From a virus (taxonomy: Duplodnaviria; Heunggongvirae; Uroviricota; Caudoviricetes), in IMG/VR virus record IMGVR_UViG_3300023202_000061: 64,000 bases of DNA; one strand, 5' to 3'. A model generated the notes under the pieces. That model ran no database searches. It was not told the origin of the DNA and saw only the letters and a list, made by a program, of their open reading frames with translations. This document shows positions 1 through 64,000 of this stretch, piece after piece. A program made the position numbers and the translations under genes. How positions within the stretch are numbered: the first letter of the stretch is position 1; every line of letters starts with the position of its first letter.

Positions 1-63
1 GACGGAGCACGGCGTGACCCTGCTCTGGGGAGAGAAGCTCAAGAAACAAATTCAAGACCTTAA
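1..63 (+). CDS. 3' end of an upstream gene (partial, enters window in frame, stop TAA 61-63)
   Basis: open frame from window start to TAA. Confidence 0.3.
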   Translation, partial: DGARRDPALGREAQETNSRP

Positions 64-65
64 AA

Positions 66-659
66 GTGAAGCTTATCAGCTCAAGAAAAAACTCAAATCA
101 AATGGAAAATGATCTGAGAAAAGAACTAGAGCATATGGTCGCCGAGATAAACAAGACCATGTTTGATCGTTTCTATGAAAAACCTCTAGGCAAAACATAT
201 CCTTTAAAAATGTCAGAATCCGAACCAAAAGAATTAGACAACTTCACTGCTGACCAAAAAAACGTCTTGTTACGGGCTCAAAATGGCGGTGTTGTATCCA
301 AATCATATGGCTTGGCTGGCCTTGGTTTGATGCAGGCTACAGAAAACGGATGGATACTTACAGAGGCGGGTGAGAAAACATCCTCTGCTGTTGAGTCCAT
401 GATAAAGTTTAGAAAAGCTGCCAAAGAAGGCTCCGAAGAGGTTCTGAACTATAGACAACAATCTGATAATTGGAAAACAAGATACGAATCAGCAGAAGAT
501 TTAAGACAAAAAAATTGGGATAGGATGCAACTTGCTCATGCCATCTTTGAAGATATCCAGTGGTGTAAAGATGGTTACTGTCCCGATTGCGGAAATTTAG
601 AAGACGAAGGTCACAGCGACAACTGTCGTATACAACAATATTTCAACGAGTACGGATGA
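66..659 (+). CDS. hypothetical protein (GTG start; alternative ATG at 102)
   Basis: 197-aa ORF in track, no recognisable motif. Confidence 0.45.
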   Translation: MKLISSRKNSNQMENDLRKELEHMVAEINKTMFDRFYEKPLGKTYPLKMSESEPKELDNFTADQKNVLLRAQNGGVVSKSYGLAGLGLMQATENGWILTEAGEKTSSAVESMIKFRKAAKEGSEEVLNYRQQSDNWKTRYESAEDLRQKNWDRMQLAHAIFEDIQWCKDGYCPDCGNLEDEGHSDNCRIQQYFNEYG

Positions 660-919
660 ATCTAAAGAAAATCGTAGGTGCTAACCTAAACAAACCGCCC
701 ATCAAAGTAAAACACGCAGACCTGGAAAAGCTGCACGAAGACTCTAGATTTAAAGTTGTTTGTCCAAAATGCGAGGCGGGGCTGCTGGGCGTTCATAGAA
801 ACAAAGACTTCACACTTTCGCGACATGATCGCTGCGTGATGTGTGCGCAAACTTTCACATACATCGATGATAAGATTGATGGAGAGAAACTGGAAGAAAT
901 GAAAGAGGATACCAAATGA
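656..919 (+). CDS. hypothetical small Zn-ribbon protein (CPKC...CVMC)
   Basis: ATGA overlap with upstream stop; two CxxC pairs. Confidence 0.45.
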   Translation: MNLKKIVGANLNKPPIKVKHADLEKLHEDSRFKVVCPKCEAGLLGVHRNKDFTLSRHDRCVMCAQTFTYIDDKIDGEKLEEMKEDTK

Positions 920-1521
920 CAGATACTATGATTGGCGGGGCAAAAGTACATGTTACAGAGGTAACTTCCGTACCCTGCCCTTGGGACTTGAGAACGAAAG
1001 AGGGCGCTGTCTCTTTCTCTGAGGCTATTCTTCAAGGAGCAAGAATGACTCTAGAGAAAGAGGGAAGAGTTACTATTGTGGCTTTTGTTATGGCAACCAC
1101 CGATCCTAATGGTAAGAAGTTTGATCAGCCGGTCCCTCTTCTCGTCCCTCAGTCGGCCTCTCCTGATGGATCTAAAGACGGACTCTCCTGGCTCGTCAAA
1201 ACTCTTGCAGAACAAACTAGGGCTGTTGGAGTGCTGTTTGTATCTGAAACTTGGATGCTTGAGATGAGCGGAAAGTCGCAAGCAGAGTACCATAGAGAAA
1301 GAGCTAAGTACGAAGACCTCGGAGATCATCCTGACTCAACAGAGTGGGTGTATGCTCATCTTGAACACACAGCTGTAAATGTACTTTGGCGTGGACCAAT
1401 CTCCCGCACAGAAGATGGAAAACCAGTCCTTGGTGAATATGAAAAACGAGATGGATATGAGATGTCTGGCCGATTTTCAGGACTTCATCACAACTTCGAC
1501 TCTGATCAAAGCTTGAACTAG
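916..1521 (+). CDS. hypothetical protein
   Basis: 201-aa ORF, ATGA overlap with upstream gene. Confidence 0.5.
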   Translation: MTDTMIGGAKVHVTEVTSVPCPWDLRTKEGAVSFSEAILQGARMTLEKEGRVTIVAFVMATTDPNGKKFDQPVPLLVPQSASPDGSKDGLSWLVKTLAEQTRAVGVLFVSETWMLEMSGKSQAEYHRERAKYEDLGDHPDSTEWVYAHLEHTAVNVLWRGPISRTEDGKPVLGEYEKRDGYEMSGRFSGLHHNFDSDQSLN

Positions 1522-1528
1522 GTTCATT

Positions 1529-1855
1529 GTGCTTACAAGAGAACAAGCCGAAGAGCGCAGGCGTCAACTTATTTCAGAAGAAGAAGCAAATGGAGAGGTA
1601 TCTTGGTGGTGGCTCTCCTTTGCTACTGAAGATGGATTTCGTGGCGTAGCAATTGTTAAAGCCAAAGGTTTTGCATCTGCTCATCTTGCAACATCTGTTC
1701 TTGGAATCAATCCTGGTGGTCAGATACAGGGTTTAGAATTCAATCTTCCAGAGCACGTTAACACTTTCATTGAAAAATACTCAAATAGGCTTCTTAATAA
1801 AGAGGAATGTAAAGAGTTCGATGATGGCATGGATAAACTGATGAAGGCAAACTAA
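1529..1855 (+). CDS. hypothetical protein (GTG start)
   Basis: 108-aa ORF. Confidence 0.4.
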   Translation: MLTREQAEERRRQLISEEEANGEVSWWWLSFATEDGFRGVAIVKAKGFASAHLATSVLGINPGGQIQGLEFNLPEHVNTFIEKYSNRLLNKEECKEFDDGMDKLMKAN

Positions 1856-2049
1856 TGGAAAGTGTCACGGTTGTACAGGATAGTGTCGATCCTAAAGGCA
1901 CTATCAAAAGACTTCGTAAACGGATCTCTCAACAAAACGATAGAATCGAAGCCCTGAATAAGAAGAATGAAACCCTGAAGTTGGGACTGGTGGTTGTAAC
2001 AACAGTATTTGCTGTTCTGTGGATGCTTCTTGGTCATGAACTTTTCTGA
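1855..2049 (+). CDS. small hydrophobic-tail protein
   Basis: 64-aa ORF, C-terminal TM-like segment. Confidence 0.3.
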   Translation: MESVTVVQDSVDPKGTIKRLRKRISQQNDRIEALNKKNETLKLGLVVVTTVFAVLWMLLGHELF

Positions 2050-2647
2050 GCTAGATTCCAAGCTCGACCCCGAAAAAAGGTATCACTTCACTCATCAAGA
2101 TCTGATTCTTTCAGATGAGAGAAAACCAAAACATGGAGGGTTGGGAAAACCATTGGGTCTATGGTACTCTTTTGGTAACGCATGGTCTGAGTGGGTTATT
2201 GGTGAAGAGTACGGTCATGATGGTTACACTCAGCTGTACGAAATAGAGGTTGATGAATCCAGGGTTCTTCAGATCTCTAGTACAGAAGATATCATAAACA
2301 TCGTTAAGACCTACAAAGGAGTTTCAGAGTTTGAAGGAGTGAGTATTCTTCAACATGAGGTTTCCTGGGAGAAAGTTTCTAAAGACTACTCTGGTGTTGA
2401 AATCAATCCATTAAGAAGACATATATGGATGGACCTCAATTTAAGGAAAGCTCTAAATGAAGATAATGGGTGGGCACCTCCACCTATGTTCATCATGATA
2501 TGGGACGTTTCGTCTGGCTGTGTGTGGGATACCTCAATCATCAAGTACAAATTGGTGGCTGTAAATGACAATGATGGTTGGAGGTTCCTCGATGAAAATG
2601 ATGTTGTGGAGTTTGGACCTGGCCCGAATCTTGCTCTAAATGCCTAA
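2036..2647 (+). CDS. hypothetical protein (ATG at 2036 inside track ORF 2009..2647)
   Basis: ORF track; first ATG after the TTG. Confidence 0.5.
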   Translation: MNFSELDSKLDPEKRYHFTHQDLILSDERKPKHGGLGKPLGLWYSFGNAWSEWVIGEEYGHDGYTQLYEIEVDESRVLQISSTEDIINIVKTYKGVSEFEGVSILQHEVSWEKVSKDYSGVEINPLRRHIWMDLNLRKALNEDNGWAPPPMFIMIWDVSSGCVWDTSIIKYKLVAVNDNDGWRFLDENDVVEFGPGPNLALNA

Positions 2648-2730
2648 ATTAGATCAACATAGATCTGGGGTAGCTTTTACAATTTATTTATCGATTACGG
2701 AAAAGATATTCCGTTACCAAAGGAAATATA

Positions 2731-3204
2731 ATGGCTAGAATTGTCAGCATAGCTCCTGCCAGGTGGATTACCAAAGATGGCAGGACACTTTTACCATCTG
2801 ATTTTGATGATGCCCATTTATACAACACAGTTCGTAAGATACGAAGAGATGACTGGCGAAGAGAATGGTTGATTTTTTTAGAGTCAGAAATGATGAGACG
2901 AGGATTGAGAAAAGAACTTAAAATTCTCAAGATAACATATCCAATGATACAAATGAAAATTCTACAAATACCCAAAATACCAAAGAAACTTCTGAGATTA
3001 TTCCACAAGAGAAATCTAAAAGTAGTTGAGACATGTGAAATTCTCTATAACTACCACCTTTGTGAACCTTATTCTCAAACATCTTTATGTGGCAAGACAT
3101 GCTATACAACGGCCGTTCCCATCGAGGATTGGGGAGTGCTTACCAGACCAGAGGAAACCTGGTGCTCTAAATGTGATAGATTACTACAAGAGTCAGAAAG
3201 TTAA
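2731..3204 (+). CDS. hypothetical protein
   Basis: 157-aa ORF. Confidence 0.45.
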   Translation: MARIVSIAPARWITKDGRTLLPSDFDDAHLYNTVRKIRRDDWRREWLIFLESEMMRRGLRKELKILKITYPMIQMKILQIPKIPKKLLRLFHKRNLKVVETCEILYNYHLCEPYSQTSLCGKTCYTTAVPIEDWGVLTRPEETWCSKCDRLLQESES

Positions 3205-3206
3205 AT

Positions 3207-3428
3207 ATGTTCATCAAAGTCATAAGAGCATTTTTCATAATAGCAGGATCCTTTGTTTCAGGGTTCTGCTTTAGTGTATTGATATCTGCTGTTATGGCTT
3301 ACCTGCTCTGGCTGAGCGGACATTCCCTTGAAGATCCACATATAAAAGACATTTGTCAAATGGTTGCTTTGCATTTTGGTATTGCAATAGGAATGTTGTT
3401 CACATCTTTACAGTTTTGGGGAGATTAG
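3207..3428 (+). CDS. small membrane protein
   Basis: 73-aa hydrophobic ORF. Confidence 0.35.
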   Translation: MFIKVIRAFFIIAGSFVSGFCFSVLISAVMAYLLWLSGHSLEDPHIKDICQMVALHFGIAIGMLFTSLQFWGD

Positions 3429-3601
3429 TGTTTGATTCAAAAATAGAAACAATCACTGTTATTACATTTCTCCTCTCACTCATTGGAATGATGTATTGGG
3501 CCATTACAAAGGCAGGCATTGGTTTTTCTATTGGAGTGTTAGCATTTGCTGTGATAACTATTTTTACAGGAATAGTTGTTGAAAAAGAAAAAAGGAAATG
3601 A
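3428..3601 (+). CDS. small membrane protein (GTG start, 57 aa)
   Basis: hydrophobic ORF following the previous stop. Confidence 0.3.
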   Translation: MFDSKIETITVITFLLSLIGMMYWAITKAGIGFSIGVLAFAVITIFTGIVVEKEKRK

Positions 3602-3765
3602 ATATTCTCATAGGTCTTGCCTGGACATTAGCGGCTTGTATTTCTGGTAGTGCTTTCAGGAGGTCTAAAGACAGAACTTATACAATTTTATCTTTCATGT
3701 TGTGTGGGTTGAGCTGTATAGTTGCTTGTCTATATTTCCTAGGTTACATCATTCCGTTTTGACAT
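3598..3765 (+). CDS. small membrane peptide (55 aa, below track cutoff)
   Basis: ATGA overlap with upstream stop; TM-like sequence MNILIGLAWTLAAC... Confidence 0.25.
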
Positions 3766-3790
3766 TAACCGAAAATTGTGGTGATGAGTC

Positions 3791-4078
3791 ATGGAACTAG
3801 AAGATGTCATAAGAAATAAAGCGATTCAAATGCTTCAAGATGGCGCTGATTGGCATGATGTCATTCACTGTCTCATGCAAATTGTCGGACAATGCACCCC
3901 TTTTGATGTAGAGCCTCATTGTGTACGTTCATGTGCTGATCCAAGCAAATGTAGTAATCGGCACAGTTTGGGTCGTGGCAGTTGGCATGCAGGACCTATG
4001 TACGTATGTACGTATTTTGTCGAGGATCATAGGTTTTTAGAGTTTGTTCCCTGCAATGCAGGACTCAGACGAACTTGA
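3791..4078 (+). CDS. hypothetical protein
   Basis: 95-aa ORF. Confidence 0.4.
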   Translation: MELEDVIRNKAIQMLQDGADWHDVIHCLMQIVGQCTPFDVEPHCVRSCADPSKCSNRHSLGRGSWHAGPMYVCTYFVEDHRFLEFVPCNAGLRRT

Positions 4079-5030
4079 TCCAGATGAAGATCTAAGACAT
4101 GCTTGGGAGATTAATGCATTTAATGATCTTGGTTTCATTCTTCTGTATGGATATGTAGAGGAAACCTGTTTCGGTCATGAGAACGAAACAAGAGAAGCTA
4201 CCGGTATAGAGGAAAAACTCTGGTATAGATTCGAGATGTTCACACCAGAGATTGGAACATTACAAATTCCAGATGATATCAACATAGAAGACATTAAGCT
4301 TAGTGATGATAGTCCATTAGATGGTCTTTATGAAACCGCCGCTGATGGGATGTGTGTGTGGTTAAAGAACAGATGGCACCTAGCTTTGTTTGCGCGCCAT
4401 GATGGTAATTGGAAAAGATACTACACAGAAATTTTAGATTTACAGGTATCACTGATGACATTTAGACCAACAGTACTTATTGATTGTGATGGAGTTCTTG
4501 CAGATTTTGATACAATGGTTTTTGACCGTGTCAAATCACAGTACGGAATTAGCGTTGAAGATACCACTATGTGGGATATCTTGGACGATCCTAAATTAGC
4601 AGACCTCAAAGATGAAATCTGGGATTGGATGATTAACACAGAGGGTGTAATCCGTGGTTTGGGCAAATACGATTACGCGGACTCTCTCATTGGTGAGTTG
4701 AGAGAGTTCTGTCATGTAATTTGTGTTACATCAGCTGTGTTTACTGGGAACTTTCCATCTGAACGTGTGTCATGGCTCATGGAAGAGCTAAACTTTGGTC
4801 GTAAGGATATCATGTTGTGTTATCAAAAGGAGCGTATCATTGGAGATGTGCTTGTAGATGATAAACCAGCAAATGTTGAAGCATGGGCTGATGCACACCA
4901 TAAGAATGGCGGTATTCCTGTTTTGTGGCAAACACCAAAAAGACCCCACAAGAGTGAAGACAAACGACTTCTTCACACCGGAGATCCTGCTGTCCTAATC
5001 AGTACGATTAAGAAGCGCTTGGGTCTTTAG
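4056..5030 (+). CDS. HAD-superfamily 5'(3')-deoxyribonucleotidase-like protein
   Basis: motif LIDCDGVLADFD resembles the DMDGVLADF phosphoryl-acceptor motif of NT5C-type nucleotidases. Confidence 0.5.
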   Translation: MQDSDELDPDEDLRHAWEINAFNDLGFILLYGYVEETCFGHENETREATGIEEKLWYRFEMFTPEIGTLQIPDDINIEDIKLSDDSPLDGLYETAADGMCVWLKNRWHLALFARHDGNWKRYYTEILDLQVSLMTFRPTVLIDCDGVLADFDTMVFDRVKSQYGISVEDTTMWDILDDPKLADLKDEIWDWMINTEGVIRGLGKYDYADSLIGELREFCHVICVTSAVFTGNFPSERVSWLMEELNFGRKDIMLCYQKERIIGDVLVDDKPANVEAWADAHHKNGGIPVLWQTPKRPHKSEDKRLLHTGDPAVLISTIKKRLGL

Positions 5031-5223
5031 TTATTGGGAATCCAACTGGGGTTAGCCCTCTACCAACAGGCATAGAACATACCTCACAAATTAGTGGCGA
5101 GTATAACAATTCACAATCAGCCCACTTCACATGCTTTTCAGCATCGAAGCACTTAACGCAAACGTAAGCAAGTTTCTCTCCTCCAAGATCAATGATGATT
5201 GCTTTTTTCATGTCGCCCTCCAT
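5008..5223 (-). CDS. possible small Cys-containing protein on minus strand
   Basis: 71-aa ORF filling a 250-bp gap between + genes. Confidence 0.2.
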   Translation of the reverse strand: MEGDMKKAIIIDLGGEKLAYVCVKCFDAEKHVKWADCELLYSPLICEVCSMPVGRGLTPVGFPITKDPSAS

Positions 5224-5284
5224 CTAAACATATTGGAATATGCATCATGATCTTTTTACATAACCACTCGACTAAAGGGAAACT

Positions 5285-5485
5285 ATGAAAGTTAGATTCT
5301 ATGTAGATGTACCTGAGTACAACCCCAATCCTGAATATCTTGTTGCATACTCTACACCCACTGGTGACCCGTTAAATGGTGATACTAGGTATTCATTTGA
5401 TGTAGACATTCCATTGCATGATTCAATACATCTTGGAGAAACCGAGATGGCGATTAAAGCTGGTACAGAGGACGATACAAACTGA
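5285..5485 (+). CDS. hypothetical protein
   Basis: 66-aa ORF. Confidence 0.35.
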   Translation: MKVRFYVDVPEYNPNPEYLVAYSTPTGDPLNGDTRYSFDVDIPLHDSIHLGETEMAIKAGTEDDTN

Positions 5486-5793
5486 TGTCAAAGAGCAGAA
5501 TCATTGCAATCTTCAGTGGTCAGAACGTACTGCCCGAGCACATCCACGACGACATCCTCTCCATTAAGAAACCAAAAGACTTGACTTTTGTGCGAAAAGA
5601 TGCAATCGTCGCTCTTTGGATGGTCACCATGTCCTTCGGCATTGCTTTAATCCTGTGGTACGGGATTGCACTGTCGAACTCACCGTGGCTATCAATATTG
5701 TCATTAGCAACTGCATTTTACATTTCATTTGTAACGGTTGTTCGCATCATAAGAAAAGAGATACAGGATGGGCTTGAGAAGAACAGTTCATGA
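5485..5793 (+). CDS. membrane protein
   Basis: 102-aa ORF with two TM-like segments. Confidence 0.45.
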   Translation: MSKSRIIAIFSGQNVLPEHIHDDILSIKKPKDLTFVRKDAIVALWMVTMSFGIALILWYGIALSNSPWLSILSLATAFYISFVTVVRIIRKEIQDGLEKNSS

Positions 5794-6088
5794 GTGGGGA
5801 CCAGCAGAAAAACTAACTGACAAATGGTTAGAAGAACATAAACCTCACGGACTTTTACCTTCATATAGACGAACTATTTTTGATGGACGTAAAGGTAAGG
5901 TTTATGAAGAGCATAGGTGCTATCAGTGTAGGGCGGTTGCAAGGAAGTTCATTGAAAATGCCCCCGATGCAAAGACCCTTCCCCCACCACCTAAGAAAAA
6001 GAAGTTTGAAAAGGGAAGCGTAATAAGACAGATAATGGATTTACCGACTTCTACGCTCCAGCAGAATGAAACTTTGGAAATGGATTGA
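5768..6088 (+). CDS. hypothetical protein
   Basis: 106-aa ORF. Confidence 0.4.
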   Translation: MGLRRTVHEWGPAEKLTDKWLEEHKPHGLLPSYRRTIFDGRKGKVYEEHRCYQCRAVARKFIENAPDAKTLPPPPKKKKFEKGSVIRQIMDLPTSTLQQNETLEMD

Positions 6089-6437
6089 GGGTCGTCAAGG
6101 TTCTGGGTACTTCAAACTACCACTTGCATACCTAAACCCATTTTTTGATCTGTACCTAATTAAGTTTCCTAAAGGTTCAGAGATTGGTCTTCACACAGAC
6201 CCTGTTCCTGGCAGAAAGCATTACAGGTTCAATATTGAATTGAAAAAAGCGCGAGGTGGATATTTCAGTGCCGATTACTCTAAGGGAGTTTTCTGGCGCT
6301 TTTGGAATTACGAACCAGAACGATGGCGCTTCGTACTTTTCAGACCAGACATTCAAGTCCACCAAGTATCACTCGTTGGAAGCGGCACAAGATGGGTCCT
6401 TTCCTTCGGATTTACACTAAGTGACCGAAATTGTTGA
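6066..6437 (+). CDS. hypothetical protein
   Basis: 123-aa ORF. Confidence 0.45.
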   Translation: MKLWKWIEGRQGSGYFKLPLAYLNPFFDLYLIKFPKGSEIGLHTDPVPGRKHYRFNIELKKARGGYFSADYSKGVFWRFWNYEPERWRFVLFRPDIQVHQVSLVGSGTRWVLSFGFTLSDRNC

Positions 6438-6563
6438 GAAAGAAAATCCTTGACTTATTGTTGTTTTCACACTAACCTACTAATACTTCATCAAAGAAGT
6501 GTAGGACATGAAGTGTTTCTCTTGTCGAGGGATGCTACCTGACCAAAACCTTTCACAGTGACA

Positions 6564-6608
6564 ACATTCCCAGCGAGGGAATCGTCACAACAACCACGGA
6601 GAGTGATT
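6564..6608 (+). promoter_or_regulatory. conserved 45-nt leader (hairpin TTCCCagcgaGGGAA, then GGAGAG RBS) upstream of the NMNAT-Nudix gene
   Basis: near-identical copy at 8700-8744 upstream of the NAMPT gene. Confidence 0.6.
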
Positions 6609-7703
6609 ATGAGTGATAAACCCAAAGTGGGTGTCTTTATCGGACGCCTTCAACCTGTACATAATGCACATCTCGCCGTCATTCGTTTGGCGTTATCGGA
6701 GATGGATAAATTGGTCATCATTCTTGGCTCTGATTGCCAAGCTAAGACCGTAAAGAACCCATGGACCTCTGCTGAGAGGATGGCGATGTTGAATCGTTGT
6801 CTGACTCCAGAGGAGAGGGAGCGAGTAGCAGTAGTTCCTGCAAAGGATTACCTCTACAATAATAACCTATGGCTTTCTGCTTTGCAGAGTTCACTGTCTC
6901 GCGTCTACTTTATAAGTAGAGCTAGAGGACAAGCAGAGGTTGTATACAAAGAGGACAATACTCGTGATGAGTGGATTGATCTCGATGACTGTGATGTAAC
7001 TCTTTACGGACATGACAAGGATCGTTCAACATTCTACTTGCACCTTTTCCCACAATGGACTTTGAAGGAAACGGGAGAGATTGGAGGGAACATCTCTGCA
7101 ACGCAAGTTCGCGGTATGTTTTTCCATAAAGACTCTCTCGATATTCGTCGTCATGTTCCAGAGCCTGTTTTCGAACAGCTTCACGGAGAGATTGGTACTG
7201 AAGAATATGAGCGTCTTTACCAAGAATATCGTCACATTTCTGAGTACAAGCAGATGTGGTCGAACACTCCGTACCCTGTTTCATTCATTACTACCGACGC
7301 TGTGGTTATCAAGAGCGGTCACGTTCTTGTAGTTAAGCGTCGGGGGTATCCTGGAAAGGGGTTGCTTGCACTTCCTGGCGGGTTCTTGAATCCAAAGGAG
7401 CAAGTAATCAACGGATGTATCCGTGAGCTGAAAGAAGAGACTTGCATTCAGATCCCTAAGGATGAGCTTCAAAAGAGAATTATTGATGAAAAAGTATTCG
7501 ACCACCCTGAAAGATCTCTTCGTGGCCGTACCATTACCCATGCTTTCTGTATTGATTTAGGTTCTGGTACACTGCCTAAAGTAAAGGGTGACGACGATGC
7601 AGAGCATGCTTTCTGGATGCCTATTCGTGATGTTCTGCGTAACGAAGAGCAGTTCTTTGAGGACCACTTTCACATCATCAATTACTTTTGCGTGAGGAGA
7701 TGA
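6609..7703 (+). CDS. nadM: bifunctional NMN adenylyltransferase / Nudix ADP-ribose pyrophosphatase (NadM-Nudix, NatV-like)
   Basis: N-terminal nucleotidyltransferase motif GRLQPVHNAHL; C-terminal Nudix box GGFLNPKEQVINGCIRELKEETCI; ATG at 6609 with GGAGAG RBS. Confidence 0.88.
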   Translation: MSDKPKVGVFIGRLQPVHNAHLAVIRLALSEMDKLVIILGSDCQAKTVKNPWTSAERMAMLNRCLTPEERERVAVVPAKDYLYNNNLWLSALQSSLSRVYFISRARGQAEVVYKEDNTRDEWIDLDDCDVTLYGHDKDRSTFYLHLFPQWTLKETGEIGGNISATQVRGMFFHKDSLDIRRHVPEPVFEQLHGEIGTEEYERLYQEYRHISEYKQMWSNTPYPVSFITTDAVVIKSGHVLVVKRRGYPGKGLLALPGGFLNPKEQVINGCIRELKEETCIQIPKDELQKRIIDEKVFDHPERSLRGRTITHAFCIDLGSGTLPKVKGDDDAEHAFWMPIRDVLRNEEQFFEDHFHIINYFCVRR

Positions 7704-7704
7704 T

Positions 7705-8250
7705 ATGAAAGATGTAAAGTATACATTCTTTTGGGCTGAGCCCACATGTCGTTCCTGTCCATTCTCGCAATGGATGGAGTCTGAATTCATCGTTGATGAT
7801 ATTGCTTACAATGGTGCCGAGCAATACATGATGGCAGGCAAAGCAAGACTTTTTGGTGATGAAGAAACACTTGCTAAGATCATGGGTGCCAAACACCCCG
7901 GACAACAAAAGAAACTTGGCCGTGAGGTCAAGGGTTTTGATCCTGTAAAGTGGGATAAGCACTGTCGTCAAATCGTTCTGAAGGGTAACCTTGCTAAGTT
8001 CACACAGAACAGAGTTCTGAAGAACGCCCTCAAGGATACTATTGGAACCTTTCTGGTAGAATCATCACCCTATGACAAGGTGTGGGGAATTGGAATTGGT
8101 ACATGTGACCCGGATCGTTTGGATCCATCTAAATGGAAAGGTACCAACTATCTCGGTGAGGTACTGACTGTTATTCGAAGGGATCTTTTCAAGGACCCTG
8201 AAGATGAGCAATTCAAGTTTGGTTGGGAGGAGATTGACAATGTGGAGTGA
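7705..8250 (+). CDS. NADAR-family (YbiA-like, DUF1768) protein
   Basis: FFWAEP...AEQYMMAGKARLF...WGIGIG pattern typical of NADAR domains. Confidence 0.7.
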   Translation: MKDVKYTFFWAEPTCRSCPFSQWMESEFIVDDIAYNGAEQYMMAGKARLFGDEETLAKIMGAKHPGQQKKLGREVKGFDPVKWDKHCRQIVLKGNLAKFTQNRVLKNALKDTIGTFLVESSPYDKVWGIGIGTCDPDRLDPSKWKGTNYLGEVLTVIRRDLFKDPEDEQFKFGWEEIDNVE

Positions 8251-8351
8251 TGTAAAAGCGGTGGAGTCATCTAACAAAGATGTTCTCAAGTATGTCTTTG
8301 AAAAGGACAATGCTGTAGCTGAGTCGGTACTTTACAAGTATCCAACCTCAT

Positions 8352-8747
8352 AATAGAACTGGCCATGGAAAAGTTGGGGTACAATCTTTTATCACATTAA
8401 AAACAATGCAAAAAGAAGAGGTATACCATTTGAAATAACAGCTGAACAGATTAGTGATCTTTTTGAAAAGCAAATGGAAAGTGCTTAATATCTGGAGTTG
8501 ATATTGTTTTAGTTAAAAACTATAGAGACAATAACAAAAACAATACAGCGTCTTTAGATAGAATCGATAATTCAAAAGGATACACAATTGACAATATTCA
8601 ATGGGTTCATAAAGTGGTAAACATCATGAAAAACAAATTAACCGCTGAAGAACTTCTGACATGGTGTCAGAAAATAGTTAAAAACCAAAACAAGTCTCAA
8701 CATTCCCAGGGAGGGAATCGAGACAACAACACGGAGAGTGTAACATG
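8352..8747 (+). pseudogene. degraded HNH homing endonuclease (frameshifted fragments)
   Basis: frame A ...NNAKRRGIPFEITAEQISDLFEKQ stops at 8476; a second frame gives NGKCLISGVDIVLVKNYRDNNKNNTASLDRIDNSKGYTIDNIQWVHKVVNIMKNK, the HNH_3 C-terminus also seen in the 61294 gene. Confidence 0.55.
8700..8744 (+). promoter_or_regulatory. second copy of the conserved 45-nt leader, upstream of NAMPT
   Basis: ACATTCCCAGGGAGGGAATCGAGACAACAACACGGAGAGTGTAAC matches 6564-6608 at about 39 of 45 positions. Confidence 0.6.
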
Positions 8748-10187
8748 AGAAACGTAATTAATAGAATCGAGGATATTCCTAACAACCACTGTCTGAGAAC
8801 AGACAGCTACAAACTATCTCACTGGGTTCAGTACCCAGAAGGAACCACCAGAATGATGAGCTACTTCGAATCCAGAGGCGGCCCATTCAAAGAGTGCACG
8901 CTCTTTGGTCTACAATACCTCTTACATAAGTACCTTGCTATTCCTGTTACCAAGGAAAGTGTAGATTACACAGAGAGGTTTGCACAAGCTCATGGAGAGC
9001 CTTTCAATCGTGCTGGCTGGGATCACATCCTTAATAAGTACAATGGTAGGCTTCCTGTAAAGATCAGAGCTATCAAAGAGGGAACTATTGTTCCTGTTCA
9101 GAATGTTCTGCTTACCATCGAATGTGATGATCCTGAGTGCTTCTGGATTGTGAGTTATCTAGAGACTATGCTTGTTCGTCTGTGGTACTCTAGCACGATT
9201 GCTACCACATCTCGTGAAAGCAAGAAGATTATCACGAAGTACTGGAAGATGACATCGGACGAACCTATCGAGAGCTTGCTGTTCAAGTTGCACGACTTTG
9301 GTGCTCGTGGCGTTACATCGGAAGAGCAGGCTCGCCTCGGCGGCGCAGCTCACCTTTTGAGCTTCCTTGGCTCTGACACCATGGAAGGTATCGAGATGGC
9401 TAATCATTACTACCGCTGTGCAATGGCTGGGTTTTCTATCCCGGCCAGTGAACACAGCACGGTTAGCATGTGGGGACGTTATGGTGAATTCAAGATGTAC
9501 GACAACTATGTTGATCAGTACCTCACCAAGCGTGAAGTACCAGAAGGTGTACCTAAGCTTGCAGCTTGTGTAAGTGATACATACAACATCTACGAGGCTG
9601 TGAAGTACTGGTGCAGCCCAGAGGTGGTGAAAAAACTCAAGGAAAGCGGAGGAACGCTTGTTATCAGGCCTGACTCTGGTGACCCGCTTGAGGTTCTTCC
9701 TAAGATTTTCCGCATCTTGGAGAAGGCTCTGGCTGATGAGGTAAAGGTGAACTCTAAAGGTTTCAAGGTACTACCTCCTTACATCAGAGTCATCCAGGGT
9801 GACGGAATCGATATGCAATCAATGGAAGAGATCATCAAGACTCTTACTGGATTGAAATGGAGTATTGATAACATCGCGTTTGGTAGTGGTGGCGGATTGC
9901 TTCAGAAGGTCAATCGAGACACTCAGAAATGGGCGTTCAAATGCTGTGCAGCAATGGTTGATGGTAAGTGGGTTGATGTCCGTAAGGACCCAATCACCGA
10001 TCCTGGTAAGCAAAGCAAAGCTGGTCGTTTGGATCTCATCTGTGAAAGTGATGTCTTTAGAACTGTCGCTCTTGAAGAAGGTCAAGATGAGCACCCCGAC
10101 AGCGTGCTTGTGACTGTTTTTGAAAACGGAGACATCCTATTCGACACCACTTTTGACGAATGCAGAGCACGAATGGAGGCAGCATGA
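8745..10187 (+). CDS. nadV: nicotinamide phosphoribosyltransferase (NAMPT/NadV)
   Basis: 480 aa; DSYKLSHWVQYPEGTT and NAMPT-like architecture throughout. Confidence 0.9.
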   Translation: MRNVINRIEDIPNNHCLRTDSYKLSHWVQYPEGTTRMMSYFESRGGPFKECTLFGLQYLLHKYLAIPVTKESVDYTERFAQAHGEPFNRAGWDHILNKYNGRLPVKIRAIKEGTIVPVQNVLLTIECDDPECFWIVSYLETMLVRLWYSSTIATTSRESKKIITKYWKMTSDEPIESLLFKLHDFGARGVTSEEQARLGGAAHLLSFLGSDTMEGIEMANHYYRCAMAGFSIPASEHSTVSMWGRYGEFKMYDNYVDQYLTKREVPEGVPKLAACVSDTYNIYEAVKYWCSPEVVKKLKESGGTLVIRPDSGDPLEVLPKIFRILEKALADEVKVNSKGFKVLPPYIRVIQGDGIDMQSMEEIIKTLTGLKWSIDNIAFGSGGGLLQKVNRDTQKWAFKCCAAMVDGKWVDVRKDPITDPGKQSKAGRLDLICESDVFRTVALEEGQDEHPDSVLVTVFENGDILFDTTFDECRARMEAA

Positions 10188-10543
10188 AACTCTATAGAAT
10201 TGAACACTCACAATCTGGTGACGGAATGTGGACAAAGAAGTTCGATGGTGATAAGTTGGTGCTTCATCACCTGAGCGATCCGCGTCTGGTTCAGCTCCCC
10301 ATGCCCAAATCGGAAACTTTTAGGCTTAACGGTAAGATTTGGAAGACATCTGTATCTTCCATTGAAGACCTCGGCTCTTGGTTTTCAAAGCAAGATATCA
10401 TTGAAATGGTTGATTTTGGATTTCGGCTAAAGGAGTTCCAATCAGGAGAGGTTCAGGTACAAGAGATGCAAGTACTATTCGTTGAATCTTCGATGAAGGA
10501 TATCCAAGATATTACAGATGACTTTTTAAAGTCAAAAGGATAA
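10160..10543 (+). CDS. hypothetical protein
   Basis: 127-aa ORF. Confidence 0.45.
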   Translation: MQSTNGGSMKLYRIEHSQSGDGMWTKKFDGDKLVLHHLSDPRLVQLPMPKSETFRLNGKIWKTSVSSIEDLGSWFSKQDIIEMVDFGFRLKEFQSGEVQVQEMQVLFVESSMKDIQDITDDFLKSKG

Positions 10544-10809
10544 TGATGAAAACAATAGCTAAGATAGTTGTAAAGGCCAGTGAACTTCATGAGAATGGGT
10601 TTCTCAAGCCTAAGCTCGAATGTCTTAGCAAACACATGGTACTGGGCTCTTGGTTTGGCTGGAATGTGTGCATCACACGAGCTGTACCGGAGCCCAGACC
10701 GGCACCTTCCGAAGAAGAACAAGATGAGATGGAAGAGTTGGCGGTTGCCAATGGAATTCCTCTTACCAAGGAAGACAGAGAATGGCTGAAGGTTCCAAAG
10801 GAAAGCTGA
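10543..10809 (+). CDS. hypothetical acidic protein
   Basis: 88-aa ORF, ATGA overlap with upstream gene. Confidence 0.4.
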   Translation: MMKTIAKIVVKASELHENGFLKPKLECLSKHMVLGSWFGWNVCITRAVPEPRPAPSEEEQDEMEELAVANGIPLTKEDREWLKVPKES

Positions 10810-12059
10810 GTAGAGTAGCTCAGCTTAAGGATAAATATCCTGACCAAGCTGATAGCGCATTAGATATTGCCGATCCAAAGCACAAGAACAAATATCTTCT
10901 TTGGATTGGTAAACAGCTTCATAATGGCCACAACAGGCCAGATATCACTGCTACGATCAGGGAGTTTCACAAACAACCATCAAAGTTTGAACACTCTGAT
11001 ATTTACAGATATGAAGATCTGAAAACTCTTGAGGATGAAATCAAGAATCTTGACAAATCCAGGCGTCAAAAAGAAAAAGACATCAAGGATATCTTCACCA
11101 AGGTCATTCATGATAATGATGATTATCTTTTGATTCGTGTAGATTCAAAAGACGCCATTCTATATTATGGGAAGGGCTCTCAGTGGTGTATTACAATGAA
11201 TGACTCTACCTACTGGGAAGATTATCATTGGGATGGAAATATATTCTATGTTCTTATACACAAGAAAAGTAACTCCAAACATGCAATTCAAAGAACATCA
11301 GCTTTGGGTGCGGTTATGTGGGATGTGCACGATAGGAGCCAAGATCTTCATAAGTGGGTAACTCAATCTACGTCTCGCAAAAACGGTTTGGAACATATTG
11401 TTTTGAAGCTTTATCAAGATGATATGCCAACAACCTGGACTGATATTAGGACTGGTAAAAGTAAGAGAGTTGATGTTGTTGAGTGGTTGAAAACCCAACA
11501 CAAAAGCACAAGACAGTTCATTTACAAAAAACACCCGTATCTAACCATTGATACCTCAAACGCAAACCCTCTCAAGAACATGTCAAATCTGAAAGAGAAG
11601 GAGTTGAGAGATCTAAATGATGAAGACCCTTCATTTCTTCCAAGGGTCATTGAGGCCCTTAAGGAGAATAAGAGAGAGTATTCAAAGCTTCGCATTGAGG
11701 TTGGGAATGTTTTTCCAGATGCAAGAAAAGATATCTATACTGAGCTTCAGCTGTTTGATCTTAAAGCATCTGAAAATCCTGACATGTGGGTTTCACTCAT
11801 CTTTAGTGATGATCAGCAAAAATGGCAGAAAGCTGTTCGAAAAGCTCCCCTAGATGTGCTGCTTTTATCTCTTGGTCGAGTTCGCGATATATCGAAAGTT
11901 ATCCGTATCAAAGAACGAATCTTTGCCGAGGTGAATCAGACCGAACTTCTCAAATGGGTTGGGAAGATTTGCGGAGATCACGACATCAAGATTCCAAGTG
12001 AATTATGGGAGAATAAGTATGAAAATCGTAAAGGAAGGAGAGCCAGAACTCGTAGATAA
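10782..12059 (+). CDS. hypothetical protein
   Basis: 425-aa ORF. Confidence 0.5.
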   Translation: MAEGSKGKLSRVAQLKDKYPDQADSALDIADPKHKNKYLLWIGKQLHNGHNRPDITATIREFHKQPSKFEHSDIYRYEDLKTLEDEIKNLDKSRRQKEKDIKDIFTKVIHDNDDYLLIRVDSKDAILYYGKGSQWCITMNDSTYWEDYHWDGNIFYVLIHKKSNSKHAIQRTSALGAVMWDVHDRSQDLHKWVTQSTSRKNGLEHIVLKLYQDDMPTTWTDIRTGKSKRVDVVEWLKTQHKSTRQFIYKKHPYLTIDTSNANPLKNMSNLKEKELRDLNDEDPSFLPRVIEALKENKREYSKLRIEVGNVFPDARKDIYTELQLFDLKASENPDMWVSLIFSDDQQKWQKAVRKAPLDVLLLSLGRVRDISKVIRIKERIFAEVNQTELLKWVGKICGDHDIKIPSELWENKYENRKGRRARTRR

Positions 12060-12420
12060 GATTAAGACTGAACGCCAAGAGCAGCTAGAGCCCCTCATTA
12101 AGTGTGAGGGTTGCGACGCTGAGTTTCGCATAATAGCTGGAGACTGTAGGTCTTGGTCAAAGTTTAGTCCATATCAAAGCACTACAACCTCTACAATTCT
12201 TCCCACAATTGCGTATGTAGATTGTCCGTGTTGTGAATCTGAGCTTTCTATCTCTGGAAGTCAGATTCCATCTGATTTTGTTACTTACCCAATAATTACT
12301 ATCAATGGTGACAATAAAAAACCTTTTCAACCTTTTCAACCACTGGATAATCAATGGGCACCTCCCTACACAATTACAACAACCACATCAAATGGTGTAA
12401 CTGACAGATTTACCAAGTGA
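12019..12420 (+). CDS. hypothetical Zn-ribbon protein (CEGC...CPCC)
   Basis: ATG at 12019 inside track ORF 11959..12420. Confidence 0.4.
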   Translation: MKIVKEGEPELVDKIKTERQEQLEPLIKCEGCDAEFRIIAGDCRSWSKFSPYQSTTTSTILPTIAYVDCPCCESELSISGSQIPSDFVTYPIITINGDNKKPFQPFQPLDNQWAPPYTITTTTSNGVTDRFTK

Positions 12421-12743
12421 TCATTCCCAGACATCCTAAAAGATCTCCCACACAAAAAGAGCTTTTTATTATGATGCTAGCAGAGAAGGAGATTAAAGAA
12501 GAACTTCTTCCCATGCCTCTTTTTGTATGGTCGCCGGGAGATATTCAGAAAAAGAACTACGAGCGAATTGATTCTTTGAAAAGAATCATAGTTCGACCAG
12601 TTGCTTTGTATGATATTACAATGGCAAATTACCTTTGGGATGCTCCGGCATCAACAGCCTTAATTGGGCGTGGATTTGCTCTGCGTTTGCAGTGGTTGTT
12701 ACAGGTAATAGCAATCATCGTAATTTTGAAGGTACTAATGTGA
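12417..12743 (+). CDS. hypothetical protein
   Basis: 108-aa ORF. Confidence 0.4.
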   Translation: MIIPRHPKRSPTQKELFIMMLAEKEIKEELLPMPLFVWSPGDIQKKNYERIDSLKRIIVRPVALYDITMANYLWDAPASTALIGRGFALRLQWLLQVIAIIVILKVLM

Positions 12744-12834
12744 TGGATAAGTTTTCAGATGTTTTGAAGCAGGTCAAGGAACGTCCTGGCATGTTTGGGA
12801 TGAAGCCATTTTGCCATTAAGATAGTAGAGGAAA

Positions 12835-13464
12835 GTGAAAGAAATGGCGATTGAACCAAACCCATATGATTCAGATGCTTTAGTGGCTGCTAGAGCCTCT
12901 CAAGATGACCCAATCAAACAATACATCATTGTAAGGCGTGATGTTGGTATGTCCTGGCCTAAGGCGCTGGCCCAGGTTGGACATGGTATTGCTATGTTTG
13001 ATGAGGGGTATAACAAACTCCGTGAAAGGTTCAAATCATTCGGACCTCATGGTGGAGATCGTTTTTTAAAGAAAGAGATCACTGACAAGTGGAGAGAAGA
13101 ATCTTTTCGTAAAATTACTTTAGCTGGTAAGACGAAAGATTTCGAGAAGATCAAGAACGATCCTAATCTTAGTGTATTCCTTGTTGTTGATGCTGGCCTT
13201 ACAGAGCTGGAGCCTGGCACTGAAACTGTCATGGTTACTTGGCCAATGCGTGAGTCTAATACGCCCAAAGTAATCAAAAGATTACGAGCGCTTCAAACAG
13301 AACACTTGCTGAAAAAAGAAGAAAAACGTCAAGAGTTCATAAATCTGGTGTCCAACACAGAGCCGACTGATGAGTCAAATATACTTCCTCCTATAGATTT
13401 TAAGAAATCAGATGACAGCACACACGATACCGAAACTGAACCTGGTAAAAAAGAAGAAAAGTAA
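12835..13464 (+). CDS. peptidyl-tRNA hydrolase, PTH2 family
   Basis: QYIIVRRDVGMSWPKALAQVGHGIAMF and VFLVVDAGLTELEPGTETVMV match the PTH2 core motifs. Confidence 0.75.
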   Translation: MKEMAIEPNPYDSDALVAARASQDDPIKQYIIVRRDVGMSWPKALAQVGHGIAMFDEGYNKLRERFKSFGPHGGDRFLKKEITDKWREESFRKITLAGKTKDFEKIKNDPNLSVFLVVDAGLTELEPGTETVMVTWPMRESNTPKVIKRLRALQTEHLLKKEEKRQEFINLVSNTEPTDESNILPPIDFKKSDDSTHDTETEPGKKEEK

Positions 13465-13474
13465 TATCGGACCT

Positions 13475-14347
13475 ATGATGGCAATTGCCATCAAGATTGG
13501 ATCTTCATTACTTAAGGTTTCTAAAAGCTTGAAGTTCCTTCTGGCTGCGGGATCTTTTGCGTCTTATTCTTTCCTGTTTACCTGGAAGTTTGCCATTCTT
13601 TTAATGTTTGGTGTAGGCATTCATGAAATGGGTCATGTATATGCAATGAGAAGGTGTGGAATGAAAACCAAAGGGTTTTATTTCATTCCTCTATTCGGTG
13701 GAGCAGCTGTTTCTGATGAGGAGTTTAGAACAGGAAAAGAGGAGATTTACATCGCACTGATGGGACCTGTGTTTGGTATTCTAACGATAGCCCTACCGCT
13801 CTTTATTTTTATGTTCACTGGTTCGCCGTTCTTTGCTGCAGCCGCATCCTGGCTGGCCATGGTAAATCTATTCAACCTCTTTCCGGTAAATCCACTAGAT
13901 GGAGGTCGTGTTGTAAAGTCACTTGCGTTTTCTCTACATAGCAATGTTGGTTACCTAATTATGCTTCTAGGTTTCTTTTTAGTACTTGCACTCTCTGTTC
14001 GGTTTGGATTTTCACTTCTTACTTTCATAGCCATTGTTGGACTTATAGAGGTTGGACCACTTGCTGTTTGGTGTTTGGCGTTTCCAACGTACCTAATAGC
14101 CGCTGCCCTTTCTAGACCTTTTACCAAAAACAACCCGCCCATAATGGAGGCCTGGTTTACTTGGGCTAACGAGATGATTACTAAATACCACGAAAAAACA
14201 GATAGTGAAAAATGGGATCTTAGTACTTTAGATAAAGCAAAATATAGTGTTTGGTATTTGGGAATGATTGCGCTTTTCATTACAATAATAGTGCTTTTGT
14301 CTCATATTCCTGGAGCAGATATATCTGAACAGTTTCTTAAGTCTTAG
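13475..14347 (+). CDS. M50-family (site-2 protease-like) membrane zinc metalloprotease
   Basis: HEMGH zinc motif and NLFPVNPLDGG second motif, multiple TM segments. Confidence 0.72.
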   Translation: MMAIAIKIGSSLLKVSKSLKFLLAAGSFASYSFLFTWKFAILLMFGVGIHEMGHVYAMRRCGMKTKGFYFIPLFGGAAVSDEEFRTGKEEIYIALMGPVFGILTIALPLFIFMFTGSPFFAAAASWLAMVNLFNLFPVNPLDGGRVVKSLAFSLHSNVGYLIMLLGFFLVLALSVRFGFSLLTFIAIVGLIEVGPLAVWCLAFPTYLIAAALSRPFTKNNPPIMEAWFTWANEMITKYHEKTDSEKWDLSTLDKAKYSVWYLGMIALFITIIVLLSHIPGADISEQFLKS

Positions 14348-14378
14348 TGTAATAGTTTCGCATACTTCCTGAGGTACT

Positions 14379-15683
14379 ATGCGGAAAAACTATGTACTTG
14401 ATACTAACGTTCTTATACACGATCCACAATCTATCTTCCAGTTCGATGACAATGACTTGTTCATTCCCATCTACGTACTAGAAGAGTTAGATAAGCTCAA
14501 AAACGAGCAATCCCTTCGAGGAAGGAACTCCCGAGAAGCCTGCCGCATCATTGATGACTTCAGGTCCGGAGGGTCCATTTGCGAGGGTGTCCAGGTAGGC
14601 GAAGGCACACTTAGAATATTCGTTCCCAAAGAACGCAAACGCCTAAGCGTTGCCCTTGATATGAACTCTATGGATAACGCCATTCTGCAAAGCGCTGTAG
14701 ATGTACGTGATACTTTCCCCGAGGTACGTACCATCCTTGTTACAATGGATGTGAACCTTCGTATTCGTGCGGAGTCCGTGGGCGTTCAAACGGCTGTTTA
14801 CGAGTCCTTATCAGTGGACCCGTCGCGCATGCCTTCTGGACAAACATCTATTGCAGTTGAAGGCGGGAGCATTGATCAAATGTTCAAGGTAGGTTTTGTT
14901 CACAGACCTGATGATGCTGAATTGTATGATAATCAGTGCGTTACTCTTGAAGAGGGAAACAAAACTGGTCTTGGAAGGTATAATAAAAAGTCCGACAAGA
15001 TTTGCAAACTGAACGTACCAAGGGAGGGTATCATGGGTATCCGTCCTCGAAACAAGGAGCAGCAGTTTGCACTGGACATGCTCCTGGATGACTCTGTAAA
15101 GCTTGTAACTTTGGTTGGTATGGCGGGTACCGGTAAAACACTGCTTGCTGTAGCTGCTGGAATTCAGAAAGCAGTTCATGAAGGCGAGTACTCACGCATT
15201 CTTATTTCACGTCCAGTTGTACCAATGGGTAAGGACTTAGGTTTCTTACCAGGAACATTAGAAGAAAAAATGGATCCATGGATGCAGCCCATCTATGACA
15301 ACCTAGACTTTCTCATGATGACTGGTGGTAAGAAGCGAACCAACGGCATGAACGTGGAACAGCTCTTTGACGAAGACTTGATTCGCGTTGAGCCTTTGAC
15401 CTATATTAGGGGCAGAACTTTACCGAACCAGTTTGTTATTATTGACGAATCCCAGAACCTATCTCCTCACGAGATTAAGACAATCATCACCCGATGTGGT
15501 GAAGGTTCCAAAATCGTCCTCACTGGTGATCCAGACCAAATCGACAACCCGTACATGGACAAGGGCTCTTCTGGCCTTTCCCTTGCAGTAGAGAAGCTAC
15601 GGGGGGATCCGCTTGTAGGACATCTGACTCTCTCCAAAGGAGAGCGTTCAGCATTGGCAAATTTGGCTGCAACTTGCCTCTAG
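14379..15683 (+). CDS. phoH: PhoH-like ATPase with N-terminal PIN domain
   Basis: PIN LDTNVLIHDP; Walker A GMAGTGKTLLAV; Walker B VIIDESQN. Confidence 0.88.
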   Translation: MRKNYVLDTNVLIHDPQSIFQFDDNDLFIPIYVLEELDKLKNEQSLRGRNSREACRIIDDFRSGGSICEGVQVGEGTLRIFVPKERKRLSVALDMNSMDNAILQSAVDVRDTFPEVRTILVTMDVNLRIRAESVGVQTAVYESLSVDPSRMPSGQTSIAVEGGSIDQMFKVGFVHRPDDAELYDNQCVTLEEGNKTGLGRYNKKSDKICKLNVPREGIMGIRPRNKEQQFALDMLLDDSVKLVTLVGMAGTGKTLLAVAAGIQKAVHEGEYSRILISRPVVPMGKDLGFLPGTLEEKMDPWMQPIYDNLDFLMMTGGKKRTNGMNVEQLFDEDLIRVEPLTYIRGRTLPNQFVIIDESQNLSPHEIKTIITRCGEGSKIVLTGDPDQIDNPYMDKGSSGLSLAVEKLRGDPLVGHLTLSKGERSALANLAATCL

Positions 15684-15716
15684 AGGGGGTTGTGAAAATT
15701 CTGCCAGTATGGTAGC

Positions 15717-15920
15717 GTGCACAAGGATATAGTGGGTCACATGACTTACGAATATAGTTGTAAAAGCTGTGATCATAAATGGGAGGAATCCCAAAAGATC
15801 ACTGAAGATCCAACCACAACATGTCCTGAGTGCAAAAAAGAAACAGCACAAAGGTTAATCTCCGGGGGAACTGGCCACATCTGCAAAGGACAGGGATGGT
15901 TCAATTCTGGCGGATACTGA
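15717..15920 (+). CDS. FmdB-like zinc-ribbon protein
   Basis: CKSCDHKW...CPECKK. Confidence 0.5.
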   Translation: MHKDIVGHMTYEYSCKSCDHKWEESQKITEDPTTTCPECKKETAQRLISGGTGHICKGQGWFNSGGY

Positions 15921-15931
15921 AAGACAAATAC

Positions 15932-16531
15932 ATGAAGATCAATCCCATCGAAGACAACCTCTCCAAAACCAACGCCCGCGCACTTCGAAAAGAGATCAAG
16001 GACATCACAGCAAAAAAGATCGAGATTGATCTTGACTTTTGCAAAAACATGTTCTACTCAAAAGTCTCTTATGTGGAGGTGGGCGGCGAAGCCATCCCCT
16101 TCTACGAATACTGCGATGCGAACTCTTGGAAAGAGTATGTCGAGCAAGAAGTCGGGATTACAATTGGAGCAGCACGTAAATATGCAAATGTGTACTCCAA
16201 GTACTGTGTGGAGCTGGAGTCTTTCAGTCCTAAAAAGCATGGTATCGATATCGAGAAGTTACACTTCTTGATTCGAATTGTTGACGACTCAAATCTGGAC
16301 TCACTCATCGAAACGGCTCGCACTGCAGACCTTGAAACTTTGCAGATGCTACTTGGTCCGGGAAGGAAGACCCCGATTATGTCGAGGACATTCCGGTTCG
16401 GAACTAAAAAAGAGGACAAAATCGTCAACAGAGCAATGAAGACTGCGAGCAAAGAATTCGGCAATGACCTCACGGATTCGCAACTCTTTGTTGCAATTTG
16501 CACAGAGTACCTAGAACATGCCCAAAACTAA
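15932..16531 (+). CDS. hypothetical protein
   Basis: ATG at 15932 inside track ORF 15830..16531. Confidence 0.5.
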   Translation: MKINPIEDNLSKTNARALRKEIKDITAKKIEIDLDFCKNMFYSKVSYVEVGGEAIPFYEYCDANSWKEYVEQEVGITIGAARKYANVYSKYCVELESFSPKKHGIDIEKLHFLIRIVDDSNLDSLIETARTADLETLQMLLGPGRKTPIMSRTFRFGTKKEDKIVNRAMKTASKEFGNDLTDSQLFVAICTEYLEHAQN

Positions 16532-17336
16532 GAAGGATTCGCTAGAGTCAATTTTTGGTATTATCTATGCGCTTCGTGGCCTTATGGGTCCGTGGCGCAA
16601 GATGGTAGCAAAGTCTTCATTTCTCAGTGATGATGAAGATATCCCCATGCACATTGCCAAGGCTCAGTTCATTCATTTGATGGACAATGATGAGTCGTTT
16701 CGCTCACATGTCGTTGAGTGGTGTTCCAAGATTTCCATTGATCTAATGGAGTCTGCAAAGTCTGTGGCAACCAGCCCAGTAAAGACACATGGCAAGATTC
16801 TTTTGTCTCAAGACCAGGCAAAATCTGTAAGATCTGGAACCGTCAAGAGCAGAGTACTTGAGGTGCTCGATTCTGCACCAAAGCCTTTGACTGTAGCTCA
16901 GATCATTAAAGAGGTTGGCTCCTCATACAAAACCGTTTATTCTTGTTTGACCATTCTTCATTCTGAAAAAGAAGCGAAGAAGGAAAAGAAAGATGGAAAT
17001 GTTATATGGAGAAAACGACGCAAGCCCGGTCGTAAGCCACAGTCAAAAGCTTTGGCAAAAGATCATCCCAATGTTCGCAGAAGGAAGAGGTCTGTCTCTG
17101 GCCCTCATACTGAGATTAGCGGTCACATCATGAACATCTTGTCCAACGGACCAATGACGATTGCTGACCTCCAGTCTTCGCTCAAAGGCAGAGACCAAAT
17201 TCGAACGCAGAACCCTTACCAAGAAATTTATGATCAAATGAATCGTCTGAAATCTTCTGGTAAAGTGCGCAAGTTCAAGAAAATCATCAACGAAAAAGAG
17301 CGAGTTGTTTGGGAGGCCATTTCACCGGCCAACTAA
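16518..17336 (+). CDS. hypothetical basic protein
   Basis: 272-aa ORF. Confidence 0.5.
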   Translation: MPKTKKDSLESIFGIIYALRGLMGPWRKMVAKSSFLSDDEDIPMHIAKAQFIHLMDNDESFRSHVVEWCSKISIDLMESAKSVATSPVKTHGKILLSQDQAKSVRSGTVKSRVLEVLDSAPKPLTVAQIIKEVGSSYKTVYSCLTILHSEKEAKKEKKDGNVIWRKRRKPGRKPQSKALAKDHPNVRRRKRSVSGPHTEISGHIMNILSNGPMTIADLQSSLKGRDQIRTQNPYQEIYDQMNRLKSSGKVRKFKKIINEKERVVWEAISPAN

Positions 17337-17379
17337 TCGATCCAATCTGATCCATAGATCCTCTCTTTCATCTATGGTT

Positions 17380-17420
17380 GATCGGGCTTGCTCTTCTCGG
17401 GCAAGCCCGATTGCATTTGT
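17380..17420 (+). terminator. hairpin GATCGGGCTTGC...GCAAGCCCGAT then TTGCATTTGT
   Basis: 11-bp perfect stem after gene end; weak U-tract. Confidence 0.4.
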
Positions 17421-17665
17421 AGTGCAACAAAAGCTTGTTCAAAGCTCACCCTCGGCTTCTGATGCATGTTCTGCGCAGATAATCTCTAGTGTATCAATAG
17501 CTGCAGGATGCCAACTTCTGGTAATAAGCGTTGTCATCTCACTCTCTAAAGAAGGATCATCACAACACCTAAGAACTGCGAGACAAGCCCTGAAGATAGA
17601 GCCATTTCCTGAGGCCTCTGCGTTTCTCTCAAGGATTTCAACAATTCCTGGTCTAAACAGAATAT

Positions 17666-18259
17666 TTGACTTCTTGTGGAACATACTCAATAATGCAACA
17701 TTATTGTATGCGCCGCCTAAGTGTTCTCGATGCTGCAAATGCTTTCTATAAAGCAGCTGTAGACCCAGTATCAACAGATGATAAGTACAATCAAATTGTA
17801 CATTTTGCAGGAGTTCTTGCAAACCCAAGACCTATTACTGCCTTTTCTGGTAACCTGAATTCTCTCAATGGTGGCCTTGCCAAGACATTAGAGGACAGAG
17901 TCAAATCTTGGTATACAGCGGAAGGGTCTAGAGAGTGGCCAATTGCTAGCGCTGATGCAAAACAAAAAGCAACAGCATTCTTTGAAGACTCAAAGCTTTT
18001 CTATTCTTCTTTAGCTCAGAAGAAAGATTATGCATCTATTCTGAATGACTTTACCAGAGTAAGACAGCATTGGGATAACTTCAAAAGAGATTACTTTACC
18101 AGGGAATTTTTGGATATTGAACTTCAACAGAAGAACAACCCTAATTACAATTTCTGGAGGGACTTGCGAAAGTATCTAGATGATGCTATTGGCTCGCTTG
18201 AGGCATTGATCAAGCAAGGACAAGCTGCTGCAAATGATCCTACTCAACAAGGGAATTAG
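17666..18259 (+). CDS. hypothetical protein
   Basis: 197-aa ORF. Confidence 0.45.
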   Translation: MTSCGTYSIMQHYCMRRLSVLDAANAFYKAAVDPVSTDDKYNQIVHFAGVLANPRPITAFSGNLNSLNGGLAKTLEDRVKSWYTAEGSREWPIASADAKQKATAFFEDSKLFYSSLAQKKDYASILNDFTRVRQHWDNFKRDYFTREFLDIELQQKNNPNYNFWRDLRKYLDDAIGSLEALIKQGQAAANDPTQQGN

Positions 18260-18264
18260 TCAGG

Positions 18265-18921
18265 TTAAGCTCTAACAGGTCTGCAATCTAAAAGAGGTAT
18301 ACAACCATCCTCGTCACATTGGTAAGAACCGCATAGAGAGTGTTCAGATGTTGGTCCGCAATTAGATCCACACCCAATACAGCCTCCAGAATTGTACTGA
18401 TTGTACGGATGATTTTCTGCAGGGAAGTTTGGGTCGTAAGTGGCTGGATAGTACGGAGAGGTTCCACAGTATCCATCATTAGGTGTATGGCAAGAGCAAC
18501 CGCAGGAAGGGCCACAGGCAGTTCTACAAGACCTGTCTAGTACTGTGTGGTAGATGCAGAGTGCTCCCCAGTAGATGTCTTTCATAAGATACGTCTGACC
18601 TGGAGGTCCAAAACAATTCTTTGTCACAGAGATCATTCCGCTTTTGAGGAAGGTTATGATGTCCATCTCCTCTCTATTGGTACTATCTCTATGATCTCTC
18701 ACCACTAGTATTCTACGTCTTTGGGCCCGAATTGTAATAGGGTAATCAGGATCTGCAGCAAACCTGAGATCAAAGGTTTCACCTGAAATCACTTCATCTA
18801 TGTGTAGTTGAATGACCAACTGATTCTGAGTATTCTCAGTCAGGTCATTGTTGATCATGATGAGTGCACCTGGTAGAGCAATAGATCCGATAGCCATACT
18901 AGTATGGACGATGATGCCCAT
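18265..18921 (-). CDS. hypothetical protein with Cys-rich C-terminal region
   Basis: 218-aa minus-strand ORF; about 15 Cys in the last 80 aa. Confidence 0.45.
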   Translation of the reverse strand: MGIIVHTSMAIGSIALPGALIMINNDLTENTQNQLVIQLHIDEVISGETFDLRFAADPDYPITIRAQRRRILVVRDHRDSTNREEMDIITFLKSGMISVTKNCFGPPGQTYLMKDIYWGALCIYHTVLDRSCRTACGPSCGCSCHTPNDGYCGTSPYYPATYDPNFPAENHPYNQYNSGGCIGCGSNCGPTSEHSLCGSYQCDEDGCIPLLDCRPVRA

Positions 18922-19344
18922 AGATTCGCATTTCGCAGCTGTTTTTAGCTGTATCTTTAGTTTTTAACAGAAAAATAGATTTTGTCCTTGACGACCTGAG
19001 CGTTTTACCTCACCCTTATGAACATCATCTTTGACTCGTTTCTGAACATATAAAGTGTTCGTTACTAAAAGAAAAACATAAAAATTCATGTCCTGATTAC
19101 TTTTCGGGTCGAGAACTGGGCATATCCCAACAATACTTTTAACCGGCAGAAAAAACTGCCCTTCAACTGATAGAAAACAATGTCTTCATTTACCCTGACA
19201 CGCCAAGAGATTACCAAGCCGTTGAATAACGGTCTGGCACTCGTATGCGCTCAGAATTGGGGACATGCGGATTTTTATCAGCCAGAAGGTAGCACCTGCC
19301 GGAGTACACAGTTGATCTAAGTACACACAAAGATCATCTCGATG

Positions 19345-19377
19345 AACCGGCAGGGAAAAATCCCTAGCCGGTTTTTC
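19345..19377 (+). terminator. rho-independent terminator-like hairpin AACCGGCAGGGAaaaaTCCCTAGCCGGTT then TTTTT
   Basis: long GC-rich stem followed by T-run, just upstream of the tRNA array. Confidence 0.55.
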
Positions 19378-19417
19378 ATATCTACATTCTTTATTCAATA
19401 ACAACATAAATACCTAA

Positions 19418-19489
19418 TGGGGTATCGTCCAACGGTTAGGACAGCAGGCTTTGACCCTGTCAATGTGAGTTCGAATCTCGCTACCCCAT
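19418..19489 (+). tRNA. tRNA-Gln(TTG)
   Basis: acceptor TGGGGTA/TACCCCA, anticodon loop CTTTGAC, T-arm GTGAGTTCGAATCTCGC. Confidence 0.7.
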
Positions 19490-19586
19490 CTACCGACGAC
19501 AAGTTGGTTTGGACTCTGCAACAGTCAGGGTTCTTATCGAGGGATATGCATTTACCTCTCGGTCATTGACAACTGAATACCTTTTA

Positions 19587-19672
19587 TGCATCAGCGACAG
19601 AGTTGGAGAGCTGTGGCAGTCTGTAAAACTGTTCCCTTCGGGGTGAATAGGTTCGAATCCTATATGATGCAC
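19587..19672 (+). tRNA. tRNA-Tyr(GTA), long variable arm
   Basis: acceptor TGCATCA/TGATGCA, anticodon loop CTGTAAA, extra arm TCCCTTCGGGGTGAA. Confidence 0.55.
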
Positions 19673-19740
19673 ACCTTGAACTTTTTGTTTGGTAGGGTTA
19701 TGAACTCTAACATTCGAATGGTCAAACATTAAGTTCACCT

Positions 19741-19811
19741 AGGTCCATAGTGTAACGGTAGCACGAGAGCCTCCAAAACTCTTTGTCCGGGTTCAAATCC
19801 TGGTGGACCTG
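19741..19811 (+). tRNA. tRNA-Trp(CCA)
   Basis: acceptor AGGTCCA/TGGACCT, loop CTCCAAA, T-arm CCGGGTTCAAATCCTGG. Confidence 0.65.
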
Positions 19812-19815
19812 CTAA

Positions 19816-19883
19816 GTAACGCGCATCGAGATCATTCATCAAACTTGAAAATTGAAAACGAGGGTCTCCACTTTTTTCGTTAC
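19816..19883 (+). repeat. A/B cassette 1 (motif A 19816-19840, motif B 19862-19883), empty
   Basis: GTAACGCGCATCGAGATCATTCATC ... GGGTCTCCACTTTTTTCGTTAC; outer ends GTAACG/CGTTAC are inverted repeats. Confidence 0.6.
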
Positions 19884-19890
19884 TATTTAT

Positions 19891-19963
19891 CCTTCGGTAG
19901 CTGAGGTGGCTTTAGCGCTTGTCTGAAGAACAGGAGATGTCGGTTCGACTCCGACCCGAAGGG
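19891..19963 (+). tRNA. tRNA-Phe(GAA)-like
   Basis: acceptor CCTTCGG/CCGAAGG, loop CTGAAGA, T-arm GTCGGTTCGACTCCGAC. Confidence 0.6.
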
Positions 19964-19980
19964 CTTATATGATAACACAT

Positions 19981-20063
19981 GCTGATGTGGTGGAACGGTA
20001 GACACGGTAGGTTGAGGGCCTGCTGCTCGAAAGGGCGTGAGAGTTCGACTCTCTCCATCAGCA
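19981..20063 (+). tRNA. tRNA-Leu(GAG), type II
   Basis: acceptor GCTGATG/CATCAGC, loop TTGAGGG, long variable arm. Confidence 0.6.
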
Positions 20064-20065
20064 CT

Positions 20066-20146
20066 GCGAGAATGTAGAGCAAAGGCGGCTCAGGGGTCTC
20101 ATAAGCCCTTCCATTCGGCACGACAGGTTCGATTCCTGCTCTCGCA
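20066..20146 (+). tRNA. tRNA with CAT anticodon (Met/Ile), atypical
   Basis: acceptor GCGAGA/TCTCGC, loop CTCATAA, T-loop TTCGATT; extra nucleotides. Confidence 0.35.
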
Positions 20147-20190
20147 ACCATCCCGAAATCTAGTTTAACGGAGAGAACGCTGGTTTACAT

Positions 20191-20262
20191 TGTAGGATAG
20201 GCAATCGGTACGCCGGCTGCTGTTAACCAGTGACGATGGGGGTTCGAGTCCCTCTCCTACAG
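20191..20262 (+). tRNA. tRNA (anticodon region GCTGTTAACCAG, probably Asn GTT)
   Basis: acceptor TGTAGGA/TCCTACA, T-arm GGGGGTTCGAGTCCCTC; anticodon stem ambiguous. Confidence 0.4.
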
Positions 20263-20354
20263 CGAGAGAAGATATTCGTAGGTTCGAATCCTACCATGGC
20301 ACGACTCGGGAGGGTACGGTCATGTGGCTGGAGGAAACAAGTACTTCTCGTTAT

Positions 20355-20435
20355 TTCAGGGTGGCCGAGCGGTAAGGCAGCTGGCTGTTAACCAGTCGCA
20401 GAAATGCATCGCGGGTTCGAATCCTGCCCCTGGAG
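20355..20435 (+). tRNA. type-II-like tRNA, anticodon loop CTGTTAA (GTT?)
   Basis: acceptor TTCAGGG/CCCTGGA, D-arm GCCGAGCGGTAAGGC, extra hairpin GCAGAAATGC. Confidence 0.35.
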
Positions 20436-20436
20436 C

Positions 20437-20543
20437 AGAGTGATGGCGGAATGTGTAGTTGTAAGACTACCGGTAGACGCTAGGTTAGGCAAAAGCTGAA
20501 GTCGAGACAATTTGTCGTGGAGGTTCGAACCCTTCTCACTCTA
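20437..20543 (+). ncRNA. unusual 106-nt tRNA-like gene (canonical acceptor and T-arm, expanded interior)
   Basis: acceptor AGAGTGA/TCACTCT, T-arm GGAGGTTCGAACCCTTC; interior does not fold as a standard tRNA. Confidence 0.35.
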
Positions 20544-20547
20544 CTTA

Positions 20548-20722
20548 GATAACGCGCTTTAGAGGATCTTTCATCGGTAAAGCAAATGTATCATAAACAT
20601 TAGATTGTTGGTTCAAGTCCAACCCTCGCCACCAAACCTGTAAGGAATAAAGGAATACTTACAAGTTCAAATTTCGGCGAGGTAGCTAAATTAAACTCGG
20701 GTCTTCGCCCCTTTTCGTTATC
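20548..20722 (+). repeat. A/B cassette 2 (A 20548-20575, B 20699-20722) enclosing permuted tRNA-like halves
   Basis: 3' portion 20576-20634 (anticodon arm CAT, T-arm, acceptor-3' CCTCGCC-A-CCA), then 5' portion 20676-20698 (acceptor-5' GGCGAGG TA GCT...); the two acceptor strands are perfectly complementary. Confidence 0.55.
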
Positions 20723-20741
20723 TTATTGGTTCCATAGTTTA

Positions 20742-21023
20742 ATGGTAAAGAGAAGAGTAAAAAATACTAAACTAACTAGAGAACGTCATAGGGAGAAGAT
20801 AGCGGATATTAAAAACAATCATCCATGTGTTGATTGTGGTAAGAAGTACCCGCATTATGTTTTACAATTTGATCATTTAAAAGACAAATCATGTAATGTC
20901 TCTAATATGCCGGGTAATGTTTCATGGAAAAAAATTCAGAAAGAAATAGATAAATGTTAAATTGTATGTTCTAACTGTCATCAAATTAGAACATGGGAAC
21001 GAAGACAATCAGGGTATAGCTGA
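20742..21023 (+). pseudogene. HNH endonuclease, interrupted by in-frame TAA at 20958-20960
   Basis: HPCVDCGKKYPHYVLQFDH...KC [TAA] IVCSNCHQIRTWER: the canonical C..CH half of the HNH motif lies after the stop, and the frame runs into tRNA-Pro. Confidence 0.5.
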
Positions 21024-21082
21024 GCTTGGTTTAGCGCCACGTTTGGGACGTGGAGACGGGGGTTCGAATCCCTCTTCCCTGA
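21010..21082 (+). tRNA. tRNA-Pro(TGG)
   Basis: acceptor CAGGGTA/TTCCCTG (one mismatch), anticodon stem CCACG/CGTGG, loop TTTGGGA, encoded CCA. Confidence 0.65.
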
Positions 21083-21158
21083 CCAGAGTGTAATGTCAAT
21101 TTGGTAGACGGCCTGCCTTGGACGCAGGAGGTTGCGAGTTCGAATCCCGCCACTCTGA
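21083..21158 (+). tRNA. tRNA, loop CTTGGAC (anticodon TGG?), abuts previous tRNA
   Basis: acceptor CAGAGTG/CACTCTG, anticodon stem CCTGC/GCAGG; T-stem has a mismatch. Confidence 0.4.
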
Positions 21159-21238
21159 CCGAGTTCTTCTAATGAGGTGAAGATTAAATTTGATGACCGA
21201 GACAGATTAACTTCTGCGAATTTTCAAGCTCCCACAAT

Positions 21239-21318
21239 GCTGATGTGATGAAACTGGTAAACATAGCACGCTTAGAACGTGCCGCTTCGGCTTGGGGGTT
21301 CGAGTCCCTCCATCAGCA
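21239..21318 (+). tRNA. tRNA-Leu(TAG), type II
   Basis: acceptor GCTGATG/CATCAGC, anticodon stem GCACG/CGTGC, loop CTTAGAA, variable hairpin GCTTCGGC. Confidence 0.65.
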
Positions 21319-21501
21319 CAAACTCTTATCAAAGGAGATAATCATGAAGTCAATCGTTACACTCGTCATCTGCGTATGATCTTGCATACGCAGAGAGTAC
21401 AAGGTCATACGCGCCTCAGTAAACCATTCTGGTAACTGGGACAGACCGCTCCCTAGTTCACCTATCTCTGCACCCATCCAAGCGGTGTAAGGTGAACACA
21501 A

Positions 21502-21762
21502 ATGAGTAAGCTAGGAAAGCTCAGAGCATCTGAGCAACGTAAAGCAGCCAAGAGGGCACGTAAAGATTCCAGAAGAAGGTTCTGGGAAAATCTAATGGCT
21601 CAAGGGCTAAATCGTAAAGTCAAGAATTATGAACTTGAGAAGATGCATGGACATGATCATCCGAGAGGTCCTTGCGGAAACATAGGTTGTAAAAAATGTA
21701 ACCCACAAGAGTATAATCTCTTGACCCCACGATTGCTTCATGCAAAGAACAAACAGTCTTAA
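21502..21762 (+). CDS. hypothetical basic protein
   Basis: 86-aa ORF inside the tRNA array. Confidence 0.45.
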   Translation: MSKLGKLRASEQRKAAKRARKDSRRRFWENLMAQGLNRKVKNYELEKMHGHDHPRGPCGNIGCKKCNPQEYNLLTPRLLHAKNKQS

Positions 21763-21793
21763 TTGACCACGACGCCTGGAAGGGCGTCACCTT

Positions 21794-21866
21794 GGAAAGG
21801 TAGCTCAGCTGGTAGAGCATTTGGTTGAAGCCCAGAGTGTCGTTGGTTCGAATCCAACTCTTTCCA
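21794..21866 (+). tRNA. tRNA-Phe(GAA)
   Basis: acceptor GGAAAGG/TCTTTCC, D-arm GCTCAGCTGGTAGAGC, loop TTGAAGC. Confidence 0.7.
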
Positions 21867-21871
21867 CCGTG

Positions 21872-22051
21872 TAACGCGCACTAGAGATCTTTCATCGGTA
21901 TGTAAACCCCTGTGTCGTTAGTTCGAATCTAACCTGGGCCACAAGATCATTGCGATCCTAGACTCCTATCCCAGATAGGGACGGAGTTGCCTGGCCCGGT
22001 AGCTCAGTTGGTAGAGCAAGGAAAAAGCTTGGTCTCACCTCTTTTCGTTAC
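21872..22051 (+). repeat. A/B cassette 3 (A 21872-21896, B 22031-22051) enclosing permuted tRNA-like halves
   Basis: 3' portion ends GTTAGTTCGAATCTAAC CTGGGCC A (21917-21941); 5' portion GGCCCGG TA GCTCAGTTGGTAGAGCA (21993-22018); acceptor strands pair 7/7 with one G-U. Confidence 0.55.
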
Positions 22052-22058
22052 ACAATTT

Positions 22059-22131
22059 GTCCCCATAGATTAGCGGTTAAATCGCTTGGTTTTCACCCAG
22101 GAGATCGTCGGTTCGAATCCGACTGGGGATG
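22059..22131 (+). tRNA. tRNA-Glu(TTC)
   Basis: acceptor GTCCCCA/TGGGGAT, anticodon stem CTTGG/CCAGG, loop TTTTCAC. Confidence 0.65.
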
Positions 22132-22236
22132 CAAGGTTTAGAAGCAGGTTAGCAAATCGCGCGAATAGTGGTTCGAGTCCACACCTAAACTTAGTAGGAA
22201 AAGTGAAGTCTGCAGCTGAACAATTCCTGCGTCTAT

Positions 22237-22308
22237 GGGAGTAGATGGTCCGGTAGACCTGCTTCGCCTGATAAGCGAAGTGGCTAAGTTCAACTCTTAG
22301 TATTCCCA
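22237..22308 (+). tRNA. tRNA-Ile(GAT)
   Basis: acceptor GGGAGTA/TATTCCC, anticodon stem CTTCGC/GCGAAG, loop CTGATAA. Confidence 0.6.
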
Positions 22309-22309
22309 C

Positions 22310-22383
22310 TGGGGTAGACGATCCGGTAGATCTATTACGTCTGATAAATGTGATGCGCTTGAGTTCGACTCTCAGTACCCCAA
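22310..22383 (+). tRNA. tRNA-Ile(GAT), diverged second copy
   Basis: acceptor TGGGGTA/TACCCCA, loop CTGATAA, T-arm TTGAGTTCGACTCTCAG. Confidence 0.5.
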
Positions 22384-22424
22384 CTACGAAACCAAAGGTT
22401 TCTAAAGAAGCTTTGTCTTCATAT

Positions 22425-22492
22425 GGTGTGGTAGTTTTGGAAACAAACTTGGTTGTGACCCAGGTTAAGGGGTTCGATTCCCCGCTACACCC
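22425..22492 (+). tRNA. tRNA-His(GTG)
   Basis: acceptor GGTGTGG/CTACACC, anticodon stem CTTGG/CCAGG, loop TTGTGAC. Confidence 0.6.
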
Positions 22493-22497
22493 CACAT

Positions 22498-22582
22498 GGT
22501 AGGTCAAATCGATTGGCGACGAAAACTGTTTTGAAAACAGCCGAGCGTAACAGCCTTGGGGGTTCGATTCCCTCACCTACCG
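22498..22582 (+). tRNA. tRNA-Ser(TGA), type II
   Basis: acceptor GGTAGGT/ACCTACC, loop TTTGAAA, long variable arm. Confidence 0.55.
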
Positions 22583-22584
22583 CT

Positions 22585-22709
22585 AGACGCGCATCGAGGA
22601 GTGTTCATCGTTATGGGTGGTGAAACTGAGCATCACGCCGGACCCTAGCGGGTCCGTAGTTCTGGGTTCGAATCCCAGCCTATAACCTACTCTTTGAGTT
22701 TTTCGTCTA
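22585..22709 (+). repeat. A/B cassette 4 (A 22585-22609, B 22691-22709) enclosing a closed tRNA-like element
   Basis: interior 22610-22687 has 8-bp acceptor GTTATGGG/CCTATAAC, two hairpins and T-arm CTGGGTTCGAATCCCAG. Confidence 0.5.
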
Positions 22710-22711
22710 AT

Positions 22712-22786
22712 GGACCCTAAGCTAGATTGGAACAGCATCCGGTTCTTACCCGGAAGATATCCTCGGTTCGATTCCGAGAGGGTTCA
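22712..22786 (+). tRNA. tRNA-Lys(CTT)
   Basis: acceptor GGACCCT/AGGGTTC, anticodon stem TCCGG/CCGGA, loop TTCTTAC. Confidence 0.6.
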
Positions 22787-22815
22787 CTAAAATAATTTCG
22801 AACTATCTACTAATA

Positions 22816-23517
22816 TTGTCTCATACAGATATGATAGATAATGGTTCGATATGGTCTGAACAGAATTTCAGAAAAGCTGTTCAAAAAAGTAAAAATATTT
22901 CAGAAACATTAACAAGATTGGGATTAAATCCTCGTGGTAACTATAGAACGTTTCACAAGTATAAGAAAATCTATAGTATAGATACCTCTCATTTTCTTGG
23001 TAAAGATGAAAGATTAAAAATAGCCAGAGAGCAAAGAAAGATAACTAATCTTGATGAAATTTTAGTAAAAGATTCATTCTTTGCACCAAAGGGTCTAAAA
23101 AAGAGATTGATAGAAGAGGGGCATTTTGAATACAAGTGCTCAAGCTGTGAGATATCAGAATGGAAAGGTAAACCACTATCATTACAGATGGATCATATCA
23201 ACGGTGACAAATTTGATAACAGGATTGAAAACTTAAGGCTACTGTGTCCCAACTGTCATTCCCAAACTCCTACATTCTGTGGCAAGTCAAATAAATCAAA
23301 GCATGTTAAGTGTAAGTGCGGAAAGGAGATGTATTACAGTTCAACTCTTTGTAAAGAGTGCATTCTAAAGAATAGAAAAACCAAAATATCCTGGCCTAGA
23401 ATAGAATGGTTACAAGCAGAGGTTAAGAAGAGGGGGTTTGTAGCTGTAGGAAAAGAGTTAGGCGTTTCTGATAACGCCATCAGAAAACGAATACAAAAAA
23501 TTCGTAAGTCTGATTAG
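22816..23517 (+). CDS. HNH homing endonuclease
   Basis: HINGDKFDNRIENLRLLCPNCHSQT. Confidence 0.8.
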   Translation: MSHTDMIDNGSIWSEQNFRKAVQKSKNISETLTRLGLNPRGNYRTFHKYKKIYSIDTSHFLGKDERLKIAREQRKITNLDEILVKDSFFAPKGLKKRLIEEGHFEYKCSSCEISEWKGKPLSLQMDHINGDKFDNRIENLRLLCPNCHSQTPTFCGKSNKSKHVKCKCGKEMYYSSTLCKECILKNRKTKISWPRIEWLQAEVKKRGFVAVGKELGVSDNAIRKRIQKIRKSD

Positions 23518-23524
23518 GACTATT

Positions 23525-23549
23525 GGGGTTCGACTCCCTGGTAGCCCAC
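23525..23549 (+). other. orphan tRNA 3' fragment (T-arm GGGGTTCGACTCCC plus acceptor-3' TGGTAGCC-A) immediately after the HNH gene
   Basis: no matching 5' half nearby. Confidence 0.4.
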
Positions 23550-23550
23550 T

Positions 23551-23664
23551 GGAACGCGCCTTGTTGAGGTTTCATCTGGTGAAATGGAAAACACAATTGA
23601 CAACAAATCAATCAACTGCGGGTTCGACTCCCGCGATGGTTATACTCCTCTTCGCTCTTTCGTT
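23551..23664 (+). repeat. A/B cassette 5 (A 23551-23576, divergent B 23645-23664) with a degenerate tRNA-like interior
   Basis: interior TGGTGAAATGGAAAACAC...GCGGGTTCGACTCCCGC GATGGTTAT; the D-region resembles tRNA-Leu(CAA) at 31324. Confidence 0.45.
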
Positions 23665-23672
23665 CCAAATCT

Positions 23673-23753
23673 TGGGGTGTCATCTAACGGTAGGATGACA
23701 GGTTCTGATTCTGTTCATGCGGGTTCGATTCCTGCCACCCCAGCCCAAAACGT
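23673..23753 (+). tRNA. tRNA-Gln(CTG)
   Basis: acceptor TGGGGTG/CACCCCA, anticodon stem ACAGG/TCTGT, loop TTCTGAT. Confidence 0.6.
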
Positions 23754-23827
23754 ATTCATTCTGTCCGTGGTAACCAAAGGAGTGAATGGAACAAGGAGCC
23801 TGTACTTGGAAACTAATTCAGGTATAT

Positions 23828-23893
23828 TGAGGTATCGTCTAACGGTAGGACAACAGTCTCTGACATGTGGGAGTTCGAATCTCTCTACCTCAA
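23828..23893 (+). tRNA. tRNA, anticodon undetermined
   Basis: acceptor TGAGGTA/TACCTCA, D-arm GTCTAACGGTAGGAC, T-arm GGGAGTTCGAATCTCTC; anticodon stem does not pair cleanly. Confidence 0.4.
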
Positions 23894-23975
23894 CCATCGT
23901 CCCAGTGAGGGTTGAACTCCTTCCTGGTTGGGCTCATGAGCCCATAGCTTGCGCTTCAAGCTGGGACGTTTTCAT

Positions 23976-24048
23976 GCTAACGTGGTATAATGGCTATTAC
24001 GCTACTCTTGTAAAGTAGATGATGCAGGTTCGAGTCCTGTCGTTAGCT
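23976..24048 (+). tRNA. tRNA-Thr(TGT)
   Basis: acceptor GCTAACG/CGTTAGC, anticodon stem CTACT/AGTAG, loop CTTGTAA, encoded CCA. Confidence 0.65.
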
Positions 24049-24091
24049 CCAAATAAGTCGAGAAACTCTGGTAATACTGGAACAATTCATT

Positions 24092-24352
24092 ATGAGAATA
24101 TTTTATCTTTCATTAGTTTTCGTTTTAATTGGTTGTGGTAGTTACATGAATCCAACAACAGATGTAACACGTCCCACAGAACAACAGTTGCAGTCTTACC
24201 AAAATGTTTGGGTTTGTGAAGATGATCAGGGTGTTACTCTTTCTTGTGAGTACGACGCTGATTGTTGTGAAGATTTTTCCTGTGTAAAGGATCCTGCAGG
24301 AGGGCGTAAAGCAAAGCACTGCATTTACGATCCTAATGCGCCTAAAGAGTAA
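24092..24352 (+). CDS. small secreted lipoprotein with 6-Cys knottin-like spacing
   Basis: signal peptide with lipobox LIGC; Cys pattern C-x10-C-x6-CC-x4-C-x11-C. Confidence 0.5.
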   Translation: MRIFYLSLVFVLIGCGSYMNPTTDVTRPTEQQLQSYQNVWVCEDDQGVTLSCEYDADCCEDFSCVKDPAGGRKAKHCIYDPNAPKE

Positions 24353-24380
24353 AGGTTCGCAAGCACCTTGAGCTTGTAAA

Positions 24381-24451
24381 GGTCCCATAGTTTAATGGTA
24401 AAACAAGAGCTTGTCACGTTCTAGTTAGGAGTTCAATTCTCCTTGGGACCG
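24381..24451 (+). tRNA. tRNA-Asp(GTC)
   Basis: acceptor GGTCCCA/TGGGACC, loop TTGTCAC, T-arm AGGAGTTCAATTCTCCT. Confidence 0.7.
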
Positions 24452-24453
24452 CA

Positions 24454-24524
24454 GCGGGTTGGAGCAGTCTGGTAGCTCGGTAGGCTCATAACCTACAGGC
24501 CGCAAGTTCAAATCTTGCACCCGC
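24454..24524 (+). tRNA. tRNA-Met(CAT), elongator-type
   Basis: acceptor GCGGGTT/ACCCGC, anticodon stem GTAGG/CCTAC, loop CTCATAA. Confidence 0.6.
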
Positions 24525-24530
24525 AACTAA

Positions 24531-24633
24531 AGCAACGCGCATCGAGATCATTCATCATTAGTTCGATTCTAATATCCTCCTCCAAGTATGGGGGATAGCC
24601 CATGGGGGCTGTTGGTCTTGCCTCTTTCGTTGT
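24531..24633 (+). repeat. A/B cassette 6 (A 24531-24555, B 24613-24633) enclosing permuted tRNA-like halves
   Basis: 3' portion ATTAGTTCGATTCTAAT ATCCTCC (24556-24579); 5' portion GGGGGAT AG CCCATGGGGGCTG (24590-24612); acceptor strands pair 7/7 with one G-U. Confidence 0.5.
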
Positions 24634-24675
24634 TTAACAATCTAAGATTGTCTGGAGGCCTTAGGGCCTCTAATT

Positions 24676-24749
24676 TGGCCTCATAGTGTAACGGATTAGC
24701 ACGAGACGCTTCGAACGTTTTAGTCCGGGTTCGAATCCTGGTGGGGCTG
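24676..24749 (+). tRNA. tRNA with loop CTTCGAA (anticodon TCG, Arg?) on a Trp-like scaffold
   Basis: acceptor GGCCTCA/TGGGGCT; overall about 80% identical to tRNA-Trp at 19741. Confidence 0.5.
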
Positions 24750-24768
24750 CATAACAGGGCATACAGAT

Positions 24769-25161
24769 ATGCTCACTATTGTGGATGTTAAGAGAGAATT
24801 TGATCAAGAATACAAGAAGTCTGGTATTCAGCACTTTCTCAATGATCTTTATCATGGTACAGATAGGTTGAACTGTGATGTTCGACCAGTAGCTGGCTCT
24901 GATGCATTCTTCGGATCTTATGATTACTTCGGATCTAATATTGATCAGACTGAAACTAATCCACCAGCTGGTCCATATTGGAGAATGCAACACCTTGACT
25001 CCATGAAAGAATTTCTTGATAACAACAGAGAATACAGAACTAAGAAGATCAAGGAAATGAATAAAAAGAACCCTGGTGTTAATCAAGAAAGGGTAGCGTC
25101 TAAAAGTGATGAGATTTTAAAGATGGCTTCTATCTTTGAAGAAGCAACTATGGTCCCGTAG
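24769..25161 (+). CDS. hypothetical protein
   Basis: 130-aa ORF. Confidence 0.5.
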   Translation: MLTIVDVKREFDQEYKKSGIQHFLNDLYHGTDRLNCDVRPVAGSDAFFGSYDYFGSNIDQTETNPPAGPYWRMQHLDSMKEFLDNNREYRTKKIKEMNKKNPGVNQERVASKSDEILKMASIFEEATMVP

Positions 25162-25225
25162 CATAACTGGATAATGCACCAGTCTACGAAACTGACGATT
25201 GCAGGTTCGAATCCTGCCGGGACTG
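25152..25225 (+). tRNA. tRNA-Arg(ACG)
   Basis: acceptor GGTCCCG/CGGGACT, D-arm GCATAACTGGATAATGC, loop CTACGAA. Confidence 0.65.
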
Positions 25226-25306
25226 CCGGGAGACGGTTGTGTGTCCGTCTGAGATAAAAACCAAAACACTCCGAAGTGTCGTGACACATTGTGGCACTTC
25301 GTTCAT

Positions 25307-25375
25307 GGGCTTGTGTGACGGGTCACAGGTTTCCCTTGCACGGAAACTTTGCGGGTTCAACTCCCGACAGGTCCA
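25307..25375 (+). tRNA. possible tRNA-Ala(TGC), atypical short D-arm
   Basis: anticodon stem GTTTCC/GGAAAC, loop CTTGCAC, T-arm CGGGTTCAACTCCCG; acceptor GGGCTTG/CAGGTCC with G-U pairs. Confidence 0.3.
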
Positions 25376-25444
25376 CCGGGTTTTCATATGATAGTATTGC
25401 AGTAAGAGCGCTATATCGATACGTTTATGTGAGAACCCACCAAT

Positions 25445-25516
25445 GCTGCCATAGTACAGCGGCTAGTACGCTAAGTTGGTATCTTAGTAACCCCAGTTCG
25501 ACTCTGGGTGGCAGCT
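25445..25516 (+). tRNA. tRNA-Thr(GGT)
   Basis: acceptor GCTGCCA/TGGCAGC, anticodon stem CTAAG/CTTAG, loop TTGGTAT, encoded CCA. Confidence 0.65.
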
Positions 25517-25521
25517 CCAAT

Positions 25522-25593
25522 GCAGGATTAACTCAGCGGCAGAGTGCCCTCTTGACTAGTGGGTGGCCAGAGGTTCGAGTCCTCTATCCTGCA
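25522..25593 (+). tRNA. tRNA-Val(GAC)
   Basis: acceptor GCAGGAT/ATCCTGC, D-arm ACTCAGCGGCAGAGT, loop TTGACTA. Confidence 0.55.
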
Positions 25594-25746
25594 CTGCGTA
25601 GTATCAAATGATGTGATGTTAGACGTAACAGATCATTCAGGGTACTTCGTGTTTGGCCAAAACAACGGAACGTTCTGTAGCTTAGTTGGCAGAGCAGCGG
25701 TTCACCCCGTGTACGAGTGGTTCGAATCCCTCCAGAATGTTCAAAT

Positions 25747-25826
25747 CCGGGTGATGTCCTAATGGCAGGACGCCAGTCTTCCAAACTGGAGCGAAAGCAT
25801 AGCGGGTTCGATTCCCGTCACCTGGT
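25747..25826 (+). tRNA. tRNA-Gly(TCC), extended variable region
   Basis: acceptor CCGGGTG/CACCTGG, anticodon stem CCAGT/ACTGG, loop CTTCCAA. Confidence 0.55.
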
Positions 25827-25854
25827 CTATTCAGACATACTCTTATGAGGAAGC

Positions 25855-26034
25855 TATTCTTTGTAGTTGTATTGTTTGGTATTCTGGCTCCAGGACCCTG
25901 CAGCCCTTCTCCTCGCCCTCCTTTCGGAACCGGGATGGGTGGAGGAGGATCTTTTCATCCGTACCATCTTGGTGGATACGGTGGAGAATGTGGAGGCTTC
26001 GGAGGGTTGCCAGATGAATAATGGTCCAGTCGTC
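25855..26034 (+). CDS. small Gly-rich secreted peptide (59 aa, below track cutoff)
   Basis: MRKLFFVVVLFGILAPGPC... signal-like N-terminus then GGGGSFHPYHLGGYGGECGGFGG. Confidence 0.3.
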
Positions 26035-26104
26035 AAGTGGTAAGACGCCTCTTTTACAAGGAGGTTATCGGGGGTTCGATTCCCTCCTGGACTACTACCA
26101 ATAC
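26034..26104 (+). tRNA. tRNA-Val(TAC)
   Basis: acceptor GGTCCAG/CTGGACT, anticodon stem CCTCT/GGAGG, loop TTTACAA. Confidence 0.6.
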
Positions 26105-26106
26105 CA

Positions 26107-26802
26107 ATGCATTTAGTCATGAACTATGATAAGTTACTGAAACTCGCTGGTATTTATGAGCAGGATACTGGTTCTGCAACTACTGGAGCAGAAGCCCTTG
26201 AGACGGCTCAACGTGATCCTTCTAGGGTTGAAGAGATGCAGCGCATCATTCAGTACTCTTTAGGAGTTCATGACTCTCAATTGGCTTACAAGGCTCTTCA
26301 AAAGGGTATTCAGTTTGCCAATACTATCGAGGGTGCAGATAAGGAAGCCCTGTACAAAGCGGTTCTTGAAACAAGAAAGCCTGATTTTGTAACCTCCTTT
26401 GCTTCTCGTGTTTCTGGACTGGATAACTCCAATCCGAATATTTACAGTGTACTTTCTAGAAACCCTCAATACCTTTACCAATTTGCTAAGGGTGTGAAGG
26501 GTGCTGACACTGATAGGATCTACAAAACCCTTCTTAATATCTACAAGAAGGATCCGAACAATCGATACCTTGTTTGGGCCGATCAAGTAAAGAATATTGC
26601 AGATAAGAGATTGCTACAAGAGCAATACCCAGCTTCAAACCCCGCAGAGCTTTTCCCATTCAAACCAAAAGAAGAGCCAGAAGATGCAGCCCAGGAGGGT
26701 CCGGTTCCACAGGATGAAGAGGTTGCTGAAAAGAAAGAAATAACAGCATCTCTTTTTCAAAAACTGTTATCTCTTGGTATTGTAAATAAGTCGAGAGTGT
26801 AA
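26107..26802 (+). CDS. hypothetical protein
   Basis: 231-aa ORF. Confidence 0.5.
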   Translation: MHLVMNYDKLLKLAGIYEQDTGSATTGAEALETAQRDPSRVEEMQRIIQYSLGVHDSQLAYKALQKGIQFANTIEGADKEALYKAVLETRKPDFVTSFASRVSGLDNSNPNIYSVLSRNPQYLYQFAKGVKGADTDRIYKTLLNIYKKDPNNRYLVWADQVKNIADKRLLQEQYPASNPAELFPFKPKEEPEDAAQEGPVPQDEEVAEKKEITASLFQKLLSLGIVNKSRV

Positions 26803-26811
26803 AGTCATTGT

Positions 26812-27447
26812 TTGTCAATACAAATGGATGGCAAAACTAAACTCTTTGTATCTACTTGTTTAGATCTGCTTCTTACCAAAGGAATAGAGGTTAGACTTAT
26901 TCCTTCAGACAGGGTTGTTGGTGATGACGGAGTTAAGTGTGCTGGTTGGTTTGACAACGAGAAGAAAGAACTTGTTATTGCAACTGCCAGGGATGATTGG
27001 ATTGAAACATTCGTCCATGAATACTGCCACTTTGAACAATACCTAGACGGAATGTTCAAGGGGTTTGACGATTCTCGTCTTTGGAATTGGCTCGGCGGAA
27101 AAATTGAGCTAGAACAGGAAGAGATTAATAGGCTGTGCGTTCAATCCAGGGAGCTTGAGGCTGACTGTGAGCGCAGAGCAATGAGGAAGATAAAGCAATA
27201 TGAACTACCAATTGACACCCGTTACTATGCACGGAAAGGCAATGCGTACATCATGGTCTACAATGCGATTAGTAGATACCATTCAGTCCCGCAAAAAGTT
27301 GCACCATACAGAATCGCAGACATCTGTAACCTCTTTTCAGAAGACATTCTTGAGTCTTTTGATAGTACTCCATCTGAGTACTTTGAACTCTTGAAGAAGT
27401 ACTGTTATGAAAAAAATCAGATAAAGTCTTTTCCTGTTGAGACTTGA
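26812..27447 (+). CDS. hypothetical protein
   Basis: 211-aa ORF. Confidence 0.5.
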   Translation: MSIQMDGKTKLFVSTCLDLLLTKGIEVRLIPSDRVVGDDGVKCAGWFDNEKKELVIATARDDWIETFVHEYCHFEQYLDGMFKGFDDSRLWNWLGGKIELEQEEINRLCVQSRELEADCERRAMRKIKQYELPIDTRYYARKGNAYIMVYNAISRYHSVPQKVAPYRIADICNLFSEDILESFDSTPSEYFELLKKYCYEKNQIKSFPVET

Positions 27448-27815
27448 TCTACGAAGTAATCGAAATTGTCGGCCAACTCTTCGTATAGCGGCCAAGCGCC
27501 ATTGAGGCGCTTGTAGCAGCGGTAGTAGCTGGCCCTTCCAATTCCACTGTAGAAGGAAATGTCACAGGGGATTGACTCCGGGAACATGACTCTGGTAAAG
27601 AAGACCCAGTCCCCTATGTCCTGAAAGAGTTGGAAATTGTGTTTCTGCTTTGCATCAAACCAAAGAAGAACAACTGATTTATCAGAGAGATCCTTTTCGC
27701 CTTTCAAGTACTTTCGCAAAGTAGACTTGATGTATGCGGACGTTTCCCAATGTTCGCTCTTAAGGTCTACCCAACGGTCTAAAACTGACTCGAAACTCTC
27801 TGTGCACAATTTCAT
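27417..27815 (-). CDS. hypothetical protein (minus strand)
   Basis: 132-aa ORF in a region with no competing + ORF. Confidence 0.4.
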   Translation of the reverse strand: MKLCTESFESVLDRWVDLKSEHWETSAYIKSTLRKYLKGEKDLSDKSVVLLWFDAKQKHNFQLFQDIGDWVFFTRVMFPESIPCDISFYSGIGRASYYRCYKRLNGAWPLYEELADNFDYFVDQVSTGKDFI

Positions 27816-28084
27816 GTAATAATGCCGCAGAAGTGATATAGGGGATAGGTACCTACATGTAGGTAAGTTTCAATCGGATTTGTTTCCGGTCGAGATACGA
27901 AGGACTCATGACAAGAGTCGAACGTTGAAGAAGCGTTGACAGCAGGAAAGACTGCCACCTCGATAGAGGATAGCTAAATCACATATAGACTAAAGCACAG
28001 GGAGCTGTGCCACTCTAAGCCATGATTTGGCTGTCTTCAATAGTTGACAGTTCTCTCTGTGCTTGGGGTTTAGTATGGAGAAAC

Positions 28085-28828
28085 ATGAATACATTACTTA
28101 ACAAACTCAGATACCTTGCAGTCGTAGTAACGGCGTTTGCTCTATTGGGAGCAACGGAACCAAAGAATGAGCAAGAGGTATCGCACACATCTGTAGAGAA
28201 AGTTTCTGCACATCTAGTTTCTCTTCCACTATGGTGGGAGGATGCAAGACTTGAGAAACCTGAAGATCGCAAAGAGAGGCTTGATATTGTAGCTGATACA
28301 CAGCTAGATGTTGCTTATGAACTCACATGCACCGGAGTGTATGACACTCCTGAGTGTGAACCGCAGTTCCATTCAGATTACAGAAAGCTTGTTGGACTAA
28401 TCATTACAGCAGGTTTTTGGGAGACCCGATACGCTCGACGTATCCAGCTTGGAGATTGCAAGAAGAAGGGCGAGAAGATGCCTCTTGGAGGTGTAGCTTC
28501 TCGAAACGAATGTGATTCTGGTAGGGCTCGCTCAGTTTATCAGGTTCAAAAGAATGGTGCATACCCAGAGGAGCTTTGGGATAACGCATTAGGGCTTGAT
28601 TGGCAGTCTCATAGAGATGCGGCAATGGCAGCTGGTCTTACCTTCTCTCATGCTTGGAAGAAGTGTTACGGAAACCATGGTGACTATGGGGTATGGGGTG
28701 CTTATGCAATTGGTAAGTGCGCTACGGTTGAGAAGGGTGTTGCTCGCGCACGATCTTATCGAAAGAGAATGGTTATACTTTACAGGGTGTTGCCAGAGAT
28801 GAGGCGTCAAAACAGGAATCCTTCCTGA
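28085..28828 (+). CDS. hypothetical exported protein
   Basis: ATG at 28085 inside track ORF 28022..28828; N-terminal hydrophobic segment. Confidence 0.45.
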   Translation: MNTLLNKLRYLAVVVTAFALLGATEPKNEQEVSHTSVEKVSAHLVSLPLWWEDARLEKPEDRKERLDIVADTQLDVAYELTCTGVYDTPECEPQFHSDYRKLVGLIITAGFWETRYARRIQLGDCKKKGEKMPLGGVASRNECDSGRARSVYQVQKNGAYPEELWDNALGLDWQSHRDAAMAAGLTFSHAWKKCYGNHGDYGVWGAYAIGKCATVEKGVARARSYRKRMVILYRVLPEMRRQNRNPS

Positions 28829-28857
28829 TATAAAAGAGGGTGGAAACACCCTCGCAT

Positions 28858-28929
28858 TCCTGGGTAGCTCAATGGCAGAGCTTTCGGCTGTTAACCGGAT
28901 GGTTGTAGGTTCGACCCCTACCCCAGGAG
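28858..28929 (+). tRNA. tRNA-Asn(GTT)
   Basis: acceptor TCCTGGG/CCCAGGA, D-arm GCTCAATGGCAGAGC, loop CTGTTAA. Confidence 0.7.
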
Positions 28930-29027
28930 CTAGATTACCAGGGAGTTGCACGCTGACCTTTTGCGGTAGATCTAAGTCACAGCGGTAGCCCCTCCCATTT
29001 ACGATCAATCAATACTGAGCCATTTCT

Positions 29028-29405
29028 TTGATGGCTCTGGTTGATCAAATATTGAAAGCTGCGTCCGAATTCCAAGATGCAGCTTACAAAGAACGCAGGC
29101 GTATAGACCTGACAACGGTTCTTCCAACATTGAAGGGCTGGGATGCAATCAAAAGCCTCCTAGCTCAATATGGAATGGATGTAGGCGCAGAATTCGCAAA
29201 GAACAAGCACTACATAAAGAAAGGATCTGGCATCCTTACCAAGATGTATCTTCTTGGTAACTATGATGGGTGTAGAATAATACCAGACTCACCACCACCT
29301 CCATCTTCTCATGTCGAGATTAACCCTGCGATTTATTACAGTGAATCTGCAAAGTACGATAGAGAAGAAGATGAAAGGGAAAACAACCAATACAACGACA
29401 TATGA
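29028..29405 (+). CDS. hypothetical protein
   Basis: 125-aa ORF. Confidence 0.45.
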   Translation: MMALVDQILKAASEFQDAAYKERRRIDLTTVLPTLKGWDAIKSLLAQYGMDVGAEFAKNKHYIKKGSGILTKMYLLGNYDGCRIIPDSPPPPSSHVEINPAIYYSESAKYDREEDERENNQYNDI

Positions 29406-29688
29406 TTGTCCTCTCTGTGGTCGAGAAGTCCCAAAGGTCAGTGACCATCACTTAGTTCCTAAGTCAAGAGGTGGAAGAGAAACACTTCCAATTTGCTTGG
29501 ACTGCCACAAATCAGTACATGCATTCTTCACTAACAAAGAACTAGAGACCACATACAATACGGTCGAGTCCCTCTTGGCGGACGAGAGTTTTGGTAAGCA
29601 CATAAAGTGGCTTTCGAAACAAGATTCCAACAGGCGGTATAAAACCAAGAGACGCAACGACAAGAAGCGTCGAGGAAGAAGTGGTTAA
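29371..29688 (+). CDS. small HNH endonuclease
   Basis: CPLCGREVPKVSDHHLVPKSRGGRETLPICLDCHKSVH. Confidence 0.7.
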   Translation: MKGKTTNTTTYDCPLCGREVPKVSDHHLVPKSRGGRETLPICLDCHKSVHAFFTNKELETTYNTVESLLADESFGKHIKWLSKQDSNRRYKTKRRNDKKRRGRSG

Positions 29689-29925
29689 GTGTCGAATGTT
29701 GTTTACATACAAGATTATCTAAGGAATAAAGACATGATAACAGATACACAAGCTCACGCTGAGTGGGAAAGAGTAGGACTCCGCACACTGCTGCAGAAAC
29801 TCTGCAACTCTCTTTACGAGACAGCGCATGGATTTGTAGTTTCTTTCTTGCCCGACTCAGAAATTGAGGCAGAGAAAGAGTTAGTCAGAGTTTTCGGCGC
29901 TGACTGGCGTACCAGAAAAGGCTGA
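29689..29925 (+). CDS. hypothetical protein
   Basis: 78-aa ORF. Confidence 0.4.
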   Translation: MSNVVYIQDYLRNKDMITDTQAHAEWERVGLRTLLQKLCNSLYETAHGFVVSFLPDSEIEAEKELVRVFGADWRTRKG

Positions 29926-29957
29926 TTCCAAGACCTCTGTAAAGTTAGAGGTCACAT

Positions 29958-30029
29958 GCTCCTTTAGCTCAATGGATAGAGCAACCGGCTTCTACCCGGT
30001 CGATGAGGGTTCGAGTCCTTCAAGGAGTG
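29958..30029 (+). tRNA. tRNA-Arg(TCT)
   Basis: acceptor GCTCCTT/AAGGAGT, anticodon stem ACCGG/CCGGT, loop CTTCTAC, encoded CCA. Confidence 0.65.
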
Positions 30030-30032
30030 CCA

Positions 30033-30257
30033 ATGGAAAAGTATGAATACAGTGTGATTGATGTAGTGAATAGAATTCACTGTACAGTCCGAGGAACCTG
30101 GCAAGATTACTCTGATCTTGAGTACATGAAGAAAGCATCTGAATGGCTCTCTTGGAGGGTTAGAGAAGGCTGGGATGACTCAGATGATACACAGTACGCA
30201 TCATTGCTTAGGTGTATGGCTCTCATCACTTTAGATGAAGCAAAAAAAAATGGTTAG
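30033..30257 (+). CDS. hypothetical protein (start moved downstream of the tRNA)
   Basis: ATG after tRNA-Arg; the track ORF 30003.. overlaps the tRNA. Confidence 0.4.
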   Translation: MEKYEYSVIDVVNRIHCTVRGTWQDYSDLEYMKKASEWLSWRVREGWDDSDDTQYASLLRCMALITLDEAKKNG

Positions 30258-30311
30258 AGATATATACTCCTAAGGAACAATCAATACAACAGTATAATAT
30301 AATGATATACT

Positions 30312-30384
30312 GGGCCTATAGCACAACGGTTAGTGCAAGCCGCTCATAACGGATAGGTTGGGGGTTCGAATCCCTCTAGGCCCA
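30312..30384 (+). tRNA. tRNA-Met(CAT)
   Basis: acceptor GGGCCTA/TAGGCCC, loop CTCATAA, T-arm GGGGGTTCGAATCCCTC. Confidence 0.6.
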
Positions 30385-30397
30385 CTAAGCTAACTAT

Positions 30398-30479
30398 GGT
30401 GAATTAACACGGCTGGGCCGTGAGTCCTCTTTCTTCGGAGACTGGTCAAGTTAGCGAGTTCGATTCTCGTAATTCACCC
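30398..30479 (+). ncRNA. tRNA-like gene with 8-bp acceptor and 6-bp D-stem (Sec-like fold), anticodon uncertain
   Basis: acceptor GGTGAATT/AATTCACC, D hairpin CACGGC-TGG-GCCGTG, anticodon region GTCCTC-TTTCTTC-GGAGAC, T-arm GCGAGTTCGATTCTCGT. Confidence 0.35.
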
Positions 30480-30482
30480 TAA

Positions 30483-30601
30483 GTAACGCGCTTGAGAGAT
30501 CGTTCATCTTTTATTTGCAACATAAAACCAGCCTGTTCGATTCAGGCAATACTGCTCATGGTGGTCTAGGAGAGCAACTCGGTCTTTCTTCTTTTCGTTA
30601 C
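30483..30601 (+). repeat. A/B cassette 7 (A 30483-30507, B 30581-30601) enclosing a tRNA 3' portion
   Basis: interior has anticodon-like hairpin TTTTAT-TTGCAAC-ATAAAA (GCA), T-arm GCCTGTTCGATTCAGGC, acceptor-3' AATACTG, then D-arm-like GCTCATGGTGGTCTAGGAGAGC. Confidence 0.45.
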
Positions 30602-30606
30602 TTTAT

Positions 30607-30679
30607 GTCCCCATCTTACTAACGGTTAGGTGGTCTGATTCTCAGTCAGAAGGTCTCGGTTCGAATCCGGGTGGGGATG
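30607..30679 (+). tRNA. tRNA-Glu(CTC)
   Basis: acceptor GTCCCCA/TGGGGAT, anticodon stem TCTGA/TCAGA, loop TTCTCAG, encoded CCA. Confidence 0.6.
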
Positions 30680-30681
30680 CC

Positions 30682-30984
30682 ATGAAGGTACCTGGTGAAT
30701 ACTTAGTAATTCTTGGTGATGAGTTTTCAAAACTAAAAATACCAAAAACCCCAGGTGAATTCTGGGAGTGCCTGAATGAAGAGTTTTTGCACAAAAAGGT
30801 TGATCTTAATAAACTTAAGCACTGGGTTCGTCATAGACTAGAATTATTTTTACAAGTAGGTTCAATAGATAAAATACCAGATCTCGATGTACACCAAAAT
30901 CAGAGTGATGCTTGCGAAGTATTTATTCTTGCAGATGGAAAAGATTTAGAGATTTGGTTAGTAGAAAATTTCAAGGCCATATGA
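30682..30984 (+). CDS. hypothetical protein
   Basis: 100-aa ORF. Confidence 0.45.
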   Translation: MKVPGEYLVILGDEFSKLKIPKTPGEFWECLNEEFLHKKVDLNKLKHWVRHRLELFLQVGSIDKIPDLDVHQNQSDACEVFILADGKDLEIWLVENFKAI

Positions 30985-31077
30985 AATATTTATGGTGCTC
31001 ACCGCAATGAGATTATCTCTTTAGCTTATACAACATTAACTCTAACACTAGGGATTGCGGGTGTTGTATAAGTGTCT

Positions 31078-31148
31078 GTCGAGGATCCAAATGGCCAGGG
31101 GGCTGTCTGCAAAACAGTTATTAGCGGGTTCGATTCCCGCCCTCGACT
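31078..31148 (+). tRNA. tRNA-Cys(GCA)
   Basis: acceptor GTCGAGG/CCTCGAC, anticodon stem GCTGT/ACAGT, loop CTGCAAA. Confidence 0.6.
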
Positions 31149-31152
31149 CTAA

Positions 31153-31319
31153 GTAACGCGCTTTGAGATCATTCATCGCCTGTTAAGCCGGATATGGAGG
31201 TTCGATTCCTTCTTCTCGCGCTAAAAGCTAGTTAGTGTACGCACTAAAAGCTAATAAGTGTACGCGAGAATCGTCTAATGGTAGGACGCCGTAAAATGAG
31301 GTCTCGCATCTTTCGTTAC
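31153..31319 (+). repeat. A/B cassette 8 (A 31153-31177, B 31300-31319) enclosing permuted tRNA-like halves
   Basis: 3' portion ...GGAGGTTCGATTCCTTC TTCTCGC G (31196-31220); 5' portion GCGAGAA TC GTCTAATGGTAGGACG (31264-31288); acceptor strands perfectly complementary. Confidence 0.55.
31220..31264 (+). repeat. tandem direct repeat, 2 x about 23 nt (GCTAAAAGCTAGTTAGTGTACG / CACTAAAAGCTAATAAGTGTACG)
   Basis: forms the linker between the permuted halves of cassette 8. Confidence 0.6.
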
Positions 31320-31323
31320 TTTT

Positions 31324-31403
31324 GCTCATGTGGTGAAACAGGAAAACACGACAAGTTCAAACCTTGTTGCTTCGGCTTGGGGGTTCGAGTCCCTCCATGA
31401 GCA
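31324..31403 (+). tRNA. tRNA-Leu(CAA), type II
   Basis: acceptor GCTCATG/CATGAGC, anticodon stem ACAAG/CTTGT, loop TTCAAAC, variable hairpin GCTTCGGC. Confidence 0.65.
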
Positions 31404-31424
31404 CTCTTCAAAAGTAGAAAATAA

Positions 31425-31757
31425 ATGAGCACCAAAACACCCTCTGAAAAGTTTCTGGAAGAATACAAAGCTCTGTGTGAAAAACATAGTTACCACATCT
31501 GTCAAACATACCCAGTCATTTATGGTAACGATCCGGATGAAGAAGAGTACTACAGCACATTCTCCGTACTTCCCTTTGAAACCAAGTCAGGTAAAATCAT
31601 AGGTATCAATCCGATAACTCATGAACAACATGCTGAGCTTGTTAAGAAGGTTTCTCAAGATGAAGAAGAATCATTGGAAGCAATGAAAGCATCTTATGAA
31701 AGATGTGGTGGCAAGTTTGATGAAGAGGGTAATCCAATAGGATTTGAAGATGAGTGA
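31425..31757 (+). CDS. hypothetical acidic protein
   Basis: 110-aa ORF. Confidence 0.5.
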   Translation: MSTKTPSEKFLEEYKALCEKHSYHICQTYPVIYGNDPDEEEYYSTFSVLPFETKSGKIIGINPITHEQHAELVKKVSQDEEESLEAMKASYERCGGKFDEEGNPIGFEDE

Positions 31758-31980
31758 AAGAGTAGACATACCACAATTTGAACTCATCGGAACTAAGTGT
31801 AAGCATGAAGATTGTGATGGGGTTCTGACTCCTTACTGGCACCTAAAGAAAGCCGAGACAGGACATCAATGCTCAGTTTGTAATGATAAGTTCGATGTTA
31901 TAAAAAGGGATAAGGAATCTCATAAGAAGGAACTCCGACTACTCTTTCCTCAAATGATAGACAAAATAGATATAAAGTAA
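31744..31980 (+). CDS. hypothetical Zn-ribbon protein
   Basis: CKHEDCDG...CSVCND. Confidence 0.45.
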   Translation: MKMSERVDIPQFELIGTKCKHEDCDGVLTPYWHLKKAETGHQCSVCNDKFDVIKRDKESHKKELRLLFPQMIDKIDIK

Positions 31981-32062
31981 CCGTGCGTGGTGGAACTGGC
32001 ATACACACTTGGTTTAAGCCCAAGCGCCTTCGGGATTGGGGGTTCGACTCCCTCCGCACGGA
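31981..32062 (+). tRNA. tRNA-Leu(TAA), type II
   Basis: acceptor CCGTGCG/CGCACGG, anticodon stem CTTGG/CCAAG, loop TTTAAGC, long variable arm. Confidence 0.65.
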
Positions 32063-32067
32063 CTACT

Positions 32068-32262
32068 ATGAGTTTAGAAATAAGTAGATATGGATGGTAC
32101 TTGCGGCTAGGACGTTTTTCTTTACATTGGTTAGCGCCCTGGGCTTGGTACGAATTCCATCTAAAAAGTTATATTTGGTCTTATCTACCAGATGATGAAC
32201 ATTTCTGGGGAAGAATATTAGGATTAGAATACTGTTGGTACAAAGGAAATTTTGATAGTTAA
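32068..32262 (+). CDS. hypothetical Trp/Tyr-rich small protein (start moved downstream of the tRNA)
   Basis: the track ORF 31987.. overlaps tRNA-Leu; ATG at 32068. Confidence 0.3.
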   Translation: MSLEISRYGWYLRLGRFSLHWLAPWAWYEFHLKSYIWSYLPDDEHFWGRILGLEYCWYKGNFDS

Positions 32263-32519
32263 TGGGATACAAAATTTGGAGAAAAGACAAGCATGGTTGG
32301 GACTTAGCCTTTGACACTGTGTACGATACGAAAGATAAGGCTGATGAATACATAGCCTCTTTGAACGCTCAGTATGCTGAGATGGTAAAGTACGGTGAGC
32401 TATCTTTTTATCCCTACCGAGAAGACATAAAGCTTGACAAAAACGGGGAAATCATCGATACTGAACTGCATAGAAGGATACGAAAACCCCGCCGTCCACA
32501 CAGACGCAAAAAGCGATAA
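32262..32519 (+). CDS. hypothetical protein
   Basis: 85-aa ORF. Confidence 0.45.
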   Translation: MGYKIWRKDKHGWDLAFDTVYDTKDKADEYIASLNAQYAEMVKYGELSFYPYREDIKLDKNGEIIDTELHRRIRKPRRPHRRKKR

Positions 32520-32552
32520 AAGGTATTCAGTTGCCAATGAAAGGGCAGACTC

Positions 32553-32783
32553 ATGTTGGATGTAAAAATGATCGCTCAAGATCCAGAGATGGTGAAAGAG
32601 AGATTGAAAACAAGAGTTACCAAAGAGGAAGATAAACAGAAGATTGAAGATGACATAGATGGCATCTGTCTTCTTTACCACGAGATCAAGCTCACCAGGA
32701 AAGCCCTGGATGATGCAAAGCATCTGCAAAAACTGCTACAGCAGGATATGATGGAAATGGCAAAGCCAAAGAACAAGAAGTAA
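32553..32783 (+). CDS. hypothetical protein
   Basis: 76-aa ORF. Confidence 0.4.
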   Translation: MLDVKMIAQDPEMVKERLKTRVTKEEDKQKIEDDIDGICLLYHEIKLTRKALDDAKHLQKLLQQDMMEMAKPKNKK

Positions 32784-32856
32784 AGACTTTGGATCATAAG
32801 TGATCCTTAGATGGGGATCACCACATGAAAGATCTCCATTCAATATTGGAGCTAAA

Positions 32857-34029
32857 ATGACACAAACACACGTAAATATCGGAACCATTGGACACGTTGA
32901 CCACGGAAAGACAACCCTTACCGCTGCGCTAACAAAGGTTCTATCGTCACTGTATGGTGGTAGCTCCATTGATTTTGATCAGATCGATAAGGCTCCTGAA
33001 GAGAAGGAGCGAGGCATTACGATCAATACATCGCATGTTGAGTACAACACTGCCAATCGGCATTATGCTCACATCGATTGTCCTGGTCATGCCGACTACG
33101 TGAAGAACATGATCACTGGAGCATCACAAATGGACGGCGCTATCCTACTAGTTGATGCTTCACAGGGAGCACAGCAGCAGACCCGTGAGCATATCCTTCT
33201 TGCTAAGCAGGTTGGAGTTGAGCAGATGGTAGTCTTCCTTAACAAGATTGATGTTTCTGATGAGGAACTCATCGAGCTTGTAGAGATGGAAGTTACTGAG
33301 ATGCTTGAGTCTCAGGGTTTTGAAGGTACACCAATGGTTAGAGGGAGTGCTCTCAAGGCACTTCAAGCTGATTCTGATGGCCCTGAGTGGCAGTGCATCA
33401 AGGATTTGGCCCAGGCTTTGGACGAACATCTCACAGAGCCTACTCGTGATTATGACTCACCATTCCTCATGCCTATTGAGGATGTTCACTCTATCCCTGG
33501 TAGAGGAACTGTTGTTACCGGACGTGTATCTCGCGGTAAGATAAAGGTAGGAGATAAGATCGAAATCATTGGTTTGAGCAAGGTTGATGACAAGCCTAGA
33601 GAGGTTGTTGTCACTGGAACTCAGGCTTTCCACAAGGACATTCCTGAAGCTGTAGCTGGTCTTAATGTTGGATTGCTCCTTCGTGGTGTAGATAAGGATG
33701 AGGTTGTCCGTGGACAAGTCATCACTGCACCAGGATCCATCAAGCCACACACCAAGGGTAAGGCTGAGATTTATGTTCTCTCTAAGGATGAGGGTGGTCG
33801 TCACACACCATTTTTCAGTGGTTACAAGCCACAGTTCTTCTTTGGTACAACATCTGTAACTGGAGAGGTTTTCCTTGATGGAGAGGGTGCAATGGTTGCT
33901 CCCGGTGGACGTTCGGAGATCAACTTTGGTCTTGATAAGCCAGTTGGTGTCGAGAACGGTATGCGTTTTGCCATTCGTGAGGGTGGTAAGACTGTTGGTG
34001 CTGGAATTGTAACTGATATCTCTGCATAA
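32857..34029 (+). CDS. tuf: translation elongation factor Tu (bacterial type, short N-terminus)
   Basis: [26 protein letters not shown]-motifs; 390 aa; GGAG RBS upstream of ATG at 32857. Confidence 0.9.
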
Positions 34030-34144
34030 TACCAATTGTTAGGAGAGGCTTTCGTCTCTCCTAACAATCCAGCTCTAAAGAGTTCGCTATGATTTGCCGA
34101 TTAAAACACAAACCGACTAAACAGAAACCCAAGTACAACACTTT

Positions 34145-34217
34145 GGGCCAGTCGGTTAATTGTGCAAACCAGCAGGCTTTTACCCTGTGACTGTGAGTTC
34201 GACTCTCACCTGGCCCA
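34145..34217 (+). tRNA. tRNA-Lys(TTT)
   Basis: acceptor GGGCCAG/CTGGCCC, loop CTTTTAC, T-arm GTGAGTTCGACTCTCAC, encoded CCA. Confidence 0.6.
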
Positions 34218-34235
34218 CCACCACGAATGTGGTTT

Positions 34236-34308
34236 GGGCCTATAGCTAAATGGTAAAGCAGCGGACTTTTAATCCGAAGATTTCTCAGTTCAAGTCTGGG
34301 TGGGCCTA
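34236..34308 (+). tRNA. tRNA-Lys(TTT), second copy
   Basis: acceptor GGGCCTA/TGGGCCT, loop CTTTTAA, encoded CCA. Confidence 0.5.
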
Positions 34309-34413
34309 CCAAAGGAGGATATGGGATGTTATGTAGTAAACGTATGCTCTTGGTGCACCAAGGAATTTGAACCCCATACATTCCTTTGATAGTTTCTAGA
34401 CTAAAAAGGAGGG

Positions 34414-34761
34414 ATGATGGAGGTGAAAGTGACAAAGTTGATAAAGAACGTTCTCCCAAAGGGATGGAGAAGGGCACCCAACATAGCTCATAGAGTCTTA
34501 GTTGATAAGACCAACAAGATGAAGCATGACTTTCTTATCGAAAGGGAAGGTCTGAAAGAATGGGCTGCTATTTACATTGAGAAGGATGTTTGGGCTTATG
34601 GAGACACTCCCAAAGAAGCCATGGACAACCTGATTGATATGGACCTAAATCCAGAAGGTCGAGCAACTTCTAGCCATAGGGTTGTTGCTAGGTTTAACGA
34701 GGCCGCAGTGGGTATTGGTCTTGAAGAGTTTGAAGTACGTATAGGTAAAAGAGAGATTTGA
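34414..34761 (+). CDS. hypothetical protein
   Basis: 115-aa ORF. Confidence 0.5.
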   Translation: MMEVKVTKLIKNVLPKGWRRAPNIAHRVLVDKTNKMKHDFLIEREGLKEWAAIYIEKDVWAYGDTPKEAMDNLIDMDLNPEGRATSSHRVVARFNEAAVGIGLEEFEVRIGKREI

Positions 34762-34762
34762 C

Positions 34763-35239
34763 ATGAAGGAGCCAGTAAAGCCAAGGAAGCCTGCCAGGCC
34801 ATCTAAGCCAAAGGCTCCAAAAGAGGTTGTTGAGTACGATATGACTCTTTTCGAAATTCACTCTTATGAGCAGAATATCTCTCTTCCAAAGATATTGGAA
34901 AGGGCCAGAGAATGTGCCAAGTCTCGTGGAGTTAAAAGCGAAATCAACCTTGAAAATTTCAATGTAAGAATTCAAGCTGAAGATTATGATGATTGTGCTT
35001 ACGTTGATTTTTACACAAAAGTTGTAATAGACAATCCTCATTACGAGTCTGAGAAGAAGAAGTACCCAGCTAAGCTAAAGGCGTATGAAAAGAAGTACGC
35101 TAAGTACAAAATCAAGCTCGAACAGTATTGGAAGGAACTACAAATCTTTGATACTGATTTGAAAAAATACAATGCTCTTATCAAGAAGAAGGAAATTAGA
35201 GAGCTTGAAACTAAACTGAAGCAGCTAAAGAGCGCATAG
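34763..35239 (+). CDS. hypothetical protein with basic N-terminus and coiled-coil C-terminus
   Basis: 158-aa ORF. Confidence 0.5.
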   Translation: MKEPVKPRKPARPSKPKAPKEVVEYDMTLFEIHSYEQNISLPKILERARECAKSRGVKSEINLENFNVRIQAEDYDDCAYVDFYTKVVIDNPHYESEKKKYPAKLKAYEKKYAKYKIKLEQYWKELQIFDTDLKKYNALIKKKEIRELETKLKQLKSA

Positions 35240-35270
35240 GAAGACAATGAGTAAAGATTGAGGTGTAGCT

Positions 35271-35717
35271 ATGGCTACAAAAAAGAAGAAAACTGAAAAG
35301 GTAGAACCACCACGATTGTACTTGGTGTATGATCAGCATGAAAGTGGTGGAGAGATTTGTAAAGGGGATGAGGATTCCGCTTGGCCTAGCCACGAAGACG
35401 CCCACATTGATGTGCGTTTCAAGGCGCTGTATCGCAACCCTCCCACCGACCGATTCTTCTATGATTCATTCGAAGTATCAGAGGACATCTACAAGGAGCC
35501 ACATCTCCACATGGGAGTTATTCGATACGCAGATGGAGGAACCTTCGGAAGAACCTGCGGGTATTTCCATGTTGTAGGTTTCTACAAGACATCCACAGAA
35601 GCTGCAGAGGCTATTCAAAAGGCTTTGAAAGCAGAAGGCACATATAAGCCATGGGAAGGTTACTTCGCTTCGTTTGAAGATGACCAGATTGAAATCATGG
35701 CTGTATTGGAACAGTGA
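35271..35717 (+). CDS. hypothetical protein
   Basis: 148-aa ORF. Confidence 0.5.
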   Translation: MATKKKKTEKVEPPRLYLVYDQHESGGEICKGDEDSAWPSHEDAHIDVRFKALYRNPPTDRFFYDSFEVSEDIYKEPHLHMGVIRYADGGTFGRTCGYFHVVGFYKTSTEAAEAIQKALKAEGTYKPWEGYFASFEDDQIEIMAVLEQ

Positions 35718-36037
35718 TGGAAATCGGAGGATACGACATGGTTGTTGAGGGATCCTTTTCGGAGGATCTTCTCATCAACACCATCAAAGAATTTTGGCCC
35801 AAGGCTGTGGTTGATAATGTTCAAGATGAACTTAGCTCCCATAAACACGAAATTTTTGGATACTCTACAAATGATTCAAAGATGGTATGGGATGAGCATG
35901 GGCTAACGGATGAGTTTGCAGATGAAATGATTTACATCATACTTGAAAAAGACCACATCTGTTTAGTTGTAAATTCTCCAGAATCAAAAATAGGTAAGCA
36001 CATTGTTGCTACATTAGGTAAAGAAAATGGCAAATGA
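35714..36037 (+). CDS. hypothetical protein
   Basis: 107-aa ORF. Confidence 0.45.
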   Translation: MMEIGGYDMVVEGSFSEDLLINTIKEFWPKAVVDNVQDELSSHKHEIFGYSTNDSKMVWDEHGLTDEFADEMIYIILEKDHICLVVNSPESKIGKHIVATLGKENGK

Positions 36038-38231
36038 TTATTCAGAAATGAACACGTATCGTCATGATAACGTACACATCACAACAGGTGGAAAGGTTCC
36101 AATCAAGGAGTGGACCGTTGGTGTTGATGTAGAGGATGGTGCTCGTAAGCAGCTTGTTAACACAGCTCAGATGCCATTTATTTTCAGACACATTGCGGCC
36201 ATGCCAGACGTACATTCTGGTAAGGGCTCAACAGTTGGTTCGGTTATCCCAACACACAAGGCTATCGTGCCTGCTTGTGTAGGTGTGGATATTGGATGTG
36301 GAATGATGGCCGTGCAAACAACTATCAAGGGTTCTCAGCTACCAGACAACCTCGCAGATGTTCGTTCTGCTATTGAAGCTGCGGTTCCACATGGTCGTAC
36401 TGCTAACGGTGGTCCAAACGATAGAGGTTCTTGGTCCGATCCACCAAGCACTGTAGAAATCGCTTGGATGGGTCTTGAGCCAAAGTACAAGAAGATTGTA
36501 GAGAAGAATAAGGGTATTGAGTCCAGACATGGCCGAGTTCCTCATTCTCATCTTGGTACTCTTGGAACAGGTAACCACTTTATTGAGATGTGTATTGATG
36601 AATCTGATTCTGTTTGGATCATGCTTCACTCTGGGTCTCGTGGAGTAGGTAACCGTATTGGTTCCTTCTTCATTGATAAGGCTAAGCAAGAGATGGATCG
36701 ATGGTTCATTTCTGGACGTTTGCCAGATATCAATCTAGCATTCCTGCCAGAGGGATCTGATCTCTTCAAGGACTATGTTGAGGCGGTCGGATGGGCTCAG
36801 GACTTTGCTCGTACTAATCGTGAGCAAATGATGAATGCTGTCCTTAAGGCTCTTAAGAAGTGCAAAAAGATTCCTAAGTTTGAGACAACTGAGGTTGCTG
36901 TGAACTGCTTTCGAGGAGATACTAAGTTCATTACATCTACTGGAGTAAAGTCATTAAGTGAAGTTTCAGGATCAACTGTAAAGCTTTTAACAAGCACTGG
37001 TGAGTGGGTATCCGCCCCCATTAAGAGCTTTGGAGATCAAAGCATTGTAAAGCTAACACTAGGCCGTTATGATGTAACAAAAACAATTTATACTACTGCC
37101 GAACATAGATGGTTTGTAGATCCACTTCAAAGGAAGAGGGTTGAAAAACTAACAATGGATCTTGAGCCTGGGGATCGTCTAGCATTTCAACGTGCAAATA
37201 AATCTTTTGATGGTTTTGATCCGCTATTTGAGTATCGAGGTTTTACTTTCGGTGACGGTTCTACTTGTAGCGTAAACACATCTTTAGCTAATTTTTGTGG
37301 GCCAAAAATTCCATTGCTAGATCGATTTAAAAAACTAGGAGTTGGTAATGAGCCACGATCATATGGTGATACAATTCGTGTAACAGGCTTGAGAGGGCAC
37401 TGGAAAAAAACATTTGATGATCTATTTAATGCCTCTCCCAATAAGATTGCAGGCTGGCTAGCTGGGTATTTTGCTGCTGATGGTGATATCGATAAAACAG
37501 GCCGCCCCACTATTACTTCTGCTAGAAAAGAGCACTTAGAAGTTTATAGAGATTTGTGTTGGTTAATTGGAATAGCTACCTATCCCATCAGGGTAACATA
37601 TCGCACAGGATATGGAGAGGAAGAAACCCCTATTTACTTGATGGGTCTAAGTAGAAATGATTTACCAAATGATTTCTTTTTGCGCGAAGATCATCGTGTA
37701 CGTTTGCGAAGCGTTGATGAACGGTTAAATTGGAAAGTTTTATCAGTAGAAACAACAGATTGCATTGATGAAGTGTTCTGTGCTGAGGTTGATGGTACAC
37801 ACTCATTTGTATTGGAAGATGGAATCCTTACTTCGAACTGTCACCACAACTATGTGGAGAAGGAATTCCATTTCGGTAAGTCCGTATGGGTAACTCGTAA
37901 GGGCGCTATTCGTGCTCGCAAGGGTGACCTTGGAATTATCCCAGGATCAATGGGGGCTAAGTCTTTCATCGTTCGTGGACTTGGATGTGAGGATTCTTTC
38001 TGTTCAGCTTCTCACGGAGCAGGGCGTAAGATGAGCCGTACTGAGGCTAAGAAGAGATTTACACTCAAAGATCACCGAGAGGCAACTGAGGGTGTTGAGT
38101 GTAAGAAAGATGCTTCTGTACTCGATGAGACACCACAAGCTTATAAGGACATTGATACCGTCATGGAAGCTCAGAAGGATCTCGTTGAAGTTGTTCATAC
38201 GCTCAAGCAAGTTGTTTGTGTGAAGGGGTAA
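36027..38231 (+). CDS. rtcB: RtcB RNA 3'-phosphate/5'-OH ligase, interrupted by an intein
   Basis: RtcB conserved blocks (MPDVHSGKG, GTGNHF, CHHNY, HGAGR); 734 aa versus about 420 aa expected, excess explained by the intein. Confidence 0.85.
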   Translation: MANDYSEMNTYRHDNVHITTGGKVPIKEWTVGVDVEDGARKQLVNTAQMPFIFRHIAAMPDVHSGKGSTVGSVIPTHKAIVPACVGVDIGCGMMAVQTTIKGSQLPDNLADVRSAIEAAVPHGRTANGGPNDRGSWSDPPSTVEIAWMGLEPKYKKIVEKNKGIESRHGRVPHSHLGTLGTGNHFIEMCIDESDSVWIMLHSGSRGVGNRIGSFFIDKAKQEMDRWFISGRLPDINLAFLPEGSDLFKDYVEAVGWAQDFARTNREQMMNAVLKALKKCKKIPKFETTEVAVNCFRGDTKFITSTGVKSLSEVSGSTVKLLTSTGEWVSAPIKSFGDQSIVKLTLGRYDVTKTIYTTAEHRWFVDPLQRKRVEKLTMDLEPGDRLAFQRANKSFDGFDPLFEYRGFTFGDGSTCSVNTSLANFCGPKIPLLDRFKKLGVGNEPRSYGDTIRVTGLRGHWKKTFDDLFNASPNKIAGWLAGYFAADGDIDKTGRPTITSARKEHLEVYRDLCWLIGIATYPIRVTYRTGYGEEETPIYLMGLSRNDLPNDFFLREDHRVRLRSVDERLNWKVLSVETTDCIDEVFCAEVDGTHSFVLEDGILTSNCHHNYVEKEFHFGKSVWVTRKGAIRARKGDLGIIPGSMGAKSFIVRGLGCEDSFCSASHGAGRKMSRTEAKKRFTLKDHREATEGVECKKDASVLDETPQAYKDIDTVMEAQKDLVEVVHTLKQVVCVKG
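36906..37838 (+). mobile_element. intein (311 aa) with LAGLIDADG homing-endonuclease domain inside rtcB
   Basis: begins CFRGDTKFITSTG, contains LAGYFAADGDI, ends ...ILTSN with +1 Cys of extein motif CHHNY. Confidence 0.75.
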
Positions 38232-38235
38232 TCAG

Positions 38236-38775
38236 TTGTCACAATTAAAGATTGAAGATCACATATCCGTTGTTCCAGACTTTCCTAAGCCTGGTATTGT
38301 CTTTCGAGACATTACCCCTCTTCTGGCGATAGAAGGAGGGCTTAGGAAAGTTTCTGGGGACATCTTCAAAACCTTCGTAGATCTGAATCCAAAAGAGCCT
38401 CTTGATTACATTGCTGGGCTCGATGCCAGAGGATTCATAATAGGTGGAGCAATGTCTGTTGATTTCAACACTCCACTCATCACTGTTCGTAAAGCTGGTA
38501 AACTTCCTCCTCCAGTAATCTCTGTTGAATATGAAAAAGAATACGGCACTGATAAGGTTGAGGTATCTGCCAATCTTAACATTGAGCCTGGCTCTACTGT
38601 TGCTATCGTAGATGATCTTTTAGCCACTGGTGGTACTGCGATTGCTGCGATTCAGCTTTTGAGAAAGCTCAAGCTCAATGTAATGTGTGCTTCATTTGTT
38701 GTCGAGCTAGATATTGGTGGTCGTAACCGAATAGAGGAGCAAGGTGTTGTAGTAACATCATTGTTAAAGTATTGA
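38236..38775 (+). CDS. apt: adenine phosphoribosyltransferase (type I PRTase)
   Basis: PRPP-binding motif VAIVDDLLATGGT. Confidence 0.8.
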   Translation: MSQLKIEDHISVVPDFPKPGIVFRDITPLLAIEGGLRKVSGDIFKTFVDLNPKEPLDYIAGLDARGFIIGGAMSVDFNTPLITVRKAGKLPPPVISVEYEKEYGTDKVEVSANLNIEPGSTVAIVDDLLATGGTAIAAIQLLRKLKLNVMCASFVVELDIGGRNRIEEQGVVVTSLLKY

Positions 38776-39134
38776 TGAAAGGCTCTGGGTTATTGACGGT
38801 ATACGATGAGAAAATCGTTGTAGAGATAGACCCGGACCTTGGTTACTTTTATCGCTCACTGATACCAAAAGCGAAGGGTGTCCATGGAACACGATACCCG
38901 CCACACATAACTGTTGTACGCAAAGAGGCTTTCCCGAAGTTTGTACAGGGCTTTGAGGTATCTTTTGAGTACTCAGTAGATATTCAGCACAATGATGTTT
39001 ACTGGTGGCTACCAGTTCGGTGTCGAGAGCTGAATGAGTTTAGGATTTCTTTAGGTCTACCATGGTGGTCTGAACTTTGCCGTCCACCCGATGGATCAGA
39101 TAATTTTCATATCACAATAGGTAATACCAAATGA
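38772..39134 (+). CDS. 2H-phosphoesterase superfamily protein (LigT / cyclic phosphodiesterase-like)
   Basis: two H-x-T-x motifs (PHITVV and FHITIG) about 80 aa apart. Confidence 0.6.
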   Translation: MMKGSGLLTVYDEKIVVEIDPDLGYFYRSLIPKAKGVHGTRYPPHITVVRKEAFPKFVQGFEVSFEYSVDIQHNDVYWWLPVRCRELNEFRISLGLPWWSELCRPPDGSDNFHITIGNTK

Positions 39135-39352
39135 TAGACTTCACCACTCATATTGGCTGTGATAAGTGTTCTGAAAAACATGACACTCGCCGTTATTATG
39201 ATGACGAGATGAACAGCACATGGCAACATATAAAATCAGATATTGAAAAGTATGAGTACAAAACTGTCAATACAAAAAAGAAGTCATACCTGCTATGTAA
39301 GAAATGTCATAAAGAGTATGAGGATTCAGTAGAAGAAATTCTTTCAAAATGA
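39131..39352 (+). CDS. hypothetical Zn-ribbon protein
   Basis: CDKC...CKKCH. Confidence 0.4.
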   Translation: MIDFTTHIGCDKCSEKHDTRRYYDDEMNSTWQHIKSDIEKYEYKTVNTKKKSYLLCKKCHKEYEDSVEEILSK

Positions 39353-39609
39353 AAGAAAAGGAGCGAGAAATGAGCGTACTATCATGTAACAGAAAAGACT
39401 GCGAGAACGTCATGTGCGACAGGTATAGTGATGCTCATGGTTACATTTGTGATGAATGTTTCGCAGAGCTGCTTCTTGTGTTTCCAGATGTAACTATTGC
39501 TAGTTTTATGGACTCTCCAAAGAGTGGCGAGAAGAAGTTAGATTACACATCTGTTCTTGAGCAGGAATTTAGATCTAGGTGGGATGAAGATGAAGAATCT
39601 ACATCTTGA
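39349..39609 (+). CDS. hypothetical Zn-binding protein
   Basis: 86-aa ORF with CxxC pairs. Confidence 0.4.
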   Translation: MKEKEREMSVLSCNRKDCENVMCDRYSDAHGYICDECFAELLLVFPDVTIASFMDSPKSGEKKLDYTSVLEQEFRSRWDEDEESTS

Positions 39610-40465
39610 TATAGAGACGGGCGATCCAGACGATCTCTGGACGTTAGCTCTCGTAGCTACACATCCCAAACTAAACCTCAAGACTGTCAGTGTTTACCCT
39701 GGTCGTCCAGATCAGATTGGTTTAGTGCGCAAGGTGCTAAGGCTTGTAGGTCGTGAAGATGTAATCATCGGAGCTAACCTTCTCAAGGATGACAAGAAGT
39801 CCGTAGGCCAGTACTACTACAATTGGCTTGGAGACATTCCCGAAGAAGAGCCTGATTGGGATCTTGTAAACCTCAAGAATGAAATTGAGTATGGAACAGA
39901 TCTTATCACTGGCGGGCCACTAAAAAATATCGGTGACCTAGTGGCTTATCAAGCAGGAGAGCAAAACGACAAGAAGCTCTTTAGTAACTGGACCGCTCAG
40001 GGTGGTTTCGTTGGGTGTAACATTATCCCTGACTCTGAAGCTCTGGAGAAATTCAGAAGTAAAGAGTTCATGGCTACTTACAATCTGGGTGGTCACAAAA
40101 AGTCTGCTCTGTATTTGATGAGTGAGGGATCAAATAGATTTGATTCTATTCATATGGTAGGAAAAAATGTATGTCACGGATTTGTCTTCACTGGAGATGA
40201 TGTGGCTTCTTTACCAAAGGGCAAACACGATGGGCTGGATGTGATGATTCAAGGCATGGAGAAATATTGCAAAAAGAAACCTCAGGGAAAAGCTATGCAT
40301 GATATCCTAGCCGCTCTGCTTCATATCAATCCTGATCATGGAAAGTGGATAATGGGTGAAGCTATTCGTGAAAAGGGTAAGTGGGGATTTTGGTGGAAAC
40401 AGTACTCTAAAATCCAGGCCCTTACCTCTGTAGACAAAGAGGCCGTAATACAGGAGCTTTGGTAA
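39584..40465 (+). CDS. nucleoside hydrolase-like protein (IUNH family)
   Basis: N-terminal LDIETGDPDDLWTLAL resembles the DxDxxxDD metal-binding motif of IU-nucleoside hydrolases. Confidence 0.45.
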   Translation: MKMKNLHLDIETGDPDDLWTLALVATHPKLNLKTVSVYPGRPDQIGLVRKVLRLVGREDVIIGANLLKDDKKSVGQYYYNWLGDIPEEEPDWDLVNLKNEIEYGTDLITGGPLKNIGDLVAYQAGEQNDKKLFSNWTAQGGFVGCNIIPDSEALEKFRSKEFMATYNLGGHKKSALYLMSEGSNRFDSIHMVGKNVCHGFVFTGDDVASLPKGKHDGLDVMIQGMEKYCKKKPQGKAMHDILAALLHINPDHGKWIMGEAIREKGKWGFWWKQYSKIQALTSVDKEAVIQELW

Positions 40466-40701
40466 TGTTTTATGGCAGAGAACTTCTAATCATCCATGGA
40501 ATATCACTTGAGTATTGGGCCAAAAAGTATGGCGTAGAGCCTTTTGAAGTCGAATGTGATAATTGTGGTAAGATTAAGAAAGCTAACCTTCCTGCACGCT
40601 CCAAGACCCATGTTGGTCTTCGCTCTGCTCCGTGCCCTTGTGGTGATGATTCCGTTGCTCCTTATGCAATAGTCATGAATGATTCAGACTGGGGAAGGTA
40701 G
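40459..40701 (+). CDS. hypothetical Zn-ribbon protein
   Basis: 80-aa ORF, CDNCG...CPCG. Confidence 0.4.
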   Translation: MVMFYGRELLIIHGISLEYWAKKYGVEPFEVECDNCGKIKKANLPARSKTHVGLRSAPCPCGDDSVAPYAIVMNDSDWGR

Positions 40702-41078
40702 TGTTCAAGATAACCGGAAAGACAACTGATGGAAAGATCGTAGTCAAAGGTGTGTACAAAATGTACGAAACTGATGGTCTTCCTTTAGATGTTATCTTCG
40801 GTTTCCTAAATGAGAACAATGCCATTCCTGATTGGCTTTGGTTTTTCATTGAGGCTACTGAGGCAGGGATGAAACCAGAACGTATCCTCTCTAAGTTGGA
40901 ACATCCCATTGCGGACTCCTATGGACCAGAGATGAGAGATGTTGTTATCAAGAAGCTCAGGTGTTTCTACACCCTTCATGATAAGCGAATGAAGATCAGA
41001 GAAGAAGCATTAGACAAGCTAGCAAAACTAGGACAAGAATTCGATGCAGACGATGGGAAACAAAGTCCTGATAGTTGA
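40701..41078 (+). CDS. hypothetical protein
   Basis: 125-aa ORF. Confidence 0.45.
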   Translation: MFKITGKTTDGKIVVKGVYKMYETDGLPLDVIFGFLNENNAIPDWLWFFIEATEAGMKPERILSKLEHPIADSYGPEMRDVVIKKLRCFYTLHDKRMKIREEALDKLAKLGQEFDADDGKQSPDS

Positions 41079-41520
41079 TGATATGACAGAGAGGCATGAT
41101 GGTTTGTCCAGAGAGTATTCTGGACAAGATATACATCATGCTTACTCTTACAGCGAAGCTGTATCCTATCTTGATAACAATGTTTATGATCTGGTTTGTT
41201 TTGATCATGACCTAAATGACTTTTCTGATGGATCAGAGAAGACAGGTGCATCTGTAGCAAAGTATATGGCCTATGGTGGAATGATTTGTAAGGGTGCGAG
41301 AGTTCATTCTCACAACCCCATTGGAGCCCAAAACATAATATCTATACTTAGATCTGGAGACGTTAGCTCCAATATTTGGTATGAACCATTTGCCATATTT
41401 CCTGGGGCGAATATGGTTGGCCTTAAAGAAAAAGCCTTACAAGAACTTGTAGAAATTACCGAAGAAATGGGCCTTTACGATGATTTGGAAAATCCACTTA
41501 TCAAAAAGGATAAGGAATAA
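41044..41520 (+). CDS. hypothetical protein
   Basis: 158-aa ORF. Confidence 0.45.
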   Translation: MQTMGNKVLIVDDMTERHDGLSREYSGQDIHHAYSYSEAVSYLDNNVYDLVCFDHDLNDFSDGSEKTGASVAKYMAYGGMICKGARVHSHNPIGAQNIISILRSGDVSSNIWYEPFAIFPGANMVGLKEKALQELVEITEEMGLYDDLENPLIKKDKE

Positions 41521-41534
41521 CTTAGCATGAGAGT

Positions 41535-42329
41535 ATGCAAAAAGTATTGGATTTTGCCACAATATTTAGCAAGGAAGCTTCAATGAAGGGCGCTGCATTG
41601 CCAATGGATTTTTGGGTTGGTTTTGTACAGATGGCTCGTAGATTGCAGGTTGATCCTTATGAGCTGGCAGCTGTTATCAATCTTGAGTCTGCGGGATTCA
41701 ATCCACATGCTCAGAACAAGCAGGGTGGTAGAGTTGTTGCTCAGGGCTTGAATCAACTCATCAAATCTACTGCTACCAAGGCTCTCGGAATGTCTGAAGA
41801 ACTATGGGAGAACTTCTCCAAACTCTCTCCAATGGAACACTTGAAGTGGACAGAGAAGTACTTCCGAATGTTTGGAACACGAGCACGGGGAAAAGATGCG
41901 GGTGAGTTATACCTGCTGAATTTCGGTGGGTACAATAATCCTGACGGATCTTTGTACGCTGGCAAGGAAGCACAAGAACAATACAAAAAATTACATCCTG
42001 ATGCAGTATTTAAGAACCCTGAATATCAGCAGAAGGCAATTGAACAAAACAAAGGGTTCGTAACAAACGACAGGATCATGCCTGAGACTGTCAAGAAGAG
42101 TGTGGCAAAAGGACCACCCTCAGCAATTAGAGCTAGAATTGATGAAGCACTCCGGGCGGTTGGAAACTCGCCACTCCCTGGATACCAAGAACCAAATCCA
42201 AATTGGACAGGACCAAGCACGATGCAGGCCCCGCGAGCACCTGGAAACACCAGGCCACCGCAATATGAACAACCTGTACTCCAAGCTCCTGAACAACTAA
42301 CGAGTATTGAACAAAAACTTTGGTTCTGA
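41535..42329 (+). CDS. lytic transglycosylase (SLT domain)-like protein
   Basis: LESAGFNPHAQ...AQGLNQL resembles the SLT catalytic region ESGFNPNA...GLMQ. Confidence 0.55.
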   Translation: MQKVLDFATIFSKEASMKGAALPMDFWVGFVQMARRLQVDPYELAAVINLESAGFNPHAQNKQGGRVVAQGLNQLIKSTATKALGMSEELWENFSKLSPMEHLKWTEKYFRMFGTRARGKDAGELYLLNFGGYNNPDGSLYAGKEAQEQYKKLHPDAVFKNPEYQQKAIEQNKGFVTNDRIMPETVKKSVAKGPPSAIRARIDEALRAVGNSPLPGYQEPNPNWTGPSTMQAPRAPGNTRPPQYEQPVLQAPEQLTSIEQKLWF

Positions 42330-42379
42330 GTCTTCACCTGTCTAGCTCGCAATATTTTTAGTTAGATAGGAAAGACAAT

Positions 42380-43021
42380 ATGATTTACTTTACTTCAGAC
42401 CTACATTTTGGTCACGACAACATTATCAAATATTCCAACCGCCCGTTTAGGGATGTTCATGAAATGAACAGACAGATTACTCTGAACTGGAACTCAGTAG
42501 TTGGAAAGAACGATACAATTTATTGTATCGGTGACTTTGCTTTTGGCAAAGGCAAAAACAAGCCACATGAGTATTTCAAGAAACTCAATGGTAAGAAACA
42601 CCTGATTCGTGGCAATCACGATGCAGACAAAACAGCAGACATGGACTGGGAATCAGTACATGACCTACTTGAGATCAACGTTGGTAAGCAACGGATCGTT
42701 ATGTGTCACTACTCCATGCGTGTGTGGCACCACTCCTACAAAGGAACGTGGCAGCTGTACGGACACTCACACGGCACCCTGCCCGAGCAGGAGACGCTCT
42801 CCTGTGATGTTGGAACGGATGTATGGAATTACACACCAGTTTCGCTTGAAACGCTCAAACGAAAAATGACCTGGAAGAAAGAAAACCCAGGTCACTTTAA
42901 TAAGATTCACAAACCTTCTGAGGATGTGAAGCATCATAAGACTTCAGAAGTTAGGTCTAATGATGATATGGAGAAATGCAGAAAGGAGATTGCGGAGTTC
43001 AATCTTCGTTTTGCTCGTTAA
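42380..43021 (+). CDS. calcineurin-like metallophosphoesterase
   Basis: DLHFGHDN, GDFAFGKG, GNHD motifs. Confidence 0.7.
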   Translation: MIYFTSDLHFGHDNIIKYSNRPFRDVHEMNRQITLNWNSVVGKNDTIYCIGDFAFGKGKNKPHEYFKKLNGKKHLIRGNHDADKTADMDWESVHDLLEINVGKQRIVMCHYSMRVWHHSYKGTWQLYGHSHGTLPEQETLSCDVGTDVWNYTPVSLETLKRKMTWKKENPGHFNKIHKPSEDVKHHKTSEVRSNDDMEKCRKEIAEFNLRFAR

Positions 43022-43235
43022 GCATCCTGGCAAGCATCTCAAAAAGAGTAGCGGCATCCAGTGCTTCCTGACCTGGTCCAGCTAGGTCAGACTTATCCTT
43101 CTTCTTCTTTTTCTTCTTGGAAGCTTTTTCAGGAAGTTTAGAAAAGTCAGTCTCATCGGACCACTTCTCTACGTCAACGCCCTTAGGACGGACTGCGAAC
43201 ATGAAGCGCTGTTGTTTCTTTGAACGAAATGGCAT
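42999..43235 (-). CDS. small Lys-rich protein (minus strand)
   Basis: 78-aa ORF convergent with upstream + gene. Confidence 0.3.
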   Translation of the reverse strand: MPFRSKKQQRFMFAVRPKGVDVEKWSDETDFSKLPEKASKKKKKKKDKSDLAGPGQEALDAATLFEMLARMLNEQNED

Positions 43236-43265
43236 GAATTCCTCCGGTAAAATAATGCGGAGATA

Positions 43266-44066
43266 TTACATCCCCAGATCTTTCATCATCTCTTTGACGT
43301 TGATGTAGTCTGGGATTTTGTATTTACTGCGCTTTACGCCTAAATCTAGAGCCGGATGCCATCTTCCATGAACACCTTTATCAGGGATGTCCTTGGGATT
43401 GAATGATTTCCACACCTTATTGTACCAACCTTTTTTTTCATAGATACCCATCTTAAATCGCATTCTCTTGTCCCCAACAAAGGCGAAGTGGTGGAGAACC
43501 TGATGTTTTAGAACATGGACAGGAGTGTGTTTCTGTAGGGTACAATGACCATAGATTCTTCCAGGTACGTGACGTGTAATGCGAGCAAAGGGAAATGGGT
43601 GAGTATCAATGCCTTTTGGATTGGCCAAGATGAAATGGTGATCGTAGAAGTAAATTACATGAGGAATTACGATAGTATTTACTTTCTTTTCTTTGTCATT
43701 GAATGAAGCCTCAACTTTTCTGATAATGCCCTCATCGAAAAACTCATCCATATCAGTGCACCAAAAAACATCCATGTCATTTCGCACAAGTTTTGAGCCC
43801 GCCGCAAACATCTTACATTTTTCTTCGAAGCTCTGACCTTCAAACTTTTTGATTTCAGAAAGATCAGTTTGTTCAATGAGGGTTATCTTATTCTCTGGAT
43901 CTGGAAAGTTTTTAATATATTCATGTCCACCATCGGTAGAAAACTTGAAAGTCTTAATATTTAGATCAAAGAATATGATTTGATCAAAATGCTTATACAA
44001 GAATGGTAGTTTTTGTTTCAAGAATGGTAATTCATTCCACAATATAGAAAAATGGCAATGCTTCAT
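43266..44066 (-). CDS. hypothetical protein (minus strand)
   Basis: 266-aa ORF, the largest minus-strand gene in the window. Confidence 0.5.
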   Translation of the reverse strand: MKHCHFSILWNELPFLKQKLPFLYKHFDQIIFFDLNIKTFKFSTDGGHEYIKNFPDPENKITLIEQTDLSEIKKFEGQSFEEKCKMFAAGSKLVRNDMDVFWCTDMDEFFDEGIIRKVEASFNDKEKKVNTIVIPHVIYFYDHHFILANPKGIDTHPFPFARITRHVPGRIYGHCTLQKHTPVHVLKHQVLHHFAFVGDKRMRFKMGIYEKKGWYNKVWKSFNPKDIPDKGVHGRWHPALDLGVKRSKYKIPDYINVKEMMKDLGM

Positions 44067-44286
44067 AGGTCACCCATTGTATGCTAAGTTATTCAAACAA
44101 CTCTCGACCTCTGTTATTATCAACGCATATTTAGGCAAAGATCTATGGGCAAACGGCTATCAGTAGCCGCCTTTTAACTCTACCAGTAAGGAGGTGAGTA
44201 ACTACTACAATTAGAGACAATTTCATGAAAGAAGTGTCTCTTGCGTTTGTCCCAATTAACATAAGTAGCTTCGTAAGAAGCTTACT

Positions 44287-44472
44287 ATGGATTACTATTG
44301 CTGTGACTTAGTCACGAAGAGGTATAGAATGGTTGAAATCAAAGATATGAAAGAGAACTCTAAGTGTGTTGCGACTTTTACTATGAGGGTTATCAGGCCA
44401 ACATCTGGTATGAGAGTTGGTAATAAAGTATACAAGATTTCAAGAATTCTACACATACCGACTTCACAATAA
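44287..44472 (+). CDS. hypothetical small protein
   Basis: 61-aa ORF. Confidence 0.3.
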   Translation: MDYYCCDLVTKRYRMVEIKDMKENSKCVATFTMRVIRPTSGMRVGNKVYKISRILHIPTSQ

Positions 44473-44483
44473 CAAATGTTACA

Positions 44484-44867
44484 TTGAAAATCTGGATTAT
44501 CCGACATGTAAGTATGGAGGAAATTAAGGCTGCAGAAATCAGAGTGTTAATCGCTGCAGATCATTGGGCTCGTGAGACAATGAGGGAAGACAGATCTCTC
44601 AAAAATGTCGAGACGAAGCTACTTGATGCGGTATTGTATTACCTAAAAATTGTTAAAGAGGCTCGTGAAAAACCAATAGATATACCGAGACCTGCTCATG
44701 TTCCTAGTGATTTGGCAAAGTCTATTTCGCACTCTGAATTACCTACAGCAAGGTATTCAGACAAACCCACAGTACCTACACCAGCTGGTGGGTTTGAGGC
44801 GGTTCGCGTTATAGAGTTAAGGGATAGCGATTACAGTGATTACATAAATAATGAGGATGACGAATGA
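44484..44867 (+). CDS. hypothetical protein
   Basis: 127-aa ORF. Confidence 0.45.
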   Translation: MKIWIIRHVSMEEIKAAEIRVLIAADHWARETMREDRSLKNVETKLLDAVLYYLKIVKEAREKPIDIPRPAHVPSDLAKSISHSELPTARYSDKPTVPTPAGGFEAVRVIELRDSDYSDYINNEDDE

Positions 44868-45850
44868 AGTGGCAAGTAAAAGCAGGAATTATTGGTGGAG
44901 TGCTTCTCCTCATTATGGGCTTGGCTTTTGTTGTAAAGTATCAGTACGACAAAATTCAAGAGCTGAAAGCAACAACGACCAAGGTAGTTGAGCAGAAAGA
45001 TATTGGTAATGGGATTACTCGTTCTGAGTCCAAACAACTGACCCGTAAGGAACTTGAAAAACTCATCAAAGAGAAGTATCCTGACTTGGCTCTTATCAAA
45101 AAAGATATGAGAGAAAATGGAGCCAAAATGAAGGGGTTTCATACTGTAAGTATTGTTACTCCTGGTCTTGAGGAAACCAACCTCCCCTCAACCGATAGCA
45201 CTCCCTCTACAGATCCGAAGGCTCCTAAGCCTGGAGACTCTGTAATTGATAGATATGGGTATTTTGGAAGTACTCAATGGATTGAACTGAAGGAGCCTTT
45301 TTCTGATGGTACCAAGGTTCCTTATGGAAGAGCTGGTTTCTCAGCCGCACAAGAAAACCCTTGGTCTCTTGAGGTAACATCAAGAGAGTATTCTGCAACT
45401 ACGGTTATTGGAGAAGACAAGGAGGGAAGGCGTATTGCGTACTCTCGCGTTACCATCACAGCAGATGGAGAAACATACACAGTTCCGATCAGTGAGAATA
45501 AGCTGGTCGAGGAGTACCCAAAAGCAAAGTTTCGTTTCAATCCAAAGTTGAATCTTGGAGTTCAGTTCGGAGCTGTTGCAAACCCTCCAGCACATGCAGA
45601 GGTTACTCCAAATGTTGATATCACACTCTTCTCATTTGGAAAATCAAAAGAAAATCCCAGTTGGACATTTTTGGGTGTCGGTGCTGGATATGCAACTCAA
45701 ACTCAGGCTCCGGTTTTAACTGTTGCCCCTGTAAGATACAATGTGGGTGAACCTTTGCCATTAATGAACAACCTTCATCTAGGACCTTCTGTGTCTCTGG
45801 ATGTTGACGGAAATATCGGAATTTACATAGGAATTGCAGTTGGGCTCTAA
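44864..45850 (+). CDS. hypothetical membrane-anchored protein
   Basis: 328 aa, N-terminal TM helix. Confidence 0.5.
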   Translation: MKWQVKAGIIGGVLLLIMGLAFVVKYQYDKIQELKATTTKVVEQKDIGNGITRSESKQLTRKELEKLIKEKYPDLALIKKDMRENGAKMKGFHTVSIVTPGLEETNLPSTDSTPSTDPKAPKPGDSVIDRYGYFGSTQWIELKEPFSDGTKVPYGRAGFSAAQENPWSLEVTSREYSATTVIGEDKEGRRIAYSRVTITADGETYTVPISENKLVEEYPKAKFRFNPKLNLGVQFGAVANPPAHAEVTPNVDITLFSFGKSKENPSWTFLGVGAGYATQTQAPVLTVAPVRYNVGEPLPLMNNLHLGPSVSLDVDGNIGIYIGIAVGL

Positions 45851-46037
45851 AGGATTACGTTCAGTTGAAGACTTTATTTTGTTCCTTGTTAGAAACGGCA
45901 GAGCGAACACTAAAAATGAGGTATTGAAAAAACTAGGCATTTTTGGGTTTGAAGTAAAGGAAATAAAACAGGCACAGTTGATGCTTATCGCAAATGGTAA
46001 GCTAAAGTGCAAAGGTAACACTATCAGTATTGCCTGA
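45834..46037 (+). CDS. hypothetical small protein
   Basis: 67-aa ORF. Confidence 0.35.
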   Translation: MQLGSKGLRSVEDFILFLVRNGRANTKNEVLKKLGIFGFEVKEIKQAQLMLIANGKLKCKGNTISIA

Positions 46038-46041
46038 GTAC

Positions 46042-46124
46042 GGTAGGTCAAGCAGATTGGCGACTGCACCCGGTTCGAATCCGGACGAGCGCAAGCCTTG
46101 GGAGTTCGATTCTCTCACCTACCG
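46042..46124 (+). tRNA. tRNA-Ser(CGA), type II
   Basis: acceptor GGTAGGT/ACCTACC, anticodon stem CCGG/CCGG, loop TTCGAAT, long variable arm, T-arm GGGAGTTCGATTCTCTC. Confidence 0.6.
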
Positions 46125-46169
46125 CGAATAACACTGTGCCGCTTAATCTCAAACCAATGAGGTGATCAA

Positions 46170-46484
46170 ATGGCAACATTGTTGATGATTCTTGGAATTG
46201 TTTCGCTCGCAGGGTTTCTCTGCTTGTTAGCAAATGGCACTCTTTTCAAACCAGAAGACTTAGAGACCATAAGGAAAACCTGGAGGCTTTTACATGCAGA
46301 GAGATGTGAGGCCAATTCATGTTTTGCAATACTTACAGTCGAGACTCCAAACGGGATTCGAAGATTTCACGGACGCTGTCATTACCGTGACGCAGAAACA
46401 TCTGCTGCTTGTTCTACACAGCAGATGAAAGTACTAGAAGAATTTTGGCAAAAAGCTGATTCAGAAGGAAAATTTGATGAGTAA
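46170..46484 (+). CDS. hypothetical protein with N-terminal TM segment
   Basis: 104-aa ORF. Confidence 0.45.
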   Translation: MATLLMILGIVSLAGFLCLLANGTLFKPEDLETIRKTWRLLHAERCEANSCFAILTVETPNGIRRFHGRCHYRDAETSAACSTQQMKVLEEFWQKADSEGKFDE

Positions 46485-46881
46485 AAGAGCAATTGTAAAC
46501 TCTGGTTCTAGAAAGATTATTGGAGACGTTGAGGAGTTTGGTGACGGACCTCTGCCAGGACCTGGAAATATCACGACAATCAAGAATGCATGGGAACTTC
46601 GCTGTGACATGTTTCTTGTTCCAACCCCTCAGGGTCCAATTGCAATGAACAAGACTTCATGTGTTCCAATTGATGCAGAAGAGGAAGAGACAGAAATCAC
46701 TGTGATGATTGATAACATCCGATATTACGATGATATGAAAGATCGTGGGAGGAAGTACGAACTTCTTATTGACGAAATCAAGGAAGTCATGCTACAGACT
46801 CGGGCCAATAGGGCTGGAATTCAGACAGCCTCTCAGGCTCCCCAGGCACCACAAAAGAGTGATTCGGGGATCATACTTTGA
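46474..46881 (+). CDS. hypothetical protein
   Basis: 135-aa ORF. Confidence 0.45.
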   Translation: MMSKRAIVNSGSRKIIGDVEEFGDGPLPGPGNITTIKNAWELRCDMFLVPTPQGPIAMNKTSCVPIDAEEEETEITVMIDNIRYYDDMKDRGRKYELLIDEIKEVMLQTRANRAGIQTASQAPQAPQKSDSGIIL

Positions 46882-47525
46882 TGGATAGGAGGAGATTCTT
46901 TCAATCTCTAGGCGTTGTAGCTGGAGCCACGGCTGTGGTTCCGGCTGTCGTAGCTTCTTCTCCTGTTGCTGCGACTGTTGAGCGTTCAATGCAATCTGTT
47001 GATAAGATGATTGCTGCTCTTGAAAATGTACAGTGGTCAGTTTGGACTAAAAGCAAGAAGTATGGAAATCCTCATTGGGTACACACTCTTGGAGTAAGAA
47101 AAGCTATAGTTTATGAATCAAAAGAGAAGATTAAAGAATACAAGAATATTCTTGATGATTTGAAACAAGACTTGTTTGTTTCAACAGGAATATGTAATGA
47201 CTACATATCTAAATTTTCTGATGAGCAAACAAAACAGTTTGAAAAAATTGTTTACCATATAAATGATGAGGTTTTACATCTTCAAGATGAAGCAAATGAA
47301 GTTCTTGCTGTTGTCGATAAATACAATAACGCCGTAGGTAAGAGAGATTCTAAAGAGCTTATCAATATTCAACAAAATTTGGTTCAACACTATGGACCAA
47401 AAACGGTGGTTCATGTTCATACACTAAAACCAATAACCACCAAAGAATATATAGCCAATAAAGACACTGGTCCTTACAAAGATGACGTTAAACAATACGT
47501 AGAGAAATTAAGGAAGAAATCATGA
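46878..47525 (+). CDS. hypothetical protein with twin-arginine (Tat)-like signal peptide
   Basis: MMDRRRFFQSLGVVAGATAVVPAVVAS. Confidence 0.5.
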   Translation: MMDRRRFFQSLGVVAGATAVVPAVVASSPVAATVERSMQSVDKMIAALENVQWSVWTKSKKYGNPHWVHTLGVRKAIVYESKEKIKEYKNILDDLKQDLFVSTGICNDYISKFSDEQTKQFEKIVYHINDEVLHLQDEANEVLAVVDKYNNAVGKRDSKELINIQQNLVQHYGPKTVVHVHTLKPITTKEYIANKDTGPYKDDVKQYVEKLRKKS

Positions 47526-47627
47526 AGACATCTCAAGAGTGGTGGGAAGAAGTTAAGAACGATGATGCTAAGTTACCAAAAATGCACATGAGAAAGGAAG
47601 AGAGATTCTAGGTCTCTCTGCATAAGC

Positions 47628-48032
47628 ATGTCTCAAACATTTGCAATGATAAAGCCGGACGCTGTTGCCAAGGGCGTGGCGCTTGGATGTATTCTTACTC
47701 ACATCTCATTAGAAGGTTTCGAGATTTCACAAATGCGTCTGGTCAATATGACACTAGAACAGGCTCGGCAATTTTATGAAGTCCATTCTGATAAGCCATT
47801 CTATGATTCTCTTTGTGAGTTCATGTCTTCGGGACCAAGTGTTGTAATGGTTCTCTCAAGAGATGATGCGGTCAAATACTGGCGAAAGGTTATTGGTGCA
47901 ACCAATCCTAAAGAGGCTGGGTTCAATACGATCAGGCAAAACTGGGGTGATTCCATTGATCGTAATGCTGTTCACGGATCTGATTCTGATGAAAATGCGG
48001 AAAAGGAAATTGCATTCTGGTTTGGCAAATAA
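47628..48032 (+). CDS. ndk: nucleoside diphosphate kinase
   Basis: FAMIKPDAV, NAVHGSDS motifs. Confidence 0.85.
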   Translation: MSQTFAMIKPDAVAKGVALGCILTHISLEGFEISQMRLVNMTLEQARQFYEVHSDKPFYDSLCEFMSSGPSVVMVLSRDDAVKYWRKVIGATNPKEAGFNTIRQNWGDSIDRNAVHGSDSDENAEKEIAFWFGK

Positions 48033-48294
48033 TTCTAAACCGAAAATATACTTACGAGGATTGCTTAAATCCCCCGATCAATACAAAGTAGTAGAAGGCG
48101 CGACCTTACCCAATTTCATTGTTAAGGTAAATAAAGGTGATGTCGTAGCCGTCGAGAACTCTGACGGGATCAGATACTTTAAAGCCAAAGAAAAGGTTAG
48201 AACAACCTATGATGGTAAGAAGTGGCACCTATCCAATAAAGATGATAAGTTCACTGATATAACCCCTTAATGGGTATAAATCCAAAAGGAAAAA

Positions 48295-49017
48295 ATGACT
48301 GATAAAAATCTAACAGAAATTGTTGCTATCATCGACCGATCTGGTTCGATGCAGAACTTATCCTCTGATACTATTGGAGGGTTCAACAGCTTTATTGAAT
48401 CTCAGAAAAACACTGAAGGTAGAGCACTCATTACTCGTGTCCAGTTTGATGACGAGTATCAAATCGACTATCAGGGTGTTGATGTAAATGAAGCCCCTCT
48501 TCTTGACGAATCATCATACACCCCTCGCGGCACCACTGCATTGTTTGATGCAGTTGGCAGGACAGTAAATACAATTGGTCAGCGTCTTGCTGCAACTCCC
48601 GAGCATGAACGTCCTGGACAGGTAATTTTTGTAATCATCACTGATGGTTTAGAAAATGCCTCTAAAGAATTTGGCTCTCGTGCTGATGGAGGATCAAAAC
48701 TTCGTGATATGGTAAACCATCAGATTGAAAAGTACTCATGGCAGTTCATCTATCTTGGTGGTGGAGATCTTGAATCTCAGAAAAAGCAGGGCGCATCTCT
48801 TGGTATTCGCACCTCCAATGTTTATGGTTATTCCAATAACTCTGGCGGAACTAAGGCTTTGTACACAAATGTAGGTGCTGCACTTTCTCGTAGGAGAATG
48901 GGAGCTGCTGCGGGAGCTGTTTATTCAGCTGACGCATCTGTTCTTAATAAACAGGAAGCAGAATCTCTCATTGTTGATGATAATAAGGCACCATCTGTCA
49001 AGCTAACCTCTGAATAA
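48295..49017 (+). CDS. von Willebrand factor A (vWA) domain protein
   Basis: MIDAS motif IVAIIDRSGSM, later TDG motif. Confidence 0.7.
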   Translation: MTDKNLTEIVAIIDRSGSMQNLSSDTIGGFNSFIESQKNTEGRALITRVQFDDEYQIDYQGVDVNEAPLLDESSYTPRGTTALFDAVGRTVNTIGQRLAATPEHERPGQVIFVIITDGLENASKEFGSRADGGSKLRDMVNHQIEKYSWQFIYLGGGDLESQKKQGASLGIRTSNVYGYSNNSGGTKALYTNVGAALSRRRMGAAAGAVYSADASVLNKQEAESLIVDDNKAPSVKLTSE

Positions 49018-49031
49018 AGTAGCATGTTGAT

Positions 49032-49310
49032 ATGAAGATCCTGAATGATGAAGGTCAAATAATAGGCGAATGTGAAATTGTAGATCAAACTAAAGATGTA
49101 ATTTGCTGCAAAAGCGTAGTGTTAGAACTCACAGCCTCTTGTCCTGAAGTCAAAAAAATGTCATTCGCCTTTGATGAGGCTGATGGAGAATACAGGATCA
49201 CGAATGTGCCAGTGTTCTTTTCCAACAAAGAAAAGACCATCATGGCAACGTACAATATCTCCTCTGGAAATACTCCTGCCGGAGGGTACGTTCTCTTCGA
49301 AAAGGCTTGA
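49032..49310 (+). CDS. hypothetical protein
   Basis: 92-aa ORF. Confidence 0.45.
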   Translation: MKILNDEGQIIGECEIVDQTKDVICCKSVVLELTASCPEVKKMSFAFDEADGEYRITNVPVFFSNKEKTIMATYNISSGNTPAGGYVLFEKA

Positions 49311-49395
49311 CTTTTTCGTCTGTACATGGGACCTTTTGAGGGTCGAGTTGCTGCTCGATTTGCGGTCCTTTCTGGTTCGTTTTGTGGTTGAAGGT

Positions 49396-49431
49396 GAGAA
49401 GCCCCTGGAGAAATCTGGGGGCTTCTTTTTG
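49396..49431 (+). terminator. rho-independent terminator GAGAAGCCCC...GGGGCTTCTTTTT
   Basis: 9-bp GC-rich stem followed by T5. Confidence 0.7.
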
Positions 49432-49739
49432 TCTTGACTTCTGTGCAGTACTATGCTAGTGCTGCTGGAGCCGAGTAGAACGAAAAGGCACGAAAAGATC
49501 GAGTATATCGAAAACCTAGTACATTTCTCCCCGTGCATTTGCACCCGGAGTGATCGAAGTGCCAGTAAATGAAAAGTCAATTAGTTGTACGAAGTAGTTC
49601 GAAAGGCTCTAATTTTCCACAGACCCCCTTGTCAGTTCTTGGGGTGTGGTTATAGTACAAAGCATGGAACACTAGAACCTCAAATCTATCCGTTGGCCCC
49701 GTGGCCCTCCTGTAGCTCAAACCTTTCAGTACAAATCGT

Positions 49740-50246
49740 TTGAACCGTTTGAAGAACAATATTAACTACAGGAGAATTACAATGAACATTAACGGAAAAA
49801 CTAGAAAAGACCTTATCAAGGCATACCGTAAAAAGGTAGAAAATGGAAAATGTGCAGGCCGATGGGAGTTGCTTGCATATGCATTCTTGCGTGATGTGCC
49901 ATACATCAATCTGGAACGTATTACCAATGAAGACAAATTTCCTGATGATGGAGCTTTGACTTTTATTCAAACTCTAGCGATGTGGGTCGCTGGTGATATC
50001 ATCTGTACTGCATATGGCAAATCTAAGTGGAGTATGCATAATGAATTTCGAGAAGCAGAATGGGCGCTAGAACATCCTCCAACTCTTCTCAGGAAATTCA
50101 AGACCATGTTTGTAGATAAAGATGGACATCTTGCAGAGATCAGAGAGAAAAAGAAAGAACTCTCTGATGTCATCATGCAGATCGAAACTGAGATCCATGA
50201 GTGGATGAAAGAGAAGTACAAAAAGGAGGAACAGAAAGTTGCATAG
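49740..50246 (+). CDS. hypothetical protein
   Basis: 168-aa ORF after a 430-bp intergenic region. Confidence 0.5.
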   Translation: MNRLKNNINYRRITMNINGKTRKDLIKAYRKKVENGKCAGRWELLAYAFLRDVPYINLERITNEDKFPDDGALTFIQTLAMWVAGDIICTAYGKSKWSMHNEFREAEWALEHPPTLLRKFKTMFVDKDGHLAEIREKKKELSDVIMQIETEIHEWMKEKYKKEEQKVA

Positions 50247-50309
50247 GGTGACAAGCTCTATATAATTACCAGGAGAGATATCGATCCTGGGTACCAAGGT
50301 GTACAGTCC

Positions 50310-50570
50310 ATGCATGCTCTCCGAGAGTTCGTCAGTGACCATCCTGAAGTCGATCAGTGCTGGTACAAGAATTCGAACTACCTCGGCTGGCTCTCGACTT
50401 CGGATGAATCCGCACTGATTTCTTTGTTGACAAAAGCTGCTGAGCAGGGTATTCGTCACAGCTCCTTCAGAGAACCAGATATTGGGAATAAGGTTACTGC
50501 CATCGCTTTGGAGCCGGGAGAGAAGACACGCAGGTTGTGCGCAAACCTGCAGCTAGCATTACGCTCTTGA
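50310..50570 (+). CDS. hypothetical protein
   Basis: 86-aa ORF. Confidence 0.4.
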   Translation: MHALREFVSDHPEVDQCWYKNSNYLGWLSTSDESALISLLTKAAEQGIRHSSFREPDIGNKVTAIALEPGEKTRRLCANLQLALRS

Positions 50571-50604
50571 AAAAACAGGGGTGAGCTGGCAAAGCCACCC
50601 CTCC

Positions 50605-50676
50605 GGACCTATAGCTCAGTGGTAGAGCAGAGAGTTCTAAACTCTTTGGTCCAGGGTTCAATTCCCTGTGGGTCCT
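50605..50676 (+). tRNA. suppressor tRNA, anticodon CTA (reads UAG amber)
   Basis: acceptor GGACCTA/TGGGTCC, D-arm GCTCAGTGGTAGAGC, anticodon stem GAGAG/CTCTT, loop TTCTAAA (U33, C34 U35 A36, A37), T-arm CAGGGTTCAATTCCCTG. Confidence 0.65.
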
Positions 50677-50759
50677 CAAATACAATGACCAACATCAAGA
50701 TTCACACCGAAAAGATTAAGGTTTTTATTTCCAAAATCATTTCGGTTTGATATACCTTT

Positions 50760-50844
50760 GGTCCCTTGGCGGAACTGGCGAGACGCGGGGGATTTAAAAT
50801 CCCCTGATCACTTGATCATCCCGGTTCGAATCCGGGAGGGACTA
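50760..50844 (+). tRNA. tRNA-Leu(TAA), type II, second copy
   Basis: acceptor GGTCCCT/AGGGACT, anticodon stem GGGGA/TCCCC, loop TTTAAAA, palindromic variable arm, encoded CCA. Confidence 0.6.
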
Positions 50845-50897
50845 CCATATCAACATTGCCAAGCACATAGTGCAAATAAACCAGAGAAGAAAACAAG

Positions 50898-52391
50898 ATG
50901 AATAAAAAAGAACGTCAGGAATATGAAGAGAAGATTCTCAAAGATCTTTCAGTGGAGCGTCAGGGAAAGAAGCTCATCGTACCAGAGGGTGTTGAGCTAA
51001 GCATTGCAGTCAAAGCTTTGCAGCTCAAACAAGAAGAAGAGGAAGAATTCAACGCTGTTTCCTGGGACTTTGAATATGGAGTTGCAGAAGGTATGGTGGC
51101 ATTCCTTCGTACTCTTGAGAAGCAGTTCGGTTTCGTATCTGCTCGCCCCACGCCTACCTTCTTTGGTAATCGCCCTCCTCAGTTCCTTGGAATTGAGACT
51201 GCACCAGGTCATCAAGAGTCTGTTCCTTTCGGACGACTCAATGTTCCTGGTATTAATGGATGGCTGGAACCCACTTACAACATCAAGAAGGGCAAAGTTG
51301 TCTTTAAGATTCATGGTGAGATCAAAGGCAAACACCGTGTAAAGGCAGATGTCATCATTGAGGCTGTGAGAAGGGAGTGCAAAGATAACTCCATCTATAA
51401 AGGTCAGGCAATTGAGACTTCATTCCCCGAGATTGAAGATCTCAACTCTTTGGGAGATACTTTCCCCACCTTTGCTAAGCTCAACAAGATTGATTTGGAT
51501 GACATCATTTTCAGCAAGGTTGTTTCTGACAAGATTATGGTTTCTCTGTTCATGCCTATCATGCACAGTGAACGTTGTCGCAAGCATGAAGTTCCGCTCA
51601 AGCGCGGCATTCTTCTTGAAGGCCCTTACGGTGTTGGTAAGACCCTCACCGCAGCTGCTACGGCAGCCCTTTGTAAGGAAAACAACTGGACTTTCATCTA
51701 TCTAAAGGATGTGACTAAGCTTGCACAGGCGTACTCTTTCGCTGAACAGTATCAGCCTGCCGTCATCTTTGCAGAGGACATCGATCAGATTGTCAAAAAC
51801 AAAGATCCTGAACATCGAGATGATGAAATCAACAACGTGCTCAACGCACTTGATGGAATTGACTCTAAGGGCATTGAGGTTATCACTGTTCTGACCACGA
51901 ACAATGTTCAGAACCTCACCAAGGCAATGCTTCGTCCCGGTCGTTTGGATACCGTTGTTTCGGTTCGTCCCCCAGATGCAGACGCAGCTCAACAATTGGT
52001 TCGTCTATTCGGTGGCGATCTTATTGCAGCGGACGAAGATCTCTCATCTGTTGGAGATATTCTTAAGGGAGAGATTCCCGCTCTCATCAGAGAGGTTGTG
52101 GAGCGCTCCAAGCTTGCAGCAATGCGTCGTGAGCAGGAAGATGAAAACCTCAGAATTGTCGCTGAGGACATCAAGGTTACGGCAGAGGGTATGAAGGATC
52201 ACATGAATCTTCTCAAGAAGAAGGATCCGGATAACCGCTCCGAGCGCGAGAAGGCTGCTGGCGTCATTGCTTCGGCAACAGTTGCTGCTGAGCAGATCAA
52301 GCAAGGCAAGGACATCAAGGAAGTTCTTGAGGATCTTCCCGATCTCAAGAGAGCAACTCAGAAGCCAGACGAGCTGCCTTTCGCTAACTAA
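50898..52391 (+). CDS. AAA+ ATPase (classic AAA family)
   Basis: Walker A GPYGVGKT, Walker B IFAEDID, second region of homology TTNNVQNLTKAMLRPGRLD. Confidence 0.75.
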   Translation: MNKKERQEYEEKILKDLSVERQGKKLIVPEGVELSIAVKALQLKQEEEEEFNAVSWDFEYGVAEGMVAFLRTLEKQFGFVSARPTPTFFGNRPPQFLGIETAPGHQESVPFGRLNVPGINGWLEPTYNIKKGKVVFKIHGEIKGKHRVKADVIIEAVRRECKDNSIYKGQAIETSFPEIEDLNSLGDTFPTFAKLNKIDLDDIIFSKVVSDKIMVSLFMPIMHSERCRKHEVPLKRGILLEGPYGVGKTLTAAATAALCKENNWTFIYLKDVTKLAQAYSFAEQYQPAVIFAEDIDQIVKNKDPEHRDDEINNVLNALDGIDSKGIEVITVLTTNNVQNLTKAMLRPGRLDTVVSVRPPDADAAQQLVRLFGGDLIAADEDLSSVGDILKGEIPALIREVVERSKLAAMRREQEDENLRIVAEDIKVTAEGMKDHMNLLKKKDPDNRSEREKAAGVIASATVAAEQIKQGKDIKEVLEDLPDLKRATQKPDELPFAN

Positions 52392-52403
52392 GCAAACCAG
52401 TGA

Positions 52404-52438
52404 AGAAGCCCACATGATAATTCATGTGGGCTTTTTTG
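52404..52438 (+). terminator. rho-independent terminator AAGCCCACATGA...TCATGTGGGCTTTTTTG
   Basis: 12-bp stem followed by T6. Confidence 0.7.
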
Positions 52439-52525
52439 CGTCTTTTTATAGCTATCAAAAAGGTTCATTTGTAATTTCTTATGCAGGTCGAGCCCTGAGA
52501 CCATGCCCCTGTTCCCATCAGGAGC

Positions 52526-53872
52526 ATGGCTAAAAAATACAGGATTCAATCATCAACCCCTTGGGGAACGAACCCCAATGAAGAAGAGGGCAATGTGGGG
52601 TTCAACCCCAAAAAGATAACTGATAATAAATCTATCTTTTACTCTATAGCCTCAATTGGTTCTATCTCTAGATATGTCGGCATGATTGGAGATCGTCTTC
52701 ACATGTTACCAAAACCAGGAGAGAAGGACTTTCTGAAGAAGTTGAAACTATTTACATTCTTCTGGCAAATATTTCAAAATGCAATCATCTCTTCTCCAAA
52801 GCTATTTGAAAGAAGAGGGATCAGGAAAATAACATTTGGAGCTTCCGACAGTATCATCTACGATCTTATGAGTGAGATTCTAGAACCTGATGAAGTATAC
52901 AGACCAAAGGGAGCTAACTATCCAGGCTCAGCACTTGCCAACCTTTACCGATTTGATCTTGGTGAAGAAAAATATGTTTATTGGTCAATCTATACTCATG
53001 ACCAAAACATCAAATCTGTTCATGTCACATCTGGCGTAAACAAGGATATTATCATTTCATTTTTATGGAAAAGGCTTGGAAAGGTTATTCAGCTTGATAC
53101 ATCAAATGATGATATTGGATATGTTAGAACTGAGCTGCACCAGAAAAAGATATATGGCTCATCCACTGAGATGATTTCTAAGCTCAAGAAGGATTACGAT
53201 CATTTCTATGATAATAAAATGTCTAGAGGGTATCTTCTAATTGGAAAGCCTGGTACTGGTAAAACTGGTATTGTCAATGCTATTGTATCTGAGGCAAAGG
53301 GAAGAGTGTTTGTCATATCTGGTCTTGGCTCTGTGAGTATGATCGAATCTATTGAAAGTCTTTCCACACACATGGAGCCAGACTTCATCATCTTTGATGA
53401 CTGTGATCGTTCTGCCAGCACCTCTCCATATGTTCGTGCGATTCTTAAGCTAATTGAGTCTGTAAAGGAAAAGAACCCTCATACTATGTTCTTGTTTACA
53501 GCCAATACATTCGATGGAATCTTAAGTGATGATGCTGTTACCAGGAAGGGGAGGATTGACCAGATTTATGAAATTCCTGAGCCCGGTCTAGAAGACCGCA
53601 AAGAAATCATTACCAGATATGCCGAGGAGTTTGGTGTTAAACTTTCAGATGAGGATCTGGATAAATGCATTCAAGAGTCTGATGGAATGACCGGCGCAGA
53701 CTTGAAAGAGCTTTGCATCCAGCTACAACGCGCAAGCATTGATGAGTGTTTTGAACAGAATCAGCTAATCGAGACGCTGAAAGAAAAGTACAAACCAGAT
53801 TTGTTTGGTAAGCTCAATGCTTACAACGATGATGATATCATGGATATCGGAACTACAAGAAGGAGAATGTAG
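52526..53872 (+). CDS. AAA+ ATPase (classic AAA family), second paralog
   Basis: Walker A GKPGTGKT, Walker B IIFDDCD, second region of homology with RKGRID. Confidence 0.7.
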   Translation: MAKKYRIQSSTPWGTNPNEEEGNVGFNPKKITDNKSIFYSIASIGSISRYVGMIGDRLHMLPKPGEKDFLKKLKLFTFFWQIFQNAIISSPKLFERRGIRKITFGASDSIIYDLMSEILEPDEVYRPKGANYPGSALANLYRFDLGEEKYVYWSIYTHDQNIKSVHVTSGVNKDIIISFLWKRLGKVIQLDTSNDDIGYVRTELHQKKIYGSSTEMISKLKKDYDHFYDNKMSRGYLLIGKPGTGKTGIVNAIVSEAKGRVFVISGLGSVSMIESIESLSTHMEPDFIIFDDCDRSASTSPYVRAILKLIESVKEKNPHTMFLFTANTFDGILSDDAVTRKGRIDQIYEIPEPGLEDRKEIITRYAEEFGVKLSDEDLDKCIQESDGMTGADLKELCIQLQRASIDECFEQNQLIETLKEKYKPDLFGKLNAYNDDDIMDIGTTRRRM

Positions 53873-54114
53873 TGGAGTTCTGCATTGGAATACTTGGAGT
53901 TGTTCTGCTCATCTTCATAGGCACTCTCAAGAAACCTAAAGGTGATAAATGAGATACAGAGGGCAGCTTCTGTTTTGCCTAGTTGGTATTCAGCTATGTA
54001 TCATTCTAAATGTGGGAGCTGTACATGTTGAAGCAGGGTTTATGCTTTTACTATTACTTTTACTTGCGGGTATCACCGGAATACATACAAGTAAGTATAT
54101 AGAAGAGAGGAAAA

Positions 54115-54339
54115 ATGATACCTAATAATGTACATGATCTGTTCTTGAACAGAAAGAACATTTCTGAAGATCAAAAGAAAAAACTATACGAGACACATAT
54201 CAATATGTTGTACAAAACAGCTTGTGACTTAGAGGTAAAGAGCAGTAAGCTAGAAAAAGAAGCTAAGCGCTTGCTTAACGAGAATCAAGACTGGGAAAGA
54301 AGATACTATGAGCTTAATACTAGGAATAACAGGACATAG
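54115..54339 (+). CDS. hypothetical coiled-coil protein
   Basis: 74-aa ORF. Confidence 0.4.
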   Translation: MIPNNVHDLFLNRKNISEDQKKKLYETHINMLYKTACDLEVKSSKLEKEAKRLLNENQDWERRYYELNTRNNRT

Positions 54340-54372
54340 ACCTCCTTCTTAGGCATACCTTGACATCATGGT

Positions 54373-55083
54373 ATGGGTCGTAAAAAAATTAATGATTGGG
54401 ATTTGGTTCTTCAAAAATATTACGAACTTGGTAGTTATAGAAAAACTGCCGAAGTTCTTTCTATGTCAAAAACAGGCGTTGAGTATATTGTAAAAAAGGT
54501 CGGCGATCCATTACCTCAACATAGAACAGGTAATCAGAATTCAATTAGAAAAGCTATAGCTAACAATCCTAATTCTCCATCTTCTAAGATCAGAGATCCT
54601 CAACTGATGGAAGAGTTATATCTAAACCAAAAACTGTCTTGTAAAGACATAGGTATACGATTAGGGATAGACCCATCAAGAGTTAAGGTTGGGTTAGAGC
54701 AGTGTGGAATAAAGCAAAGAACTTTAAGTGAGGAACTTAAAGGTAGACCAAGGCCTAATTCACAAGGATCTAAAAATCACAACTGGAAAGGCGGCCTAAC
54801 AGGATGGAGAAAATTATCCAGAGGAAGATTAAATGAACACTTCGTTAGGCCGATAATGGAAAGAGACAATTTTGCATGCCAATGGTGTGGTTCTAAAAAG
54901 AAAATCGTTGTTCATCATGATAAAAGGACATTCATGGAAATAGTTAGAAAAGTAGAGAGCAAAATAAGCAGAGAAGACGTAGAGGAATTTGTCAGTGGTA
55001 TAGTTGATGAACACGATTTATCAGATGGAATTACTTTGTGTAAGAAGTGTCATGACAGTCATCACAAGGATAACGGAAAGTGA
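54373..55083 (+). CDS. HNH homing endonuclease with N-terminal DNA-binding region
   Basis: CQWCGSKKKIVVHHD...CKKCHDSHH. Confidence 0.75.
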   Translation: MGRKKINDWDLVLQKYYELGSYRKTAEVLSMSKTGVEYIVKKVGDPLPQHRTGNQNSIRKAIANNPNSPSSKIRDPQLMEELYLNQKLSCKDIGIRLGIDPSRVKVGLEQCGIKQRTLSEELKGRPRPNSQGSKNHNWKGGLTGWRKLSRGRLNEHFVRPIMERDNFACQWCGSKKKIVVHHDKRTFMEIVRKVESKISREDVEEFVSGIVDEHDLSDGITLCKKCHDSHHKDNGK

Positions 55084-55574
55084 TTCTTGGCATTACTGGT
55101 CATCGCCCTAGCTCACCATCAATGGGTGGTTACACCATTCCTAATCCGACATATGAAAAAGTCTACGCAGCTCTTAAAGAGAAGTTTGAGCTGTTAAAGC
55201 CTAACAAAATCATTTCTGGTATGGCCCTTGGCACAGACCAGTGGGCCGTTTCAGTTGCACTAGAACTGGAAATTCCATTTGTGGCTGCCGTGCCTTGTGA
55301 TGGACAAGACAGGATGTGGCCAGATGATTCTAAAGCCAAATACAAGGAGTATCTTGACTTGGCAGAAGAGGTTGTGATAGTGTCGCCCGGACCATACGCG
55401 CCTGAAAAAATGCATTTCAGGGACAAATGGATAGTGGATAATTCAGACTGCCTTCTTGGTGTCTGGAGTGGAATTCGCAAGGGAGGAACCTTTGCAACAA
55501 TACGATATGCAGAGAAGTCCATCAACAGAGGGAGGGATTATGACATCTATTTGATCAATCCAGATCTGTTGTAG
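55080..55574 (+). CDS. SLOG-superfamily YpsA-like (DUF1273-like) protein
   Basis: N-terminal ILGITGHRP motif. Confidence 0.45.
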   Translation: MILGITGHRPSSPSMGGYTIPNPTYEKVYAALKEKFELLKPNKIISGMALGTDQWAVSVALELEIPFVAAVPCDGQDRMWPDDSKAKYKEYLDLAEEVVIVSPGPYAPEKMHFRDKWIVDNSDCLLGVWSGIRKGGTFATIRYAEKSINRGRDYDIYLINPDLL

Positions 55575-55581
55575 AGGTCAT

Positions 55582-55767
55582 ATGAACAATGGTGGTGGTG
55601 CTCATTTTGAGCCAAAAATGAAAGAGCTAAGACTTTGTTCACGAGAAAGTCTGTTGCGTCTAGCAAAATATTTGCATCTAAGAAGAGGTTTGGATCAGAT
55701 GTCAAATGAACAGCTGGCCAAGCTCATCAAATGGAGAACATCTAGACATAGGAGAGAACGTGGCTAA
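55582..55767 (+). CDS. hypothetical small protein
   Basis: 61-aa ORF. Confidence 0.3.
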   Translation: MNNGGGAHFEPKMKELRLCSRESLLRLAKYLHLRRGLDQMSNEQLAKLIKWRTSRHRRERG

Positions 55768-55790
55768 CAAAAAGAAAAAGGGTAACAAGA

Positions 55791-56138
55791 ATGTTATCCT
55801 GGCGATTGTGCAGAAAGAAGATCCGCACAGATATAGAGACAGAGTGGTCAGGCCCGAGAAGGGCATGGGTAGAAAAGACAGACCACGCAACAAGGACTAT
55901 TCTGACTTTTTTGATTGTGCTGCCTAAGAAGTTAGACATCAGAATCAAGGAAGTCATGATAGTAACAAGAGCGACAAGACCTGTAGAACTATGTTCACAA
56001 TGTCTTGGTGTTGGAAGGGTTCCGTGCTGGCACTTTTGTAACCCATCAGAAAAGACATGTGATAACTGTAAAGGTTCTGGATATGTTTCTGAACTCTCTG
56101 CTCAAGAGAGATTATGCTCCCGTAGCTCAGCTGGATAG
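55791..56138 (+). CDS. hypothetical Cys-rich protein (3' end overlaps tRNA-Arg)
   Basis: 115-aa ORF; CSQC...CNPSEKTCDNCKGSG. Confidence 0.35.
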   Translation: MLSWRLCRKKIRTDIETEWSGPRRAWVEKTDHATRTILTFLIVLPKKLDIRIKEVMIVTRATRPVELCSQCLGVGRVPCWHFCNPSEKTCDNCKGSGYVSELSAQERLCSRSSAG

Positions 56139-56189
56139 AGCAGCGCTTTCCTAAAGCGAAGATCATAGGTTCGAATCCTATCGGGAGTG
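56116..56189 (+). tRNA. tRNA-Arg(CCT)
   Basis: acceptor GCTCCCG/CGGGAGT, D-arm GCTCAGCTGGATAGAGC, loop TTCCTAA, T-arm ATAGGTTCGAATCCTAT. Confidence 0.65.
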
Positions 56190-57182
56190 CAAGGCAGTAT
56201 AGTGGTAAAGAAACGTTCAAAGCGTTATAACTTCATTGATGAGTTTGACTTTCATGATGGTTATAATTTGTTAGATCATAATCTCCTTGAGTCTTTCAGT
56301 CATGATATGGAAAGATTTAATCGTGATATGGCAGATTATAGTCGAAAAGTTGTGTTCGGTCCCATTCCTAATCTACCTCCTATACCACCAAAACCTCCTG
56401 TCCCTCATTTTTCTCCAGCAAATCCAAATGCTAAAATTGTAAAGAAAGAAGAAAGAATGTCCCATAACCTTTGGATCTGTACTCCGAAAGATACAGAGAT
56501 CATTGATCATATCTGTGCAAAAATCGTTGGAATGGGAGTGAAGATCTCGGCCCTGGCACAAAACGGAAACATATACCAGGATAAGCAAAGCTCTCCGACA
56601 ACCATAATTGCTATTAAAATTCATAACTTCAATAGCAAGCTCGGCATTGGTGATGTTCTTTCAAGGATCAAAAACAAGATCAAAGACCATCCATACTATG
56701 GAATCGTCTTAGTAAATACCAGAACCAACAAATGTATCTGGGGAGCTGGTAATGTTGAAGACTGGGATATGCACGCCCCTGATGACAGATGGGAAGTCGG
56801 ATTGGATATTCCTCCTGCAAAGGCTGAGGTGGAGAAATCTGAGCCCGAGCCACAAAAAAATGAACCAAAGAAAGATCCGGTAGGAGACATTGACATGTCC
56901 CTTCTTTTGCGCGTGCTCAAAGCAAGCACCGCCATCTCAGATGTATTTTTTGATAATGTATCTCAGAATGAACGAAGAAAGCTTTACGAAAAAGTCGAGA
57001 CTCTCGCTACTGGGCCGAACCATTCTCTAGGAAATATTGTCCCAAAAGTACAAACGCCTGAATCAGGCGCTGCCGTGAAAAACAAGTACAAGGTACTTGA
57101 AGAGGAAAAGAAAAAGGTGATTGAAGTGCCTTTACAAACTCCTCATACATCGATGTTCGGGACTTTTAGACGAACAGAATGA
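56187..57182 (+). CDS. hypothetical Pro-rich protein (start uncertain, GTG overlaps the tRNA)
   Basis: 331-aa ORF. Confidence 0.45.
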   Translation: MQGSIVVKKRSKRYNFIDEFDFHDGYNLLDHNLLESFSHDMERFNRDMADYSRKVVFGPIPNLPPIPPKPPVPHFSPANPNAKIVKKEERMSHNLWICTPKDTEIIDHICAKIVGMGVKISALAQNGNIYQDKQSSPTTIIAIKIHNFNSKLGIGDVLSRIKNKIKDHPYYGIVLVNTRTNKCIWGAGNVEDWDMHAPDDRWEVGLDIPPAKAEVEKSEPEPQKNEPKKDPVGDIDMSLLLRVLKASTAISDVFFDNVSQNERRKLYEKVETLATGPNHSLGNIVPKVQTPESGAAVKNKYKVLEEEKKKVIEVPLQTPHTSMFGTFRRTE

Positions 57183-57676
57183 AAAAGCTAGATAGAAACC
57201 TTGTTGACGCATTAGCAAAGGCAAGGTTTCATTCCAAGAGATCAGCAGGAATATCAGATACAAGATATGACGGATCTAAATGTTCCGTTGATAATGATTT
57301 GAATGCAACTGGTGCCGAATATTTTGCGGCCCAGGAGTACGGACAACCTTTCAATGCAACTATTGGAAAGAGAGGTGATGGAGGTGCAGATTTCCATTTA
57401 CCTTTGTCGGTAGAGGTGGTATGGTTGGGCGTTCAAAAAGACGGGAAACCGAGGGATACAGGACACCTAATAGTTAATCCTGATGAGCCACAAAGATGGG
57501 CTGACATATACATTGTAATCAAAGGCTCTGTAGACGAAGGCTTCGAAGAGGTCGGATGGGTGTCTCATAAGATGCTCACATCATTGCCGAAGAAAGACTT
57601 TGGTTATGGAAAGAAGTTTGCCTGTCATATTTCTGATTTGAAAAAACCACATCTGTTGAAGAACTTGATGAAATGA
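57179..57676 (+). CDS. hypothetical protein
   Basis: 165-aa ORF. Confidence 0.5.
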   Translation: MKKLDRNLVDALAKARFHSKRSAGISDTRYDGSKCSVDNDLNATGAEYFAAQEYGQPFNATIGKRGDGGADFHLPLSVEVVWLGVQKDGKPRDTGHLIVNPDEPQRWADIYIVIKGSVDEGFEEVGWVSHKMLTSLPKKDFGYGKKFACHISDLKKPHLLKNLMK

Positions 57677-58275
57677 ATGAATTTTTCGCCTGGCACAATT
57701 TGATTTTCTATATCTCATTGTTAATCGGCATCTTGCTGATCTTTGTATCAACAATGGGTGTTGGTGATGCTGACGCAGATGTCGATCATGACATAGGTGT
57801 TAATACTGATACGGATTTGTTCATCAGAGTTCTCTCTGTTCTTGGTGTTGGTAAGTGCCCTCTTAGTATCATCATGTTCTCGTTTTTTCTCATCTTTGGA
57901 GGTGCTGGGATCATGTTGAACGTGATCATTCCTCCTGCTATTGCTCTGGTGTCTGTTGCTGGAGCTGGATTTGCAGCACTTACTCTTATCAAAATCGTTG
58001 CCACTACGGTAGCTAAACTGATGCCCAATACAGAATCTTACAATGTCGATAAAGAAAGTTTGAAAGGTTCTTATGCAGAGGTTACCATGAAGGTAAGTTC
58101 TGACTTTGGTATCTGCCATGTCAAAGATAAGTATGGCAGCTTACACAAGATCAACGCCCGTTCTTATCAGAAGGATGGCGAAGAAGAAAAGACATTCCCC
58201 GTTGGAATGGAAGTTCTCATCATTGACCGCAAAGATGACGTATACTACGTCGAAGACCCACAGGAGATGAAGTAA
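57673..58275 (+). CDS. NfeD-like membrane protein (partner of SPFH proteins)
   Basis: N-terminal TM helices plus C-terminal beta-rich soluble domain, immediately upstream of the flotillin-like gene. Confidence 0.55.
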   Translation: MNEFFAWHNLIFYISLLIGILLIFVSTMGVGDADADVDHDIGVNTDTDLFIRVLSVLGVGKCPLSIIMFSFFLIFGGAGIMLNVIIPPAIALVSVAGAGFAALTLIKIVATTVAKLMPNTESYNVDKESLKGSYAEVTMKVSSDFGICHVKDKYGSLHKINARSYQKDGEEEKTFPVGMEVLIIDRKDDVYYVEDPQEMK

Positions 58276-60063
58276 ATGGTAGTGTTATTGTTTCTGGCTG
58301 CAATCGTGTTGATTGGAGCCCCTATCGCAATGAACGCGATTGGTATGGAGATCTCTTCGGTCTCTCAGATCCTCATGACTGGTGCGGGAATTTTCCTGCT
58401 ATTGGTTGGCTCAATCATTGTTGTTGTTACGAAACTCTATCAGCGTGCCCGTGCTAACGAAGCTTTCGTTCGTACCGGTATGGGTGGTGTGCGTATCATC
58501 CGTGATGGCGGTGCTCTGGTTATTCCAGTCATCCATGAGTTTCTCAAGATTTCTCTTCAAACATTGAAGCTTGAGGTTGTTCGTGAGCATTCTGAAGCTC
58601 TCATTACACAAGATAATCTTCGTGCAGATATCGGAGCTGAATTCTTCGTTCGTGTTGAGCCTAATGATGAATCAATTCTTCAGGCAGCACGATCTCTTGG
58701 TGACAAGATGATGGATGTTGTTCAGGTTCGAACAGCAGTTGAAGACAAGCTCATCTCAGCACTTCGTGCAGTTGCAGCTACAAAGACTCTGACTCAGCTT
58801 CACACTGATCGTGAAGGGTTTGTGGAAGAAGTTACCAAAGCTGTAAACAACGATCTCAAAGAGAATGGTCTTACTCTTGAATCTGTTACGATTTCAAAGC
58901 TTGACCAGACAAGTGTTTCATCCTTGAAGGATGACAACGTCTTCGACGCTCAGGGTAAGCGAACCATCGCAGAAATCACTCAGAAGAATATGACTGAGAC
59001 GAACCGCCTTCAGCGTGCTGGTGAGCAAGCTCGTAAGGAGCAAGATGTTGAAACTGAAAAGGCTGTTCTTACTCTTGATCAAGAGAAAAAGAATGCCGAA
59101 GCACGCCAGCGAGCGGAGATTGCTAAGGTAGAGGCTGAGCAGCAGAGAGAGGCTACTGAGAAGTCCATCGAGGCACAGAAGGCAATCGAACTTGCAGAGG
59201 TTGAGAAACAACAGCGAGTTGCAGTTGCTGGCATCGAAAAGGATAAGGCAGCAAACATTGCTAACGAAGCTAAGCTTACAGCAATTGCTCTTGCATCTTC
59301 CGAGAAGGCAACTCAAGAAGCTGAGCTTGCTAAGGCTCAGGCGATGCGAGAGTCTGAGATGCAGAAGATCAAGACTGTCGAGATCGAAGCTGCAGCAAAT
59401 CGTGATAAGGCTAAGTCTGTGATTGAAGCTCAGGCACAGGCAGAGCAAAACTATGTTGTTGCTCAGCGCCAGGCTGACGCTCAGGCTTATCAGGTACAAA
59501 AGGATGCTGAGGCTCGTAAGGCAGCAGCTGATGCAGATGCAGAGGCAACAACCAAGAAAGCAGCTGCAGAAGCTTCTGCTCTCAAGGCTAGGGCAGATGG
59601 CGATCAGGCGGTCCAAATGGTTCCTGTTCAGGTTGAACGTGAACGAGTCAAGATTGACCAAGATCGCATTGAGCATGTTGTGAAGCCTGAACTTGAGGCT
59701 CGTGAGAAGTCAGGTAAGGTTGCTCAGGATTTCGAAATTGCGAAGCTCAAAGTTGAGGCCGAGATGCAGGTCCAAATCGAAACTGCCCGAGCAATGGCAT
59801 CTATTGGTTCCAAGGTTCAGATGAACCTCTATGGTACTCCCGAAAATGCTGCAGATATGCTCAATGGCATTGTGAAGGGTCAGAACTGGGCAGAGTCTAT
59901 CAATGCCTTCAAGAACACTATTGATCCTTCTATCATTGAAGCTGCTAGAGATGCGGCTGAAGGAGCCGCATCAATGTTGGGAGGGTCACCTCGCAAGATT
60001 GATGACGAAGGCTCTGAGAGGCCCTCAGAGGGCTCTGACAAGAAGAGTGAAGATAAGAAGTAA
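58276..60063 (+). CDS. SPFH/Band-7 flotillin-like protein (YqiK/FloA-like)
   Basis: N-terminal TM, SPFH core (ANEAFVRTGMGG...), very long EA-rich coiled coil, acidic tail. Confidence 0.7.
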   Translation: MVVLLFLAAIVLIGAPIAMNAIGMEISSVSQILMTGAGIFLLLVGSIIVVVTKLYQRARANEAFVRTGMGGVRIIRDGGALVIPVIHEFLKISLQTLKLEVVREHSEALITQDNLRADIGAEFFVRVEPNDESILQAARSLGDKMMDVVQVRTAVEDKLISALRAVAATKTLTQLHTDREGFVEEVTKAVNNDLKENGLTLESVTISKLDQTSVSSLKDDNVFDAQGKRTIAEITQKNMTETNRLQRAGEQARKEQDVETEKAVLTLDQEKKNAEARQRAEIAKVEAEQQREATEKSIEAQKAIELAEVEKQQRVAVAGIEKDKAANIANEAKLTAIALASSEKATQEAELAKAQAMRESEMQKIKTVEIEAAANRDKAKSVIEAQAQAEQNYVVAQRQADAQAYQVQKDAEARKAAADADAEATTKKAAAEASALKARADGDQAVQMVPVQVERERVKIDQDRIEHVVKPELEAREKSGKVAQDFEIAKLKVEAEMQVQIETARAMASIGSKVQMNLYGTPENAADMLNGIVKGQNWAESINAFKNTIDPSIIEAARDAAEGAASMLGGSPRKIDDEGSERPSEGSDKKSEDKK

Positions 60064-60085
60064 TTATTGTTGAACTTGTAGAGTG

Positions 60086-60118
60086 AAAGCCCAGTCTTCG
60101 GACTGGGCTTTCTTTTTA
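60086..60118 (+). terminator. rho-independent terminator AAAGCCCAGTC-TTCG-GACTGGGCTTT then CTTTTT
   Basis: 11-bp stem plus T-run directly after the flotillin gene. Confidence 0.65.
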
Positions 60119-60139
60119 CGCATACTGCAATATCATGAC

Positions 60140-60406
60140 ATGAAAGGTAAGATTGATTTTATTGTGTGTGAAAAGGACGGAGCCTGGTACACAGAATCCA
60201 TCCAAATTCCTCCAGAAATAGCTACCCAACCAGACCAAGTTCTGGTAGATTGGGCGAAGCGCGAACGGTTCAATGATGAGCCGGATATAGTATTCATTGG
60301 CGTGTATTGGAGAGATCAAGTTCTAGATGAACTAGGTCTCACCACAGAGGCAGCTGTCGCGGCTGCGTACTCCAAGATCAATAAGGTAGCCAATGCGGGA
60401 AATTGA
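60140..60406 (+). CDS. hypothetical protein (ATG at 60140, downstream of terminator)
   Basis: the track ORF 60083.. begins inside the terminator hairpin. Confidence 0.4.
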   Translation: MKGKIDFIVCEKDGAWYTESIQIPPEIATQPDQVLVDWAKRERFNDEPDIVFIGVYWRDQVLDELGLTTEAAVAAAYSKINKVANAGN

Positions 60407-60680
60407 TACTGAATTTGAACTCTTCAAGTCTTTGGTAACAGGTTTGGATAGATCTTTGTTTCCAACAAAGATCAAGAATGAAGCCTCAGATGTTGAGGTC
60501 GCAGACAAGTTGTTGAACAATCCGGATATCGGAAAGTTCTTGACAGCAGAGTTTGTTGATGCAATGAAAGAAAAGCTAAATAGAAAAGCTCAAGGCCTCA
60601 TAAAACAGGCAGAGATTGAAAGTCAAGGACTCAACAAGTTCGCAACAGCAGAGTTCGAACCTGAAGAAGAAAACTCTTGA
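60393..60680 (+). CDS. hypothetical acidic protein
   Basis: 95-aa ORF. Confidence 0.45.
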   Translation: MREIDTEFELFKSLVTGLDRSLFPTKIKNEASDVEVADKLLNNPDIGKFLTAEFVDAMKEKLNRKAQGLIKQAEIESQGLNKFATAEFEPEEENS

Positions 60681-60716
60681 CTTCAAGTACAGGTCTGATA
60701 CAAGTCATGGTCGATT

Positions 60717-60789
60717 GCCGCTTTAGCTCAATTGGTAGAGCACCGGTTTTGTAAACCGAAGGTTGTGGGTTCAAGTCCCTCATGCGGCT
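60717..60789 (+). tRNA. tRNA-Thr(TGT), second copy
   Basis: acceptor GCCGCTT/ATGCGGC (one mismatch), D-arm GCTCAATTGGTAGAGC, loop TTTGTAA. Confidence 0.6.
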
Positions 60790-60877
60790 CCCTTTCCACT
60801 GTGAAAGGTGGTGGAGGGCAAAGGTGAAAAGCCTAGCCCCTAGTAGTTCCAAGTCTGCTCTATCAAAACTTGGATAC

Positions 60878-61255
60878 GGGGATGAAATGGATTCGACATG
60901 GAGAAAGAAACAAACTTGATCATGTAGGCAGAGTTAGAGCTGGCTTAATCAATTCTAGCAACGTTAATTGCAAACGATAACGCATTCGCTCCTGCCGCTC
61001 TCGCAGCGTAAGGCGCTGTCTCTTGAAGAGGGTGTTTGAGTATTCAAGAGGCATTAACCACACAAACTGGACTACTGGACTTCGGTCACAGATCGCCTCG
61101 AAAAGGTAGTTGAGATAATTAGAGGGTGACATTCCAAGAATAGATTGGATGACGGTTACCAAAGGTAACAACCTGCTGGTAGGTATCCAGATAAACATGT
61201 GAGCGAGAGTTTGATAGACATCTTCGTGGACCCGGCTTCGATGCCGGCATCTCCA
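60878..61255 (+). ncRNA. ssrA: tmRNA (ssrA), tag peptide ANDNAFAPAALAA
   Basis: 5' GGGGATGAAATGGATTCGACATGG matches the tmRNA consensus GGGGNUGAUUCUGGAUUCGAC; internal GCAAACGATAACGCATTCGCTCCTGCCGCTCTCGCAGCGTAA; 3' T-arm CCGGCTTCGATGCCGG and acceptor CATCTCC-A pairing with the 5' GGGGATG. Confidence 0.75.
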
Positions 61256-61293
61256 CAAAAACTCTCAACATCTCCATACCTGTTGATATATCA

Positions 61294-61899
61294 GTGGGTA
61301 TGGTTATGTTGAGATGTACTAATTGCGCCTCCCCTTTTGAAAAGAACAACTCAGAATATAAAAGGCAAATTAAGAAAGGTAGAGAAAACTTTTTCTGTTC
61401 AAGATCGTGTTCTATGAAGTTCACAAATACACGAAGAGAAAAAGAAGCAATTCTAAATGGTAAAGACCCATACGAACAGGCTAAAAAAAATATTGTTGAT
61501 TGGATGGGTAACAAAAAAGGACAACGAAAGAAAGACTCCTTAACACCGTTTAGATGGTTTGTACTCAGAGCAAAATTCAGAAGTAAACAATGCAAGAGAA
61601 AAAATTGTGGTGTAACTCCTGAGTTTTTGAAGCAATTATTTGATAGTCAAAATGGTATTTGCCCAATTACGGGATGGAATCTTGTATTACCAGATAGTAC
61701 TAGTAAGGGTTGGTCAAATGGACCCTCTCCACAAAACGCGAGTCTTGACAGGATTGATCCATCTATGGGATACATAGAAACTAACGTTAGATTTGTAAGC
61801 CTGATGGCCAATCATGCTAGAAATTCATTTGATGACAATACACTAATTGATTTTTGTGAATCAGTTGTGAAAAACAAGAAAGAAAGACATACAATATGA
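61294..61899 (+). CDS. HNH homing endonuclease (HNH_3-type)
   Basis: C-terminal SLDRIDPSMGYIETNVRFV...N..K; directly downstream of ssrA. Confidence 0.7.
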   Translation: MGMVMLRCTNCASPFEKNNSEYKRQIKKGRENFFCSRSCSMKFTNTRREKEAILNGKDPYEQAKKNIVDWMGNKKGQRKKDSLTPFRWFVLRAKFRSKQCKRKNCGVTPEFLKQLFDSQNGICPITGWNLVLPDSTSKGWSNGPSPQNASLDRIDPSMGYIETNVRFVSLMANHARNSFDDNTLIDFCESVVKNKKERHTI

Positions 61900-63557
61900 A
61901 TTGGGGATTTGCTAAGCCAGCAACTAAACCAGAACCTACATCAAGAAATGAGAGCGATGGAACTCTCATTGATATGCTCAAGAGTGCTCGCGGCAGAATC
62001 GCAGAGCTTGAAGGGTTCTTCACGAAGATGGAGAACTCATCCCTCTCTATCCATGGATATGTTATCAAAGTTGATGGAGACAAGGTTCTTGTTGGATCCT
62101 CTCAAGGTGTCTTTGAGGGTGTAAGAAACCCAATGGCAAAGGACAAGAAAGAGCTGAACTTAGAGTTGGGTCAAGCTGTCCGAGCCAATCGTGAAAATGG
62201 AATTGTCATCTCAAACTCTTTAGAGATTGATGCTGGTAAGGTTTACATTGTCCAATCATGTGACATGGAACAAGGATGGGTTGAGATTGATGCTGAGGGA
62301 TCTCCTCATCGCCTCAGTACATGCAGCCTTGAAAAGGTTGAAGATGGAGACAGGATTCTTGTTGATCCATCTCTCACCATTGCTCTGAGGAACTACGGCA
62401 AAGACCGTAAGCGCTTTGCATTCAAAGGTGAGACCGGTGTTTCCTGGGATGACATTGGTGGTCTTCATATTGCAAAGGAAGCTCTTCGTGAAGCAATTGA
62501 GCTTCCCGCAAAGCACGCTCAGATCTTCAAAGCATATGGGAAGAAGATCTCTAAAGGTGTTATGATGTATGGTCCCACTGGTTGTGGTAAGACCATGCTT
62601 GCAAAAGCAGCTGCAACTTCATTGGCTGACACTTTCGGTGCAGAAGCCAAAGAGACAGGGTTCATCTACGTCAAGGGACCAGAGCTTCTTGACAAATGGG
62701 TGGGCAACACCGAGGCAATGATTCGTGGTCTGTTCGCACAGGCACGAGATCACCACAAGAAGAATGGATACCCAGCTATCCTTTTCATTGATGAGGCTGA
62801 TGCTCTTCTTGGTAAGAGAGGTGGCGCAAAGGGTGAGCGTGCGACCTCTCTATCAAGCACCATTGTGCCTCAATTCCTGAGTGAAATGGATGGCCTTGAA
62901 GAGTCCGGTGCGTTTGTTCTTCTTGCAACGAATCGCCCTGACATCTTGGATCCTGCGGTGGTTCGTGATGGGCGTATTGATCGTAAGGTTCATGTAACAC
63001 GTCCTGATCAATCATCTGTCCGAGACATCCTCAAGATCAATCTCAAGAACAAGCCAATCTGTGGTGAGCTTGATCAATTGGTAGAGTATGCTGCCTCTGA
63101 GATTTGTAGCACTGAGCATAAGCTGTATGATGTCCAGTACACAAAGAGTGGTAAGACAGAAGTTGCTGAGATGTTCTACCGAGACTTGGTCAATGGTGCT
63201 ATGATTGCCGGTATTATTGAGCAGGCAACTGGTGAGGCAATGAATCGAGACATTGCAAGTGGTAATCCCCATCCAACTGGCATCAAAGAAGAAGACCTTC
63301 GTGAAGCTATCATGAAGTCACTTCGTGAGAACTCAGATACCAACCATGATATTGCTTTGGAAGAGTTTGAGATCTCTATTGATGGTAAGATCAAGGGTAT
63401 TAGGAAAGCTACCGAAGATGTAAAGGAAGCAGTTCCAGATCTTCCTCCCAAAATCGAAACACAACAGAAGACATCAGATATTAAGGAGATACAGGATGAG
63501 CAATTGGTGGGGGCTTCTCAAGAAGCCGCAGAAGCAGTCCAAGCCTGGGGTGGTTGA
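61896..63557 (+). CDS. AAA+ ATPase (classic AAA, CDC48/proteasomal-ATPase-like), third paralog
   Basis: Walker A GPTGCGKT, Walker B ILFIDEAD, second region of homology ATNRPDILDPAVVRDGRIDRK. Confidence 0.75.
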   Translation: MNWGFAKPATKPEPTSRNESDGTLIDMLKSARGRIAELEGFFTKMENSSLSIHGYVIKVDGDKVLVGSSQGVFEGVRNPMAKDKKELNLELGQAVRANRENGIVISNSLEIDAGKVYIVQSCDMEQGWVEIDAEGSPHRLSTCSLEKVEDGDRILVDPSLTIALRNYGKDRKRFAFKGETGVSWDDIGGLHIAKEALREAIELPAKHAQIFKAYGKKISKGVMMYGPTGCGKTMLAKAAATSLADTFGAEAKETGFIYVKGPELLDKWVGNTEAMIRGLFAQARDHHKKNGYPAILFIDEADALLGKRGGAKGERATSLSSTIVPQFLSEMDGLEESGAFVLLATNRPDILDPAVVRDGRIDRKVHVTRPDQSSVRDILKINLKNKPICGELDQLVEYAASEICSTEHKLYDVQYTKSGKTEVAEMFYRDLVNGAMIAGIIEQATGEAMNRDIASGNPHPTGIKEEDLREAIMKSLRENSDTNHDIALEEFEISIDGKIKGIRKATEDVKEAVPDLPPKIETQQKTSDIKEIQDEQLVGASQEAAEAVQAWGG

Positions 63558-63762
63558 TGGAAAAGTTAAACTTCCAAAACTTGCCGGAACAGGTGACATT
63601 GACAGTGTCATTGATGAACATGAAGCTGCTGCAGCTGCGGCAGAAGCAGAGGCAGAAGCAGAACGACAAGCCTATCGAGAGGCTATGGAAGACGAACGGG
63701 CAGCAGAGCGAGCCCAACGTCATGAAGAAGAGCGGTACATCGGTGACTACTGTGGTTGTTAA
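63496..63762 (+). CDS. hypothetical EA-rich small protein
   Basis: 88-aa ORF overlapping the 3' end of the upstream gene. Confidence 0.35.
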   Translation: MSNWWGLLKKPQKQSKPGVVDGKVKLPKLAGTGDIDSVIDEHEAAAAAAEAEAEAERQAYREAMEDERAAERAQRHEEERYIGDYCGC

Positions 63763-64000
63763 TGCTTGAAGCTATCATCGCATTTGTGTTTCTTGGTCTT
63801 GCCAATGGCATGATCTCATTCACAATATCCAAGGGAATTATCTTCCGAAGCTTTCGTGACTTTTTCTTCTTCAGATCGCAGAAGAGCAAGTTCATGGGCT
63901 GGATGTATGACTTAGTGACATGTCCTTATTGTACATCTCACTGGGTCGCGTTTGCGATGATCGGCATCTGGCAACCAACATTCACAAATTGTGGTGTGAA
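63762..64000 (+). CDS. hypothetical membrane protein (3' truncated by window end)
   Basis: ATG at 63762, open to the end of the window, hydrophobic. Confidence 0.35.
   Translation, partial: MLEAIIAFVFLGLANGMISFTISKGIIFRSFRDFFFFRSQKSKFMGWMYDLVTCPYCTSHWVAFAMIGIWQPTFTNCGV

Follow-up and report, generated by a model that had tools for sequence, protein, structure and literature searches.

Genes and remnants at the locus

The window analysed here, a 64-kb stretch of Caudoviricetes virus DNA, carries two NAD+ salvage genes, each directly preceded by one copy of a near-identical leader. The features lie on the plus strand as follows.

6558..6608, +, leader 1, 5' of the NMNAT-Nudix gene (sequence, RNA fold, covariance model, covariation across homologues)
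6609..7703, +, bifunctional NMN adenylyltransferase/Nudix gene (NadM-Nudix, NatV-like), 364 aa (Pfam CTP_transf_like 1e-12, NUDIX 1.4e-14)
7705..8250, +, NADAR-domain gene, 181 aa (Pfam NADAR 1.8e-46)
8240..8353, +, 5' fragment of a radical-SAM gene, pseudogene remnant (about 37 codons, then two stops)
8357..8748, +, decayed HNH/endonuclease VII-like homing-endonuclease gene, N-terminally truncated and frameshift-split (frames 8357-8485 and 8467-8748)
8694..8744, +, leader 2, 5' of the NAMPT gene (sequence, RNA fold, covariance model)
8745..10187, +, nicotinamide phosphoribosyltransferase gene (NAMPT/NadV), 480 aa (Pfam NAMPT_N 2.3e-29, NAPRTase 5.3e-47)

The gene calls of the original prediction for NMNAT-Nudix, NAMPT and the NADAR gene between them were borne out by these Pfam domains. 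Among 477 phage records, the best match to the NMNAT-Nudix protein comes from phage LucasX, whose annotated NadM/ADPR pyrophosphatase is 41.6% identical to it over 97% of the query; NAMPT is 44–49% identical to annotated phage NAMPTs (tblastn). According to Pfam and annotated phage homologues, the locus is a NARP2-type module, in which a NAMPT with NAMPT_N and NAPRTase domains accompanies an NMNAT fused to Nudix. The NADAR gene begins 1 nt past the stop codon of NMNAT and itself lacks a leader; the relative L012 shows the same gene order, NMNAT-NADAR-NAMPT.

Besides the NADAR and endonuclease genes, both of which had been foreseen between the salvage genes, a radical-SAM 5' fragment lies between those two and had been missed. 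This fragment, MWSDVKAVESSNKDVLKYVFEKDNAVAESVLYKYPTS followed by the two stops, was aligned by eye with the N-terminus of a 301-aa ORF (L093:3539-4444; ...ANVLKYVFERGDAVAESVLYKYPT...CPVGCRFC), a full-length radical-SAM ORF that comes after NMNAT in a relative. The HNH gene, predicted to be dead and broken into two frames, is indeed a frameshifted, N-terminally truncated remnant. After frame repair it matches phrog_3322 'endonuclease' (E 7.9e-29, profile positions 55-156 of 162), and also phrog_1035 endonuclease VII and phrog_3118 HNH, with no match in Pfam. It is a pseudogene: the two frames must be joined, and no intact ORF spans the full profile. Its GC content is 28–35% versus about 45% in the flanks, and the insertion is missing from the syntenic L012. 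The last endonuclease frame runs through leader 2 and stops in an ATGA overlap with nadV at 8745-8748, as had been described.

Structure, conservation and distribution of the leaders

The near-identical 45-nt sequences were found as originally quoted, at 6564-6608 and 8700-8744, ending directly 5' of ATG 6609 (NMNAT-Nudix) and ATG 8745 (NAMPT); about 38 of the 45 positions match, with one 1-nt indel. The proposed check for further copies was run across the 64-kb window, where the core ATTCCCAGNGAGGGAAT occurs at 6566 and 8702 only and ACGGAGAGTG at 6596 and 8731 only. Because each was found just twice, the repeat is no frequent generic element in the window. The full element measures about 51 nt and comprises an outer stem P1, a 3-nt bulge, P2 with the pentaloop AGNGA, an A/C-rich linker and a mini-hairpin P3 whose loop is the Shine-Dalgarno (SD) sequence GGAGA.

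6558-6562 / 6584-6588, +, leader 1 P1, GTGAC/GTCAC
6563-6565, +, leader 1 5' bulge, AAC
6566-6571 / 6577-6582, +, leader 1 P2, ATTCCC/GGGAAT
6572-6576, +, leader 1 P2 pentaloop, AGCGA
6583, +, leader 1 3' bulge, C
6589-6594, +, leader 1 linker, AACAAC
6595-6597 / 6603-6605, +, leader 1 P3, CAC/GTG, with SD loop GGAGA at 6598-6602
6606-6608, +, leader 1 spacer, ATT
8694-8698 / 8720-8724, +, leader 2 P1, GTCTC/GAGAC
8699-8701, +, leader 2 bulge, AAC
8702-8707 / 8713-8718, +, leader 2 P2, ATTCCC/GGGAAT
8708-8712, +, leader 2 P2 pentaloop, AGGGA
8719, +, leader 2 bulge, C
8725-8728, +, leader 2 linker
8729-8732 / 8738-8741, +, leader 2 P3, ACAC/GTGT, with SD loop GGAGA at 8733-8737
8742-8744, +, leader 2 spacer, AAC

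The hairpin noted earlier is therefore present, with a stem of 6 bp (ATTCCC/GGGAAT) instead of the 5 bp assigned to it, and the outer 5-bp stem P1 had been overlooked, since its 5' half falls outside the 45-mer, on the upstream side, and is not the same in the two copies. The GGAGAG ribosome-binding site (RBS) had likewise been recognized, but not that a mini-hairpin presents GGAGA as its loop (copy 1, CAC-GGAGA-GTG; copy 2, ACAC-GGAGA-GTGT). P1 differs between the two leaders by compensatory changes (GTGAC/GTCAC versus GTCTC/GAGAC); P2 and both bulges have the same sequence. Predicted RNA folds of both leaders correspond to the described structure (leader 1, -16.8 kcal/mol, z -3.3, MFE frequency 0.79; leader 2, -18.2 kcal/mol, z -3.8, MFE frequency 0.85), and both match the covariance model (37.1 and 37.3 bits, respectively, each with E 3e-7). 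With only 3–4 bp in the window, P3 is a weak block if acting alone.

Across homologues, RNAalifold on a plain MAFFT alignment recovered P2 and P3 with compensatory pairs, in agreement with single-sequence folds. Under model R1, 93.2% of cells are paired versus 66.3% after shuffling (0/500 shuffles reach it), and 32–51% when the model is slid out of register. Double (compensatory) changes occur in 13 of 15 pairs, with a covariation score of 0.60 versus 0.16, the alignment behind these pair counts having been fitted to the model. The P3 stem covaries as CAC/GUG, UAC/GUA, GAC/GUC, ACGU/ACGU, GCAAAA/UUUUGC and UUCUAA/UUAGAA; stems stay paired while their sequence changes freely, and G-U pairs are used. 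The P2 pentaloop follows the consensus A-N-N-G-A (AGNGA in the window), in which A1, G4 and A5 are strictly conserved. The linker between the hairpins is short, unstructured, A/C-rich and variable in length and sequence, and the sequence of the bulge is not conserved across the family. P3 presents the SD GGAG(N) as its loop and ends 0–7 nt before the ATG, with an invariant AC-GGAGA-GU in type A leaders. These comparisons indicate that the architecture is held by compensatory substitutions across distantly related phages and is specific to the two NAD genes.

Apex classes (C-AGNGA-G, G-AUAGA-C, ACAGA, GUAGUA) vary between lineages and are the same on both leaders of one genome. For instance, ACAGA occurs twice in L147, AUAGA and GGAAC twice each in LucasX, and a GUAGUA-like apex twice in K64-1. 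The apex loop is identical on both leaders in 11 of 33 genomes versus 4.7 +/- 1.7 after shuffling, despite unlike stems, which could also stem from common ancestry and the free loop positions 2–3. The NMNAT and NAMPT phylogenies are both congruent with leader class, and neither protein is singled out as a partner.

The same architecture precedes both NAD genes in dozens of uncultured phage contigs. In the window, as in relatives ascertained by protein (NAMPT identity 48–67%), ACGGAGAGTG stands before both genes and nowhere else. A strict pattern recovered about 36 further instances in IMG/VR, all 1–7 nt before the ATG of NMNAT or NAMPT; its long-gap chance matches there were without either gene. 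Among 80 loci sampled without bias, by NMNAT protein similarity, 81 of 118 NAD genes have an SD-in-loop hairpin with at least 4 bp in front of them, compared with 17 of 404 other ORFs (p 2e-48). For both hairpins together the counts are 56 of the 118 and 1 of the 404 (p 1e-40). The original proposal of a shared cis element specific to the two salvage genes is upheld. Five cultured phages carry a 4–7 bp SD-loop hairpin on the two NAD genes only, and variant leaders (G-AUAGA-C apex, other P3 stems) were found in the cultured phages Synechococcus B23, Rhodobacter RcXuper, Phaeobacter MD18, Xanthomonas LucasX and Ralstonia RSP15. In ValKK3, a KVP40-like phage, the hairpin is no more than a rudimentary GGG-GAG-CCC. 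Hosts of leader-bearing phages include cyanobacteria, alpha-, beta- and gamma-proteobacteria and probably Acidobacteria; all members of the family come from phages, save for a single match among 185,579 species genomes of bacteria and archaea. NMNAT and NAMPT are the only genes that motif-bearing loci have in common, and there is no third conserved gene near the leaders. From this distribution, the two leaders are judged to be old paralogues, kept upstream of orthologous genes in many phages whose proteins are 40–67% identical.

Probable translational control and alternative readings

The leader is most likely a translational operator, and it most likely controls the output of costly counter-defence enzymes that rebuild NAD+, because the RBS is held in a hairpin loop and the leader precedes both NAD genes in many large phages. 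A promoter, a processing site and a translational operator had originally been offered as options. The operator is favoured by the SD within the covarying P3, a structure near the start codon (0–7 nt before the ATG) that is kept by compensatory change, whereas the promoter is disfavoured, no sigma-70-like site overlapping the leaders. In the mechanism proposed, P3 would hold the RBS in a closed or recognisable hairpin, and a trans-acting partner reading both conserved loops would set how frequently P3 opens, so that NMNAT and NAMPT would be throttled together. We tentatively prefer such a structured mRNA leader, acting gene by gene on translation initiation and gated at P3 by a trans partner that would likeliest be NMNAT-Nudix or NAMPT itself, in autogenous translational repression. 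Repression might plausibly be relieved or strengthened by the enzyme's occupancy with NAD+, NMN, ADPR or ATP.

An enzyme is favoured as partner because a simple hairpin with a conserved loop is a typical site for a protein, because two hairpins would suit an enzyme working as a dimer, because no third gene is conserved near the leaders, and because the apex class shifts between lineages yet matches on both leaders within a genome. We know of no reported RNA-binding activity of NMNAT-Nudix or NAMPT, and a universal small ligand would account just as well for the spread over phages whose hosts differ widely. A rationale for control is given by the reported toxicity, cost and PRPP consumption of unrestrained NARP2 pathway expression.

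Direct binding of an NAD+-pathway metabolite (NAD+, NMN, ADP-ribose, nicotinamide or PRPP) by a small riboswitch is possible, if somewhat doubtful. The ligand would join or part the P2 loop and the SD loop and thereby close or open the RBS; with an NAD+-bound OFF state, the counter-defence pathway would come on only upon host NAD+ depletion. As in riboswitches generally, a conserved structured leader is tied to one metabolic pathway, here exclusively to two enzymes that are each separately controlled, with no conserved accessory gene; a universal ligand would suit hosts from cyanobacteria to proteobacteria and probably Acidobacteria, and size and layout (bulged hairpin, then RBS) are comparable to the NAD+-II (pnuC) riboswitch (PMC7749635). 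Nevertheless, the leader consists of just two plain hairpins with a variable linker. Neither an internal loop nor a junction or pseudoknot turned up as a conserved feature, the two loops lack mutual complementarity, and in place of a ligand pocket invariant across lineages only the two hairpin loops are conserved. The lineage-dependent apex (CAGNGAG, GAUAGAC, ACAGA, GUAGUA) would be unusual for a one-ligand pocket. The window, L001 and L002 gave no riboswitch family in cmscan at the gathering threshold, nor did the two window leaders even at E <= 10 or five cultured-phage loci in an Rfam scan at E <= 1. That the leader switches on the NARP2 enzymes only upon NAD+ depletion by a host defence system, and would thus be an RNA sensor of abortive-infection immunity carried by both pathway genes, is doubtful.

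It is unlikely that the leader is a constitutive expression-setting element without a sensor, in which the SD hairpin would fix low translation of costly or toxic enzymes and the upstream hairpin would stabilise the mRNA 5' end or, with the C/A-rich linker, form a ribosome standby platform. The toxicity and cost of NARP2 expression are in keeping with such an element, as are the distant phages Marzo and Miro, in which P3 alone is recognisable, and 'type B' leaders with a TTGACA-N17-TATAAAT promoter just upstream, whose transcripts would have P2 as 5'-terminal stem-loop. However, a weak SD would give low expression without structure, and the strict conservation of A1, G4 and A5 in the P2 loop, the invariant AC-GGAGA-GU of type A and the placement of a strong GGAG always exactly in the loop would be left unexplained.

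A DNA or transcript-boundary element is very improbable, whether a promoter or an RNase processing site, as put forward in the original prediction, or a terminator or a palindromic operator for a DNA-binding regulator (e.g., NrtR). In relatives lacking the leader, a TTAGTGT-N7-ACAC palindrome stands upstream of NAMPT, so control of NAMPT at the DNA level exists in other phages. Yet pairing kept under free sequence change, with G-U pairs, is the signature of RNA structure and not of a DNA palindrome read by protein, and the position of the element is invariably tied to the SD and ATG. No -35/-10 match and no hairpin with a U-tract overlaps the leaders: sigma-70-like promoters, found in a total equal to the shuffled expectation, overlap neither 6558-6608 nor 8694-8739, and no intrinsic terminator was found at the leaders, an A/C-rich linker following P1-P2. 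In type B relatives the promoter lies upstream of the leader, not inside it.

A functionless recent local duplication or by-product of homing-endonuclease insertion, suggested by the identical P2 and bulges of the two copies and by the decayed endonuclease adjoining copy 2, deserves virtually no credence and is refuted by cross-genome conservation: the syntenic L012 lacks the endonuclease yet has both leaders, orthologous to their window counterparts (P1 GTGAC/GTCAC on NMNAT, TCTC/GAGA on NAMPT), and both occur before orthologous genes in dozens of other phages, so the duplication of the 45-mer was not an event internal to the window.

Bacteria use NAD+ depletion as a major strategy against phages, and NAMPT with NMNAT (NARP2) is a known phage countermeasure; no mention of its regulation was found in the pathway literature examined. 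The two-hairpin RNA leader on phage NAD genes is widespread and apparently undescribed: Rfam 15 contains no family matching it, and no description of it was found in the NAD+-salvage (NARP2/KVP40-type) literature searched. It offers a concrete, testable handle on how phages dose or time the NARP2 countermeasure, and since variants occur in cultured phages with tractable hosts, its regulation is directly testable at the bench. Were the partner a metabolite, the leader would represent a riboswitch class exclusive to phages; were it one of the enzymes, a new case of enzyme-mRNA autoregulation.

Comparison with known systems

The NAD+-I (nadA motif) and NAD+-II riboswitches resemble the phage leader as short 5' leaders of NAD+-related genes; the latter (pnuC motif) we take to be Rfam RF03013. 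NAD+-II, a proposed translational OFF switch, consists of a stem with an internal loop, then a 3' tail sequestering the RBS (PMC7749635). In the phage leader, by contrast, the RBS forms the loop of a dedicated hairpin and not a pseudoknot strand, the bulge is variable and nucleotide conservation falls in two pentaloops; the family is nearly phage-only and has no Rfam match at E <= 10. Guanidine-II (mini-ykkC) also has two small conserved-loop hairpins, C-G closed and joined by a variable linker, the second next to the RBS. There, the loops are mutually pairing ACGR tetraloops, whereas those of the phage leader, ANNGA (AGNGA or AUAGA) and GGAGN, are purine-rich and not complementary, without an Rfam match, so membership in this class was rejected.

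The E. coli thrS operator, the T4 gene 43 operator and MS2-type coat-protein hairpins are conserved-loop hairpins read by proteins at or beside the SD or start codon, a position shared by the phage leader; in thrS, a dimeric enzyme binds two hairpins in competition with the ribosome. The phage leader differs in standing on two different genes, in its unrelated sequence and in its partner being putative. CsrA/RsmA sites place GGA in a short-hairpin loop over the SD, with a second hairpin site upstream, and P3 likewise carries GGA in its loop at the SD below an upstream hairpin; its CACGGA is identical to the core of the hcnA RsmE site. Most P2 loops (AGAGA, AGUGA, AUAGA) nevertheless lack GGA, so the leader was rejected as a CsrA/RsmA site pair, and it is limited to two genes and occurs also in cyanobacterial and alpha-proteobacterial phages. 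With NARP2 and the KVP40 NadV-NatV system, the locus shares NAMPT, a bifunctional NMNAT-Nudix and the NADAR gene that is a frequent neighbour; the window proteins are ordinary members of this pathway, and the new part is the RNA leader.

The leader pair and its predicted fold

The original prediction reported a 45-nt sequence repeated in front of both NAD+ salvage genes. Both copies are found, at 6564-6608 and 8700-8744, each abutting the ATG of its gene, and the observation proves more interesting than stated: the window leaders belong to a widespread RNA family, backed by covariation and putatively cis-regulatory, that accompanies NAD+-reconstitution genes in phages. A search of the 64 kb for further copies found neither the hairpin core nor the 10-mer ACGGAGAGTG outside these two sites. 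The functional unit exceeds the 45-mer in length (leader 1, 6558-6608, before NMNAT-Nudix; leader 2, 8694-8744, before NAMPT).

Parts of the two window leaders, 5' to 3'
P1: GTGAC/GTCAC in copy 1, GTCTC/GAGAC in copy 2; two positions altered on both sides
5' bulge: AAC, 3 nt, both copies
P2: ATTCCC/GGGAAT, both copies
P2 pentaloop: AGCGA in copy 1, AGGGA in copy 2
3' bulge: 1 nt
Linker: A/C-rich, 4-6 nt
P3: CAC-GGAGA-GTG in copy 1, ACAC-GGAGA-GTGT in copy 2; the loop is the Shine-Dalgarno (SD) sequence
Spacer: 3 nt, between P3 and ATG

RNA folding gave this fold as dominant in both leader RNAs (z = -3.3 and -3.8), and few of the other gene starts in the window have a hairpin of 4 bp or more with the SD in its loop. 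Scanning the window with a covariance model of the leader recovered the two copies and one weak partial hairpin at 23890. The latter (23890-23938; 18 bits, E 0.05), a CCCAGTGAGGG-apex hairpin just 3' of a tRNA gene, is accompanied by neither an SD hairpin nor an ORF and is probably due to chance.

Several independent analyses back the structure. RNAalifold, run on a standard MAFFT alignment of 45 different leader sequences, predicted P2 and P3 with compensatory pairs, and single-sequence folds contained P1-P2 and P3 throughout, NMNAT-type leaders adding an upstream hairpin, P0. A covariance model built from seven gap-free seeds yielded 59 matches; paired cells reached 93.2% versus 66.3% in shuffled (0 of 500 shuffles reached the observed value) and 32-51% in slid alignments, a figure somewhat inflated because the alignment used for counting pairs was fitted to the model. 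Double changes were seen in 13 of 15 pairs, with a covariation score of 0.60 versus 0.16. The stems covary freely, making use of G-U pairs, and the position of the leader is locked to the SD and start codon. Judged by these patterns, the leader is a structured RNA; it is also specific to a pair of genes in the same pathway. The promoter role offered as one option in the original prediction is not borne out, the leader being neither promoter nor terminator.

Other pairings were also considered. Folding of some NMNAT-type leaders predicts that the linker pairs with the SD (ACUC/GAGU), but neither the window leaders nor NAMPT-type leaders show this anti-SD pairing, and it was rejected as a general feature. 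Inspection revealed no consistent complementarity between the P2 and P3 loops, nor any that would let the SD form a pseudoknot with the bulge or with the 5' arm of P2. P0 directly adjoins P1 in many NMNAT-type leaders and is lacking in the window copy; its stems covary (GACGG/CCGTC, GATGGC/GCCATC, GTGGC/GCCAC; loop e.g. CAAUCC), with examples in the relatives L008 (3799-3816), L022 (4051-4067), L042, L047, L053 and others.

Between the two window leaders (8694-8724 versus 6558-6588), P2, the loop frame and the two bulges are identical, whereas the leaders of the syntenic relative L012 differ in P2 (ATCTC/GGGAT versus AACC/GGTT), and each has an unusual, A-rich loop (AAUAAA or AGUAAAU). The comparison suggests either leader-leader gene conversion in the window lineage or a concerted loop change in L012.

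Range of the leader family

The region had no Megablast match among 50,697 phage records, and IMG/VR lacks the exact 19-mer hairpin core; the leader is therefore not a mobile repeat with a conserved sequence. Relatives gathered from IMG/VR and metagenomes by NAMPT similarity (48-67% protein identity) carry, before both genes, a C-AGNGA-G apex hairpin followed by ACGGAGAGTG and the ATG, with differing stem sequences. A DNA pattern search of IMG/VR gave 48 stretches: those with a short gap all lie directly 5' of the ATG of NMNAT or NAMPT, and those with a long gap were dismissed as chance. One public metagenome contig, L020 (LFUG01009685.1, 1340 nt), is identical to the window from leader 2 through codon 53 of NAMPT, and the window phage or a near-identical one is, on the strength of that identity, present in its data set.

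To avoid the ascertainment bias of DNA patterns, 80 loci were gathered by NMNAT protein similarity. All loci whose NMNAT is about 45% identical or more to that of the window have the same leader; more distant ones have variant forms of the same architecture. In one variant, a hairpin close to the promoter has the apex C-AGAGA/AGUGA-G and P3 is GCAAAA-GGAGU-UUUUGC; in the other, the hairpin apex is G-AUAGA-C and the P3 stems flanking GGAG differ considerably in sequence. Across the 80 loci, an SD-in-loop hairpin with 4 bp or more precedes 81 of 118 NAD genes versus 17 of 404 other ORFs (p 2e-48), and the two-hairpin combination 56 of 118 versus 1 of 404 (p 1e-40). The sole exception is a phrog_1843 gene, with no assigned function, directly upstream of NMNAT.

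Two leader-like elements thus precede other genes: L110 has a perfect two-hairpin leader (1711-1761) before this gene, of a 213-aa phrog_1843 protein directly upstream of NMNAT, and L024 (7577-7624, equivalent to L092:4821-4868) has a P1-P2(AGUGA) hairpin plus CAC-AGA-GUG before an unassigned 56-aa ORF, a weak leader-like match (E 0.25). These elements may mark further regulon members.

In cultured phages, the AUAGA variant precedes both NAD genes in Synechococcus B23, Phaeobacter MD18, Rhodobacter RcXuper and Xanthomonas LucasX, and the loops of Ralstonia RSP15 are AGGGA and ACGGA; in all five, the SD hairpin of this type is confined to the two NAD genes. K64-1 and fHe-Yen9-04 retain P3 with GUAGUA-type upstream loops, Marzo and Miro retain P3 alone, only a rudimentary hairpin, GGG-GAG-CCC, is seen in the KVP40-like ValKK3, and nothing recognisable of the architecture was seen in 44RR. 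A scan with the covariance model R1 did not detect the motif in LucasX, Mx1, RsoM2USA, ACP17, XacN1, RcXuper or LR756502. Inspection and folding revealed the diverged AUAGA variant in several of these phages, so R1 is too narrow for the entire family.

The leader family is apparently undescribed so far. Rfam 15, searched at gathering and permissive thresholds with the window and cultured-phage variants, contained no matching family, the snoRNA and CRISPR-repeat matches obtained being chance. Full-text literature searches found no riboswitch, hairpin or leader at nadV, natV or NARP2 (the NAMPT and NMNAT pathway rebuilding NAD+), and neither the NARP paper nor a survey of viral NAD+ systems mentions such a leader. 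A strict pattern scan of 185,579 species of bacteria and archaea, with one genome apiece, gave 10 matches. One is real (L070, upstream of NMNAT on a contig binned as Terracidiphilus) and nine are chance; given this single true instance, the family appears essentially phage-borne.

Gene content around the leaders

The three gene calls of the module were confirmed by Pfam, and two gene remnants lie between NADAR and leader 2.

Genes and radical-SAM remnant of the module
6609-7703: NMNAT plus Nudix (Pfam)
7705-8250: NADAR (Pfam)
8240-8353: 5' fragment of a radical-SAM gene, 37 codons, MWSDVKAVESSNKDVLKYVFEKDNAVAESVLYKYPTS followed by two stops
8745-10187: NAMPT (Pfam)

The radical-SAM gene is full-length 3' of NMNAT in the relative L093 (3539-4444, CPVGCRFC motif), and L087 has a bigger radical-SAM-like ORF at the same location; the window gene appears to have been cut off by an endonuclease insertion. 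The HNH gene previously described as dead is indeed so: 3' of the radical-SAM fragment lies an HNH / endonuclease VII-like gene, frameshifted and N-terminally truncated, which matches phrog_3322 at 8e-29 when its frames are joined and has a GC content of 28-35%. Syntenic L012 has NMNAT-NADAR-NAMPT without the inserted stretch, its NAMPT leader overlapping the end of NADAR. Further downstream, a 425-aa ORF at 10782-12059 (containing DPKHKNKYLLWIGKQL) is a conserved neighbour of unassigned function, with a homologue directly 3' of NMNAT in L089 (3598-4932).

The window contains 44 tRNA genes (19418-34311, 46042-61256), densely arrayed at 19.4-34.3 kb and more dispersed thereafter, including an amber-suppressor-type tRNA(CUA) at 50605-50677, as well as a tmRNA at 60878-61256 with the tag ANDNAFAPAALAA. 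Owing to the 44 tRNA genes and the tmRNA, the window is from a very large phage genome. ARAGORN also called tRNA-like genes at 20191-20263 and 22611-22687, each with an anticodon of four bases (gtta and tagc); they could be frameshift-suppressor-like tRNAs or mis-calls.

Candidate partners and possible other control of NAMPT

The leader would govern translation initiation, with some partner reading both conserved loops. No conserved third gene that could encode a regulator was found within +/-6 kb of the leaders, which leaves the enzymes, a metabolite or a universal host component as candidates. The first-ranked reading, at somewhat below even chances, is autogenous control with NMNAT-Nudix or NAMPT as the partner, because conserved-loop hairpins are typical protein sites, because two hairpins would suit a dimeric enzyme, and because the apex class shifts between phage lineages and is the same on the two leaders of a genome though their stems differ. 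The NMNAT and NAMPT phylogenies are each congruent with leader class, so the trees do not single out the partner. A riboswitch, ranked second and rather unlikely, would fit the gene association and the host breadth, but a conserved pocket-forming element was not found. A constitutive attenuator or stabiliser comes third and is more doubtful still. NARP2 is reported in the NARP paper to be toxic and PRPP-costly, providing a rationale for tight dosing whichever reading holds.

Among known loop types, IRE-like, boxB-like, sarcin-ricin-loop-like, T-loop and CsrA-site likenesses were considered and none fits the loop consensus. Relatives whose NAMPT is leader-less bear a conserved palindrome, TTAGTGT-N7-ACAC(TA), upstream of this gene.

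Palindrome sites upstream of NAMPT in leader-less relatives
L003: 4940-4990, in tandem
L006: 4935-4965
L007: 4935-4960
L017: 745-770

Its presence suggests that NAMPT may be under DNA-level control in other phages, and its GT-N7-AC core is presumably that of NrtR operators.

What the first reader, a model, noticed from the sequence alone, without database searches (positions are those of the whole stretch)
19816..31319. Family of 8 A/B-bounded cassettes in the tRNA arrays, several enclosing circularly permuted (split) tRNA-like halves
Eight times, a conserved motif A (consensus RTAACGCGC-N3-GAG(A/G)ATC(A/T)TTCATC) starts 0-8 nt after the 3' end of a tRNA. Eight times, a motif B (GGTCT-N6-8-(C)TTTTCGTTAC) ends 4-9 nt before the 5' end of the next tRNA. 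The first 6 nt of A (GTAACG) and the last 6 nt of B (CGTTAC) are reverse complements, so each A...B unit can close into a stem in a polycistronic precursor. In cassettes 2, 3, 6 and 8 the interior holds, in this order, a tRNA 3' portion (T-arm plus acceptor 3' strand, sometimes a full anticodon arm) and then a tRNA 5' portion (acceptor 5' strand plus D-arm). The two acceptor strands pair 7/7 in all four cases: CCTCGCC with GGCGAGG, CTGGGCC with GGCCCGG, ATCCTCC with GGGGGAT, and TTCTCGC with GCGAGAA. That is the gene order of a circularly permuted tRNA (3' half upstream of its own 5' half), with A and B in the positions a leader and trailer bulge-helix-bulge (BHB) motif would occupy. Cassette 4 holds a closed tRNA-like element with an 8-bp acceptor instead. 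Cassette 1 is empty. An intein-containing RtcB ligase and a 2H phosphoesterase, the enzyme types needed to join and heal cut tRNA halves, are encoded 5-8 kb away. A recombinational origin is also possible: joined B|A gives the palindrome CGTTACGTAACG.
Basis: seen in the sequence. Interest (0 to 1): 0.85.

Follow-up and report, generated by a model that had tools for sequence, protein, structure and literature searches.

The report
Clamped tRNA-mimic RNAs in phage arrays
Eight small structured RNA genes sit between the tRNA genes of a very large phage; most likely they are not split tRNA genes but tRNA look-alikes of the "Y RNA-like" (YrlA) kind, closed by a previously undescribed conserved stem.

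Summary
Eight A...B cassettes lie on the tRNA strand at 19816-31319, where chance predicts none. A and B pair as two helices, P1 and P2. These covary richly across 30 distinct copies from this phage and about four related uncultured phages. Each A pairs with its own downstream B.

In C2, C3, C6 and C8 the interior is a T-arm, a closed 7-8 bp acceptor stem and a D-arm. That "permuted" order is real and shows many compensatory changes.

The split-tRNA reading is not supported:
- There is no bulge-helix-bulge motif.
- The pre-T region is 0-37 nt long and is not conserved.
- Anticodon-like loops differ between homologous cassettes.
- Calls of a "tRNA with intron" on rotated cassettes survive shuffling of the clamp and anticodon region.

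The architecture is that of YrlA-type Y RNAs. A covariance model built only from cassette cores finds RNAs upstream of Ro60 (TROVE) genes in 94 of 157 viral loci, and nothing in 859 kb of control DNA. Junction motifs also resemble YrlA: UUCAUC against UUAUC, plus an A-run.

There are three differences. The usual Ro60-binding motif is replaced by a conserved clamp (AACGCGC / UUUUCGUU). No Ro60 gene lies in the 64 kb. The genes sit inside tRNA arrays.

Verdict: a new variant of a known kind, with partner protein and function unknown.

The parts
19816..19883 (+). Cassette C1: clamp only (P1 GUAACG/CGUUAC, P2 GAGAUC/GGUCUC, UUCAUC at 19835-19840). It has no tRNA-like module.
20549..20721 (+). Cassette C2. 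Clamp (AUAACG/CGUUAU; GAGGAUC/GGUCUUC). Anticodon-arm-like hairpin 20584-20601 with loop AUCAUAA. T-arm 20607-20623. Acceptor 3' strand 20624-20630 followed by ACCA. Acceptor 5' strand 20676-20682. The D-arm is degenerate.
21871..22051 (+). Cassette C3. Clamp. T-arm 21917-21933. Acceptor 3' strand 21934-21940. 52-nt structured loop. Acceptor 5' strand 21993-21999. D-arm 22002-22017. It matches Rfam YrlA positions 23-87.
22584..22709 (+). Cassette C4. Clamp (UAGACG/CGUCUA; GAGGAGU/ACUCUUU) around an unpermuted tRNA-like element. Acceptor 22610-22616 with 22679-22686. D-arm 22619-22636. 7-bp stem with UAGC tetraloop 22639-22656, in place of an anticodon arm. T-arm 22662-22678.
23551..23666 (+). 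Cassette C5. Clamp (GGAACG/CGUUCC) around an unpermuted, degenerate tRNA-like element. Hairpin 23596-23612. T-arm 23618-23634. UCAUC of motif A pairs with GAUGG as an acceptor-like stem.
24532..24633 (+). Cassette C6, the most compact permuted form. Clamp (GCAACG/CGUUGU, with a G-U pair). UUCAUC runs directly into the T-arm 24557-24573. Acceptor 24574-24580 with 24590-24596 (9-nt loop). D-arm-like hairpin 24598-24609.
30483..30601 (+). Cassette C7. Clamp. T-arm 30531-30547. D-arm-like hairpin 30553-30576. No acceptor stem. It is identical to LFUG01019272.1 (locus L127).
31153..31319 (+). Cassette C8. Clamp. Decayed Asn-like anticodon loop CUGUUAA. T-arm 31196-31212. Acceptor 31213-31219 with 31264-31270; the loop holds a tandem 22-nt duplication. 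D-arm 31273-31287.
36027..38231 (+). Context only: RtcB RNA ligase interrupted by an intein with a LAGLIDADG domain.
38772..39134 (+). Context only: 2H-SAK phosphoesterase.
41044..41520 (+). Context only: cREC (cyclic-phosphate processing receiver) domain protein.

Best explanation
The eight cassettes are genes for small non-coding RNAs of the Y-RNA-like (YrlA-type) kind. They are tRNA mimics, not tRNA genes.

Shown:
- Each RNA is closed by a two-helix clamp (P1 and P2). The internal-loop and junction nucleotides are strongly conserved: AACG-CGC, UUCAUC, an A-run, and UUUU-CGUU.
- The clamp carries a variable, tRNA-derived module. In C2, C3, C6 and C8 it is a T-arm, a closed 7-8 bp acceptor stem and a D-arm. 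In C4 and C5 it is an unpermuted tRNA-like body. In C7 it is a T/D elbow alone. In C1 it is absent.

Inferred:
- The RNAs are co-transcribed with the tRNA array.
- The enzymes that mature the flanking tRNAs release them. 3'-end processing of the upstream tRNA makes the 5' end. RNase P cleavage of the downstream tRNA makes the 3' end.
- Copies with a 7-8 bp acceptor stem may also be nicked by RNase P and CCA-tailed into two-piece RNAs, as shown for Mycobacterium smegmatis YrlA.
- The clamp is a protein-binding site. The partner could be a Ro60-type protein encoded elsewhere in the phage or host, or another phage protein.
- The tRNA-shaped module presents a tRNA look-alike to tRNA-handling enzymes. 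This would serve the phage's tRNA repair and translation-takeover programme (tRNAs, tmRNA, EF-Tu, PTH2, RtcB, 2H-SAK, cREC). It might act as a scaffold, or as a decoy for tRNA-targeting nucleases.
For: Structure:
- Eight copies against 0 expected.
- P1 is 100% paired with compensatory changes.
- Each A fits its own B better than any other B (0 of 20000 permutations reach the observed value). It also fits its own B better than the upstream neighbour's B in C2, C4, C5 and C6.
- G-U pairs in P1 and P2 fit only + strand RNA.
- RNAalifold recovers P1, P2, T, AS and D independently; 14 of 26 pairs have compensatory changes.
- In the T-AS-D core, 97.8% of cells are paired and 13 of 16 pairs are compensatory; 0 of 500 shuffles reach this.
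- The 16 distinct acceptor stems score 6.9/7 with their own partner and 3.6/7 with non-cognate partners.
- By eye, the nucleotide before the T stem covaries with D-loop position 15 (G15:C48 or A15:U48) in 7 of 8 copies. This is the tertiary pair that Chen et al. 2014 reported for YrlA (alignments; PMC4201824).

Conservation:
- Every window cassette has a counterpart at 67-86% identity in other uncultured phages, always inside tRNA arrays.

Link to YrlA:
- Rfam RF02553 matches C3 at 35.8 bits over model positions 23-87.
- This is the same partial match, at about the same score, as the RNA upstream of the Ro60 gene of mycobacteriophage Bxz1 (32.5 bits).
- Model R1, built only from cassette cores, finds 150 hits in 94 of 157 viral Ro60 (TROVE) loci. 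All but one are on the gene's strand and most lie upstream of the gene.
- R1 finds nothing in 859 kb of unrelated viral DNA.
- Ro60-linked RNAs share the junction motifs: GUUAUC-like before the V region in 36 of 41, and an A-run after the D-arm in 26 of 41.
- Several phage Ro60 loci hold 2-4 tandem copies, of both orientations, next to a tRNA.
- M. smegmatis YrlA, which has a 7-bp acceptor stem, is cut by RNase P and CCA-tailed in vivo (PMC4201824).

Context:
- RtcB, 2H-SAK and cREC are encoded 5-10 kb away.
Against: - No TROVE/Ro60 gene is found in the 64-kb window or in the roughly 90 kb held from related phages, by tblastn or by two HMMs with a positive control.
- The motif thought to bind Ro60 (GNCGAA, or GCCGGAG) is absent from the 5' strand of all 30 copies. 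It is present in 30 of 41 Ro60-linked RNAs.
- None of the 157 Ro60 loci carries the clamp motif.
- The Rfam score is below the gathering threshold (35.8 against 69).
- R1 also hits junctions of tandem tRNA genes, for example 34188-34263. Its hits therefore show shared tRNA-like topology rather than proven common descent.
- Expression, processing and protein binding are all inferred.
- Single-sequence folding z-scores are modest (-0.2 to -3.4).
Confidence: 0.6

Rival explanations
1. Genuine circularly permuted (split) tRNA genes. An endonuclease cuts the precursor within the A/B helix and RtcB joins the ends. RNase P and 3' processing then open the acceptor loop, giving a continuous, chargeable tRNA.
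For: - The gene order is 3' portion before 5' portion, with 7/7 acceptor pairing, in C2, C3, C6 and C8.
- Some copies keep anticodon-loop-like heptamers with U33 and A37: AUCAUAA in C2, CUGUUAA in C8 and CUCAUAA in L003:902.
- One relative (L059:2338) can form a perfect ACGGA/UCCGU anticodon stem across the clamp. After rotation ARAGORN calls it tRNA-Asn(GUU) with a 53-nt intron.
- RtcB, 2H-SAK and cREC are encoded nearby.
Against: - There is no bulge-helix-bulge geometry.
- No splicing endonuclease was found among the 50 ORFs scanned against Pfam.
- The pre-T region is 0 nt long in C6 and L008:10926 and is unconserved elsewhere. Anticodon-like loops differ between homologues.
- ARAGORN intron calls give inconsistent anticodons. 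In 54-100% of shuffles of the clamp and anticodon region the call persists, for seven of the eight cassettes.
- The clamp also encloses unpermuted, partial or no tRNA-like parts (C1, C4, C5, C7).
- The window already encodes standard tRNAs for the same anticodons.
- Ends made by RNase P and tRNA 3' processing (5'-phosphate and 3'-OH) are not RtcB substrates (established enzymology).
Confidence: 0.07
2. Cis-acting punctuation of the tRNA precursor. The clamp pairs the trailer of one tRNA with the leader of the next. This would guide or protect processing, or stabilise the transcript. The enclosed tRNA-like pieces would be tolerated debris with no function of their own.
For: - The clamp starts 2-4 nt after an upstream tRNA, or after a tRNA-like element or fragment. 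In 7 of 8 cases it ends 2-7 nt before the next tRNA or tRNA 5' fragment.
- Clamp-only copies exist in this phage and in relatives.
- The clamp sequence is far more conserved than its cargo.
Against: - Only 8 of about 40 tRNA junctions carry a clamp.
- The cargo's T, acceptor and D helices, and a tertiary pair, are maintained by compensatory changes across phages. That indicates selection on the module itself.
- No terminator-like or promoter-like signal coincides with A or B.
Confidence: 0.15
3. DNA-level relics. The cassettes would be ends of a small mobile element, or scars of recombination and homing-endonuclease activity in the array (B|A gives the palindrome CGTTACGTAACG). They would have no RNA function.
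For: - HNH endonuclease genes and tRNA gene fragments are interspersed in the arrays of this phage and its relatives.
- Overlapping pieces of anticodon stems in some copies suggest an origin by tandem duplication of tRNA genes (read by eye).
Against: - The inverted repeat is only 6 bp and no target-site duplication is seen.
- P1 and P2 keep pairing through G-U pairs and double changes. These make sense only in + strand RNA.
- All copies are on the tRNA strand.
- Structure is conserved at 67-86% sequence identity across phages.
Confidence: 0.08

Closest known systems
YrlA-type bacterial and phage Y RNAs (Rfam RF02553; Chen et al. 2014, PMC4201824)
   Same: - The 5' and 3' ends pair into a closing stem.
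- The interior is a tRNA-like module in the order (V), T-arm, closed acceptor stem, D-arm, with canonical T- and D-loop nucleotides and a covarying 15:48 pair.
- A U-U-(C)-A-U-C junction motif follows the inner stem. An A-run follows the D-arm.
- Partner RNAs without the tRNA module exist (YrlB-like, as in C1).
- Several tandem copies per phage locus occur, sometimes beside tRNAs.
- There is a link to RtcB operons.
- Reciprocal covariance-model hits.
   Different: - The GNCGAA / GCCGGAG motif thought to bind Ro60 is absent. In its place is a conserved AACG-CGC / UUUU-CGUU clamp, which is not seen at any of 157 Ro60 loci.
- No Ro60 gene lies within 64 kb.
- There are eight copies spread through tRNA arrays, abutting tRNAs on both sides.
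- The cargo is much more variable.
- The score is below Rfam's gathering threshold.
Deinococcus radiodurans Yrn1-type Y RNA
   Same: C4 and C5 resemble it. The tRNA-like body is in the unpermuted order (D, anticodon-like stem-loop, T). The closing stem extends from the acceptor end. The anticodon loop is shortened.
   Different: The stem sequence is different, and no Ro60 gene is nearby.
Circularly permuted tRNA genes of the red alga Cyanidioschyzon merolae and some other algae and archaea (own knowledge; Soma et al. 2007)
   Same: The 3' portion is encoded upstream of the 5' portion. The acceptor strands are complementary and joined by an intervening sequence. Leader and trailer pair with each other.
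   Different: Those genes have a bulge-helix-bulge at the termini, depend on a splicing endonuclease, and rebuild a conserved anticodon arm. None of these features is found here.
Two-piece tmRNA from permuted ssrA genes (alpha-proteobacteria, cyanobacteria; own knowledge)
   Same: It is a bacterial precedent for a permuted tRNA-like domain. The acceptor loop is excised, leaving two base-paired pieces.
   Different: The cassettes have no tag reading frame and no pseudoknots. The window has a normal one-piece tmRNA at 60878-61256.

Membership tests
YrlA / Y RNA-like (RF02553) | tRNA-like module with T-arm, closed acceptor-like stem and D-arm in that order, with tRNA-type loop nucleotides | tested here: met
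   Met in C2 (D-arm degenerate), C3, C6 and C8, and in about 15 copies in relatives. Rfam alignment. RNAalifold. Pair counts. Model R1 cross-detects Ro60-linked RNAs.
YrlA / Y RNA-like (RF02553) | 5' and 3' ends pair to form a long closing stem | tested here: met
   P1 and P2 covary.
YrlA / Y RNA-like (RF02553) | GNCGAAN0-1G motif near the 5' end (proposed Ro60/Rsr contact) | tested here: not met
   Seen in 0 of 30 clamps. G[GC]CG[GA] is present upstream of 30 of 41 Ro60-linked cores. A CGAAA-like run occurs on the 3' side in about 6 copies only.
YrlA / Y RNA-like (RF02553) | Encoded next to a Ro60 (TROVE) gene | tested here: inconclusive
   No TROVE gene in the 64-kb window or in the held parts of relatives. 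The rest of these genomes of more than 170-200 kb could not be read. The two related contigs are not among the 160 best viral TROVE loci listed.
YrlA / Y RNA-like (RF02553) | Score at or above Rfam's gathering threshold (69 bits) | tested here: not met
   C3 scores 35.8 bits and the other cassettes give no hit. The Ro60-adjacent RNA of phage Bxz1 also scores only 32.5 bits. None of 10 phage TROVE loci reached the threshold.
YrlA / Y RNA-like (RF02553) | Bound by Ro60/Rsr in vivo | not testable with these tools
   Needs immunoprecipitation or EMSA.
Circularly permuted tRNA gene | 3' half upstream of the 5' half, with complementary acceptor strands | tested here: met
Circularly permuted tRNA gene | Bulge-helix-bulge motif formed by leader and trailer at the processing site | tested here: not met
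   A/B form a 6-bp helix, an asymmetric internal loop (about 6 by 7-9 nt) and a 6-7 bp helix.
Circularly permuted tRNA gene | Joining the halves rebuilds a conserved anticodon arm and anticodon | tested here: not met
   The pre-T region is 0-37 nt and unconserved, and its loops differ between homologues. ARAGORN calls on rotated cassettes are no better than after shuffling.
Circularly permuted tRNA gene | tRNA splicing endonuclease available | tested here: inconclusive
   None among the 50 window ORFs scanned against Pfam. Small ORFs and the rest of the genome were not examined.
Two-piece (permuted) tmRNA | Tag reading frame and pseudoknots joined to the tRNA-like domain | tested here: not met
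   ARAGORN and Rfam find a tmRNA only at 60878-61256. The cassettes are 68-181 nt long.
Miniature inverted-repeat mobile element | Terminal inverted repeats with target-site duplication, in either orientation | tested here: not met
   The repeat is 6 bp, no duplication is seen, all copies are on one strand, and pairing is kept through G-U.

The most novel reading that the evidence does not exclude
Some cassettes may be real discontinuous tRNA genes of a bacterial virus. Candidates are those with a 7-8 bp acceptor stem and an anticodon-loop-like heptamer: C2 (CAU), C8 (GUU-like), and the relatives L003:902 (CAU) and L059:2338 (GUU). RNase P and CCA addition would open the acceptor loop. The result would work either as a two-piece, clamp-held, chargeable tRNA, or as a continuous tRNA after excision of the clamp and ligation by the neighbouring RtcB. 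This would be the first permuted or split tRNA system outside archaea and algae.
Probability: 0.07. Interest if true: 0.9.

Novelty: new variant of a known kind. Interest (0 to 1): 0.6.

Why it matters
Y RNA-like tRNA mimics have so far been recognised by their position next to Ro60 genes and by a short stem motif. Here the same tRNA-shaped module sits inside phage tRNA arrays in up to eight copies per 12 kb. It has a different, strongly conserved closing stem and no Ro60 gene in sight.

If these RNAs are expressed, three things follow:
- tRNA-mimic RNAs would be more widespread and more modular than current models capture.
- They could be produced at no extra cost by the tRNA-processing machinery.
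- Very large phages would carry them together with tRNAs, tmRNA, EF-Tu, RtcB and cyclic-phosphate enzymes. That points to a role in the contest over host tRNA cleavage and repair.

The conserved clamp is a ready-made bait for finding the partner protein. The finding also warns annotators: permuted-looking tRNA halves in phage arrays need not be split tRNA genes.

Tried and rejected
- Known ribozyme or other RNA families: Rfam gave nothing at gathering thresholds over the window. It gave nothing at E<=10 over 19.3-32.2 kb except tRNA-type hits, one YrlA hit and a tail of far sub-threshold matches (Plastid UTR motifs on the reverse strand of tRNAs, miRNA, snoRNA, U6).
- Hammerhead on the minus strand, hairpin ribozyme, HDV-like or theta ribozyme, kink-turn, integron attC, IS200/IS605 ends: considered by eye. 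All were dropped because the conserved nucleotides or the topology do not fit.
- Intrinsic terminators or promoters at A/B: none found.
- 'B...tRNAs...A' as the unit (an intron-like or leader-trailer reading): rejected, because each A covaries with its own downstream B.
- Close cultured relatives: none in 50,697 phage records.
- The first collection scan with a loose pattern returned mostly chance hits. One recurrent false family lies in coding sequence (L020 and others). The single genome-collection hit (Leptospirales MAG, L122) and several metagenome hits are also coding sequence.
- Ro60 search: tblastn and two HMMs on the window and relatives were negative. Two scans of viral contigs for TROVE genes returned only the best 80 of 366 and of 465 loci. 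The related contigs were not among them, which is inconclusive.
- A TROVE contig from the same metagenome as one relative (L282) has 54% G+C against 39%, so it is a different phage.
- Extending the window through exact-protein look-ups gave only fragmentary contigs.
- A distant-relative search with ORF 10782-12059 found two huge-phage contigs without clamps or a TROVE gene in the stretch fetched.
- A literature search found no report of permuted tRNAs or clamp-type RNAs in phages.

Full report
WHAT IS THERE

The window looks like part of a very large uncultured phage. It holds 44 tRNA genes, a tmRNA, EF-Tu, PTH2, a PIN-PhoH protein, NAD-salvage enzymes and an RNA-repair cluster: RtcB with an intein, 2H-SAK and cREC. 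No cultured phage is close to it. Pieces identical to the window occur in a metagenome assembly (LFUG01, GCA_001543945.1) and in a Logan assembly.

Within the main tRNA array, the pattern ACGCGC-N8-14-TTCATC occurs eight times. All copies are on the tRNA strand. The pattern never occurs in 100 shuffles. Each copy is followed 57-181 nt later by a U-run plus CGTTAC-type motif. This gives cassettes C1-C8 at the coordinates listed under 'parts'.

- The written consensus is too rigid.
- C6's B motif lies 43 nt from the next tRNA.
- Several 'tRNAs' upstream of A motifs are aberrant tRNA-like elements or fragments.

THE A/B ELEMENT IS A STRUCTURED RNA CLAMP

I collected 30 distinct cassettes from the window and from four or five related uncultured phages. 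The relatives include two contigs of 169 and 208 kb. In every case the cassettes lie inside tRNA arrays.

P1 is formed by the first and last six nucleotides. It is paired in 180 of 180 cells. The three outer pairs covary (GC, AU, GU, CG, UA). The inner AACG/CGUU is invariant. No shuffle out of 500 reaches these values, and slid registers collapse to 21-65% paired.

A second helix, P2, is typically GAGAUC/GGUCUC and has a U-G pair. It takes 18 different forms with matching partners. Each A fits its own downstream B better than the B of any other cassette (0 of 20000 permutations). In C2, C4, C5 and C6 it also fits better than the neighbouring upstream B.

Two conclusions follow:
- The unit is A...B, not B-tRNAs-A.
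- The G-U pairs place the selection on + strand RNA, not on DNA.

Between and beside the helices lie invariant nucleotides: CGC after P1, UUCAUC after P2, an A-run before the 3' strand of P2, and UUUU before the 3' strand of P1. No terminator-like or promoter-like signal coincides with the motifs. No Rfam family other than tRNA-type models and YrlA matches above noise.

THE INTERIOR

The cargo varies between cassettes.
- C2, C3, C6, C8 and about 15 copies in relatives hold a canonical T-arm, then seven nucleotides that pair with a heptamer further downstream, then a D-arm.
- Sixteen distinct acceptor-like stems pair 6.9/7 with their own partner, against 3.6/7 with non-cognate partners.
- RNAalifold, run without guidance on eight full cassettes, returns P1, P2, the T-arm, an 8-bp acceptor stem and the D-arm. 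Fourteen of 26 pairs carry compensatory changes.
- On a core alignment of 12 copies, 97.8% of cells pair and 13 of 16 pairs show double changes.
- By eye, the nucleotide before the T stem covaries with D-loop position 15 (G:C or A:U) in seven of eight copies. That is the tertiary pair expected of an L-shaped tRNA fold.
- C4 and C5 hold unpermuted tRNA-like bodies. In C4 the anticodon arm is replaced by a 7-bp stem with a tetraloop.
- C7 keeps only T- and D-arms.
- C1 and five copies in relatives hold nothing but a short A-rich loop.

Each window cassette has a counterpart at 67-86% identity in another phage. The family is therefore inherited and under structural selection.

WHY IT IS NOT A SET OF SPLIT tRNA GENES

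- The clamp is not a bulge-helix-bulge.
- No splicing endonuclease appears among 50 ORFs scanned.
- The segment that should supply the anticodon arm is 0 nt long in C6 and up to 37 nt elsewhere. It folds weakly and is not conserved.
- Where an anticodon-like heptamer exists, it differs between homologous cassettes.
This gave no ARAGORN call without introns. With introns allowed, 6 of 8 were called, with anticodons taken from arbitrary places.
- After shuffling everything between the D-arm and the T-arm, 54-100% of shuffles were still called for seven of the eight cassettes (2% for C2). The calls reflect only the acceptor, D and T parts.
- One relative (L059:2338) can form a perfect anticodon stem across the clamp with loop UUGUUAA. 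Together with overlapping stem fragments in other copies, I read this as a trace of origin from tandem tRNA genes. It keeps the exotic reading alive only at low probability.

WHAT IT RESEMBLES

The topology is a closing stem, a variable V region, a T-arm, a closed acceptor stem and a D-arm. This is the architecture of YrlA-type Y RNAs (PMC4201824).
- Rfam's YrlA model aligns to C3 over its tRNA-like core at 35.8 bits.
- The RNA just upstream of the Ro60 gene of mycobacteriophage Bxz1 gives the same partial match at 32.5 bits.
- For a reciprocal test I built a covariance model (R1) from cassette cores only.
- R1 scores the Bxz1 RNA at 36.8 bits.
- R1 finds 150 hits of 34-64 bits in 94 of 157 viral Ro60 loci fetched with TROVE alignments. 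All but one are on the gene's strand and most lie upstream of the gene.
- R1 finds nothing in 859 kb of unrelated viral DNA.
- R1 also scores junctions between tandem tRNA genes. It therefore demonstrates a shared tRNA-like topology rather than proven homology.

The resemblance extends beyond the core. Ro60-linked RNAs carry GUUAUC-like sequence after their inner stem (36 of 41) and an A-run after the D-arm (26 of 41). These are the positions of UUCAUC and the A-run here. Phage Ro60 loci often hold two to four such RNAs in tandem. One (L201) has both orientations next to a tRNA.

M. smegmatis YrlA has a 7-bp acceptor stem. It is cleaved by RNase P and CCA-tailed in vivo. The 7-8 bp stems here are therefore plausible RNase P substrates.

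WHERE IT DEPARTS

- The 5'-strand motif thought to contact Ro60 (GNCGAA, commonly GCCGGAG) is absent from all 30 clamps. It is present upstream of 30 of 41 Ro60-linked cores.
- Conversely, the clamp motif is absent from all 157 Ro60 loci.
- No TROVE gene is detectable in the window or in the parts of related contigs I could read. Whether one lies elsewhere in these genomes could not be settled.
- The cassettes are multi-copy, dispersed through tRNA arrays, and abut tRNAs on both sides.

MECHANISM, WITH STATUS OF EACH STEP

Shown: a conserved RNA clamp with covarying helices; a tRNA-shaped module under structural selection; location on the tRNA strand directly between tRNAs.

Inferred:
- The cassettes are co-transcribed with the array.
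- They are released by tRNA 3'-end processing upstream and by RNase P downstream.
- Copies with a full acceptor stem may be nicked by RNase P and CCA-tailed.
- A protein binds the invariant nucleotides of the clamp.
- The RNAs act as a scaffold or decoy in the tRNA cleavage-and-repair contest. This last point rests only on the neighbouring RtcB, 2H-SAK, cREC, PTH2, EF-Tu and tmRNA genes, and on the known Ro60-YrlA-RtcB association.

VERDICT

The best reading, at about 0.6, is a new variant of YrlA-type tRNA-mimic RNAs with a novel clamp.

Rivals:
- Cis-acting punctuation of the tRNA precursor: 0.15.
- DNA-level relics: 0.08.
- True permuted tRNAs: 0.07.

Noticed in passing
window 20437-20545, 22498-22581, 30392-30478, 22133-22200: Aberrant tRNA-like elements that ARAGORN does not call. 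They have 7-bp acceptor stems but odd or oversized interiors. One scores 34.8 bits on the tRNA-Sec model. Three of them lie directly upstream of cassettes C2, C4 and C7.
   Followed up: partly
window 20727-20960 and 22816-23549: HNH endonuclease ORFs sit against tRNA gene fragments. A tRNA-Asp-like 5' fragment (GGTTCCATAGTTTAATGG...) supplies the ATG of the 72-aa HNH ORF from within its D-loop. A T-arm/acceptor 3' fragment follows the 233-aa HNH ORF. HNH genes are the main conserved ORFs in the arrays of the relatives too.
   Followed up: partly
window 31220-31263: The acceptor loop of C8 contains a tandem duplication of about 22 nt (CTAAAAGCTAGTTAGTGTACGC / CTAAAAGCTAATAAGTGTACGC). In many relatives the loop holds a small covarying hairpin (GATTC-GTAA-GAATC, AGTTC-GAAA-GAACT) followed by a 7-8 nt leader-like stretch.
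   Followed up: no
window 50605-50677, 60878-61256, 32800-34029, 12835-13464: The phage also carries an amber-suppressor-type tRNA (anticodon CUA, 69.5 bits on the tRNA model), a full tmRNA (tag ANDNAFAPAALAA), an EF-Tu gene and a PTH2 peptidyl-tRNA hydrolase. This is an unusually complete translation and rescue kit.
   Followed up: no
window 36027-41520: An RNA-repair cluster: RtcB split by an intein with a LAGLIDADG domain, a phosphoribosyltransferase, 2H-SAK, a nucleoside-hydrolase-like protein and a cREC domain protein.
   Followed up: partly
L201 590-1130 (IMGVR_UViG_3300020037_004512): Upstream of a phage Ro60 gene lie at least three tandem Y-RNA-like genes and then a normal tRNA. One has an unpermuted tRNA-like body and two have the T/acceptor/D order. 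Each has a GCGAAAG or GCCGAAG motif. Other Ro60 loci (for example L168, L170, L190) have four tandem hits.
   Followed up: partly
L125 1450-1490: A partial extra copy of motif A (GTAACGCGCTTGAAGATCATATAACT) lies immediately upstream of a complete clamp-only cassette. This suggests local duplication of the clamp.
   Followed up: no
window 34145-34311 and 22237-22384: Directly abutting duplicate tRNA genes (two tRNA-Lys(UUU), two tRNA-Ile(GAU)). Such junctions mimic the permuted T/acceptor/D topology and score up to 41.7 bits with model R1. They are a source of false positives for any search of this kind.
   Followed up: yes
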